Source: Kudoa neothunni (lineage: Eukaryota > Animalia > Cnidaria). Taken from it: a stretch of DNA of 64,000 bases. The stretch covers positions 16,331,731-16,395,730 of the forward strand of contig OZ199838.1 in the NCBI GenBank assembly GCA_964304625.1, written 5' to 3'. The notes beneath the pieces were generated by a model, which had not been told where the DNA came from, made no database searches, and saw nothing but the letters and a program-made list of their open reading frames with translations. Both the position numbers and the translations under genes were made by a program. The first letter of the stretch is position 1; the number at the start of each line of letters is the position of its first letter. Of the stretch, positions 1 through 64,000 are shown one piece after another.

Positions 1-991
1 ATATATATGAGAAAAACGATTTCTTGGCATGGCTACAGAAAAAAATATTGTTTAAATAGCGGGTATGTATCCCAAATACTTTTTCATGATAATTTTGAAC
101 CATTGTATCGTCCAGATGTGATATCCCAATAAAAGATTTTAATTCTTCAATGGTTATTTTTTTTCATTTCTGTATCAGCTATTGGAATCACAAAAATTAT
201 TCTTGTAATTTAGAATCTTTTCTAGAATGGAGTCAGACATAAAAAGTTGAAAGCAATCAGAAATGTTGTTCACATTTTTAGCATCATCTAAAAGTCCCGA
301 GTTACTTGTGGCTATATTGTGAACTCTAGTTCACGTTCTTGTTTGATTTGTAATATCCCATAGAATTCCTGATTTCGACATTGATTCATTGATTTATTGT
401 TATCAGTCTGATATTTATTATCATTTTGAGAATCAGAACATGGGTCTGAATCTTCCACAATATCCTCATAATATGAGGCATCTGATAGGTCCCCTTCAAA
501 TTCAAACTCGCTATCGGTACTTTGATCAGTCTCCGCACTATCATCAATTAGTTTATTCGGATCTTTGCTATACGACATGACTAAATACAAATTTAATTTC
601 AACTAACCCACATAATGTTACTTATCTATTCCAAATGTTTACTTCTCGCGATAAATTGTCCCCCAACTAATCCCTTAAGTTTTTCAGCATCACTCAAAAG
701 TGAGTGGTAAAATCAAAATGTTTCCTCCCATACTTGGTTTCATAAATTTACAATATTTCAGTTAAATTTTATTTAATTTCATCATCTAAATTCTACAAAT
801 AAAATTATTATGTCTACGTTTGACCAAGGTTTACCAATGTGGGGTGATTTAAAATCATTATATCTCATATCATCTTGATAGTTTTTAAATTATAACTTAA
901 AAATAAAATTGAACATTACATTTTTTTAAAATGAAAAATTAAAAAATAATAAAAATGGGTTCACGAATAACCCCGGTTGGTCCTGGTAGGG
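1..991 (-). mobile_element. Decayed piggyBac transposon (5' part; runs off window start)
   Basis: Minus strand gives an acidic N-terminus (ORF 312..602), then DCFQLFMSDSILEK, EELKSFIG and VAMPRNRF, which are piggyBac transposase motifs, with frameshifts. The end reads ...GGTAGGG|TTAA at 989-995, a piggyBac CCC terminus plus TTAA target. Confidence 0.85.
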
Positions 992-995
992 TTAA

Positions 996-1602
996 AGGCA
1001 ACGTGGGAAATGGTGACAAGCTCAACTATTGGAAATTACTTCGAGAAATATCCGATCGGATATTCAGAAAACGTGAGATTAATTTAAGAACAAATTTTTA
1101 AACATATATTATGACAAATCTAACGTAAATATTGGTCATACAGAAAAAGCAATAGTTGGTGGCTTGTAATTGAATTAGTTCATTTTTAATCTATTGCTGC
1201 ATAACAACATGAATAAGATAGCTTAATTTTAACAAGAAAAAGTTATACACTAATATACCAACAGTAAACCTTATATAGATACTTAGGATCAACCAAATGC
1301 AACGTTGATACTGATTATTATTGGGAAAATCAAATAGTTTCGATATTTGACTTAAAAACCGTCATAAATACTGTTGGATAATCATTTATGTTTGAAAATT
1401 CATCTTCATTATTTCACACGTATTCTATTTGAATGCCCTATATAGAATGTATACGGCCTGAACAAAGATGAATAATTGATTATTTCTTCCGTGAAAATAA
1501 TATAGTAGTGAGCATGATAATACCCTCAATTTTGGATGGGGTCTTGCTACTGCATGGTAAATTGTTGTTCTTAAAATACCTCTCTATATCAAGACCTTAC
1601 TG
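996..1602. mobile_element. Truncated copy of the TIR element at 33595-35437 (right end)
   Basis: Colinear similarity to ~34840-35437 (e.g. CGTGGGAAATGGTGAC, CATAAATACT...GGATAATCATTTAT, ends CTATATC..AGACC..ACTG|TA). Confidence 0.7.
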
Positions 1603-2284
1603 TAACTATTTTGCCGTGCCCTAAAGTTTTAATCTAATTAATTATATATGAAATAATTGATAACAAAATATTTTGTAAAAATTTATTTAACAAGCATATA
1701 TAACCCTTAACATTATTCGGGGTGAATCGCAAAACTTTGCCATACATGTTTTTTGCCAATATTATGCGATTTTATCGATAGAGTTTTTTATTTTTGCATG
1801 ATGAAGTTTTAACAATTATTTAAATCCATAATATTAAACAAAAAAGTGGGATCTAAATACAACCCAAAATTGCTAAGTGTATAGTCGATTATGAAGTGCT
1901 CGGAAGGTTAAACGCATTTTTAATTATTATATATTATATGATAAATTGTCCAGAAAATTTTATTATAATATTATGGGAGTAATTAAAATTGAGTTTGATT
2001 TACTCATTCATATTTAACTAAATTGGCTAATCATGTAATTACTGTGATATATTTTCAAATTTTTGCAGTAAATTATATTTTATATTGAGTATAATATTTC
2101 TATCAATACAGCTACTATAATTTTAATATCAATATTACAACAGATTAATATACTTAAAATTATATGTTTATTATATAATAAGGTTAAAATACAGATTGGT
2201 GTTATTTTTATGCTATATTTTTTCCAGGAATGACTTATTTTCATTCAATATATTATTTTTAATATTATTATGGTTATTCATTTG

Positions 2285-2700
2285 TTACAATTGAATACCT
2301 AATACTTGCATAAAATACGATTTTTTTATACATATATTTAATAATAGACAATGGATAAGGATGAAATATGACGGCTCAACAAATATAGATTTGTCCGACT
2401 TAAATTCTACAATACGTAAAGCATGCTTTACTCGAGCCAACATAATTGATGATATAGCCTGTCGAAATGATCGCGAGGGAATAGGATTTCTCTGCATTAA
2501 TAGATTACTGGAAATGCTATTGTGATGACAAGTAGCGGTTGTTGAAAATACCCCACTGATGGCGCAACATTGAGAAATACTCTTTATTAAAATATTCAAC
2601 GGGTTCGGTTCTGTAAGTTGTCGCTGATTTGGATTACGGTCAATATGATACATTTATACTTATAATAATTGTTTGTTCTGAAATATCTCAAAGCTTTTAG
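2285..2700. repeat. Dispersed ~400-bp repeat, copy 1 (122-aa ORF on minus strand)
   Basis: Aligns with 44120-44530 (shared TTGCATAAAATACGA, TTCTCTGCATTA, AAGTAGCGGTTG, GATGGCGCAACATTGA, GATTACGGTCA). Confidence 0.85.
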
Positions 2701-3265
2701 TACTAACTATCAAACATCACAAACCATTATTTGTTATATATAACGATCTACTACATTTTTATTGAATTAGCTCTATTAGAACCTCATAAACATGCTAATA
2801 ATAAACCTCCGTTCCAAATAAAAAGTTTTTTATTTATGAAAAATTCATTAATCCTATTGTCGTGTGAGATTAAAATTATTATATTTAATTTATTGCATAT
2901 ATTAACAAAACTGACATAATATAAATATCATATATATGATATACAACAAAATTTCTTATTGTAAAAAAAACTTAAACATGGATAGAAGCGAATATTTATT
3001 TTAATTTCGACTTTAATTGAACTATTTAAAATTATTGTCGTCAATAATAATATTACTACATACGAAAAATTTTTTAATAATTGTAAAACTAAGTATTTAA
3101 TATATAATAATTCATTCAATTATCAAACAATATTAGGTATAATAAATTTATTTATAAAATATTTATATTTTATAAATATACATAATAGTTACTATAATTA
3201 TTTTTCAATCGCATTAATTGAAAATATCAAATTAGTCGATTCGATTCGATTCAAGACAAGACAAG

Positions 3266-5412
3266 ATGTTGATCTTATTGATTTATACTTGTTTATTTGA
3301 AAATTTCCAGAATATTTTCAATGAACAACCTACAAAAACAACAGTAAAATATATTATTCTGATAACTTGAAAATTCTATATTTTAAAAGGAATTATTGGT
3401 TTATTCAAACAACAACAAATTGGTTTTCAGACCATATTTATGTAATCCTGCAAAAACTAAAATATTTATGTTGGAATGTAACGAACAGATAGAATATATT
3501 TGCTCAAGTATCGGATTATACAATATCAGTTAATTGGAACAATATTTTAGGCATTTTCAACCGGGAAGTTTCAAGATTAGAGTATGAAAACAACTGTTTG
3601 TTAGAATATATTATAGCACAACGTCCAATCCCAGGACATATTATCATCGTAATGGCTGATAAAACCTTAGAAATAAGGTAATAATACTTTTTTTTTAGTT
3701 TTTATATATTTTTAAAGAATGCAAAATGAATATTATAACTGGGCTACAAGTCAATTTAGTGATCGCAGCGTTACCCTTTCGGGATTAACATTCCATATAC
3801 ATTATTCTCATTTGACGTCATCTGAAAAAACATTCTTTCATTATTTGAAATCAAACGAGGTGGTTTCCAGATTTGAAACGGTAACTCAAATGCCTGAAAT
3901 TGAATATTACTTTTCAAAATTAACTTTTAGGAAAAAAATAAATTCGTAACATTAAGAGTAATTTTTAATAATATTTATATATTCACTAATATTGATCACA
4001 ACAATTTATTATAATAAAATATAAAATATGTGTATGATATTTTAGTTTAGTTTAGAAAAATAATTATTTTTCATAGTGGTATAAAACCAATGTTTATATG
4101 ACAATTAATGAATATGTCACTTCGTTTGGATATGTGTCGAATAACGATCCCCATAACAAAGATATTAAAATCTATAGAGTCAATTCAGAGGATCATCCAT
4201 TCTATTCAAAATATATAAAATTAGGTTACAACGATATAGTTCCTATTCTAATATACAAAAATATACTGGTAAAAAATTGTTATTAATTTACAAATCATTA
4301 TCACATTATTTATTAGACAGGAGATTATAGATCCCATGTTGATAATCCAAATGTTATTTATATAGATTCACCATGCACCTTAAAAAATGCAACTATAACT
4401 ATTGATAATCGAAATTATATTATTTGGTTAAGAAACAAAAATTTAAATAATAAGTTGTTTCTTGGACCCATAAATATCGTTGCCAAATATAATTTTTTGA
4501 AATGTTTGACCACAATTAATGAAAACATATTGACCCCGAATGTAGACCATCCTTGGAATGATCAAACTAAGCTACTTATTGAGAGTGTGTTCCCAATGAG
4601 GAATGGAGACAATTATATTGATGTAAACGAAATGTCAAAAACTTTTAAATTTTTATATAATTTTTTTAGATGTATAATTATAAGGCAGAATTTAAAAATA
4701 TTCGTTATACGAGTTCAATGGAATCGATACAAGAGATGGCAAATAAATCTAATTATTTCAATAATATGGGCCAACAAATCTCTTCGTTATCACAAAATGA
4801 AGCAAGTGATTACTTCTACGAAACAGTCTCCAGAATGTATTACTACGCTATTTTTTCGTTTTTTACTGCTGTAGAAACTATTCAAATGCATAAATACGTC
4901 TTTTTGTTCCATGTTTGTAGTTTGTATGAAGACAAATTATATTTTTTACATTAGGAATCTAACCCAGATTGGAAAGCTGAATTTATTAGTTATCAAACAA
5001 TGTTAAGATTATTTGAAGGTAAATATAGCTATTTTTAATAGATTAGATAAAATAACATTAAAAAGGAACTGAACCGCTATCAAAACCTATGGAGAATAGT
5101 GAGGAAACAAACGGAAACGCTAATGCTGATGATGATGATGATAATGAATTAAGTGAATCTCAGTTAAACAATGACGATGAAATCGAGTCTCAAAAAATTA
5201 ACGATGGCGCTATTGGTTCATCAACAATTGAAGATGATAAAGAATTTTCTCAAAATGATGAGAATGAAAAAGATAAAACAAAATCTACCAACCAAAAAAT
5301 GGGATCAAAGTCTTCATTAGTTGCCAAGATTGTTATTCCAATTGTGATAATTTTGGTTTGCTTGACTATTGGAATAGCATTCTTTATGGTGAAAAAAAGA
5401 AATAAAAACTAA
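3266..5412 (+). CDS. Orphan type-I membrane glycoprotein, paralog A (multi-exon, long acidic stalk)
   Basis: Hand-spliced: MLILLIYTCLF signal-like start; family motifs ENNCL, DKTLE, YS..T.SE.TF, HPW, FP..NG, RMYYYA, W..EF; acidic stalk; TM IVIPIVIILVCLTIGIAFFMV followed by KKRNKN*. Intron positions are shared with paralogs B-D. Confidence 0.85.
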
Positions 5413-5626
5413 ATGTGGACTTACATCATCCCACAATGCTTCTTCAACTAATAACTAATATATACATTTCGAATTTACTAATCGACTCTTTGAGTACTAT
5501 TGTAGTTGTTGTGTTAGTTCCAGTGCATATATTTTTATTTTCAAAATAATATGTAATTTTCACTTGAATATCGAAACTTGTAAGCATAACGAATCTATAA
5601 AAAATTATATATGTAAACTTTTTTAA

Positions 5627-5886
5627 CACATTATAATTACGATCTGGGTCTGATGGACCCAGAGCATGTTTGTTGCTTATATTATGGTCCTCTCAATAGA
5701 GTCAGAAAGTCATAACTTAGTCTAACTTCCTGAATATTAATTGTAGTAATCCTCCAATCAACAGTGGATGGACCCCGCGCTAGCGCAATACATTATTGGG
5801 TGGAAATCCTCAAGACTACTGCGACTATCAGTGTTATCGTTATCGCTACTACTGCAATTATAATATAACTATTATAAATTGAGTTC

Positions 5887-5917
<31 letters not shown>

Positions 5918-8900
5918 ATAAACACTGATAGTTTCTTCGCGCAAATACAACATTAACGTTGTATTTTTATTCAAATTTATATGACCTAATGACCACTGTG
6001 AGGTTTTTTATTTAATCGGAAAAAATTACACCCTTTTATGTAAAAAAAGGGTCCAATAGACCCAATATAATAGCATGACAATTGACGCCAAAAAAAAATA
6101 ACAACCAATAAAACCACAAAATACATTTAATAAAAAATTAAAAATCCAGATCCGACATTAACAAAATAAACTATCTCCAAATTATTGCATTTTTGTTTGT
6201 TTTTTGAGACATGTTTAAAAATTATAAGTTATTACATAATTTTTAAAATTTTTAATTATAATATAATTTTTTATAAATAAAATTATAGTTTTCTACTTTA
6301 AAATATCTAGGAATAGTTATTATTAAGGATAGTAATAAATTAATCTGTTGTCGCCCTCTTTCTTGTAGCTGTTTATCTGTGTGGAATGTTAACCTTTGAT
6401 GAGTCAATAAAAATGATTATTGAGTACTCAGAAGATTCTAACGTGGATGAGAATCTTTCTTTTGATGAAGAAATAGATAACATTATAGAAGAACCAGTTT
6501 CAAACGATTTGGAGAATATTTCTTAGATTGAACAATCTTAAGAGGAAACTTAGTTCTCATGAGACAAATTTATTAAATGGGAGTCGAAAATACCAACTAA
6601 AGTAGTTAGAACAATGTAACCACAATATTCTTCCAAATTATAAATCTAGAATCCCAAATGAAATTAGGGAACGAATATTTTCTCCATTGACTTCATTTAA
6701 AAGTTTTATTGGAGATGATATTATTTCAAAAATAATAATTTTGACAAGAATTTTTCGGAAATTAGTAACAATAAAATAAAAATTAACGATTCTGATGTTT
6801 GGTAATGGATAGGTGCTAATTTATAGGGTTTCCCGATCAAAGTGAGAATTGTTGCAATTAATGAGACATCTTAATTAACTCGGATATAACTTTCGCATAA
6901 AAACTAATCAACAATATAATAGAAACAAAAATATATTTAAATTTGTTTAGAATAAAATATATTATTGATTTATTATTCGCTGTTTTCGGCCTTTAAGAGA
7001 TATATTAGCATTTTCTGAAGAAACCTTCACAACGAGAAACTCTAATAAATTTCTTCAGATTTATTAGAGATTAATCCCTTCAACCGCACTCCATTTTTAT
7101 CATCACATCTTATCATCAAATTTTTCCAGACAGAAAATATGTTTTCTATTGGAGTCAGAAATGGAGAGTATGACGGCAAGATGAATAGTTTGAGTTCTGG
7201 CATGTCTACAGTGTCTTTTAGGTTTTTTACAATGATGAATACACGCATTTTCCAGAACAAAGATTGGATCGTTGATTTTTTTTAATGTACAAAACTCCTT
7301 TAATTTAATAATACAAATTTTAAAATCCTCTCCGTTCACCGCCTTATCCTGAATATTATAAAATATCATTAAATATTTATTAATGGCTGCCCCTATTGAA
7401 GTGTTTCTGTTTCTTGCAGCCGAAACAGAAAAATTTGGAGAAGTCCCTCGAGCAGCTCGCCCTCTTCTTGGTCACATAACAACAACAAATCCAACTTCAT
7501 CCCTAAAGATAAATGCTTTATTTTCCACATCAGGTTCGAATTTTTATACAATCCATTTCGTAGATGTAACTCGTTTCAATTGTAGATACATAATTTCTTC
7601 GTCCAGGAGTGGGCACAGTATATTGTATGATGTAATGAAGATTTTGAAGTATTCTATCAACTGTGCTTTTACTCACAGATATATTTAAATGATCCTGAGT
7701 CATTCTTTTCGTGTCATTTAGCCTCAATAAACATATAGAATCAATCTAAAATAAAATTCTAGGTTTTTGATCATGGGACAATTTTGATGTTTTATCGCCA
7801 TCACGGTTCTGGATACATATGAAATCCGTCTTGTTATAATTGTTTACGATTCTCCAAACAGACTAATAATTAATGGAAAAACCTTTAGATATTTGTTTCA
7901 TAAATTTTTCTTCAATGGTTTGTTAGTAATTTTAATTCTATCTTCGTCAGGGATAGAGGAATTCAATTTTTTATTTTGGATATTTCTGAGTTTCGTTCCA
8001 TCCAAATATCAAGATTTTCCAACAAAATAAATATAAATAATATATTATTAAATAAGCTCATTATAATTAAATTTTTAATATGGTTATTTATTTGTGAATC
8101 CGAAAACATTCAAATATTACTTGATCAGGAAATATCACGCATTAAAATTAAGGAACCCCCTTTTTAGGATGTATCGCGGAGCATAAGGAGTGAAGCTAAT
8201 GTTGTTACCTTTAGTTAATCAATAAATGAAATAAAAATATTATCTGTTATGTCAAATTTAATCCAAAACAATCTTTTCTTGTTTTCAATATTTTCAGTTT
8301 GATCGGGGAATCCTATATATCTTGGAAACATGAACAACAAAAACTCTTCATTACAAGAGTTACGAAATAAAGAAAAAGGTTTACCGTTTTTATCGAAGAG
8401 TAACAAATCTTCAGTGAAATTAAAATATAAATAGGTGGAAATAACATTTATATATTTTTTTAGTAATATCATATCCAAGATTTAGAATTATCTCTGAAAA
8501 TATTCGTTTTAACGACCGCGTAGAATGTGACCCTCAGAGAAAAGAGTCACCAGTTAGTTTTGTATGGGATTCATTTATCAATAATTGCCGAAATAACTAC
8601 ATATCATCTGTGCAATTAACAGTGAATGAATAGCTTTACACTACAAGGGTCGTGTGAATTTCAAAACTTATATACCGAGTATACTAGGAAAATATTTCAT
8701 CAAGATTTGGGTCTTGGCAGATGCAAAAAATGTTTATTTTTGTAATATCTAAATTAATACTAGAAGATCATCAAATGATCCCGAGGCAATTCAGAGAAAA
8801 CGAGTTGTCAGAGAACTCGCAAACCTTTATCTAGATTCTAGAATCAAGATAAAGGAAGAACTATAACTACTGGAAATTTATTAAAAAGTTTAAACCTAGA

Positions 8901-9260
8901 AAAATATTTATGAGGTTGTAATGTACACCTAATTGGAATTGTGAAAAAGTCACGTAAATTTTTATCTACATGCATTCAACAAGATAAAAAAGAAATTGAA
9001 TCTCAGTTTCTTTTCCATAATATAATCACACTTGTTAAGTTTTGTGAAAAGTCAAACAATTCTGTTTTGCTTCTCAGTTCTCTACACAACGAAAATAACA
9101 TTGAGGAAGATGGGAAGCCCGAGATAGCACCTTTATATAACCAAACTAAAGCTGGAGTAGATGTTCTTGATCAACTTATTCGATTCTACACTGTGAGAAA
9201 AAGAACTCTTAGATGACCATTTACAATATTCTATAATATTATTAACATTGTTAGTTATAA
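5627..9260 (+). mobile_element. Decayed piggyBac transposon interrupted by a Tc1 element
   Basis: TTAA+CAC left end near 5623 and GGGTC-n5-GACCC subterminal palindromes (~5646, ~6048). Broken ORF reads SPLTSFKSFIGDDII, IRFND, LTVNE, YKGRVNFKTYIPS..GKY.IKIWVLAD and KPEIAPLYNQTKAGVDVLDQ..RKRTLR*P. Right end not found. Confidence 0.9.
6824..8315 (-). mobile_element. Tc1/mariner (IS630-Tc1) element with inactivated transposase
   Basis: Imperfect TIRs TAGGGTTTCCCGATCAAAGTGA / rc TAGGATTCCCCGATCAAACTGA with flanking TA. Minus-strand fragments KDEVGF, FVLENACIHH and LPSYSPFLTPIE match the DDE and YSPDLNPIE-type motifs. Confidence 0.9.
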
Positions 9261-9585
9261 CTTATAACTCAATGGTTGTATATTTGGAAAAATATAATGA
9301 ATTTACTGAGATATATAATCTATCAAAATGTTTGTAAAAATTAGTAACAACCATAAAATGTGGGAATCATTAATAATCATCAATTCAACATATAATCACC
9401 CTCGTTTTTAAAAACATATTTCTCGACCTTCGATTTATTAAAGGCCTAATTCTGATCAACCTAATCATTAAAACGAATTATACAATTGAAATTATATTCT
9501 GTTTATTTAATATTTTTAAATTAATATATTTTTAACTCTGTAATTTCTCAAAATATTCATAAATCCTAATAATGTTATTTTTTAG

Positions 9586-9638
<53 letters not shown>

Positions 9639-10495
9639 TTTAGATAATTTCTAAAAAGTAATTACTTAATATTCTTAAAAATCATTAATTAAAGATTTAT
9701 CACATGAGTCCTATATTGTTTTATATCAAAACAGTACGTAATCGAATTTTATTAAATGAAATGAAACTCGTAATAATTAGAATAGCTTCCCATGATTAAT
9801 CGGGATCACAACAATCCTCAAGGGATATTTGTTCAAATAAGTCGACCAATCATAGAAATGTTCATTGAAAACTAAAATATTCCGAATATATATAGCTAAC
9901 ATTTAATTGAAATAAACATATATATTTGTTTATATTAACAAATATTTAAGTTTTTAATTAAAATAACATTGAAGATGTGATTAATTCAAGAATTTTTAAT
10001 GAATATATTAAGTGATTTATACAGCACATAACAAAAATAAAAGTATTTTTCATTCTCGTTAATCACACTCATTAACATCACTGGGAAACCCCAGTAGTTA
10101 TATTAATGACTTTCAAGAAGCTAATTAGGTAATGTGGAAATTAAACAAACAAATATTTTATAATAACTAAAAGTATAAATTAAAATTAAAACAAAACAAA
10201 ACAGTGTTTATGTGCTAAATTTTATTTTAATGCGAGGGATAAAATTAAACTAAAATATTGTTTAATATTATCTCCTTTTAATTATTTAGGCGTGAACTAA
10301 GAAAATATTAATAAGATAATTAAATTTTCAGTTGTCTTAACATCAGATATATACGTAAGAATTGAATTTTAATTTTCAATTAAAATTAAATAAAATTTTT
10401 ATGTAGTAATTTTTATTTGAAACATCACTCGATTTTTAATATACGATAGGTGAATTTTATGTAATGAATATATATATAAATAGAATGATTTTAGA

Positions 10496-12503
10496 ATGTT
10501 TATTCATTGGGTGTATCTGTCTCTTTTCTTTATTCCTTATTTGAATGTCAGAACAGTAAACATAAATGTACGATGAGCTGATATGACTTAACTATAAGTT
10601 TCGTATTATGTAGCAAGTGTTGATGTATACGGATATGGATCTTCTTAATGCTATACATTATTCTTGTCACGTTGAAATCTCCAGTACTTTTGGAGTAGAA
10701 TGTGAAAATTTATATCGTGAAAGTTGCTCAAGTATAATATCTTCTGATTCATTATTCTAAAATATTTCACAAGTTCCCAGCGATGCCGATCATAACCACG
10801 TCAACATTGAAAATGATTGCTTAGAGATCTTAAGTAAAAATGCCGATCTTACCAACGCTAACGCTATCGTGGCAGTACCAGATAAAAACTTAGAACAAAG
10901 GTAACAGTTTATAATTTTATGAATTAATAAATTTTTTCTTACCCATATAGGCTTCATAATAGTTATTACGACGTTTGGTCGGAATTTGAAAACAAAAAAC
11001 GTAGCGTGACGATCGATAATAAATTAATAAATATATCTTATAATAAATATACTACATCCGAACAAACCTTTTATAATTACCTATTTTCAACTAGAGAAAC
11101 AATTCACACTTACATAGTAAATAAAATAATTTAATTTTTTCAATTCATAACATTTGGGCTCATTCAGGAAAAGGGATACAAATACGACACGAAGGTATTT
11201 GAGTTATTTAATATATATTAATAAAACATTTAAATAAATTTTTATTCATTATATAAGTGTATAAAAAATATTATATTATATTTTATTATAATATAATATA
11301 ATTTAGGGTTACAAAGATTTCGGATACATATCTTTGAGTGATGATGTGTTTTCGTTCGGATATCTCACAGATATAAACTCGGAAAATAAAGATATGGTTA
11401 CTTACACTGACAATTCACGAATATATCCATTTTATTTTAAATATATAACATCAATGGGCAAATATCAGATCCTTCCTGAATTAATATTTAAGCTAATTTT
11501 GGTAATTTTAGATTTATGAATGTTTAAAAATTAAGTTGGTATTGGGCTAGGATAATAAACATTCAATTAATCAAGATACTGGGAGCATTCATTTAAACTT
11601 TTCCTGTTCATTAATAAATATAACTGAAACCATTTTCACAGATGAACACTCTAGTTGGTTCTCTAATGTAAAGGGTGACAATAACAAATTTTTTGAACCA
11701 CTAACCATCCACGCAGCCTACAATTTTTTCTCATGCTTGAAATTAATAAATGAAGTTGTATTGATTTCAAATCAATCTCATCCATGGAATAATGTAACGG
11801 TGCAACTTATTTCAAGCAAATTCCCAAAAAAGGCTGGAATCAGATACTTTCATGTACACAAAATATAACAATAATAAATACAGTGGTTGAATTTAAATAA
11901 TATTTAAAATATAGGTTTTTGATTTTTTCTCAGTTGTAATAAACAACGATAATTATTATTCGTTGGAATACTTAAAACAATTAAACGATGAATTAATAAA
12001 GGTACCTGAAATTTGGGGAATATTCTTAGAAGTACTATAATTACAACCAACTTTTATTGAGTACCTAATTAGTCTGCAATACATCCAATTTTTTATTACG
12101 CTCTTCTTTCCTATGTTAACGAAAAAATATTGACAGAAGATAATCGTAAACTCTATAAATTCCATGTATGAAACATATTTCTAATTTTGAAATAATATAT
12201 TCATATATAGTTTTATTATTCGGATTGGCAAACGCAATTTATCAGCAACCTTACAAAATTACAACTCATTGAACGTGATTTTTGTGCAAAAATATTTCCA
12301 TGATTGATTATTCATTAGAAAATTTTGACTTCAATGAAAAAAATGAGATAGTCTATGAGTGTGCACAGAGCGAGTCATATAAATCAAAGACAGTTATGGC
12401 GGTCGTTACTGTTATTCCGCTTATAATAATAATAATCACGATTTCAATTGGCACTTATTACTACATGTCTGAAAGAAAGAAAAGACGTTTCCAAACTGCA
12501 TAA
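10496..12503 (+). CDS. Orphan type-I membrane glycoprotein, paralog B
   Basis: MFIHWVYLSLFF signal-like start; FGVEC, ENDCLE, VAVPDKNLE, HPW, FPKKAGIRYF, FYYA, WQTQF; TM VMAVVTVIPLIIIIITISIGTYYYM followed by RKKRRFQTA*. Same exon structure as A, C and D. Confidence 0.85.
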
Positions 12504-12598
12504 TTCTTAGATTTTAAGATTATTCAATATCTATTAGTATTATTTATTTGGTTCATTTAACTCTATCGTTCTATTTTCTATTTATTTTTTATCACACA

Positions 12599-13720
12599 TT
12601 AGCACGAACTGCCCAGCGTTGCTTGGGGAAGATTTCGCGTAGCGACTTTTTTTATTGGCATTTAAAAAATATATTGAAGTTTCGTATTAACCCATATAAA
12701 CAAAATAACTAAAAAATTTTAAGTAGCATATTTTAACGATTTGGATTGTGAAATTTAAATTATGATCATTTCATTGAAGGAGTGTTCCAAACCCGGCGTT
12801 CATTTAAAAGTTTTGTGGTTCGGCACCATAGCTAAATAATGTAAGGTCAGCGTCGTATTTTTTTCATTCTCGAACTATTTAAATTCCATTAAAGTGTTAT
12901 CTAAAACGTCATTTTTGACCAGGAGGATTTTTAAAAGTCGAATTCTGGCCCGGCTCGTTAACTATGTACACCACTAACTTTTAAAGAGATAAAAAAATAG
13001 AAAAAAAAAGAGATAAAAGAAAACGTATGAAAATTAATTGATATTATTAAAATTAGCATCTTTTTATGCGGCAAAAAATTACTCCACTTTTCCAAACAAA
13101 CAGCTATAAATCGTTTCAATATCAACTTGAATAATTTATATAATTAAATGAAATAAGAGTACAACTATCTGCATTGAATTTAATCATTGAAAGTTTAACA
13201 TAGCGGACGATTTCAATGAAATTCACGGACTCAGGCGCTTGCTTACATTATGCTTCAATCTATCCTATTATAGTATGCGCCACAAATTTTCTATAAATGA
13301 TTCAAGTATATACTTTCTTCATATCTTAAACCATTAATAGAACTTTTAAAATATATTTATCGAGTCATATAAGTTAAAACTTACGACAAAAGAAGTGTAT
13401 TGATGCAGAACCCCAAATATACACGCCAAATTTATATAAAAAGTCAGATGATATCGCTTAATTTAAATTCGATAAATCATATAAGGAGGAAAGTAAACTT
13501 TAACCGACCATTACTATGACATAAGCAGGTGTTAATCTTATTGATGTAGCCGGGTATTCCCTTTAACTAACTTCGTATTGATAAAATCACCATTTTGTAA
13601 ACACTTTTGGGAACATTTGTTGATGTGAAAACGATTTGAAGATTTTTTTCAACAGCGCGATTTTTAAAAAAATTGTATATATGGCTCCCTATAAGGAAAA
13701 AACTTTATCGCACATGCGAA
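12599..13720 (-). mobile_element. Non-autonomous Helitron-like element (inverted copy of 24255-25375)
   Basis: Reverse complement is colinear with 24255-25375 over ~1.1 kb. 3' end is hairpin CCCAAGCAACGCTGGG followed by CTAA (degenerate CTAG). Confidence 0.7.
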
Positions 13721-15872
13721 CAGCTCAGCTTTATAAAAATAAAGAATTTAACGAAGCAACGCTTCGCTAAAGATTTTCTTATTTTTATAAATAAATCAAC
13801 TTAGAAATTCTTTCCTATTTTTCAATATATGCTGTTTTGTATAAAATTGTCAGTTTTATGGTTTTCTATTTAAATTAATAACTAACTTTACAAATCGTTT
13901 TATTATTCATGTTATCTTTGTTTGAATCAATGATCAAATAAAATACTTCTCAAAAATGTCCAAAATCTCAAATTATCTTTATTCTATATTTACAAAATAA
14001 TAACGATATTTTAAGTTATATTCCATATTAAATTTCAGAATATATCGGATTCAAAGATAATTAAGTTTTCAATTAAAATGTAAATAAAATTAATATTTGC
14101 TTTTTACGTAATATTATTGGTGTGCAAGAGAATGGACATAAATTAAATTATCTCCATAAAATATTTTAATAATTATTAGAAGGAAATAAACGCTTCTAAT
14201 TATGTCCAAATATATTTAATTATAATATTTAATGCGAGACAATTATTAAATAAGTTATAAATATACTTTAAGCGGTCAAATTTGAAAATTATCGTCAATA
14301 AAGTTGGAAAAATAACTATAAGATTTATTAACAAATAAACAGATGAAAATAACTAATTTACGCATACAAAGAACATCTATTAATTATAATTAATACTTTT
14401 GATAAATAATTTCATAAAATGTCTAAAATCTAGTCTATGTATTTATTAAAATTTAATACAATGGATAATTATAATCATAAAATGAAGTTATTTATCATAA
14501 ATAATTAAATTTTAGAAGAAAACGTAATTCTAGGTATTTAATTCGTATTTGTTTGTTATTAGTATCGAAATAACGTAGTAATATTATTATTACTTTTTAT
14601 TTTGTATGTCTCAATAGTTATCGAATGAGGCGATTTTGAAATATTTTCATTATTATATTGTTGATTAAATGTATTTAGAATATTTTTAAGAAATTCTGCC
14701 CTTTTTACTAAATTCATATATTCGACTTCTTAATTATTAATCTCAAAACTTTTGGTTATAAAAACTGTTAAAATTTTTTCTACCATTGTCGAACAAAAAT
14801 TCGAATTTAATAATATATATATATATATATATATTTGTCAGAATGTTAAATATCACCAAATAATTTGGAATCTGATAATTATTTAAGTATAATACTCAAA
14901 TATATTCGAATTGGATAAAGAGGCTTAACAAAAAATTTTTAATAATTAGAAACGATATAATTTTGAACGATAAAGACATAAAAAATATGTAACTAATATA
15001 AGGATTGATTTTATGGGTTTTGGAAAGGGGAAATTTTTCTACTTGCCATTATTTGAATAAAAAAATCGATACTACTCGGTATCGCGTAACTTTTATATTA
15101 ATAAATTATTTCATTAATTTTTAATTTAATTCCCCATAGAATAATATCGTACATAAATAAAATATGTCTCCTTAGTGCAGAGAATAACTTAAACTTAAAC
15201 TACTTCAAATGTGTGATTGAACAAGGCTCCACATTTTTTAAGTTCTACGTATAAATATATTTTAATATTCTATTTTTTGAGTTAAGATTAAAAAATTGTG
15301 AAACTCCAATCCAACACAATTCGTCATCTGTGATTTTTCACTAATTTATTATATTTTAGTTCAAAGAATTAATCACTTTTTCCCAAGAATAACTACTCCC
15401 AACTCTTGGGAGTCAGAGCAACCCCAATTGGGAGAACTAGTGTAAATCGGCTAATACCTCTAAATATTAATAAATGTTGTTAAATATATGCATGAATAAA
15501 TAATACACAACCTTAAAGCTACGTTGATTATGTTGGAAAATGAAATCGTGTAATTTTAATTATTAACCATTTTCTCATTTATTGAATTCATTAATAACTT
15601 CAATTTCTGATATATTTAATATTAATATTGAAAAATATTATTGCAGTGAATAAACGTATGATAGAAAGAGATTAATTTGGTTATTTAATACTAGCTGAAT
15701 TAAATTATTCGGGTGGGGCAAATAAACATAGGGCTGATTAGATCAAACTAGTTTAAGTTTACTGTATATTTGGTTAAATAGTGAGTTAGTACCGACCCAT
15801 CAAATTTTATAAATAATTTAATTTAGATAATTATATTTTTATATAAATATGGGGAAATATTTTTCAAACCGA

Positions 15873-17854
15873 ATGATTGATTATTGGATATATTTGGCCT
15901 TATTTTCCTATCAAAATAACTGGTTGGAAGGAACAGAAATTGAAAAAGTATGCGCATTAACTGAGTTGATAATATAAATCAATTATATCTCTACATAGAG
16001 AATACTATTATACGTAGAAGATGGAGGATTTGAAGTGTTAGCGTTTAATTGTAGACCACAATCTAATCACTTCTTCGGTGTGGAATGTAATAATGAAAAA
16101 CCCTATAGATGTCCTGGTATCAATTTAAACATATTATGACTTTAATCTTATTTTAGATCCCACAAATTTACAAAACACTAGTGTTATCTTTGAAAATGAC
16201 TGTTTAGAGCTTTATAGTAGCACAAAAAATCTCGCCAACCTTAGTGTTACCGTGGCAGTACCTGACAAATCACTGGAAGCCAGGCAATTGTCAATTATAT
16301 TAATCATAGATTTCAAGTTTTGTGTTTTTAGCATGCAAATCAAACAATACGATAATTGGCCCGAATTCGAAAACCAAATTCGTCACCTAAATTTTGATAA
16401 TAAATATCTGGAAATATCATATTCTAAACTTACTGCATCCGCGAAAACATTTTATCATTATGTGGCTGCAAACGAAGAAACAATCACCAGATTCACGGTA
16501 TACATGATATATAAATTAATATAATTAACTTGGGTTTATTTTTGTAGGAGACGGGGCCTTCACACGAAATACTGGTAATAATATTTATAAAATCTTCATT
16601 TTATGCATAAAAATATAGATTTTAATTTATATGGCGTTAATATCACCTCTTAATCAACAATTTTTTCAATTAGAGATACAGTGACTTTGGTTATATATCC
16701 TTGAGCAGTCATCTATTCTCCATTGGATATCTTACAGAAAGTACTCAAGAAAATAATGGTGTAATTACTTATATGGTAAAATCAAAAAAATATCCATTTT
16801 ATTGTAAATATATGCCATTCATGGGATACTACAATATTCTACAAAAAATAGTCTACAAACAAATAACAGTAATTAAATTTTGCGAGAAATTTTTATATAT
16901 TTTGATGTCGATTAGCTAGGAAATTTTGATTATAATTCGGAGAATGATGAAGTTTCATTGAGTTTCGCTTGTTCAATAATGAACATTTCTATAACTGTAT
17001 TCACTGAGGAATACAAGATTTGGTTTTCATATATGGAAGGTGACCTTAGTAAATTCTTCAAACCGCTCAAAATTGTCGAAGCTTATAATTTCACTGCTTG
17101 TGTGGAATTAATAAACCAAGCGGTATTGACTTTAAACAAAACCCATCCTTGGAAAAGTGTAACAATGGAATTGATTTCAAGCGAATTCCCAAAGAAAAAC
17201 GGAACCAGATATTTTTATGTACCGAAAATAAACATTAATAACTATTTTATTTAAGTATTGAAAAATAATTTATATATTTAGGTATATAGTAGTGTTCGCA
17301 ACTTTGTAGAGATGGATACCTTCTACTCTTTCCAGACCATTCAGTCGTTAATAAACCATACAAATTATAAATCAGCATTAGGAATAAAAGCATGTTTGAT
17401 TGTCCACGTTGTTTTTATATGTTACTTTAGGATGTTGTGAACCGAATGTATTATTATGCTCTTATCAACTACATTAATAAGAATACACTGACGGATTACA
17501 ACTATAAACTATATAAATTCCGTGTATGTGAATGTTGTTAAATATTAACGTCTAAAAGATAAATCTAGTCACACGTTTCCTTCTGGGAGTCAGAATTTAT
17601 AAGTGACATCATAAGCTTAAAACTTATAAAAGGTACTTTATATATTTTTGTTTATTCGATTTAATCATGAATTATAAATGATCTATAATCATGAAGAAAA
17701 TAAAATAGATGGCGATAACTCAGAGTTGACTCTTGAAGGCAAGAAAAAAAATTCAAAGAGTTTTTTAGGACTCGTGGTGGTTGTTCCAGTTATGTTATTG
17801 TTGATTCTAATATCCACTGGAACATTTTTCTATATATTGGTAGTCAAGAGATAA
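15873..17854 (+). CDS. Orphan type-I membrane glycoprotein, paralog C (two candidate GC-AG introns)
   Basis: MIDYWIYLALF start with TATATAAA ~30 nt upstream; FFGVEC, ENDCLE, VAVPDKSLE, HPW, FPKKNGTRYF, RMYYYA, WESEF; TM LGLVVVVPVMLLLILISTGTFFYILVV followed by KR*. Confidence 0.85.
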
Positions 17855-17971
17855 GCTTATTTCAATAAATATAATAAACAATATAAAATGCGACCAATGA
17901 ATTTTATTTTATAATTTCTCATAATTTTTCCTATTATCTTTCATCTATATACGTATATATGTGTATATATA

Positions 17972-19076
17972 CAGTGGATGAGGGGTGGATCGTAATTTCA
18001 AACAATCTTTTACTATTTACTTGGTAAAATATTTTAATTTGTGCAATTTTAATTAAAACTTTTGGCATATCTATTAAGTAATAATTGAGAGAACTAAAAA
18101 ACAGTTCATAATTATAGGAGAAAAAAACGTCTACACCGGAGTAATCTACTTTTTAAATAAACGGTAATTAATGTTTGTATAATATACATACATTAATACG
18201 TTCAAATATAGTACAAATTTATATAAAAACTTTAGTTAATCATTCAGTTTCTATATAAGGAAAATGTATTAATAAATAACCTATAAATATATTTGTTTTA
18301 GGTATTGTATTGGTATATATGCTACATTGTATATGTTGTACGGTGATGGGTGCCACTTTTACCCAGGAATATAATTAAATAGTTCTTCCGGTTTTTGGAT
18401 AATCGAACATTTATTTGCACATAATGTCAATTAAATCCAAATAAAATTTAGAGTTTCTTCTGGTTAGCAAGATTTCCGGATAATCAAGATTCGACTGTAT
18501 AATGTTGAATTATTATAAAATTTATTACTCAGATATAGTAATATTTTTGTGTCTTCTAACAATTATATTGTATACTTCTTGATCAATATCCGTTTGATTA
18601 TTATAACTATTTCGAATAATGTCTTATATCAGACAAATGAGAGAGGCAATTTAGAATTGAATAATTTTTCGTGCATTATAGTCATATTTATGAAACTTGT
18701 CATCTTTGTGACAGTTACCATCACTTAAAAAATCACTAAAATTGGCGTCGTTTTCAATATTGTTTCCGCCCCATATCTTCGCTAGTATTTGAATAACTTT
18801 ATTATTTCATCTTTCTTTTTAAATGTCCTATCTCAATTTTTATTTCTGTCTCCCACTTCGCCATCAATCTAAAACGAAAATCTCAACAACTATTAAAATA
18901 TATGAACTACGCGTCATTACAAAATAATCCATAAAAAAAAACATAATCAATTAAATTAAAAATACTTTATTTATATTCTTAACGGTCAAATAAATGTTTT
19001 TAAATAACTTATTATAATCTTATATGTGTGTTTATTTTGTAACATTTTCTCAAATTACGAACCCACTTCTTTACTG
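17972..19076. mobile_element. Degenerate TA-flanked TIR element related to 36241-37473
   Basis: Ends CAGTGGATGAGGGGTGGATCGTAATTT ... AAATTACGAACCCACTTCTTTACTG form imperfect inverted repeats resembling those of 36241-37473. Confidence 0.55.
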
Positions 19077-20316
19077 TTTACAATAGCGCTGGGTTATTAT
19101 GCACTCGAACTTCTCTCCTAACAAGTGTGTAGTATCTCTGCACAACTGTATATGTATATATACGTATATAAAATATGAAGTGCACTTTATATATTCTCTC
19201 GTGTTCATCTATTCTCGCTATTCAAAAATCATATCTCAATTTCGGCGCGAAACACGAATTAAATCTATTCTAGTTATAAATTATTATATCAAACTAGTAA
19301 CGAACCTATTTTTTAGATTTCGTATATCGTATAGGAAGGTAAATTTTTTGAGATATTTCGAAATAATCGCACTGGAAATTTTATATTGTTAATTAATAAA
19401 TCCTTAAAAACGGTAAAATTTAAGTTATGTTACCGACATTAATAAAATTTTATTATTTAAAGTTTTTCTCGTTTTCAACGTAATCAAGGCAAAATATGGT
19501 GTAAATATTATTACAACAAGTATTTTTTTAATAGGTAAAATTGTAAGAAATATTCACAATGAATTAATTTACAAATATTCAATAAAATATTTATATGGAC
19601 TCTATAATAAAAAGTATATTATTCATATGGATAATGAGGTTATATTTAATATTTGTCTCGATTTACTTAAGAAATCCCACACTTAAAGGAACAGATACTC
19701 CCATCTCTTGGGAGTGAAAGCACTCCCAGTCCTAAGGTGTTGTTCCAAAACGACTTATGGTTATATTGTTGGGTATTTTTAAAGTTTCATAATTTTTCAG
19801 TAAATATAAGTAAAATAATAGATTAATTTGTTCGATAGATTTTCATAATAACGCTTTTATTATCGTTTAGTAGATTGTATTAAACTGATTTATATTGAAT
19901 ATTATAGATTTTAAATATTATATAGATGATCGAATAATAAAAGTATTAAATATCAAATATTTATTATATTATGTTTTAATAAATTGTCTTCAGTTGATTT
20001 ATATTGAATAATATATACGTTTAATAATATTTTAATGATTGTGTAATAAAAACTTTAAAACTGAAATTATTATTATCTCGTTAATAAAAAAGTGAAAGAA
20101 ATTAGATATATTTTGTTAATGCAGAACGATTTTATTATTATGTATTATTAATTATTTAGGTGTATTTAAAAAATTAATACGAATAAGATTAAAATATTTT
20201 GATTAGTTATTACGAGGCTATTAGTTTCTCATCCTACTTTCTAGACAGTATATAAATTACATCTGATGTGTATCTTTAAAACTTAAAAGTTAACTAGTAA
20301 ATATTGTTTCCATAGA

Positions 20317-22287
20317 ATGATTGTTCATTGGATATTATCAATTTTGCTTGTATATTATCCTAATTCACATGAAGGACAACAAGCTACCAAAGTTTTAATA
20401 ATAATTAATTAGATTAGATAACTCAATTTTATCTATAGGAGATATTACTAAGTGTGATAGCTGGTGAACTAAGTGCTGAATTATATTCGTGTGAAGAAAA
20501 TAGTATTAAATTTTTTGGTGTTCACTGTCACAGAGAAGATTTATACAAATGTCCTAGTATTCTATTATCTGATTGTTATGTGCTCTATAATATTGTAATA
20601 AGAGTTGGAAAGTCAGGAAAACACTAAAATAGCTTTCGAAAATAATTGTCTCGAGAATGTTATGCAAAGTACCAATCTCGCAAGAGCCAACGTGCATGTG
20701 GTAGTACATAAGGGACCATATTATTCTGTGTAATGGATTATATTTTAACATGGAAGAAAAAATAAATCTTTAATTTCTTTACCGAGCAGTTATCAGGAAG
20801 GCGAGCAAAACATAGAAACCAAACCTCGTAACTTGTCGATTGCTGATGCAAATTTGATAATATCTTATTCTCAAATCACTGCATCGGAAATAACTTTTTA
20901 TAGCTATTTGGTGTCAAACGAAGAAAGAATTCAAATTTTTACAGTAAAATATCGACTGAATTTTATAAAATACTATTATTGATATATTTAGGAAGGTGGG
21001 TTCAGTGAAGATATATTGGTAATTCGACCACATATCAATGAAACAATAATTTCTCATTTTACTAAAATAAATATTGATTTATTTTATTATTATCATCTTT
21101 AAAATAAATATTAAAAATAATATAAATTAGGGATATGACGACTACGGATACATATCCTTGAGTGAACGAATGTTTTCTATTGGATATTATGCAAATGCCA
21201 AAAATAACAATACCGCTGCTTGCGGTTCAGATTCAAACAAATATAAATTTTATTCGAAAGAATTACTATATATGGGATATAATGAGATCTTTCCTAAATT
21301 AATATTTAAGCAAATATTGGTAATTGGAGAGACAATCATCTATGATAATATTTTATTTTTAATAGCTTGAAAATTTTGAGTATGACGAGTCGAACAAGGA
21401 GGTTTCATTAAAATTTCCTTGTTATACCGAAAATAAAATTATTACTGTTTTTACGGAAAAATATAAAGCTTGGTTTTCAAACATTTCTGGAGACATTGAC
21501 AGATTTTTCAAACCAATCAATATTATAGAAGCCTATAATTTTGTTTCTTGCTTCAATTTAACATACCAAACAGTATTAATTTATAATGAAAGTCATCCTT
21601 GGAAAGAAGTCACACAGGAATTTATTTCGATTGAATTTCCAAAGAAAAATGGAACCAGATACTTCCGTGTAACAACATAGTCATATTATTAAATCATGAT
21701 AATTATATAATTTTAGGTTTATGGAAATTTTCCTACGTTGATTGAAAACAATGCTTACGCGTTATTCGAAAAAATACAAACATTACTGAATGAGACAAAC
21801 TCTAGGTCGTTACTTATGGAAGTATATCTAGTGGACTTAAAAAAAATAATATATAAACTAGGATATATTATACAAAATGTATTATTATGCTCTTCTTTCC
21901 CATATCAATACAAAAATTTTTACTGACGATAATAAAATACTCTACAAATTTCACGTAAAAACCATCCATATATTAATAATAAAATTTTTTTTAGTCATAT
22001 CATATCGGTTGGAAACCGGAGTTTCTTAGTAATCTAACGAGGTCTGAATTTATTGGAGGTAAATTTTAAAGTCGATGTTTACACATGATGTTGGAAATCA
22101 ATTATAATATATAAATCTAGGCATAAATACTAATAATGGTAATGATACTGGCGTTTCCCAAAGTAAGGAGGCAAAATCCGATTCCATCATTACTATTGTG
22201 ATACCCATAATATTGCTTATAATTGCAGTGGTTGTTGGAGTGGGCTTCTTTATATTAGTCAAGAATCAGAGGAAAGCTACAAGCTAA
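20317..22287 (+). CDS. Orphan type-I membrane glycoprotein, paralog D
   Basis: MIVHWILSILLVY start; FFGVHC, ENNCLE, HPW, FPKKNGTRYF, KMYYYA, WKPEF; TM IITIVIPIILLIIAVVVGVGFFILV followed by KNQRKATS*. Same intron positions as A-C. Confidence 0.85.
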
Positions 22288-23149
22288 TATTTCAATTCGA
22301 ACTACTTTATTTTAATTAATAACTTTTACTTTAACTTTAATTAGTTCGAAATCATCTCTAATTTATTCTTCCATGCATATATTTCAGAAGTTTTTCTGGC
22401 GACCGTGGTTATTCGTATGATATGAAATATTCGAAATAATAATATATTATCTATATATCGATCCATTTAAATATATAAATATTTTTTAAATCTCTAAATA
22501 TGATAATTTATCAAAAATTATCGAAATAATCAGTGATTTTAATAGTTAATTATTTGATTTTTCTCACTGCTCTAACCATGGTAGTTTTGTGAGGAATTAA
22601 TTCCCTTCAAAAATAAAGTTGAAAATTTTGGTTGTAATATTACCCGGTTGTTACAACAGATATGGTTCAATTAAATCGGTCACATTATTTTATTTCTGAG
22701 TTTTCTTTAAACGTATGTTTCGAATCTAATTCAAGCTTTAAGTATCCTTTAGTTAATTGCTAAGGTTATTTTCTAATTCTTAAAGTGCATTTATAATTAA
22801 TGATTAATTTCAAAATATGTTTCTTTTGCGTGGATTTTAAACTTATTATCGTAAAAAGATTTAATCACAGTATTTCACGATCAAGATACATTCATGTTAA
22901 ATAAAATTTTGAAAAAATCATTTTAATTAAATAATCAACAAGAAATACCCCAGAAAAAATGCGTGAAATCGGTTAATTGCCAGATTTTTGGTTACATTAT
23001 TTAGCTACTATTTAAGTCAATATTTAATGCCAAAAAGTACAATATTACTCATTATTATGAACGTCTTCAATCTAATGACCCAAAAACTGCCACTTTATCA
23101 CGTTTTGAAATATCTATTATCTACTAATGACATCCTAGAGATGAAAAAT

Positions 23150-23550
23150 AAAATAATCAAATCTTTAAATGTTTTTAGAATCTAAAAATAGAAATTATTT
23201 TCATGCAGGACAATTTCATTCTGTTGATGAAGATGTATATAAGTGAATTGGGTGGATACGAAGAAAAAAGATTGTAGTTAACGTCGTAACGGTAAACACC
23301 ACGAGAAATTAATTAGCAAAAGAAAAAGATTTACCTACATGTACAATTTTAAAATTCTTGAAGGGATTCTTTAGTTTAAAAAAGGTCCAACATTAAAAAA
23401 TCAAATTTTATTAACTAATCTGTTGATACTGCGTCTGAAACTACTTCAGAGTTGATCAATCAAATCAGAACATTTTTTAAAAGTCACTCTGAAAATTTTA
23501 TTTACGATGTAGACGAATTCGCCTTATTCTTTATTCTACCAATAGCAACA
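23150..23550 (+). pseudogene. pogo/Tigger transposase remnant
   Basis: Fragments GQFHSVDEDVYK*I.WIRRK (CENP-B-type HTH-like) and NFIYDVDEFALFFILP (resembles IYNADETGLF) with stops. Confidence 0.55.
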
Positions 23551-24254
23551 AGGGAAATATTTCATAGATTGTTGAAAAGTATTTTTGTGTTTTTAACATG
23601 TTTATCGAGCTTAATTAATTTTATAAATTAATATATAATTAACTGGTCTTTTTAAACTCAACTTAATCATTAAATATTAAATGTCAATTTATTCTGAAAT
23701 AATTTCGCACGCACATTCGTGAAATTGGACGTGATAGATTTCTCGCAGTTTTTTTCTTGGTCCCGTGGAGATTCCGTGAAGTTGGTTCCTTATTGTAACA
23801 CCAAGACAACATTTCTCTTATATAAACAAATAAATAAACAACTTTGTAACGAATATTATGGATTTTTAAACGTTAATTTTACGCGATTTTATTATCTGAT
23901 TTGATTTGACTTGATTAATGTTTTGCCCATGCATGATTATCATATGTAAATGTGAATGAGGTAAGATCTAATACATTCTTTAAAAAAAAAAGAACGTCAT
24001 AAATTTTCGAAAAAACTGGTACACGCGATTCAATTTGCAACAAAAACAATCTACAATTAACTAAATAGTAGAAAACATATGAGCACGCGATACTAATACA
24101 TAAAGTAGGTTCGACGCAATAAGAACCATATCCTTACTTTCCATTACGATCGTTGCGTTTACAAAAATCTCATTTATTACTATATCTGAAAAGGGACAAA
24201 ATCTATGTAATTTGTACAATTTTTAGATATCCCAAGATTTTAAACTATAATTAT

Positions 24255-25375
24255 ATACAATATAAATATATTCAAAGGAGGACTGTCGGTATGTTTGTGT
24301 CAGTACGTGTGCCCCTATGTATGTATGCGCGAATAATTTTTTCCCTATAGAGATACAGAGTCGTATCTAAAATTTTTATAAATTTGTGATATTTAAAAAA
24401 ATTGTTTAATTGTTTTTGGACTACTAAAGTTTCCAAAAAATATTTATGAAATAGTGATTTTGTCGATTTAAAGTTGTTTATCGGATTACATGAGTTCAAC
24501 TATAGATTTAGCGTTTGCTTATGTCATTGAGATAATAGGTTGAAGTTAACTATCTACCTTATACACTCTATCATATGTTAATTGAACGATGTCATCTATC
24601 TTTACGTATAAGGTTTGTGCGTTTATTTTATTGTTTGCTTAAATAAATTCCTTACATGGGGAGTTTTAATGTAATTGACTTGACAAACACATTTTGAAGA
24701 CTCTATTAGTGGATTTATATACGAAAAAATGTTAATATTTGAATTATTCTTGAGTTGGTTATGCGTGTTATAATCAGATAGATTGAAGCACTATAACGCA
24801 AGTACCGTGTTCGTAGATTTCATTGAAACCGTCCGTTATGTTGAACTTACAGTGATTCAATTCAGTGCAGATGGTTAGTTCATCCGTTTATTTATATTAT
24901 TTGTTAGAAAATGTGTATTAAAGTTTTTGAGGACCAAAGGATATTAATTTTAGTAATATCAATTAATTTTCATACGTTTTCTTCTATTTCTATTACTTTC
25001 TCCATTTTTTTATCTCAAAAAGTTGGTGGTACACACAATTATTGAGCGGGACAAGAATTTGACTTTTAGAAATCCCCTGGGCCAAAAAATAACGTTTTAG
25101 ATAACACTTTAATGGGATTTAAATAATTCGGGGATGAAAAAAATACGATGCTGACCTTGGCTCATTTAGCGTTGGTGCCGAGCCACGAAATTTTAAATGA
25201 ACGCCAAAACATAATTTAAATTTCATAATCCAAATCGTTAAAGTATATTGCTTAAAAATTTTTAGTCATTTTGCATCTGTGGGTTAATTTTAGGATTTAA
25301 TATATTTTTCGAATATTGTGAAGTAACGTATCTATGCGAAATCTTCCCCAAGCAACGCTGGGCAGTTCCCGCTAG
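24255..25375 (+). mobile_element. Non-autonomous Helitron-like element
   Basis: 3' terminus is hairpin CCCAAGCAACGCTGGG, ~9 nt, CTAG, then T. 5' region has the TATA..GTGTG-rich tract shared with the 35440 copy. Start coordinate approximate. Confidence 0.7.
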
Positions 25376-25703
25376 TTAATTGATAAAATAAAATCAATAA
25401 TAAAAAGTAGGAAATAATAAGTTACGATAACTCTTCCATGGTAGAATTATTATTATTATTAATATTAAAAATAATATTTACAAAAGCCTAAGAAAAGAAT
25501 GTTACATTGATACTTACTAGAAATTATGATTTTTTTAATTTCTTGTTATTTTAATCATAATTTGGGATTGTAATATTCCGTAATAAATTTTAAGAAAATT
25601 ATCTCCGTAAATTGATTTTATTTATCACAAAAAATTTAATGTAACCTGAAATATTATAGATAGAATTAATTTTTATTAGTTTGATTATATTCAAATTTAT
25701 AAC

Positions 25704-27660
25704 TAGGGTTGGCGATTTTCGACGTTTATCTTTTTACAAGTCGATGATTTTAATCGATCGAAATAAATAAAAATTTAAAATTAAAGTTTTTTAGTGAAAA
25801 ACAAATTAAATCGACTAAAATAGTGACTAATAAGTAATATTGTAGTTGAGATTTACTGTGAGGGACCATTAAAATTTAACACTGATAACATTGTGAGGCG
25901 TTTATCTGAAAGATTAATCCTTTCTTTGCCAAATACATGCCTTAATTTTGAAAAGCTCCTTTCGATGTTGATGGATGATGACACAGGAATAACCAATAAA
26001 TCCTCAGAAATTTGTGATAAAATTTGTAATATGTTTGATTTATTTCTCTAAAAATCATTGTTGATGGGTAGGTCTGATTCTTTCAAAATTTTGCAGAGGA
26101 GATCATATTCTTATTGAATTTCAGACTTTTCATTGATCTCTAATAAATAAGACCAGAAATCTCAACATTTTAGGTTGTAATTTTATTTTTTGGATCAATT
26201 TCTTTAATCGTTTGGAAAAATGTAGTCGATGGCAAACAATCGTTAACATCATTTGGTAATGACTGATGAATCTCATAAAATTTAGAACAGAAACTTTCAG
26301 TTTTAATCGTTAATTGGCTCCTAGATTCAAATGGAATAAGTCCAAGAATATCTTTGTAAACTATTATTAAATGTTGGGGCGTTAATACCAGTCATCTTTT
26401 ATCCAATCAGCAATACTTGAAATGCAGCAGTTATCTTCAGTTTCGATGAATCTAGAGAATTCAAACAATGGCGTTAGTTCATCTGTTAGAATATTAAATT
26501 AACAATAAAATATATTGTAACTAACTGAATAAATTTCAATTATTGAGTTTAATTTTTTTCCTGTTTCATCATTTTTATTTTCTTTAAAATCATTGACTGC
26601 AGGATAATATTCTTTTATGTGTTTTAGACAGTTAATGAACCTATACCATCATATGTCCAAAACACGAGGAATTTCCTTCGTTATTTTGAAGCTATTATTA
26701 AGGTGAACCCAAAAATTCCTTGTATAATTCCTACCTTTCGATAAAATGGTGGAAAAACTTTTAATATCAAAAAAGTATTCATTCGTAACTTTTTGAACTG
26801 TCAAATGAATAATGCGTGAATAATATGTAATTCCGATGATAGTTGGATATATGGTTCTTAAATCCTTAGAATACTTTTTCATGTATTGTGTTGAGTCAGA
26901 AACATTCACAATGCATTTATCCCATTTTAAGTTGTGCCGATTTAGTGATTTAGAACACTGGGTATGTGATCAGCTATGGTTACGAATTTGCATCGAACAA
27001 GCCTCGAAGAATCGAGCAGTATAGTTCTCCATTTACCGGTAGCACAATCATGAAAAGAAGCTAATGTATTAAAAATCGGCCTTTTTTCGAATCAGGGGAC
27101 TCATCAATTATTAAACTAAATCGTACATCCCTCATCACTGATTTAATGTTATCGACACCTTGAAATACAACCGAAAGATGTTTACCAACTGTTTACCAAT
27201 CAATATTTTCCCATCTGGCAAGGATCTCGACGCTTAGCAGTACATAGAATGTAACCCCCTCAAGTTACTCTTTTTATTAATTTCATCAAATGTAAGACTG
27301 TCAAAAATTATAATCTTCACCAAATCCATTTCAATATCATTCGATTTTGATCTATCGAGATTTAGAATATTCTTAAGGGTATTGTTTTGGAAACATTTGA
27401 CTGTATTGACAAATATTTCTTTTAACTGATATTTTCTTGAATTTTATTTTGTTTAAGTGGCAACAGAACCTTGCAATATTAACAAGACAAGGAATCGCCA
27501 ACAGCATCTAAATCAAGCCACTCCACTAAATAATTAGTAATATCATATCGCTTCCCACCCATCTTAGTTCGATTTTAAGGTGCCAAAATCGATTTTTACC
27601 AATCAAAAAAATGTCGAACGATTTTATAAAATTAGAAGGTTTTAATCGATTAAAACCTTA
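25704..27660 (-). mobile_element. Decayed hAT transposon
   Basis: TAGGG.. left end and ..ACCTTA right end, flanked by 8-mers TTTATAAC / GATATAAC (degraded TSD). Minus strand reads LLVIPVSSSINIERSFSKLRHV, the hAT C-terminal dimerisation motif; many stops. Confidence 0.85.
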
Positions 27661-28600
27661 GATATAACTTATCTTGTGTTTGTGGGGGAATACGAATATT
27701 GGTATATATGTATACATAGATATAGGGTGCCGCTGACAGATTTTTCAGAATTATCACATTCGTAGTAGGTTATTAATTTGTTGTTTGTTCGAATCTCATC
27801 AACAAAGTGAAAATTGGCTCATGATAAAACAATTTTAATAATAATAATAAATAATAATAATATTAATATTAAAAGGCAAAGATTTATTTTTAGTGATTTT
27901 TCTATTAAAATTGAGATCTGATACATACGTGTGCCAAATATTCGTTTAATCTAATCATGATAAATTAATTATATTGGTTTATTTTGGATAGTTCAGGATT
28001 AGTTAATTTAATTGTTTATATTTTATTTTTAAATATTGAGACACTTCTATGTAGAAATAATTTTAGTATTATAATTTTATATTCGGTCAAATAAAAACCT
28101 ACTGAATTATTGCATTAGAACGTAATGAATTGAATGTGTTACTATGCTTTTCATCGTTATGGTTATTGATATAACATTATACAAATGTTCAAACAAAATC
28201 TAAAAATTTCACGTCGAAATTATTAAGTAAAATTATTAAAGATCATAGTTTTTAGTCATATCTTTTCGATCCGGATTAGATGATAATTGGTAATCTAATC
28301 AGTGCTAAGTTTTAGGGGGACAAATATCGTGTTGTTTTTTGTATTTGTAATAAGAAATCAAGTAGAAATTGAAAATCATAGAAAAATCACGCATAATAAT
28401 ATTGATTCAGAAAATCGTCAGATAATAAGAGGAACGGAAATTTAACGAATGATTCAACAATCATGATTGTTGTTCTCGTCGTTTCAATTATAGTTTTAAT
28501 ATTCATTGGATTGGTTCTATACGTATTGGTGAAGGAGAAGAAGATAAATTTATGTTCAAAAAATAAATCAAAAGGAAGAACTTCCAAGAATGTCTTCTAA
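27661..28600 (+). pseudogene. Fifth, inactivated paralog of the orphan membrane-protein family (3' half; degraded 5' part probably left of the hAT, ~25480-25703)
   Basis: DRFFRIITFVVGY*FVVCSNLINK matches D DRFFKPINIIEAYNFVSCFNL; IFSDFSIKIEI*YIR matches ISSEFPKKNGTRYF; N*MCYYA matches RMYYYA. Intact-looking TM exon IMIVVLVVSIIVLIFIGLVLYVLVKEKK..NVF*. Confidence 0.8.
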
Positions 28601-29776
28601 TTAACTATTTTTTTAATTCGCATTCATCTCATATTTTATTATTATATTGATACATTCTGTAATTTTTTGAATACATTTTCATGTTTAATTATTATTGTAT
28701 ATTGTATTAGATTTTTTGAATATGCTGACAATTTTTATGTAAATTATTTATGAATAACTCTCCCTAAACGAATTTTTTCTGTAACCTGTCTGAATGAGGA
28801 GTCAATAATTCTTCTGTGATAATTTGTACATTTCAAATTTCTTATAAAATAAAATATTTAGAAAAAAATTATTAAGCCTCATAATTATGTTATAATTGTT
28901 TTCAACATTTTTATATTAAATAAAAAATTTTGTTGAATATGTTTAGCTTTATACTGTAAAATATTTACACACTTTTATAAAACAATATAGCTATCAACTT
29001 TAATCTATAGTCATTAAATATATAATTTAATAAAAAGAGATCAAAAGTTTTTTGAATATTTAATTCATGTGGCATATAATCTTGTAAATATTTGGATTAT
29101 GGTGATTTGACAATAGAAAATTCTAAAAATGTTAATAATGTACAAAGTAAATACGTTAATAAACAATAAACAATATCAAAAAATTGTTCAATACTTCAAA
29201 ACAAATTAAACGTTGAAATATTCGGAAATCACTCATTGTTTCATTCCATAAAAATATTTAAGAGGTTTAATACTATAGTTAAGATATTACGGTTGTATTT
29301 CTATTTTAAATCTTTCAATATTTTAATAGTTTTTGAAAAATAAAATGAGACTTTTAACATATGTTTTTGACTATATATATTGTTAAAATTACTTTTTTTT
29401 AATTTAATTATAAACAATCAATTTTTATATCTTGAATGCGATAATGAAAATCTATTGATAATTAAATTTCTGATAATCTTAAATTTTATATAAGAACTAT
29501 TTTTATTTTTTCGAAATGATTATGAGCAATAAATAATTAAAAAATTCAATGTTGGGACGAAAAAATTTGGAAGAGGATATTTACTTTAAATACACCGGCT
29601 AATAATTCAATTAATCTTAAGATAAATATGAATTTGGTTTCCAAGTTAAGGGTGTAAATTTAAAAACCCCTTGAGAACCCCTGGAAATTAATGACTTAAA
29701 ATATCAAATAATGTTTTGTGATCGAAAAATTTCTATCCTAAATACTACTTATAAACTATAGTTAACGAAAATTAAT

Positions 29777-32760
29777 TTAATCTCTTTTCTTCTTCAATAC
29801 CACGATGCCAACTATTGCAATAACCACAACCACAGCAACGCATGCAATAATGATTCTATAAAAAGGTTAGTTCAAATATCAATATTTAAAAATGTTTACA
29901 TAAGTTTAGTTTTATCCCTAAAAAATATTAAATTGGATAAAAGCATATTATTAAGCTCACCCTGAACTACTCTTTGCTCCTACGATGTATAACATTAAAT
30001 TAAATTACGAACAAATAATATACCTTGTTGTATGTCAGCACCGCCAAAAATTGTATTATCTTCAGCACTGTAAACAGTCAAATAATAGTTATTCCCATCA
30101 GGTAAATTATTTATTTTGAATTCTTTACAGGTCACGAAAGCAGCACATCTGTCCACGTTTCTTCTCATGCAAGATTTTACTACCGCATTAGACTTGACAC
30201 TACTGTTACGTAACTCCCATTTGCATTTTGATTTATCGTTCATAGTGGCTGGAAGTGTTGTGGTTACAATGAAACTGTTCCCATCACGTGTAATGACGAC
30301 TGATATCAATTTTGAGGAGTCAGTTGGGTTTACTTGTGGTGCACCTAATATAAGTTTCGTTTAAACATTTCTTAATAGAGACATTAATTGTAATACTTGA
30401 TTCTATTATATGTTCTTTTTCTGAAGATTTTCCGATAGCTGTGACTAAAATTTTGTATGTATTTGCTGCTTCATACTCGGGAAATGTTATGGAACTGCAA
30501 AGGGGATTTGAAGAACATATGTTAATGCTGTTCGCGGCACCATCACGTTGTGTATCTGAATTATCTGAAATTGACGATTACGCCGTTGGCATTGGACCAC
30601 CATCTGCTACCATTGGCACAGCAATTCTAGCTATGTTGAGATCTGCGGAACTTAAACTGGAAGTAGGAGCTGAAGCGGGCGTTGGTACCACTGGGGCGGT
30701 GACAGGTGTCGTTACTTTCGGCACCACCGGACATGTGTAATAGTCTGTGTAATCGTTACCAGTCTTCTTTTGTACGACATAACTGCATGTTGCAGTTGGA
30801 TCCACGGAATTTAATCGTGCCTTCAATGACAAACCATCCAACGTGATCTTGTGTGTTATCGTTAATGTTGTTAATACTATTAAAAATTTAAAGAGTAAAT
30901 TATAACTTCAATAACCTGTTTGTATATTTGGGTAATCTTTTATGCCGTAATCCTTATGTGCGATCACTCTGATGTCATAAGGTGTGTTTGGCTCAAGATC
31001 TTCTATCGTAACTTGTTCACTGCAAATTTCTCTACACGGGATGTTGCCATTGCACTTCGCGTGGAAAAAGCTATCTAATCCAGTTGGACTTACTAAATAC
31101 TCACATGAAGGTTCATCTTTCTTATCTTGAGGTAGAGTTCCGTCAATAGTTGTAAGAGAGATTGTCGTGTCTGTCTTTGTTGGTGCGGTAGTTGTAAATA
31201 ATTTACTTGCTCCATGTTCTTTAAAAGTCATTATTTTTTATAATAAATATATTAAAATTTACCCGTTCTTATGAATATCTGTTCTTTAAAATCCGTTGGG
31301 ATATCAGTAGTAGGTTGAAATGTGATTTCAATCATGTAGGCTGTTCCTGCTGCAAGTCTTTGAATCACCAATTTTGTTGTGCAATCAGTTTTGCATTTAG
31401 TATCGCTGGAACTATTAGTGGAACTGTTAGTGTCGCATGTTGTCTCTGTTAGAGATCCTGGTGCGATTTTGTTTGCCAAATAATGTTTAAGAGTACATGA
31501 AGTAAATTGTGGAGTTGTTCCTTCTCTAAATGGGGCAACATCAAAGGAAACACCATCATTAGTATAAATAGAAAGCAATCCACCGGCTGGTTCAGTAATT
31601 GCTATAGAAAATAATCAAAAATGCGTGTTAATATTCGAAGTACCAAATTTAGTTTGTTTGTAACCATCTAAACTACCTCCAGTAGCTTCTATGTCATGAT
31701 GTCTAGTTTGAATCAAAATATTGTAGAATTTTTGACCCCTAACGCCGTTGAGCTCGACGTACTTACAGGGAGCATAACATTTTTTATCATTAACACCACA
31801 AACGGACGTATATGATTGACCCTCTGTTCCAGTTAAGCCATTTTTAAGACTGAATAGACATATTTCAGATGATAGGGAATTGGTGAATTTAATTCCGACT
31901 TTATCTTCAGTTTTGGCAATAATATAGAACTGGGGCTTATAAATATCGATGTTTTTCTTCATATATTGATTGGGCATATTGTAAAAGAAACCGGGATATT
32001 TTTCGCATCTTACTTCGTAATGAGGTATCAATAAATCAAAATCTACTTTGTTTGCTGAAGTATCAGTAATACAATCTTGCCCTTTGGTGCCATCTACATA
32101 TTTAATATTCTTATAATAAATTGGGCAATCTACACGTGCACATGTTTTCGTTGCGAATTTCAACTTTTTGTCGTCAGTGTCTGTAGACACGGTAATTTGT
32201 GGATTAGCCAACAACGCTAAATTCAATTTATTTTCATGTTAAATTAAATTGACTTACGTATTGAATATCCGAATACTTTTGATCCTGCTCCATTAACTGC
32301 CTCTTTAACATTAGTTACGCTAGTGCCGACGAAGACATATATGTATTTAGTTCTTGGTGACAGCTTTTTGTAATCAATAGTATTCGTAGTGATTTCACAG
32401 CTGACAACACATTTACAATTCCCAGCCTCGCTAATATTAGCAGTGCAAGCTTCGATGTCTACAAACGCATTTGCTGTTGTACTAGTAGTATCTGCAATTT
32501 CTGCTTCTTTAGATCTCATTAAACGACACTTTCTGCCAGTTACGTAATCAGAGCCTTCAAGACTGAGTTTAATTTTATTATCACCAGTTGATTCCTTCAC
32601 AATCTGATATTTCAACGTTTTCGTTGGAGCTGTAGCTTGAGAACCTGAACTTCCATCAGCATTGGATATACCTGATATTAAGACACCTAAACTTACATTA
32701 TTATTAAAATTAACCCAGAAAGATACCTAAAACAAGGTAGAGGAATCCAGATATTTTCAT
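29777..32760 (-). CDS. Type-I membrane protein with ~7 divergent cysteine-rich FN3-like modules (in-frame TAA at 30578-30580)
   Basis: MKISGFLYLVLGIFLGVLISG signal peptide. Module exons are joined by phase-1 introns and end in FN3 E/F-strand motifs (LSPRTKY, LAAGTAYMI, IEDLEPNTPYDIRV, INNLPDGNNYYLTV). Microexons at 29961-29979 and 29900-29917; TM IIIIACVAVVVVIAIVGIVVL followed by KKKRD*. Confidence 0.8.
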
Positions 32761-33594
32761 AATTGACAATTAAATGACCAACCAATTGTTGGTTCGGAAT
32801 ACAATTGACCCGAATTTAACTCATTTATAGATATAATAATTCATTCATTGTCAGATAGCGAAACCTAGACTAGATAATAATTATTCAAGTTATTAAAAAA
32901 TTAATCCCAACCAATTTTTTACAACCTAGCTCATATCGATGTGGTAAATTATAATTTTTAATTGGATCAAAATTTTTCCCAATACATTTTTTTAGGGAAA
33001 TATCGAAATAAAATGTTAAACTCTAGCAAAAAAATGGTAATACTATTTATTATTGGGAGTATTTATTGTTCCAATCATTTATTAAATGAATCAGTTCCTC
33101 TAGACATCAAAATTTTATGTCTTACGGAATACAGGTCCATACTGTTTATTATACCAATGCGGAAGGATTCCGAAAATGGTTAACTATTTAATTTTTTATT
33201 GTGACCCGAATGACATCAATAATATTTCAAATCTTTCTGAAATAATTACTTTAACCTTCCTGGGACCATGCGAGGTCATTCTTGAACCTTTTTTTTGTAA
33301 ATGTTTGTTTTTACCTACTTAAACTTTTCATTTTAATTTTTCAGTGTATGAAATATTAGATTAATGTGTATTGTTTAGAAATACAAAATTTCAGAGAAAT
33401 TATAGTATTCTACCGCCTAAAAATTCTATTTAATGTTACGTAGCATTGATATTTGTTATTTCACATTATTTTATACTGTTGTATTAAGTGTATTTAATTT
33501 CTATGATAAGAACAATGATCATTGCAATATATATTGTCACGACAAAAATGAGAAATATTGTAATTTGTAACCATTATTGCTATCTATCTACCTA

Positions 33595-35437
33595 CGCTAA
33601 GGTCTCGATATAACGTGTTTTCCCATTTTTCATTAATATTTATTCCTGAAAATTCAAGAAAATCGATAAAACTACATCTTAAACTGTAATTAGTCTCATA
33701 TAAGCCATTAATTTCATTAAACAGTTAAGATCGTCAAGAATAGTGGGTCTCGTTATTGCGTGGCGTTTTTCCAGGAAATAATCCGCTTAATTCGCCAGAA
33801 AACTCAAATGGGTAGGTGTCAACCATATGCAAATGAAAGAAATAAAAATTATCCAATGTTACAAGTCTACTTAATTAATACAACTAGTAGAATCTAAGAC
33901 TTCTAAGGGTTTAATTTTCCAAGTAGCTAATATCGCCCGATTCATATTGAGTCCAAATAGTTTATTCATCTCTCGATGGGATCTTTTCACTGATTGCATA
34001 AGAATTCATGTATGGAAAATATAGCGAGCTAGAAAGCTGCCTTTACAATTAGGTTGTGACCCAGCCAGAGAAGAAGAAAAATATTTCTGAATTTTTAATT
34101 AACAAATAAACTGAAAACAGTAGCCACAAACCTAAAAATTAATGATGTATATTTCAGTAAAGATTTGTTTTTAAATTTCAAGATTAATTACCGTTTGGGA
34201 AACATTATATTGCATGTAGAGGTTGGAATTGCCGATACAAATAACGTATATGAATAGATCTAAAAGGTTTCTGAAGCTTTTTTAGACGCGAAAACTTGTA
34301 GAAATTATTAATTTGGACAAGACTGCTCTCATTTACGAACAGTTGTGACAGTGAACATATACCATTAAAAAATGAAATCGAGTTGAAAGCGATGAGGTTC
34401 CCGAAAATGAGAGTCACCATCTTGGTAATTGCTCGTTCAACAACGACAAATTCCTTCCATAGGTCATAGGAAAATTGAAAACGTCACCTTATTTTGGCGG
34501 TATCAATAACTTCCCAGTAAAATACATATTCCAAAAAACGGCCAGATGTCAGCAGCTTTATTCTTTTAAATTCTTCGAAGCATTGATAAATAGTTTAACG
34601 AATAAACAAAGTTTTTCTTATTCTTGATCAATGTAAATCTCATCCTCAATTAATAAATCAATGTAATTATATCGAAATGAACTTTCTTCCAAAGAATGTT
34701 AGTGTAACCAAATCAACAGATTTTGAGATCATCCATTATTTGAAGTTTAACTGTAGAAAATCATTCGTTAGTCGGTTTATTTTTCAATGATTCTACGAAA
34801 ATTTTCAAATATACTATCTTGGAGTGTCTTCGTATTTTGTAGGCAGCGTGGGAAATGGTGACGAGCTCATCCTCAGCTTTTGAAATGTTTTCGCGAAATA
34901 TCCCATATTCAGAAATAGTACGATTAATTTAAGGGAATATTTTTAAACATAAATAAAGGCAAATTTAAAGTAAATATTAGTCGTACCAAGAAAGCAATAA
35001 TTGATGGTATCGAATACAATTGGTGCATTTTTAATCTATTGCTATAAAACAACGCGAATGAGGTTTCTGAATTGAAGCATGTCAAAGTTATACATGAAGA
35101 AACGTATAGTAAACCTGATACAAATGTCTCATGATCAACAAAATGCAAAGATGATCCCGTTCTTTATTAGTAAAATAAAAAAAATTACGATATCTGACTT
35201 AAAACATTCATAAATACTATAGGATAATCATTTATATTTGAAAATCCATCTTCATCATTCCATAACCATCCTGTATGGATTCCCTATATAAAATTATACG
35301 GCCTGGAACTAAGTTAACAAAAAATCGATTATTTCTTCAATGAAAAAAAAATAATAATGCACATGATCAACCCTCGATTTTTCGTGGTAAATTGTTAGTC
35401 CCAAAAAACCTCGCTATATCGTATCGAGACCCCACTG
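33595..35437 (-). mobile_element. Decayed TIR element with CAGT..GGTCTCGATATA.CG ends (pogo/Tigger-like) and piggyBac-like internal fragments
   Basis: Inverted ends TA|C..TAAGGTCTCGATATAACG and rc of GAGACCCCACTG|TA. Internal minus-strand fragments ADIWPFFGICILLG, YDLWK and FYKFSRLKKLQKPF. Confidence 0.55.
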
Positions 35438-35439
35438 TA

Positions 35440-36216
35440 CCCTATTATATAAAGTAGTAGTGTCCGTGTGTGTGCACTAATCTTCTCCTCATACAGAGAC
35501 TTTCTTTAATATTTGAATTTCTGAGTATATTTTAAAAAATCTAAAATTAACTACAAAAATACAACAAAGTTGTCTACTTTCTTATAAGGTGATGAATTTG
35601 TAGTGTAAACTTTTCGTAAACAGATTAGCGCCAATAATAATAAGATTACTTTATCATGTGATTCGTTATAATGTTCAGTGATATGCGTGTATATCTTTAA
35701 TTTATATTATTTAAATACAACTGAAACTTTGAAAGTTTACTCTTTTCTACTTTTGAACGTACTTAAGACGAATTACAACATTCGTTCGTGCGTAGGCGTG
35801 GTTTCGGTGTAAACGAAGATTAATACACGTGAATAAATTATTTACTTTGCATGTTTTATTGAAGATAAAAAGTTTTAAATATTTTTTAAATAAACATAAA
35901 ATAATTTAAGACGTTAAAATAAAATGAGAAATTGTTAACAACCTTTTAGATTAGTTAGTTCATCGACGAGTTGATTAAAGCGATTAATACGCCACACGAG
36001 TTGTAAGAACTTATGATTTATAAACGTAAATAAAGTCCAATAATGAAGAAAGTAAAGATGATCGGTTATTTCTGTTTATTCCGATCAACACTGTCGTCAA
36101 AAGAATGATAAAATAATTATAATCGACTTTGAACTTTAAATGACCTTGGCCTACTCAAGGCTTTAGTCTGTGTGACCAGGCACGGAAACCCACGCGAAAC
36201 GGGGTTTTTGTGCTAA
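35440..36216 (+). mobile_element. Non-autonomous Helitron-like element
   Basis: 5' CTATTATATAAAGTAGTAGTGTCCGTGTGTGTG; 3' hairpin CCC..CGAAACG..GGG followed by CTAA and T. Confidence 0.55.
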
Positions 36217-36240
36217 TATATATATATATATATATATATA

Positions 36241-37473
36241 CAGTCGATGACGGGTCGTTCGTAACTTTTGGTAAGCATAGAATCGGCTAATAAGCAGTTT
36301 AATTAATTTTTTCCAAAATATTATGTAATTTTGGTATTTTTAATGTTTTTTATAATAATTGAATGCATCTCATCTTCGATATCTGTAATACATTTGTATT
36401 TATTTGTAACATGCTCGATAAGGTATTTCTTAATTTCGCCTAAATAATACGGAGCAATTTTAGAATTTATTATTTTTATTTCTTCAATTTCTAATTCATC
36501 AATATTCTCTTTGGTTTCATTTCCGATGACATCGTCTGGATATTCACAAATTCTTAAGACATTCTCATGTTTATCGGAAAGATTGTCATTTCTGATGGCC
36601 ACGACACGACTTTCGATATTATTTCATTTATCTCTTTAAAAAGTATGTATTCCAAATTTCAATCATCGTTTTTATCTAAATTATCAGTAATAACAGAAAT
36701 ATTTTTTTACGATTAGATTTCGTCATAATAAAACAATTATAAATAGTTGATTTAGTCATCGAATCCCGAAAATCAGCAATCAAAAAAATGCAATAAGAAT
36801 ATTAAAAAATACAGGTTCTGTCGAAGCTTCGATGTTAGATTAGAAATGTGGCGTTTTATCGTATATACTTTATAGTGGAATTTAAACGAGTATATTATGC
36901 ACTGATCTAGTGGTCGGAGAGCACTCGGAGTGTATTAGGGAAGAAAAATTAGTTGAATATTCCAATTTTACATGACAGCTGACTTTGTCTAAAAACAAAA
37001 AATCAATACTCTATTGATTTTTAAGTGTGTCGTATTTTCTTAGACAAAACTGCGCTTAAATGCGAGAATTATATCCTTTTTATTTAAAACAAAACAATGT
37101 GGATAAGGATGATGCATTAAAATGTTTGGTAGTTCATGATTTTAACTCCGCTTTGACTGACTATCAAAATAATTGATTATTTTTTATTTTTTAGAAAAAC
37201 ATCCAACATCGTTTTGTATTTTATCTTCAATCAATATTTTATACAAAAAAATCTGGGCGTTTGTTCACCCGGAAAGTTATGAACCATACGTCAATCTATA
37301 AAAATAAGGGAAACACACCAAAATTTAATTATTAATTATTAGACATCTAATATTTTTCCGCTTAATGTGTTTACTCTAATGTGTATTTTGAGTTAAAATT
37401 TAATAATTAATTTTCTTTATAATTTCTATTATTTACATATTTTCGAATGTTACGAACCACCCGTCATCGAATG
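36241..37473. mobile_element. Non-autonomous Tc1/mariner-superfamily element
   Basis: 25-bp TIRs CAGTCGATGACGGGTCGTTCGTAAC / rc CATTCGATGACGGGTGGTTCGTAAC (2 mismatches), TA on both sides. Internal acidic ORF 36321..36602 resembles a transposase C-terminal remnant. Confidence 0.85.
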
Positions 37474-38147
37474 TATAACTAGTACAAAAAGGTTTTATAT
37501 TCGAAGACATAATTTGTAAGTAGTGTTTGAACTTATATAACACCTAATTAATTCCTATCTTCAGACCATAACGTTAATATTCAAATCAATCGCAAATTTT
37601 TACTGGTCGAAAAAATTCACTCATCCTGTTTCATGATATCCAATGAAGATCCCCATAAGATATCCAATACATACTGATACAACATAACGTTTGAAGGTCC
37701 CCATTTCTGATGAACATCAATAATCCCATTAAAAAGGTCGTATTTAAAGTTTAAAATTTTCTTTTTAAACTTTCTTACTAACAAAAAAAAATTCACTCAC
37801 CGCTTAAACGAAATTCATCCTCAAAAATGCTATCATTCACTACTCATTTCCTTAAAATATCTGTCAACAACGTTAGTTATCGCTCATTTGTAATTTTAAA
37901 AATGTATGAATTTTTTAGTATGTACAGATTTTGGTCCTTTTTGTTGACACCAAATCTCAAACTCCTTCGTTGCAAAATTCATACAACAAATATAATTTTG
38001 TTAAAAACACATTTTGACGTAGCTTAAATTTGTGGATGTCAAAACAGAAGAAAATGAGATACCTTTTGAACAACTTATCAAATTAAATTATTTTTTCAAT
38101 TTTCTATCGCGATAATTTATTTTCGGACATTTAATAAACTTTTCTTA

Positions 38148-38178
38148 CTGCCTGAGCAACGCCGGGTTTTATCGCTAG
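38148..38178 (+). mobile_element. Helitron-like 3' terminus
   Basis: CCTGAGCAACGCCGGG hairpin, 8 nt, CTAG, T; same GCAACG loop as 25345-25375. Confidence 0.55.
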
Positions 38179-39982
38179 TTATAATTATTTATGGGTAATA
38201 TTTTTTCAAAATCAACCCCTCTGATTTTTTTTACTTTTTATGTTACATTAATTTTATTTTTCGTTTAAATGACCATATTATTCAAGAGTTACTAATGCTA
38301 AACTCTTACATGATAATAACCTTGGCTTTATATTACATATTTTATGAATTTTAAGATTAAAATTATTATATTTTTGTATAGTTTCGTGGAAACTTTATAT
38401 ACCTTTTAAAAAAAGTAATATCAAACATCTGATATAATAAAATTTTTACAGAAAAGATATTTCATCGTAAATTTATAAATTAATAATATACAGTAATTTT
38501 GGATATTAACTAAAAAGCATAACAAATATATTTTTACTTTACAACCATTTATCTAAAAGGTTTTACAATTTAAGTTAAAAATAAATTTCGATTTTATAAC
38601 TAACTTTCCGAACCAGTTAAAAATTCTTCAACAATGACGCCTTAAAATAAGTTACAATAAGCTTGCATAAATTAATGATTATACTCTCCGAAGAATTTTG
38701 TATAACAAAAAAATGAATTTTAAAGAGTTTTTTTTTTGAAAGTTTATCAAAATTATTATTGCAATAAACACACTAATTCCGTTCCGATGCCGCTTAGCAT
38801 GTAAGCAGAGAGCGACAGACTTTTATAAAGATTCCGGTAGTTTCGCATTATTAGAAAAGGCGAAACCCTCACTTTCTATTATAAATATACTGTAGCAAAA
38901 TCAGGGAAACCACAATAACAGGCATCGAAATCAATAAACTAGTATCCTAATTATGATGTCGAATTGTAGCTTTTTAATAAACCCAAAAGCAAAAATAGAA
39001 ACTCAGATATAAAAAAATAATAAAATTTAATGCATAAAATAGAAAATAGCTGTTATAGATATATTTGAGCAATGAAATATATCTATAGAAATTTTAATCT
39101 GTCTAATCCAATTTAATTAATCACCGAGCGAAAGATGAACTATGAGAAATGATAAAAGGGCAAAATATGGTACACGCATGGATGATAGAAATTCACAAAA
39201 TACCAATGGTAACTTAAGTAATACACTCTTGAGTAGTTATAGCGAAAGGGTGCGGTATGACAAACAAACCCGTTAATCCGATTGCTAATCTTGTCTCAAA
39301 CAATGTCCACTTTATTTCAGAAAACAATTCTTATTATGTGTCAATAACAAACTTTCAATTTGATAAAAAATAATACAACATATGTGGACCAATTTAATTG
39401 AATTCAATCCATACAAAGTTCAAAACCAAAACCGAGGATTAAGAAAAGTAATCTCTTAGAAATGTCTGAAAGCGTTTTAAAACCTTATATCGCCAAAAAC
39501 ATTGCTTTCCCTGAAATATAAAATTTTTCTATCAGAAATATAAAAAAAGTTTCAACAACGGAAGTCATTAGAAAGTTACCTATAATCCCTTCCGCCATCA
39601 AACACAGATTACAGTGGAAAAAATATATTGTTGAGATTGATGAATAAAAATTTACAAATGAGATCAAATGAATCACATTAATTTTAAAAATATTTGAATC
39701 AATTATTAGTGTGAAAAACTATTGTTCAGTTAACTATAGAGTCGATTCAGGTTGTTTACACCTGAGAGCCAACTAGAAAATACTTTATTACGTGTTATAC
39801 CGCACCTAATAATCTGTTCAAAGCGTATATCTGTTGGTAATCTGAGAAGAAATTGTGTGTTTGTTTGTGAGATCACTGGAATACTCAACCCTTATATTAT
39901 AGTTGTGAGTTCCCTAGAGGTATCCAACAGTTGAAAGTGGTCATAACAACTAGCTTTAGTGAAAAGTCATCTTGCTAGTTCA

Positions 39983-42967
39983 ATGGATAACTTTTTCAAT
40001 CTTGATATTGTGTGTAAAATTGAAAACGATCGTCTCATAGAGGTAATCTTTATAAATCGCATCAATATGTCGGCTATTTTTTCATTTTCCAATATATGAA
40101 TACTTAGAACATTACAGTGGACAGTAATGTGACTATTCGGCAGTTGAAACAAATTTTACTGGAGAGATTTCGTGATGTATCCCATTTTTATTATATTAAC
40201 AATTGTCTAATGTTGATCGATTTAGTTGAAAGAAAGGTTCTGTTTTATGAACTACGGTTTTATTCTGCATCAATCTTATGAGGTGTGTGGTCATTTTATA
40301 TCGGAAACAGCGTTGATTGCTTCATTGAATCCCGCCGACTTTAACGGTCTCAATTCAGGCCTGATGGTAACACAATCACAATCATTATTGCATCCTTCTA
40401 TTGATGTGTGTATTGATCTAGTTTATGTATAAACAAAGTTTTCGTAATATTTATCAAGTCAACAAAATGGCCACCACCAGGAAGAGTGTAATTAAACCTA
40501 TGAAATATCCATATTAGAATTTGTCGATCTTAAATGAATGATTTCTGCTTTTAGACGCTGACTATGAGACGATTGAACAGCAAGAAAAAGGTAAACTTAC
40601 ATCAACTGCTTCAACATTCTACGTTTAGTTCTATTTTGATTTGGAAAATTGTCTGTAGGAGGATGAAAATAAACTTATTCAAGCGATCGCCAGCAACAAC
40701 ATCTTGTCGATTTCGGATATTCTACGTAAAGGATTGGATCCAAACTTTAACGATAAAACGAATGAAAGTAGTTACATAACTTATTTCTATATATATATAG
40801 TTAATTTGTTTACTAGTGCCTCCAATATTTCACGCAATATCCTCCAAAATGCAACTACAAGAAAACATCCTCGATTTGTTGACCAACTTTGGAGCTCACA
40901 TCGACTTCAGATCAATCAATGGATTGACTATTATGCATCATGCAGTGATTTTGGGCAACTACACCACAATAACAGTAACTTTTTTAGTCAGAATGAATGA
41001 TATTAATATGTAATGACTAATGCGATTGTTTATTTAGACACTAACCAAATACGGTCCTACGTTAGATGATATGGACGATAATGTAAGCATCTGAATTGTC
41101 CTCATGAACTATTAATTATTGGTGAAAAATATTAGGGAAACCCTGCGTGGTTTCTGGCAATAAATCCAAATGTACCGTTGGAATTTTTTCGATGGATTCT
41201 TCTAACTGACCCCAACTACGGTGCGATGAACGACGACACTCTCTCAGCGTTTCATTTGTGCTGTCGAAACAATCTTCCAACCCATTTGGAAGTACTATTG
41301 GACACAGTGTACAATAAACACTGCATGAGAGATTTCGACCGATTGGTTAATATTCAAAACAAAAGTGGTAACACCGCATTGCACTACGGAGTTATTTATC
41401 GATCGTTTGACTGTGTGCGAATCCTAAATAACTACAAGGTCAGTCTTGTGTTGAAAAATTTTGCCGGAGAAACACCCATTGCGATTGCACAACGACTCCA
41501 AGATTTTAATATTGTGTCGTTGTTGCAAATCGGTGAGGATGGAGTAGCTGCCCCATTGGTGAATAGCTCGAGTTTGGTGGCCTATGTGCCCCCTTCGCGA
41601 CGTTCCAGTTACGCCACCAAAGCCTACAATGAAATACGCCAATTCCATCATCCAAGCGGAACGCCAACTGTGGTGATCAATGATGATCCTCACAATATTG
41701 GAATCGAATTTGGCTTCAGTCAGTGGAATCCATTCAGCAAAATTGACACCTTAAAATTCAAAAACAAAACCAAATCCTATGTAAGAGTGGCTTATCAAAT
41801 GTATCCACCAGTGGTTCAAGCAGTCTCCAGTCATTGTCCTCTCTTCCATGAACAACTTCCGATTTCTCCTGGAGACATGGTTCAAGTGTTTATTACTTTC
41901 AATAGTGGGACAGCTTTCGGTCGGAGAAAACTCCCAATCGGTTTCATATATGGATGGTTTCCCACTTCGTGTATCGGACTTGACAATCCCGAAGCTATGA
42001 TCAAATTTAAGGTTAGTAGAATTCGTTTGTAGCTTATTTTTAACAATTTCTCTTAATTTTACGAATATTGGTTTAGAAAGCGTATTTCAATAAGGAAAAT
42101 TTCGAACTGCTCAAAATGCTCTCAAAAACTATCTACTATGGTCAGATACCAATGTTAAAAGAGATTGTGGTGTCCGACAGAGATTTCCATCTGGGATTGG
42201 AGTTGTCCTTTAAACGGGACAATTTTAGCACTTCTATTCTTGACCCGAAGAATCCCCTGCTTGTCACCCCTCACTACATCAAATCAATCAAAGAGAACAG
42301 TTTAGCAAGAGACTACGAGTTTCGAATTGGAGATCGAATCCTCGCCATCAATGACGAAGATGTGTCCACCTATGATCATCCCACCGTTTCAGAAATCATA
42401 AAGAAGGTGGTTAATAGCACAAAAAAGCTGTGTGTTCCTAAACAGTGCGGAAGTTCTTTCAGTCTGAAATGGCTCAAAAAACGGAACGATGAACCCACTC
42501 GAGACAAACGCAATATCGCTATACTTGTGGGAAGATATCATGTTCCACCGGTACCGTCACAATCGTTATCCAATCTAAGACCTACTATGACAATCAGATC
42601 GGTGTACACCGATACCGGAGGTCATTTTAATAGTGGCACCACCAACCGCCCAACTCAAGAAAGCTCGGTTATCAACTCTTACGACTCGCCAAACGATTCA
42701 GTAGATATTTTGGAGACACTTGTGGATCGAATGAACTGTATGCCGCAAAATAATAACGGTCGTCGACGCTCCATCAACACAAGTCTACCCAACCCTATTG
42801 CTTTTACCATCTCGCCGCCTCCACCTCAACCAACTATCTCCCATCAACAATCTCCAATCAAAAAATTTAAAAACAGCTTCAAACACCAACCACTACTCAA
42901 CGATAACGACGATAACATCAGTATTATGACCCCCACCTCAAACGACCTCTTCCCCGAAATCAGATAG
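39983..42967 (+). CDS. SHANK: Shank-family scaffold (SPN/FERM-like, ankyrin repeats, SH3, PDZ, short Pro-rich tail)
   Basis: Spliced N-terminus VDSNVTIRQLKQ..MNYGF..GHFISE..L..FMYK resembles the Shank SPN domain. LRKGLDPNF, GAHIDFRSINGLTIMHHAV and QNKSGNTALHY match Shank ankyrin repeats; ISPGDMVQV..GWFPTSCI is SH3; IGDRILAINDEDV..HPTV is PDZ. The start may extend upstream. Confidence 0.88.
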
Positions 42968-44119
42968 CAATGAATGATTTTTACACCCAATAAACCAACA
43001 GAATTCAACTCATACAAAAATCTCTACACACTATACAACCATATATGTTTCAAAAATAGATGAAACTATTTTGTAGATAGGTTTCCAATTCCCTTTTGTT
43101 AGGCATTATTTGTATCGCTTTTATTGATTTCTTCGTATGCGTTTTTGTATGTGTCACACCTTAACCACAATTAGTTACTTTTAGATTTTAGCGTGTATAT
43201 AAGAAATTCATTTTTTAAAGTAAATTCAATATTAAGTAAACCAGTTTATTTTTTTATACTAAATAAAGAATTATTAATTATCTACATTAGCGTAAGTATC
43301 CTAACTTCTATATTCACTCGATTTTAGATATTTTCCGAGAGTAAATTATTTTTTAGTTAACTCATAGTAATTAAATTAAAAAAATTTAATTTATCATATT
43401 TTTATCGATTACGATTAATAAAATTGAACTATATAATTAGAGGATAACATAGGAAAATCAATATAATCTCATAGTTCGAACACGTACACAAAGGGTATTC
43501 AGAATAAAACCAGTTGGAGTTAAAAACGAAAATTTATAATCTATCGGATGACAACTTTTCTATATTATTATTATTATTATATTTATTATTCATTTTTTAT
43601 ATTTTATGAAAAATTTAGTAATGCATGTTTTTTCATAAATACGGAGAAAAATAGCCATTTATTTGATGTGAGGTAACGGCTTAAACTAATTATTTTGTTT
43701 CATTAGACAGACACTAATGGTGGGGTAAAATGTAATCCTAAACAGCATGTGCGTAGGTGCAATGAAAAAGTTTTAATCTCAGCGGCTGTTACTTACAATC
43801 CGTTTACAAATTTAAATTTTTTAGAATCTGCTATATTTAATTATTTTTGACCCACCGCTACGCTCTTAGGTGCCAGAAATAATTAAATATAGTCAAAACT
43901 AATGTCACATGAATATTATTTTGTTCGGGAGAAAATTATTTGGAGTTTGAATACATTTCTTGAACGGATTATGGTAGAAATTCGAGGTTGCACTGTATTT
44001 ATTGTTCAAATTAATATTCGGTTAAAATGCAGATCAGTGCTATATTTATGCAATAATTTCGGCCAAAAATTAATTAATTTCATTCAATACATTATTTCTG
44101 ATATTATGGTTGTGCATTT

Positions 44120-44530
44120 GCTACAATTTAACACCTAATGTTTGCATAAAATACGAATTCTCTTTTCTTATAGACATAGATTTAATAATATGGCAATCCA
44201 ACAAAATTAAATTAGAGTTGTCCAACTTAAATTCTACAGCACATAAGGTATGCTCTACTTGAGCCAACTTAATTGATGGTATATCCTGTCCAAATAATGA
44301 ATAATCACGAGGGACTAGGAGTTCTCTGCATTATTAATAGATTACTGCAAATAATATTGTGATGATAAGTAGCGGTTGCTAAAGTACCCTACTGATTGAT
44401 GGCGCAACATTGATCAATAAACATTATTAAAATATTCAACGAGTTCGGTTTTGTGTGTTGTCTCTAATTTGAATTACGGTCATTATTCTGCATTTAAAGC
44501 ATCAAAAATTAAGGAAATTTGAATTTTTTA
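44120..44530. repeat. Dispersed ~400-bp repeat, copy 2 (ORF disrupted)
   Basis: Homologous to 2285-2700; minus-strand frame has an early stop (MQNNDRNSN*). Confidence 0.85.
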
Positions 44531-45362
44531 TATTTAAAGCTATATATAGAACTATCAAGTAAAATAAATTAAGTTCTTATATAACTAAATTGTTTTCACA
44601 TGCACCTACGTTATATACATAAAGTAGTCTATATATTGTAAAAATTTTTAAAACAATTTGTTTAAAATTGCATAAATATCTGTTGATAAATTTAACTCAT
44701 GAGTTCACGTATAAGTTTTTATGAATCTTAAGTAATAATATATATTAAAAACTCATGTGTATATCAAAATAGTAATTGAGTATTATTAAAATTAGGTTAT
44801 ATTGTAATGCATAAAAATTACATTTATGTTAAGACGCACGCATGTATACTTGTACTTGATTTCTATTTTGTGTTTTATTTCTTTATCAGCGCATGTAAAG
44901 AATTAAAAGATAGCAATATAAACGCTAAATATCTATTTTTGGTTTATATATTTATAATATGGTAAACGGAGTTCAATCTAACATTAATAAACGCTATTAA
45001 AATAGTAAACTAAAGGAATATTTTTATTATCGTTAAAATTTTATTTCAATTCAACTCAAACAAAAAATATGAAGAGTTGTAATTAATTATTAACACATTA
45101 TAATATTATAATTCCAGAAAATAGTATTAATTTATGTGTGTAAGTATATAAATTAAAATAGTGGAATAATTCTAAATGAGATATGTTGGACGAAGAACTG
45201 TGGGTTTTATTCCGATTAAATTATAAATACAAATCAGGCACAACATATTTGAAAAAAATATTAAATTTTAATGTAAATTCTGTATTATCACATTATTCCC
45301 TAACAAAAGAGACATACTTAAATTTATTAAATGGAATTAGTTAGGCTAAAAACCTCTCAAAA

Positions 45363-46259
45363 CTATTTTCCGTAAAAAGTAATCCCTCTGATAAACTAAA
45401 CTATTCAACAACACACTAAACTACCCCAGTACATACCTGTTCCTTAGATAGTTGTATTGAGCACAATACACCTCACTTTCCAGCATTAGTGTATTGTCGT
45501 AGAGAGTCTTATCAACAATTCCAGTGTAACAGTCCGTCAATAATTCGAGGGCTTTTTTCCCATTGTACATCCGCAAGGAACTCTACACAGTCGTTTATAG
45601 TATTGCATTTATGAAACCATTTCAACTAGCTAACCAGCTAACTAACTAACTTACATTAGGATCTGGAGTGAGATTGCGAATCTGTTTTATAATTGGTTCA
45701 AGCGTTGTAATAGAACCTTCAACACAATCTAATATTGTGTCGAAACATTTCTCAACTTCCAATTGTGGCATTTGAGTTAAATCCTAACATTCAATCAAAA
45801 AAATAGCAACAAATTCCTGAATTAACGTTAGGTTGATCTTCCGGGACTGATGATGATTGCAACTCTTCTTCGGTCGGTAATGCATTTTGTAAATCGATTT
45901 CCAGTTGAAAACCATTATTTGAGTTCTTAAAATTATTGTCAATTATAGCTGAAACCAAAAAAAGCAATTACATGTTCGTCTAAAAGTGAAGTTTCTTTCA
46001 ATTTATCAACCATCAAATTCGTAAGATGAGATTTTAACTCGGGAGTTGACATATTTTCGGATTCCAAATTCCCAAATATATCCCACAACTCTGGAGGAAA
46101 TTCTTCGGGCACATTCCATTGGGATGTTCCTGTCACTTGGTCGTAATAGTACAATCTCCCTCGCGAACTTTTGTACACCGACCAATTTCTGAACTAAAAC
46201 CCATTCAATACGAGAATTGTTAGTTGGTATTGTACAGAAATCAATTTTTCACTTCCCAT
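45363..46259 (-). CDS. WW-domain protein (possibly a divergent WAC)
   Basis: Spliced MGSEKLIS|FRNWSVYKSSRGRLYYYDQVTGTSQWNVPEEF is a canonical WW domain. Further GT-AG exons lead to ..RNRGITFYGK*. The 3' exons are less certain. Confidence 0.75.
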
Positions 46260-46274
46260 TGAAATTTGATTGAC

Positions 46275-46284
46275 TGCGTACGCA
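46275..46284. promoter_or_regulatory. Palindrome TGCGTACGCA, candidate core-promoter element of the WW gene
   Basis: 16-25 nt upstream of the ATG; the identical 11-mer CTGCGTACGCA lies upstream of TIMM9. Confidence 0.5.
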
Positions 46285-47193
46285 TTAATCCTTATATAAA
46301 ATCACCAAATCATCAAATTATTTTTCAGATTTTATCAAAATGGCGTCCATATATTTTTATGAATTGATTTTACTTTAAAATTAAACGATATGGGTGAGCT
46401 ATAAATATACCCACAAAAATAGATTATGGATATTTTTACTAAAATACTTCTTTGGGTCAAAAAATATAAAAAAATAACTCAATTCGATACTTGCAACTCT
46501 TGTGGGACGACGGGGGTGCATTATGCATCGCAATTTTTGGATTTATAAAAATCCCAAAAATTGGGAATTAAACCTCCGCCTTATATTCAGTGAAATCTCT
46601 CAATATAATTCATTTTTGTATTTAAAAAATTTGAGATATTCAGTTTGAAAGAAATTGATTTAATATAATTCGTTAAACCGAAGCAGATTATCTTCAACTT
46701 AAAATATCACTAATAGCAATACGAAATGATTATTATAATAGGTAAATTAATGTTCACATTAAGAATATTCAATAAAATTAAAATAAAATGTCTAGTAACT
46801 TTAAGAAATCATATTTTTAATTTCCGCCGACAAAGTCCGATGGATTATGAGATTAATTTAAGATACATACGATTAGGAGCGTTGTTATTTGGGTTTTGCG
46901 GGAGCGTATATTTTTGTACGAAGATTTTTCAGTCTTTAATTTTTTCATTTTGACATAAGAAAATGACATTCAAAAATAATTCGTATAATATTATTGTGAA
47001 TTTAAATAAAAATAGATGATATATGGCGAGTAATCTAGAATTTGAGGATGACTAATGTGACAAATGTTCTAATTATAGCTTTTCGAAAATTTTTTATGAG
47101 TCAAAAGTCGAATGTGATGAGATGCTATTAGAGAAGATATCAACTGCTACTAAATCGGGTTTCCAGTGAGTTTGTGTTTGAAAATCAATAAGA

Positions 47194-47231
<38 letters not shown>

Positions 47232-47830
47232 GAAAATTTTCGGCATCATGCTAATAGCTAATAATAAGACTGGTTCTATGGGGATTTCAAATATAATTAT
47301 TTAAACATTATACTCACTAATTAACTAACTAAATTAATTAACTTAAACTTTATATTAGTATTTAAAAATATGATAAATTTCTTGCTACTTTTATTCAAGA
47401 CCGAAATAACTTATGGGAAATTTTTATGCTGATATAATAAGTGATCTCCACTGACGTTGGATTATCACCAATAGTTTTCTAATAATGTCATTATTAATTT
47501 AAATGCATTCATTATAACAAAATCACAGGGACATTTTGTCACCTACAAATCAGATATAGATCCAAATGTGTGTGTTATAGTTGATTGTACACAGAAAACG
47601 CAATATCTCATACGAAACCCCCAAAAATTACGCGCACAACCGAATTTTTACAAAAAAAAATCAACGCCTTAGATTCAGAGATTTAGACGCCGCTATTGTT
47701 GTTACATCAATGCAAAACAAAAAACTGTTTCTATCACATAAATTGATTCGAAACATGAAGTAATACTTAACGCCAAACAAACACACTTAATGAAATGAAC
47801 AATAAATCTATCACTTCGCTAAAATGCCGT

Positions 47831-48563
47831 TTATTTATCAAGGATAATTCCATCATACTAAATAGTTCATCGAGGTTAGAGACAGTCACAACACCTACAA
47901 AAATCACCTTCTTTTGGAACCACTCGATAGCCTCTTTTTTCGAGACCATGTGAGATGAACCAACTCTGTTATTCTTTCTCTTGCGTCTCGCAACACGATG
48001 ACCAGGTCTGGTCAACACAACACAGAAATCCATGCCATAGATACCAATGGATGGGTCATATTTGATACCCAAATCGATATGTTCTTGGATACCAAAGCCA
48101 AAGTTGCCTTTTGCGGAAAACGCACCTTTTTTCAACTCGTATTCTTTCACCTATTAGTCAATAGAAGCAAATACTCAAAATGAAACAATGCAACATTGTT
48201 ATATATATAATTATTAATCGATTGTAATAATAGAAGGCTCAATAAAAAATCCTATACAACAAACAACAATCGCCCACCCACCTTAAGACCTTTGTCTAAA
48301 AGCTCCTCGGCTTTTTGACCTCTCACAGTGCAATGAACAGCGATTTTCTCGTTTCTACGAATACCGAAAGAACGAATAGTGAGTCTAGATTTGGATGTGA
48401 CGGGAGACTGACCGGTGAGAGCTTCCAAAACTTTTGCAGCTCTGGTTAATCGATCACCACTTTCACCAACACAGATATTAAGACATAATTTGTCAATTTT
48501 AACCTCCCTCATTGGGTTGGTTTTTGTTGCACTAACTTCTGTGGTCTTCTTGACTGACACCAT
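47831..48563 (-). CDS. RPL11: 60S ribosomal protein L11 (uL5), 3 coding exons
   Basis: [51 protein letters not shown]|..[33 protein letters not shown]|YDGIILDK*. Confidence 0.98.
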
Positions 48564-48758
48564 GACTGGAATTTTAGCGTGGACAGTCGTCGTGAATGTT
48601 CGGATTATCCATTCATTAAACTGCTTTAAAATTTGTGTTTTCTTACTAACTATCTTTTTCACTTTTAATGCAATGTGTTTTAATATTAGTCTTGGTCGTG
48701 ATAATAAAAATGTTTGGTGTAACGAACAATGGCGAGTTTTTACGAACAGCGTATAAAA

Positions 48759-49781
48759 ATGAACATGTCAGAGGGCGATGTCCAAAAACAAGTACTACAT
48801 CAATCGTTTTATCGGTTGTGAGTGCTTATTAGATTGAACACATGATTGCGTTTATTCAACAAGAGGCTAAGGAACGTGTTCAAGAGATTGAAGCAAAAGT
48901 AGCCATAACTTTAGTGATATGGCGTGTTTTTGAATCTGGGAACTGGTTAGGCTGAGGAAGAATTTAACATTGAGAAAGGACGTTTGGTCCAACAAGAACG
49001 TATGCGTTTGATGAACGTGTATGAGAAAAAAGTGAAACAGATTACAATGCTTCAAAAAATGTACTCACACTCGTCTTCTAAACCACCAAATATTAAACTA
49101 TTTGTTCATCTATTTGTAGACATGAGTCGCGTTGTTTGAACCAATGCCGTCTCTCCAAACTCAAATGTCAACAAGATATTATATCTGTATTTGTTTTTGA
49201 AGCAGTTAACCATTTGAACAATAAAAAATGTAGAATCTGCTGAACATAATTCGGGAAAAGTTGGCACTTGTGTCTAAAGATAAGGATAAATACAAAGAGA
49301 TTCTTAAAAAACTTATTCTTCAAGTAAAAATCTACGGTTCAATTCGTAGATGATATTGAGATTGAATTGGTAGGCCTCGTTTCAACTCATGGAATCTGAA
49401 GTGGAGTTGTTTTGTCTTCAAGAAGATTTGGATGTGGTGAAATCGTTGGTTCCTGATGTTTGCGCAGAGTTCGTTAAATTGGGAGGTGGAAATATTAAAT
49501 TTAAAGTCAATGAAACAAATTTTCTACCCTCGCATGTGTAATAATCTACTTTTTTTTGTTGAATTGAATTATTCTTAGCTATGGCGGAATTGAACTCATG
49601 TCTAAGTTTGGAGAGGTTCGAGTGAATAACACTCTCGCTGCTCGTCTTGAATTGATTAGCAGTCAGGTAATACTGTTGTTGTTTGGTGGCTATTTCTAAT
49701 ATTGCGTTGTGTATTCAGAAAATCCCCCACATAAGGAACATTCTTTTTGGTGAAAACCCCAGGAGAAAATTTGACAATTAG
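48759..49781 (+). CDS. ATP6V1E: V-type proton ATPase subunit E (8 exons)
   Basis: MSEGDVQKQ|[17 protein letters not shown]|[49 protein letters not shown]; seven 41-59 nt GT-AG introns. Missed by the ORF track. Confidence 0.97.
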
Positions 49782-49871
49782 TTGTTCCGCACTTTTTATT
49801 ATCTTTATTGTTTTTGAATATATTTAAACAATCATCAATCTTTTTTTCTATTTGTCGCGTTCTTTTGAGAA

Positions 49872-50960
49872 AATTATTCTTATTAATTATTCTTATTAAT
49901 TTTTCTTATTAATTATTCTTATTAATTTTTCTTATTAATTATTCTTATCAATTATTCTTATTAATTATTCTTATTAATTTTTCTTATTAATTTTTCTTAT
50001 TAATTATTCTTATCAATTATTCTTATTAATTATTCTTATTAATTTTTCTTATTAATTATTCTTATCAATTATTCTTATCAATTATTCTTACCAATTATTC
50101 TTATTAATTTTTCTTATTAATTATTCTTATTAATTTTTCTTATTAATTTTTCTTATTAATTATTCTTATCAATTATTCTTATTAATTATTCTTATTAATT
50201 TTTCTTATTAATTATTCTTATTAATTATTCTTATCAATTATTCTTATCAATTATTCTTATCAATTATTCTTATTAATTTTTTCTTATTAATTATTCTTAC
50301 CAATTATTCTTATTAATTTTTCTTATTAATTATTCTTATCAATTATTCTTATCAATTATTCTTACCAATTATTCTTATTAATTATTCTTATTAATTATTC
50401 TTATCAATTATTCTTATTAATTTTTCTTATTAATTATTCTTATTAATTATTCTTACCAATTATTCTTATTAATTATTCTTATCAATTATTCTTATTAATT
50501 ATTCTTATTAATTATTCTTACCAATTATTCTTATTAATTATTCTTATCAATTATTCTTACCAATTATTCTTATTAATTATTCTTACCAATTATTCTTACC
50601 AATTATTCTTATTAATTATTCTTACCAATTATTCTTATTAATTTTTCTTATTAATTATTCTTATCAATTATTCTTATTAATTATTCTTATTAATTATTCT
50701 TATTAATTTTTCTTATTAATTATTCTTATTAATTATTCTTATTAATTTTTCTTATTAATTATTCTTATTAATTATTCTTATTAATTTTTCTTAATTTTTC
50801 TTATTAATTTTTCTTATTAATTATTCTTATCAATTATTCTTATTAATTATTCTTACCAATTATTCTTATTAATTATTCTTACCAATTATTCTTATTAATT
50901 ATTCTTACCAATTATTCTTATCAATTATTCTTATTAATTATTCTTATCAATTATTCTTAT
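49872..50960. repeat. 13-bp minisatellite (AATTATTCTTATT, ~84 copies)
   Basis: Tandem units with variants AATTTTTCTTATT, AATTATTCTTATC and AATTATTCTTACC; no G on the plus strand. Confidence 0.97.
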
Positions 50961-53666
50961 GGTAAGTAGTACCCCCTAGAATAACTAAGATATTACAAAA
51001 GTGATTTCATTAGTGTGTTAAGTTAGTTTTTTTTTAATTTCTGATGAGTATATCCTATATTTATTGAATTCACTTATTTGGAAATATACTAGCGGTAACA
51101 TGTTTTAAAGGTTGAAAATGACGTTTTCCGTACTACTAATATATTCGGGGGTTTCAGGCATGAACCACTTGCGCCTTGCGTCCTAGTCGGCCAAAGAAAT
51201 CTTGTTTAATATTCTAATACTATAATACTCTTATACGTCATGAAACGTCGTTTTTAATGCTGAAATGCTGGTGATTTTTTAAAGAAATTTCTGAATTCAT
51301 TCCTTGGTTTTTATTTAAAATTTGTATATTTTATGTATAATAAATTTAGAAGAAATATTTATATTTTCTAATTCTCAAATTTTGAGAGTAGGTGACCATC
51401 TTTTATCTAACTATGAGATTTTCGTTCAAAATTTAATGTATAAAGGTTTCAAATAACTCTATTTCTTAAACAAAGCTTCTTTTTGAAATAGAATTCGAAA
51501 AGGTTTGCTCTGTATCCACCACAGTAATGAGTAATGAAAAAAATTTTATATCCGTTAATATTCAACGCTTAGAGTTGATAGATAAGTGATAAGTGGTGAA
51601 ATTTAAAAAACCGAATTCGTTTTGAATATTAGCGTTATTTTCAATAGAGTGTAACGGAAATTTATGAGATTCCGCCTAGAAGAAATCACAAATCAATAAG
51701 TCGTCATAAATAAGCATGGTAAGGAAAGAAAATCTCAATTTAATTATTTTTAAATTTACTCATCTACAAAATTTTTATGAATTGTGAGGCTAATGAAAAC
51801 AACACTTAGAGAATTTTGCGAATAGTAGTTTCTTTTGAGTTGAGATTGCTACTCAAATATTTTAAATTTAAAAATTTATTATTGATAATAATTTTTAATC
51901 CAGTTAATAGAGTTTTTAAAAAAAATTTTAAAGTATATTATTATGTGTAAGCAATATAAATTTGAATTACGCTCAGCATCTTAAAGCCCCAAATACAACC
52001 CCGCCAAAACAATTCTCGAGGGTCCAATATTAAAAATTCTAAAATCATGCCCTTTTGGATATTTAATAAAGCTGAGATATCTAACCATCATACTTTGGTT
52101 TAAATTTTCCATCAAAATTCAAAGTATTAGGCCGAAGGTTATAAAACAAACATTAATGAGCTTCCAAAAAACAAACGAAATTATGTACAACTAATTAAAA
52201 ATATATTAATTATTATTATTAATTATTATTGGTGCAAAGATTAGTTTATAAATCGCCTCGTAAAATATTAAATACATATTTCAATACATTTCATTAAATA
52301 AATAATTTTAAGTAAAATTCATATCGTTTACTTTTGTTTATTCTACTACCCAAAACATTGCATTTGCTATGTAAGTGCAGACGAATTCGTGCGAAACTCA
52401 AATTCAACTAAAAAGTAGAGTATGAATAAAGCATTTTCTTGACAATTTTTAAAAGATCCACTAACTATCATTTGGACAAATAAGTGTATATATAACCAAA
52501 TTTAATGAACCAACTATGATGATATAACGTTCAATCTCACCAGCGAATTCTATTAAAAGATATCTTTATAAAATTTTATTTTCGAGGAAATAAAAAATAG
52601 TTCCACACATTAGTGGAATCAGCGTTATAAAATCTTAGTTATTCTATGAGATATTCATTACCGTAAGAATAACCACTGTCTTGACTTATTAGTGCTACTA
52701 TTTTAGTATTTTATTTTGGTTGATAATTAAGTTACTTATTTAAATCAATTAAAACGAAAAATTATTAAGCTAACATTATTTGTAAACTATTTGGACTTTT
52801 CGAAACAATCCGAGGTATATGGCATTAAAAGGAAGACACGTGCGATTAACTCAATACAGTCAAAATCGCCTATACACAACGTACACAACGTCGTTTTTGG
52901 GGTCAAATGGATCTCACTTTTTCATTGTTTATTTAAGTTTATAAAATCATTTCGGTTCCAATTTTATAATAAAAAATAATTCTATTGACGGAATAAGGAA
53001 AAAATCTAAGAATACTGCAAAGTCGATATTTTACGACTGTATCCGATATCACAAATTATGTTGTATCTACGTATATATTGAAAAACAATTAGTTTTCATA
53101 CTCGTAACAATATGTATTTAAGTTAATTAACTATAATAAAATATTTGAGGAAGAAAGCTATTTATATTGCTTTACAAGTAACTCATACATTATACATTAC
53201 ACATTACACATTACACATTACGTAAAGGAGTGGTTAATTAATTATAATTGACTAATTTTATTAACTTTTAGTTTATATATCGCATACAATAATTTTTTAT
53301 TCTTTATGGATTAATAAAGAACGACAGGCATTATTTACTCTCTTTGTAGCCGAAAAATATATACCCTCAAAATAAAAATGGAGTAGAAATGTACTCCGCG
53401 TTTATATTTCACTAAATTATCTAAATAAAAGTTAGTATCGACAGAAAAAAATGTGAGGAAAATTATTCGTTTGAATTGCGCAAAATTACATGTTCATATA
53501 TTACTTTGAAGTATGATTGTATTTCTAGGTTTATTTTTTTATTTAATAAAATAATTTAACTACTTTATGTTAATTTATCTTCTTATAAACAACACGATAT
53601 AATATTACCAAGTGATAACAAATAGTGATTATTTCATACAACAGTTTTCACATGTGTTTTTGAATA

Positions 53667-54138
53667 CCCTCCACAATACGAAACTATGAAAAATGAATAA
53701 CATTCATTCATTCACTTATAAATTGAACAATCTGTGTAAAAGTCATCATAGTCTGAGGAGTTATGGCTGTATTCAGGTAAAGATATGCTTATATCGACAT
53801 CGCGCTTGCGAAATGTATGCATCATATTTAGTTATTTATTCAATATTTACTCGATAGAACTCTCCAAAAATTTAAAAACTTGTATAAAATAATTTTTACT
53901 TTTATTTCACAGAAGAAAATCGTAGGGTCCATGGGATCCTACGATTACGACGTGGTGTAAGTAATTGTTGTTTTAGGTTGGAAAAAAATTTCACATGATT
54001 TTTGAACAAAGATTATGAGACTGTATCGCATTTATGAGGAATAATATTGGTTGTTAACCTATTTTTAATCACAGATGAACTGTAGATTGTTCCAACATTT
54101 GTGTTGGGGTTCAATCGACCCCACACACGCTTGGAGGG
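53667..54138. mobile_element. piggyBac-type MITE remnant
   Basis: CCCTCCA ... TGGAGGG|TTAA ends with GGGTC-n5-GA.CC subterminal palindromes. Confidence 0.5.
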
Positions 54139-55247
54139 TTAAAAACTTAAAAGTTTGTATTTGAAAATCATTTTATAACAAATAATAGAATTCGGATGTT
54201 GCGCACTAAAATTCAATCATCGTGTGGAGTTTTTCGACGAATATTGAGGGATAATTTTAGACGCTATTAAATATAACATTACTTTAAAAATAAAACGTGT
54301 TATTGGGAGATTTTTTAATTTAAGGAATATACAAAATTAACGTTTCTAACATGCTTAACTATTTTTTTATTTAAAAAATGAATAAATATTAATTTATTAG
54401 ACAATAGAAACTAAATTATTGTTCTATGAAGCGAATCAGCTATCTTTGTATAGTTCTAAATTTGTTTCACATTAATACATTGATAAATTAAAATTTCATT
54501 ACATATCGTTTTTTAATATAAGATTTGTTTATCATATTCTAATTTTTAAAATGTAATCCAATAATTATTTTTATATTTAATATGAACAATTCATATGGAT
54601 AATGCTAGTAATGTGCATGTCACTGAAATATTATCAATGGAAAACTATTAATTTAATTTCTACTTACACATTTATTTCTTTTAAAAATATATCATTAAAT
54701 AATTAATATCATTGATCAAATTTATGATGAACAAAATATACGTGATCCGGTAGATTCTACAAAGGATCTCCTCAACAGATTTCGATTTAATAAATTAAAT
54801 AAAATCGATATTTATTTATTTATTGGCAATCAGCTAAGAAGTATTATCACCAAAATTTTCCAAAAGGTTATAAAAATATATTATGGTGTAGGTGGATAAA
54901 ATCATCGCCAATGAACTCTCCTTGAAATGTTAATTAGAATGGTTAAATTAACCAATGATAGATATGTATAACATTTTGTTTCAAATTATTCATAGACCAT
55001 ATAAATTTCGAAATATTTCTTAGATTTGGCTTTGCGCGTGCGCAATATATCATGAATCATAATATTCATGTTTTAATCTTTTAAATATTCGAAATATTGT
55101 GAATGATGATTCGTCAATGCTTTTGTCAATTTTTGAAATACACGTCATTTGAAAATCAAACAAATTATTACAGGACACGAAAGAATTTCGTTACAATTGT
55201 ACATGTTAAAGCAATTACGTGCTTCTACGAATTGAAATTGTAAGGAG

Positions 55248-55377
55248 TGGTCACGAATGGGGTTCGAACCTGCGAGTATAACTCGAGCATAACTTAAGTA
55301 TAAGTTAAGTATAATTTATGTATAGCTTATGTATAAAGGCGGCGGCGGCGGCGCTGTACCACCACTCAGATGCTGAT
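55248..55377 (-). pseudogene. tRNA-Leu(UAA)-derived pseudogene / SINE head
   Basis: Minus strand: GAGTGG A-box-like, anticodon loop CTTAAGT, variable-arm hairpin CGAG-TTATA-CTCG, GGTTCGAACCC B box. Disrupted by (GCC)n and TATAC-rich expansions. Confidence 0.55.
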
Positions 55378-56008
55378 TGTGCATACATTAGCTATGGTCA
55401 CATCCCCTATACACCCAACCGTTACAGAAATATTTATTTTTTATTAATTCGAAGCCTCAATTTTGAAATATCTTAATGATTTTAAAGTAGTCATTTATAT
55501 AGGATACAGTAGATTATTCCAACGAGGGCGAATTAACTTAATAAAATATCTAAAATATAATGTATTGTTAGCGCGAATTTTGATAAATATTATAAAAAGG
55601 TGTACTTTTTTATACATTCAATTAATATGATTTTTAATTTTAATAATAACTTTATTATAAACACTATATTTTCTACTACAGATGAGCTATATATTTAAAT
55701 TATGTGAGTACAGAAGATAATATTTAAATCTTACGTGATCAAAAAACTTTATTGCCCCGAGTTCCTCGAACTCTAATAGAAAAACGACCCCATATTGCGT
55801 GATATTACATTATATGTTAATTAGAAAAAAATTTTTAAAATATTAATAGCGTCAAGTGGATAAAAAATATAAACTAAAAAGAAAAGCACACCTAAGTCGA
55901 TTCATTAAATTTTTCAAAGTTACCATTAAGATATAAGACATGTTAAAAATCTTTAAATTAAACAGAATACTAGAAAACCAAATTGAATAACAAAGAAAAA
56001 TGAAAAAA

Positions 56009-57746
56009 TCAGTCAAAATAGTCAGCGATATCGATATCTGGATCGAGAAGATGCTCCTTGAGTGAATGCAAATTGGTTTGATTGAGTATGAGGTTTTCGA
56101 AGGTTTCAGCAAGTTCAAACGTTTGGTCGCATTTTCCAATAAATAATGCGCCGATCATACGATCGTTCACAACCACACACCGGATATACTCACATTTCTG
56201 TTTATCAACTCGCAACAAAATTTCAGTGTCATCACTGGCATTCTCCTCTATGTTGTATTTGCCAAGTAGTATGGCAGTGAGACCGAAAATTCTGGTAAAA
56301 TGTGAAAATATTTCAAACTGAATGGGGACCATAGAAGTGATTGCAGATAGTTGGCGTTGGCTGATAATTTCGGCCACTCTCAAACCCATGTATCTAGCTT
56401 GACCCCAAAGACGTTTCTGAAACCAACAATTCACTCTATCATTTTCAGTCGAACTAAGAGGGGGTAACTGAACACAACAACAATCTCCAGCAGCATACAC
56501 ATCTTCGATGGAGGATCGCATTAAATGGTTCACCTATTTGGTTGAGATGTTAATATTTGAAAAAAAAACACTTCATCTATATACCTTGATTGCGCCAACA
56601 GAATCTTTCTCCAATTCCAACCCTTCAGCCACTTTAATGTCAGTGTTTGGTACAACTCCAATAGCAACAATAATGACGTCAGTAGAAAGCTGTTCTCCAG
56701 TTGACAGAGTGAGGGTGTATTTGTGTGAATCAGTATTCTCGTTGGCCGACACTTTTGTGATTTCAGTTTCTAGTTTGATGTCAATGGTTTTGTCAGTTTT
56801 TTGTTTCATAATATGTTTGAAATCGATGTGTTTGTGCCAATTGGGGCCCAGCGAATAGCCAAACTCTAAAAAATAGCATAACTATTCGTCGAAAAAAACC
56901 TAAAAAACAACTTTCTCTCAAGTAGGCATCAAAGTGATCAAATTTAATGATCTCCCCCTTGGCGGGATGAGATGTGGTCTCAATCTTTTCATTCTTGTCA
57001 CGAGCTTTGCAGTTCACATAATCTTGCAAAAAGAGAGAGGTAGCTTCATCGTAGAAAGCATGCCCAATATTTTTACTTCGAGCTATCCAAGTAATAGAGC
57101 AATGTTCTAAAGTGTATCTAGATCAGGTAGTATAGATCAAATGAAGAGATTTGACCGGTGGAAAATTACATCAATTCCAACGCGATCCCACCATTTCCAA
57201 CAATACAAACTTTGTTTGAATTTTCCAACGCCTTAACGAATTGATCCGCGCTATCTCTATCACGGAGAAAAATAGCCCCTCTAATGTTGAAAGGTAGAGT
57301 TTTAGGACGCGCCCCTGTGCAAATAACCAATTTTCTGTAATTGATAATGGTTTTTTTATCCGACACAACCTTACCATCAACTGTCATACTTACGCTTACT
57401 GTATGCTCTAAATTTCAGGTGTCGATCAAACTATGTAAAGCGCACACAAAGATGTACTTTTAGGAAATATTTCCTCTAGGAAACCACTTACAAACTTGAA
57501 ATTTTTATATTTTCCAAACACTCCGTCACAGCTCTCAATTACTGGCGTGATTTCGTTGAGCGTTTGAGTTATTTTGCAGTTGATTTTAGCCATTTTAATG
57601 TAATCACAAGGTGAGATAAGAATAACTTTTTCGTCATTTTTCTCAATACATCCTGTGGAGTACAACTGATCGATACATGAAACCCCTGTTATACCCCCTC
57701 CTACGATCAAATAATCACATTTCAGTGCATCATTATCCATATGCAT
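56009..57746 (-). CDS. PYROXD1: Pyridine nucleotide-disulfide oxidoreductase domain-containing protein 1
   Basis: YLIVGGGITGVSC, ICTGARP, LRDRDS, IVGNGGIALE, LGPNWH, QKRLWGQARYMG, FEIFSHFT and C-terminal ETFENLILNQ..LLDPDIDIADYFD*. Start is ATG 57746 or 57740. Confidence 0.96.
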
Positions 57747-59211
57747 TGCTATTGTTGTTAAAAATGCACAAGTTAATGTGGTATTTTTATGTGTGCGTGC
57801 GCCAGGTCTTGAGAAGAAAATACATTGATGTAGTTGGTATTGTCAAATTTGTATTACATTTTGTTCTAGACCATTCTAATTTAAAATTAAATATAATCTC
57901 TGTTTTTGTATACAATAGAAAATTTCTGGAATTTTTTTATGTATTAGGAGACAATTTAATCAGCAACAACATAATAATGAAAACATTCTTTTCTTATAAA
58001 ATTCCACGTCATTAGACAGTATTTTTTTAATTTAACATCATACTAAAATATGTTTTATTTTAATCCATATTTATTATTTTTTAGTGAAAAAAGTGACTTG
58101 GAGCGAGTCTGTACAAATTTAACTGGTTAACATGAATTAAATAGTTAAATTCCCCCAAGAGTTAAAGTTTGAGTTCAATTAGTATATAAATAGTTATAAA
58201 TTCAATACCAATTTTAAATCGTTTTATTCATACACGTGGAATTAATTTATTAAAAATAAATTTTTTAATTGTTGATTTAATTGGTATAAATTAGAATTTT
58301 ACATATTAATTGTCTATGATTCCAATTCAGTCGGATCAAAATATTCATCAGGAAATTTAAAATTAACTTAAGCTATTTAGTAATAGAATTAATCGGAAGT
58401 TAATTGCATTTTCTAAAAAGGAAATCGATTTCGCCATTGTTTCAATTTCTTTTGATCTGTACAGAAAAATAAAGACTTCGATAAAGATAGAATTGTTCAA
58501 TTTATCTAGCATTTCTTGACTTAACTCTTAAATGAGGAGGTGAGAATCCTATTTGACTTTTTTAAAATAAAATTGATACGAATAATTAATATTTTTTCGC
58601 AATATAATTAAAAAAATATTTTAATTGGCATTAATTTTTAGGTTATTTTAGTCCCACAGTTATTTCATTGTTGTTTTAAAACCAAGTTTATTCCATCTTT
58701 CATAAGAATTTTTCCACAGTATTGTGGGGATTTTATCTACTGAACACATGGTATCAAGGCAACTATAAGACCTAGAATTTTTCGACTTTAACGACGTTGT
58801 ATCTGTGGGCTCTCCAAAATTTACTAATAACTAATTCGTTCCCTTGACAAAAATAAATGTGTTGCAATCTTTTAAAACACAAAAAAAATATAACTACTCG
58901 TTATTTCATTGAATACCGTAAATACGCACTAATCAAAACTCCCATTATTTAGTAGGAGCTTAAAATACAGAAGGGGTTACCTTGCCGTGATCAGAATTGA
59001 ATTCACGAACCCCCAGTCTAAAGGCTTAATATATGTGGTATATTTCCGCTATATTTTCTAGAATATTTCTAGTACGATTTCGAAATTGTGACAAATCAAT
59101 TTCTCCTTCATGCTCTTTCGATTTGTGAATTTAAAGCACCCCATAAACTAGACTTATTATACTCTCAAAAAATTAAAGTAATAAAACATTGAAAATGAGA
59201 AATTAAAATTA

Positions 59212-59544
59212 CAGTGCAACAAATAAATGACCCTTTTTATTCTTATGAAAAAACATGCAAACCTTATATGTATAAAGAATAAAGTATCAAGTACAATAAA
59301 TAAATAAATATTAAATATAGTAATAATGAAAATGAAAAAAATGAAATATAGGATAAATTTTCTGTTGTTGTCATACGATAGATTATAAAGGGTTCTCTTT
59401 CGATGATGTTTGCATAATTTAATTGAGCGACTTTTCTTCTAGGACTTCTTTTATTCTCTGTTTTTTGCTTTAACTAGATTTTTTCTGAATACCCTTCCTA
59501 TATGTGTTCGAACTCCGAGACGTTCGAGTTCCGAGGTTGCACTG
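59212..59544. mobile_element. Small pogo/Tigger-type MITE
   Basis: TA|CAGTGCAAC ... GTTGCACTG|TA; the same end (CGAGGTTGCACTGTATTTA) recurs near 43983. Confidence 0.6.
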
Positions 59545-60305
59545 TATTTAAAAGAAAAATTACAATATCTATTAATTTGAGAGTTCTCAATAAGAGGTAA
59601 ATTAAGTAACATCCAAATTGGATAGTGGAAATTTTTGCATAATGGGGTTTGTGATATACCTAAGTTTTCTAAAGGATTATATTATTCAGAGCTATCAAAC
59701 TCAATAACAAGTTGGCAGAAATTCTTAAAATGTTTTTAGGAATAAGTATTTAGAAAATATTTATGAAATTATAGACAATCTCTTTCTTTTACGGCTCGTT
59801 TATTTTTCAATGAGGCAGCTAATAATAATACTTAATGTTGCAATCTGCATGATAAATAATATTTATGTGTCACTAATTTTGACTATTTTAATTATCTCTT
59901 ATTCCTAAGATGGAACGAAGGTCAGAAACACTTTAATGTAGAAAAATGTAAACATATTAAATCTGTAAGCAGCTTGTGAGTTAGAGTTGATGAGATTAAA
60001 AATTGTCATTACACAAGCATATATTCCTTTTAATATTAGGATTTTCCACGTAAATGGCCTCTGTAATAGTTTAACCAATATGAAACCTTAAAGTAAATAT
60101 GAAGTTGGTTTCCAGTTTAAGGGAGTAAATTTGAAAAAACAATTGAGAACCCCTGTATTAATCTATGTTTGGATGTAAAATTATCACCCACAAATTTCTT
60201 ACATATTCAATGTGATTTGATTTCGGAAAAACCTTTTGTAGATCAATTGTAACAAGGAACCGAATTAAAAAATCACATATGGAATCGCACACCTAATTTT
60301 TTTAC

Positions 60306-60818
60306 TTCTATGCTTTTTGATTCCTATGCTTTTTGATTCCTATGCTTTTTGATTCCTATGCTTTTTTATTCCTATGCTTTTTTATTCCTATGCTTTTTGA
60401 TTCCTATGCTTTTTGATTCCTATGCTTTTTTATTCCTATGCTTTTTGATTCCTATGCTTTTTGATTCCTATGCTTTTTGATTCCTATGCTTTTTGATTCC
60501 TATGCTTTTTGATTCCTATGCTTTTTGATTCCTATGCTTTTTGATTCCTATGCTTTTTTATTCCTATGCTTTTTTATTCCTATGCTTTTTTATTCCTATG
60601 CTTTTTTATTTCTATGCTTTTTTATTTCTATGCTTTTTTATTTCTATGCTTTTTTATTTCTATGCTTTTTTATTCCTATGCGTTTTTATTCCTATGCTTT
60701 TTTATTCCTATGCGTTTTTATTTCTATGCATTTTTATTTCTATGCTTTTTTATTCCTATGCTTTTTTATTCCTATGCTTTGTTATTCCTATGCGTTTTTA
60801 TGTCTATGCTTTTTTATT
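60306..60818. repeat. 16-bp minisatellite (TTCCTATGCTTTTT(G/T)A, ~32 copies)
   Basis: Direct tandem units; explains the three overlapping low-complexity ORFs 60525-60871. Confidence 0.97.
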
Positions 60819-60935
60819 TATTTGCAGCGAGAGAATCAATCGTACGAACAAAAAAAATTAAGATAACATAGAGAGTTTGTAAGCTAATATTTATATGGAT
60901 GCAAAGCTATAATGTAGAAGTGACAGATCTTGTTG

Positions 60936-62288
60936 CTAAGCGAAAATAGCCTGTATAGGAGAGAGGAACATCCGTTTCCAGCCGTTATCGACGCGTTCTA
61001 GATCATGTGCAGGTATTTTATCATGTTTAATCGTCAATTGGCAAGTGTTATTTTTCTCATTGAGGAAAGTTAGCTTGGCAACCGAATATTGAACATCTGG
61101 CCAACTTTTCAATCGCCAATTCATCTCTATGTATTTTCCCTCATCCAATTTGGCAAAAGTGCCACTGACAGTTCCATCAATGTAAGAGAATTTCCCGCCA
61201 ACCTTTGGTTCAATGTAAGCAGGTGAGTTGGTGATCAGCATCATTTTCTCCGGCGACACAAACATGTTATAGACTTCGATGGGTGGGCAATTGAAAGTTT
61301 TTGAAATATTCACAGCAAAAGTGGAAGGGTCGATATCTGCGGCGGATTCGGTGTTTACTCCGCATGTGTTCTCATTGGGCCGTGATTCGACTCCGTCGCC
61401 GTATGGTGGTACAGGATATGAAGAGACCGAAACACCGGTTTTGTTATTTAAGGTGTTGGGATTATTCTTGGTGGGTAACACAAGACCTTGTGTGCATTCT
61501 AAACAGGAATATGTTTATCAGGTCCCAACAATCACAAACGAGTACCAGCATTAAGAGCTTCTTTATATTTGGAATGGGTATCCAAAAGAAGTGATTTGAA
61601 CGACTTTTTTATGAAACTCACTAAACCATCGTCTTTTTTGGCAGAAGTGAATGATACGGTAAACTAAACCGAACCGAGAAACATGAGATTATCCACAATT
61701 GTACACGGTCAAATAGCCTACTTCAATGTTGCTATCACTGGTGTCCCATGAGAATTCAGGAACCGAAATCTTGCCTTCAAATTCGTTTTCCTCTTTGGAG
61801 TTTTTAAGTTGGGCCACAAATTTCAGTTCAAGTTCGAGATCAAATATTTGTTTTATTCGACCTTTCCTTATACTTCAGAGAGTTAACTTCACATTTGAAG
61901 AATTCAGGAATAAGTTACCCCACTGTAGAAACTCCCTCGGTTGAAAGAGACTTAATCTGACATTTATCTACATATATCACCAAAGTCAAAATCTGTATCA
62001 AATGAGTGCAAAGTCAAATAAACACATTTAGAATCTTCCATTGATTTATTCACTAAAAGTGAATCCATTTTTTCGGTCGACCACTTAAATACATCCCTTT
62101 CAATCCTAAAAATGTGAAATGTGTCAGACTACAATCCAGCAATTAACTGCAGCAGCAACAATTAAAACTGATGGATAATGCGGAAACTATCTACGATCGT
62201 ATGCATACCAGTGCCAATTATTCACATTAGCAGCATCGGACCTTTCTTCAACTATCCATCTAGGATCGCCCTCGCCTATTTTAGCCAT
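60936..62288 (-). CDS. AHSA1: Activator of Hsp90 ATPase (Aha1)
   Basis: MAKIGEGDPRWIVEERSDAANVNNWHW, IRKGRIKQIFDLEL, G..SVPEFSW, and a START-like C-domain GGKFSYIDG..MNWRLKSWP..GWKRMFLSPIQAIFA*. Confidence 0.97.
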
Positions 62289-62443
62289 CTACTTGTGAGT
62301 GAATGCAGGCGACACAAATACGAATTAACAGGTAAATGAAACAAAGATTTGCGCAGGTCAAAATGAAACGCTTGCGCATTCTAGAAGCTACTGGAACGCT
62401 AACGAACCCTCCGATGAAATTAAAAATCCAACCAACAACTAAA

Positions 62444-62828
62444 CTATTTCTTAAAAGTTTGGTCCATTTGTCTTTCTTCGAAAAGTTGTCCTACGCGCAG
62501 CTGAGCAGCAAAGAACCTGGAGACACAATTTTGGGAGCAGGTTTTCTAAAATCAACGTAAGAAACCAGCTCAAATAAAATCCATCCAATTAGATTCTAAA
62601 ATCTGACGGTCGTGTTATTACCTCGGTTTCAACGAGATAAGGTGTTTTCATTGATGCAACACATTTTTTGAAACAAAATTCGACGCTCTCGTTGTAATTG
62701 TCGAGAAATGTTTTCATCTAATTTTCGTGTTAGTCATGAGGTTAATTATTTGGTAGCCCATTGTATAAAATCATTCCTACTTGCATCAGTTGTTCTGCTT
62801 CGGTGACGTTCACGCCAGGATTCACCAT
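62444..62828 (-). CDS. TIMM9: Mitochondrial small TIM chaperone (Tim9-like), 3 exons
   Basis: Spliced MVNPGVNVTEAEQLMQ|MKTFLDNYNESVEFCFKKCVASMKTPYLVETE|KTCSQNCVSRF..RVGQLFEE..FKK*: twin CX3C and F..YN..E.CF motif. Absent from the ORF track. Confidence 0.88.
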
Positions 62829-62848
62829 GTCTTGGTTTTTGATTTGGC

Positions 62849-62858
62849 TGCGTACGCA
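62849..62858. promoter_or_regulatory. Palindrome TGCGTACGCA, candidate core-promoter element of TIMM9
   Basis: 21-30 nt upstream of the ATG; same motif and TTTGATT flank as at 46275. Confidence 0.5.
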
Positions 62859-64000
62859 CAATAATACAAACACCTGAATTCTTTTTATTTTTACGGCGTT
62901 AATATTTGATTTATATCGTTTATTTTGTTTGATAGGTCTTCAAGAAGAGTTAGATAGGAAATAGAATTTTTCGGTAGGCTTAATGAGTACTTTAATGCAT
63001 GGTTTTTGTATTATCTAGAAAATTTTGCATTAATTCATTAGAATTTCTAAAATACAGTTTGGTGTGATTTTTATGGATTTTTATTAAAAATTGTTTTCAT
63101 TTAGTTGGCTGAAATAAAGAAATGAATGTTTCTGCCAAACAAAAACAGTTATATTTTTGGGTGTTCAATAATTGGACTTAAAAAAAGAGGGTGAATAGTG
63201 TTTAATATGCTTATGAATTTTCCCTCACATAAATAAATGGAGAATTGTATTTATAGTGGTTAATATACATCGCTTAGCATAATGTTAAGCCATTTGCCAA
63301 TATTCTGGTTATACATGGAAACAAATTAATTCGTATTGTTTGATAATTCGCGGTAAATTTTCAGCTAAAATGAATTTGAATTAGAATACATTGTTACTTA
63401 ACGTGTGGACTAAGAGAACCCCTTGAGAATGCTTCTCCGTGTGATAAATCAGGAAAATGGCACAGCCTTACAAAACGTTTCCCAGAAATTAAATATCATT
63501 TCCATTGTTTTACATAAATAATATTGGCTTGTTGTGATAAAATAATGCTAATTTAATTTTTAAAATTCTCATAATTTATCAATGCAGAGTAAAAATATTG
63601 TGTCAATGATTAAAGTGTAGTGAGAAATAAATTTGGTTATTGGAAAAGTATTACAGTGTGTGACGGGTAATACGTGTTCCCTTTGGGATCGGGGAAAGAG
63701 TGCGAGTTAGCCAGCAATGATGGGAATACGCACTTTTGAGGCACGTGCGTATATTCAAAATTCAATTATTTGTTGATTATTATTGTGGTCATTTACTTTA
63801 GAGAACATCTATTAATCTAAATGTTTTCTTGCAATCCATGTATATGTTATACAAACCTTCTAAGTAGTAAGTGTACTTTCGTCTATTCGTGTTCGTGCCA
63901 CAATTACAGTTTAAAATTAGTTGGTCGAGTAATCGAGTATCAAGATACTTCTTCCTTAAAAAGGACTTTTTGATTATCATATTGAGAATATTAGTATGAA

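What the first reader, a model, noticed from the sequence alone, without database searches (positions are those of the whole stretch)
3266..28600. Tandem array of an orphan, fast-diverging type-I surface glycoprotein family (4 genes + 1 pseudogene)
Seen: four co-oriented genes ~4.5-7 kb apart share 11-exon architecture, signal peptide, spaced cysteines (C..FG.xC..C, ENxCL, F.C, YNF..C), short motifs (HPW, FPKxxG.RYF, MYYYA, W..EF), many NxS/T sites, one C-terminal TM and a short basic tail. Between the motifs they are very divergent. I recognise no domain. Inference: a birth-and-death family of variant surface antigens or host-interaction receptors embedded in transposon debris; this is the best candidate here for an undescribed system.
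Basis: partly seen in the sequence, partly recalled or inferred. Interest (0 to 1): 0.82.

Follow-up and report, generated by a model that had tools for sequence, protein, structure and literature searches.

The report
Dead-apyrase-like surface protein gene array
Four intact neighbouring genes and one decayed relic in the tuna-muscle parasite Kudoa neothunni belong to an undescribed family of at least 32 membrane-anchored proteins, which probably descend from an ATP-degrading enzyme (CD39/apyrase type) and have lost its catalytic loops.

Summary
Four co-oriented genes (3266-5412, 10496-12503, 15849-17854, 20317-22287) splice into intact 474-549-aa proteins. Each has an N-terminal hydrophobic leader, six conserved cysteines, one C-terminal membrane span and a short basic tail. 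The "pseudogene" is only a decayed 3' relic at about 27710-28600.

The genes form the right-hand end of a roughly 200-kb, 21-gene array. The family has 32 strong and 2 weak copies in a 40.26-Mb genome that matches the published Kudoa neothunni assembly.

"Orphan" is only half right. Pfam, a profile search of 1.84 billion proteins, and PDB sequence profiles find nothing except one metagenomic fragment. However, an AlphaFold model of exon 6 matches GDA1/CD39 NTPDases and nothing else, at the ACR4 start of domain II. The exon 7 profile weakly but non-randomly matches the next NTPDase segment, the PC...GxGxxxxC disulfide region. No copy keeps the phosphate-binding motifs, so these are probably pseudo-enzymes.

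dN/dS is 0.2-0.5 and most duplicates are old, so diversifying selection is not shown. Expression could not be tested. Other notes of this scan reached the same pseudo-NTPDase reading on neighbouring DNA.

The parts
3266..5412 (+). Gene g1. It has 10 exons (11 if 4778-4819 is spliced out) and encodes a 549-aa type I membrane protein with a long acidic stalk before the TM. It belongs to a different subfamily from g2-g4; its closest copy lies at C1:16.252 Mb.
   Evidence: Manual splice model translated without stops. Exon profiles for E2, E4, E6, E7 and E9 hit in order. Tree placement.
10496..12503 (+). Gene g2. It has 11 exons and encodes a 478-aa type I membrane protein.
   Evidence: Model, with all introns GT-AG. 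Exon profiles hit in order.
15849..17854 (+). Gene g3. It has 11 exons and encodes a 483-aa type I membrane protein. Exon 6 (16674-16868) is the piece whose model matches NTPDase domain II. Exon 7 (16916-17218) carries the conserved Cys pair and the HPW and FPKxxGxRYF motifs.
   Evidence: Model; intron 8 is GC-AG. Fold evidence. DNA contigs of run X1 cover it without differences.
20317..22287 (+). Gene g4. It has 11 exons and encodes a 474-aa type I membrane protein.
   Evidence: Model. Exon profiles hit in order.
27710..28600 (+). Decayed 3' relic of a g4-like copy. It holds an exon 7 remnant with an in-frame stop, degraded exons 8-10, and a still-open TM-plus-basic-tail frame. No 5' exons are detectable.
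   Evidence: blastn gives 59% identity over 681 nt to g4 (E 4e-29) and 65% over 85 nt. Three-frame reading. No exon-profile hit.
7042..7369 (-). Frameshifted Tc1/mariner-type transposase fragment between g1 and g2.
   Evidence: Pfam DDE_3 at E 2e-4 and 4e-4, below the family cut-off.
8941..9216 (+). piggyBac-type transposase fragment between g1 and g2.
   Evidence: Pfam DDE_Tnp_1_7 at E 8e-4, below the family cut-off.
17840..19240 (.). Dispersed repeat between g3 and g4.
   Evidence: Summed contig depth is 19-119 here against about 5 in the flanks in DNA run X1, with several alternative joints.

Best explanation
What is shown:
- The four genes are the last intact members of a 21-gene, roughly 200-kb tandem array at C1:16.157-16.353 Mb of Kudoa neothunni.
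- The family has at least 32-34 copies, about 0.6% of the 5,316 predicted genes.
- Each gene encodes a leader peptide, an ectodomain of about 400 aa, a variable stalk, one membrane span and a very short basic tail. This is a type I membrane protein.

What is inferred, at about 0.7:
- The ectodomain descends from a GDA1/CD39 nucleoside triphosphate diphosphohydrolase (apyrase).
- Exon 6 is the first beta-hairpin/beta/beta/helix unit of NTPDase domain II, where ACR4 sits.
- Exon 7 is the following segment, with the conserved 'PC ... GxGxxxxC' disulfide.

What follows from the alignment:
- The glycine-rich phosphate-binding loops are replaced in every copy. ACR1 (DxGSxxTR) has no counterpart, and ACR4 (DLGGASxQ) is replaced by the acidic, non-glycine sequence GYIsLDeDvFSiGY.
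- The proteins therefore most likely cannot hydrolyse nucleotides. They would act as non-catalytic surface modules (binding, adhesion or shielding) at the interface between parasite and host muscle fibre. This function is inferred and untested.

How the family grew:
- It expanded by old tandem duplication with occasional dispersal to other chromosomes.
- It is under relaxed purifying selection.
- There are a few recent duplications and a few relics.
For: Family and architecture:
- The exon 7 profile finds 32 strong and 2 weak open copies in the genome.
- 29 of the 32 loci keep exons 2-3-4-6-7 in the same order and spacing, and 26 of these also have exon 9 in place.
- 30 of 32 loci have a hydrophobic-leader first exon, and 29 of 32 have a TM-plus-short-tail last exon.

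Genome identity:
- The genome has three large contigs plus a remainder of exactly 18,219 bp. This equals the three chromosomes and the 18,219-bp mitochondrial contig reported for K. neothunni in PMC12239612.

NTPDase link:
1. The AlphaFold2 model of exon 6 (28-sequence alignment, pLDDT 86.5) has NTPDases as Foldseek ranks 1-47 (about 32 entries listed after collapsing). They come from Legionella, rat NTPDase1 and 2, legumes and human NTPDase4, with prob 0.99-1.00, TM 0.58-0.72, mostly about 0.70, rmsd 1.5-4.9 A (1.5-2.3 for the Legionella and rat NTPDase2 rows), E about 1e-2. The next hit drops to prob 0.18.
3. The exon 7 profile scores real NTPDases above shuffled ones: 24% against 2.5% reach 0 bits or more, with maxima of 10.3 against 5.8 bits. 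The match is always at the PC...GxGxxxxC motif that follows ACR4. The top hhalign alignment falls at the same place.
4. The exon 7 profile also hits that same exon in a divergent true NTPDase of the same genome (L033). In L033, PF01150 covers positions 235-303 on that exon, and the ACR1 and ACR4 motifs are intact.
5. In L036, a distant pseudo-copy, my NTPDase profile and the family exon 7 profile hit the same exon, and the family exon 6 profile hits the preceding exon.
6. The phase-0 intron before exon 6 lies five codons before the hairpin glycine, as in L033.

Loss of motifs: shown by the alignment of all copies.

Selection: dN/dS is 0.16-0.53 for informative pairs, and dS is about 0.8-1.8 for most.
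Against: - No sequence method reaches significance. Pfam GDA1_CD39 does not hit any exon.
- hhalign probabilities are at most 1.3%.
- The exon 2, 3, 4, 6 and 9 profiles score NTPDases no better than shuffles.
- The exon 7 model (pLDDT 79) matches nothing in PDB or the ESM Atlas.
- The N-terminal half (exons 2-4, four cysteines) has no support beyond resemblance by eye.
- The full-length spliced protein was not folded.
- Surface location, glycosylation and lack of enzyme activity are inferred only.
- No transcript evidence exists. Three RNA runs carrying the host's species label gave zero reads, which is no test.
Confidence: 0.6

Rival explanations
1. This is a truly orphan fold. On this reading the ectodomain is a lineage-specific invention, and the exon 6 resemblance to NTPDase domain II is convergence on a common beta-meander-plus-helix arrangement, or an artefact of folding an isolated exon.
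For: - No significant sequence match turned up anywhere. The 1.84-billion-protein profile search found only an 82-aa metagenomic fragment of the same family.
- The word search, PDB profiles, Pfam and Atlas features all gave nothing.
- The exon 7 model has no structural match.
Against: - Two independent aligners put only NTPDases on top, from bacteria, plants and mammals, and these cover the whole model.
- The neighbouring exon gives a collinear, above-null sequence signal at the next NTPDase motif, including the disulfide pair.
- Intermediate copies (L034, L036) keep further NTPDase-type cysteines.
Confidence: 0.22
2. This is a variant surface antigen system. The repertoire would be expressed one or a few copies at a time and diversified to evade host immunity. 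This could hold whatever the fold is.
For: - The repertoire is multi-copy and tandem, the ectodomains are divergent, and the stalks vary in length.
- The array lies in the distal 4-6% of the chromosome and is flanked by another surface-protein family.
- Antigenic variation has been reported for other myxozoans, according to the preprint 10.64898/2026.02.11.705288.
Against: - dN/dS is 0.2-0.5 with saturated dS, so most copies are old and under constraint.
- Only three recent pairs exist.
- The paralogs share no upstream element.
- K. neothunni plasmodia grow inside muscle fibres (general knowledge of the genus), where antibody pressure is limited.
- Expression data are lacking.
Confidence: 0.1
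3. These are active enzymes with unconventional motifs. On this reading the proteins still hydrolyse nucleotides or another phosphate ester, using the conserved acidic residues of the altered loops.
For: - The ACR4-equivalent loop is rich in Asp and Glu in most copies (LDeDxF), which could bind a metal.
- A conserved Glu in exon 4 (SE..F..Y..SNE) may correspond to the catalytic Glu of ACR3. This rests on comparison by eye only.
Against: - Both glycine-rich phosphate-binding loops, which define the ASKHA and NTPDase active site, are absent in all 32 copies.
- The genome keeps two genes with intact motifs that can supply the enzymatic function.
Confidence: 0.05

Closest known systems
GDA1/CD39 ecto-NTPDases (Pfam PF01150; for example rat NTPDase1 and 2, Legionella Lp1NTPDase, plant apyrases)
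   Same: - The ectodomain is about 400 aa and faces outward or into a lumen.
- The exon 6 model superposes on the start of domain II (rat NTPDase2 193-258).
- Exon 7 carries the 'PC ... C' cysteine pair at NTPDase-like spacing (43 residues here; about 45 in rat NTPDase2 by my recollection, not checked).
- The order of the pieces is collinear.
- The intron before the hairpin sits at the same place as in a true NTPDase gene of the same genome.
   Different: - None of the five apyrase conserved regions is recognisable by profile.
- Both phosphate-binding loops are replaced.
- The Pfam model does not match.
- The topology is signal peptide plus one C-terminal TM, rather than two TMs or an N-terminal anchor.
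- The family is expanded to more than 30 tandem copies, against the one or two canonical genes in this genome.
Catalytically dead enzyme-derived surface families of parasites (for example inactive trans-sialidase-like proteins of Trypanosoma cruzi). This comparison rests on general knowledge.
   Same: An enzyme scaffold has lost its catalytic residues, been multiplied into a large surface repertoire, and probably been reused for binding or shielding.
   Different: The enzyme fold and the parasite lineage differ, the copy number is far smaller, and there is no evidence here for immune exposure or binding.
Variant surface protein families claimed in the myxozoan Sphaerospora molnari (VSP-like and RIFIN/STEVOR-like; preprint 10.64898/2026.02.11.705288)
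   Same: A lineage-specific, multi-copy family of single-pass membrane proteins in a myxozoan.
   Different: VSPs have more than 10% cysteine with CXXC motifs. This family has about 7 cysteines in about 480 aa and no CXXC repeats. There is no sequence relation.

Membership tests
GDA1/CD39 NTPDase (PF01150) | Five apyrase conserved regions (ACR1-5) detectable by the family profile | tested here: not met
   Pfam finds no GDA1_CD39 hit on any exon of g1 or g3, or on any of the 28 exon 6 sequences, even at E up to 10. A PF01150 search of the whole genome hits only C2:7.278 Mb and C1:0.885 Mb.
GDA1/CD39 NTPDase (PF01150) | Glycine-rich phosphate-binding loops: DxGSxxTR (ACR1) and DLGGASxQ (ACR4) | tested here: not met
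   In the alignment of all copies, exon 2 reads ElLLYv....l.v..Y.C and exon 6 reads GYIsLDeDvFSiGY. No copy keeps either motif. The true NTPDases of the same genome do keep them.
GDA1/CD39 NTPDase (PF01150) | Two-lobed ASKHA-type NTPDase fold | tested here: inconclusive
   The exon 6 model matches the start of domain II in all NTPDase structures, and they are the best matches by both aligners. The exon 7 model matches nothing. Exons 2-4 and the whole ectodomain were not folded.
GDA1/CD39 NTPDase (PF01150) | Conserved domain II disulfide (HPC ... xxC-xx-L) after ACR4 | tested here: met
   C19 and C62 of exon 7 are invariant. Profile matches to real NTPDases fall on DPC and GxGxxxxC, above the shuffled controls. 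The same exon is hit in L033 and L036.
GDA1/CD39 NTPDase (PF01150) | Hydrolysis of nucleoside tri- and diphosphates | not testable with these tools
   This needs a recombinant protein assay.
Variant surface antigen system (var, VSG or VSP type) | Mutually exclusive or switching expression | not testable with these tools
   No run holds RNA of this parasite. Runs X10-X12 gave zero reads on 15840-21839.
Variant surface antigen system (var, VSG or VSP type) | Diversifying selection on the exposed domain | tested here: not met
   Nei-Gojobori dN/dS is 0.16-0.53 on the alignable exons. Site-wise tests and the unalignable segments were not covered.
Giardia-type VSP | More than 10% cysteine with many CXXC motifs | tested here: not met
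   There are 7-8 cysteines in 474-549 aa and no CXXC repeats.

The most novel reading that the evidence does not exclude
A myxozoan has turned a dead apyrase scaffold into a repertoire of more than 30 surface proteins. These would be displayed in a stage-specific or variant manner to bind host muscle-cell components, or to mimic or block purinergic danger signalling without hydrolysing ATP. That would be a new type of host-interaction family in a metazoan parasite.
Probability: 0.15. Interest if true: 0.8.

Novelty: new variant of a known kind. Interest (0 to 1): 0.55.

Why it matters
Myxozoans are economically important fish parasites, and Kudoa species spoil tuna and other fish muscle. Their genomes are full of unexplained lineage-specific genes. 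The K. neothunni genome paper has no occurrence of 'gene famil', 'orphan' or 'surface'.

If this family, about 0.6% of the gene set, is a surface repertoire built on a dead NTPDase scaffold, it would matter in three ways:
- It gives a concrete set of candidate host-interaction or diagnostic antigens.
- It is an example of how extreme sequence drift hides a known fold from every sequence method.
- It is a case of pseudo-enzyme expansion in a parasitic cnidarian.

It also warns against calling such families "orphan" from sequence searches alone.

Tried and rejected
Searches that found nothing or were not significant:
- Pfam on every exon type.
- PDB sequence profiles for exons 6 and 7.
- The word-index protein search with the exon 7 alignment.
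- ESM Atlas feature searches for exons 6 and 7 and an Atlas shape search for exon 7. All scored below the levels that mean anything.
- Exon-by-exon hhalign against a 26-sequence NTPDase4/7 alignment. Nothing was significant and, apart from exons 7 and 8, the hits were not collinear. My by-eye pairing of exons 2, 3, 4 and 9 with ACR1, 2, 3 and 5 is therefore not claimed.
- Metagenome scans. The alignment was too variable to seed a scan, and P0001 found no relatives in JGI metagenomes.

Tests that could not be made:
- RNA evidence. Only DNA runs hold the stretch, and the three metatranscriptomic runs with the host's label gave zero reads.
- The source of the metagenomic relative (ENA ERZ28624939 and ERZ4740346) could not be traced in the literature.

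Negative analyses:
- A search for a shared upstream 8-mer among 23 paralogs returned only AT-rich words.
- No read-through frame spans exons 6 and 7, so a by-reference fold of both together was not possible.


Full report
**Organism and setting**

The window is G000:C1:16331731-16395730 of a 40,260,978-bp assembly in four contigs. Three contigs are 17,154,348, 12,040,071 and 11,048,340 bp long, which leaves exactly 18,219 bp for the fourth.

PMC12239612 describes the Kudoa neothunni genome recovered from yellowfin tuna HiFi data. It reports three chromosome scaffolds plus an 18,219-bp mitochondrial contig, a median intron of 49 bp, 5,316 predicted proteins and almost no usable RNA reads.

The window has about 22-37% G+C. 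Conserved animal genes lie to the right of the finding: uL5, an AHSA1-domain gene, a pyridine-nucleotide oxidoreductase and an ankyrin-PDZ gene.

**The observation**

I built g3 by hand, mapped its exons and phases onto g2 and g4, and built g1 by hand.

- All four models translate without stops into 549, 478, 483 and 474 aa.
- g2-g4 have 11 exons. g1 has 10, because the 42 nt at 4778-4819 is in frame and open there.
- Introns are 40-119 nt. All are GT-AG except intron 8 of g3, which is GC-AG.
- Each protein has a short hydrophobic N-terminus, six family-wide cysteines (four in exons 2-3 and two in exon 7), one C-terminal hydrophobic span and a 3-12-residue basic tail.
- NxS/T sequons are not enriched over composition.

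The fifth copy is only a relic. Exon profiles find nothing significant in 22300-29900. However, 27882-28544 aligns to the 3' part of g4 at 59% over 681 nt. A g4-like exon 7 remnant at 27710-27794 carries a stop. A TM-plus-tail frame survives near 28430-28600.

Transposase fragments lie between g1 and g2. A dispersed repeat lies between g3 and g4.

**The family**

- The exon 7 translation finds 32 places in the genome. A profile of 28 exon 7 copies (A1) finds 32 strong and 2 weak hits, all open.
- Twenty-one copies lie at C1:16.157-16.353 Mb, and 19 of these are consecutive and co-oriented. The window holds the right-hand end of this array.
- Other copies lie at 16.528 Mb, elsewhere on C1, and on C2 and C3.
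- Exon profiles show that 29 of 32 loci keep exons 2-3-4-6-7 at the same spacing, 26 of them with exon 9 as well.
- 30 of 32 loci have a hydrophobic-leader first exon, and 29 of 32 have a TM-plus-short-tail last exon.
- Median identity on the conserved exons is 31%.
- A maximum-likelihood tree puts g2, g3 and g4 with the copy at 16.317 Mb. It puts g1 with the copy at 16.252 Mb. Dispersed copies nest inside array clades.
- Nei-Gojobori dN/dS is 0.16-0.53, and dS is about 0.8-1.8 for most pairs.
- Only three recent pairs exist: 99% (dN/dS uninformative), 96% (dN/dS 0.42) and 79% (dN/dS 0.53) identity.

This is an old tandem expansion under relaxed constraint. Diversifying selection is not demonstrated.

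**Relatives elsewhere**

- A profile search of 1.84 billion representative proteins gave one true hit. P0001 is an 82-aa exon-7-like ORF (E 4e-20), found on two short ENA metagenome contigs.
- Contig L029 carries exons 3, 4, 6 and 7 at family spacing. It is at most about 70% identical in DNA to any K. neothunni copy, so the family exists in at least one other organism.
- The word search, PDB profiles, Pfam and the Atlas gave nothing.

**What the fold says**

- Exon 7 (A1) folds to pLDDT 79 as beta-beta-beta-alpha-alpha-beta-alpha-alpha. It matches nothing in PDB or the Atlas.
- Exon 6 (A2) folds to pLDDT 86.5 as four strands and a helix.
- Foldseek ranks 1-47 for the exon 6 model are all GDA1/CD39 NTPDases (about 32 entries are listed after similar chains are collapsed). 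They come from Legionella, rat NTPDase1 and 2, legume apyrases and human NTPDase4. Prob is 0.99-1.00 and TM 0.58-0.72, mostly about 0.70. Rmsd is 1.5-2.3 A over 55-61 columns for the Legionella and rat NTPDase2 rows, and up to 4.9 A for the plant and human ones. E is about 1e-2. Probability then falls to 0.18.
- By my recollection of NTPDase numbering, which I did not check here, that range begins with ACR4 (DLGGASTQ) and ends at the FLCYG motif.

**Sequence tests of the NTPDase link**

The genome has a canonical NTPDase4/7-like gene at C2:7.278 Mb (PF01150 E 2e-33), with all the ACR motifs readable. It also has a divergent true NTPDase at C1:0.885 Mb (L033), with intact DAGSTGTR and DIGGSSLQ.

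I collected 122 NTPDases and aligned 26 of them (A3).

- hhalign exon by exon is not significant. The best case is exon 7 at P 0.04, aligned to the GxGxxxxC motif.
- Unfiltered exon profiles were run against the 122 real sequences and 1,220 shuffled ones. Exons 2, 3, 4, 6 and 9 give no signal.
- Exon 7 gives a signal. 1.6% of real sequences against 0.08% of shuffled ones reach 5 bits or more.
- After adding three distant genomic copies to the exon 7 profile, 24% against 2.5% reach 0 bits or more, with maxima of 10.3 against 5.8 bits. The match is always on 'PC ... GxG(F/W)xxC'.
- The exon 7 profile hits exactly that exon of L033, which PF01150 covers at positions 235-303.
- It also hits that exon of L036 at C1:16.79 Mb. 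There my NTPDase profile hits the same exon, and the family exon 6 profile hits the preceding one.
- Distant copies L034 and L036 keep additional cysteines where, by my recollection of rat NTPDase2, its other domain II disulfides lie.
- The phase-0 intron before exon 6 lies five codons before the hairpin glycine, as in L033.

Together these findings make descent from an NTPDase the best reading, at about 0.7. The N-terminal half remains unsupported.

**Function**

No copy keeps the two glycine-rich phosphate-binding loops, so nucleotide hydrolysis is unlikely. The conserved positions are Cys, Pro, Trp, Gly and aromatic residues, which are structural rather than catalytic.

I therefore read the family as non-catalytic, membrane-anchored ectodomains. 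The reading that they act at the parasite surface in binding, adhesion or shielding is inference. E-NTPDases of other parasites have been implicated in adhesion and infectivity (PMC8630654). This makes reuse of the scaffold plausible but proves nothing here.

**Novelty**

- The K. neothunni paper has no occurrence of 'gene famil', 'orphan' or 'surface'.
- None of the listed top papers in the literature search links myxozoans with NTPDases.
- Within this scan the same reading was reached on neighbouring and other DNA: notes s1-718103, s1-718104, s1-718105, s1-718121, s1-718122 and the followed-up s1-701620. I saw these only after my own fold result, and they are not independent evidence.

**Limits**

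- There are no transcripts.
- There is no full-length fold.
- dN/dS was measured only on the alignable exons.
- Copy counts are lower bounds.

Noticed in passing
window 29777-32760 (-): A multi-exon gene built of repeated modules of about 100-200 aa, each with several cysteines and an FN3-like appearance. It directly flanks the array. Other notes of this scan describe it as a separate large surface-protein family.
   Followed up: no
window 17390-17430 and 4778-4819: The homologous intron 8 is GC-AG (41 nt) in g3 and GT-AG in g2 and g4. In g1 it is represented by an in-frame, stop-free 42 nt beginning AT and ending AC, so it is either retained as coding sequence or spliced non-canonically.
   Followed up: partly
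window 60525-60871 (+): A tandem repeat that is open in all three frames and encodes reiterated hydrophobic units of the MLFYSYAFLFLCFFI type. It lies next to the AHSA1-domain gene at 60936-61481(-).
   Followed up: no
L033 (G000:C1:884130-887228, - strand): A divergent but apparently intact NTPDase gene with a signal peptide, ACR1 (DAGSTGTR) and ACR4 (DIGGSSLQ). It is the closest catalytically competent relative of the family that I found in this genome.
   Followed up: partly
L034 (C1:9.356 Mb), L035 (C1:0.746 Mb), L036 (C1:16.79 Mb): Very distant pseudo-copies. L034 and L036 keep extra NTPDase-type cysteines (LNCLGY, SIC, C-x5-C). The wider pseudo-NTPDase superfamily is therefore larger than the 32-34 copies counted with the exon 7 profile.
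   Followed up: partly
L002 and L003 (C1:16.292 and 16.280 Mb); L009 and L013 (C1:16.181 and 16.157 Mb): Two very recent duplications inside the array, at 99% and 96% protein identity on the conserved exons. The second pair is the only part of the array on the opposite strand.
   Followed up: partly
L029 and L030 (ENA metagenome contigs ERZ28624939 and ERZ4740346): Short contigs from two metagenome assemblies carry exons 3-7 of a family member that is at most about 70% identical in DNA to any K. neothunni copy. This is presumably another Kudoa-like parasite in those samples.
   Followed up: partly
L031 2950-3170: A run of N (withheld or masked sequence) lies just downstream of the canonical NTPDase gene on C2.
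   Followed up: no
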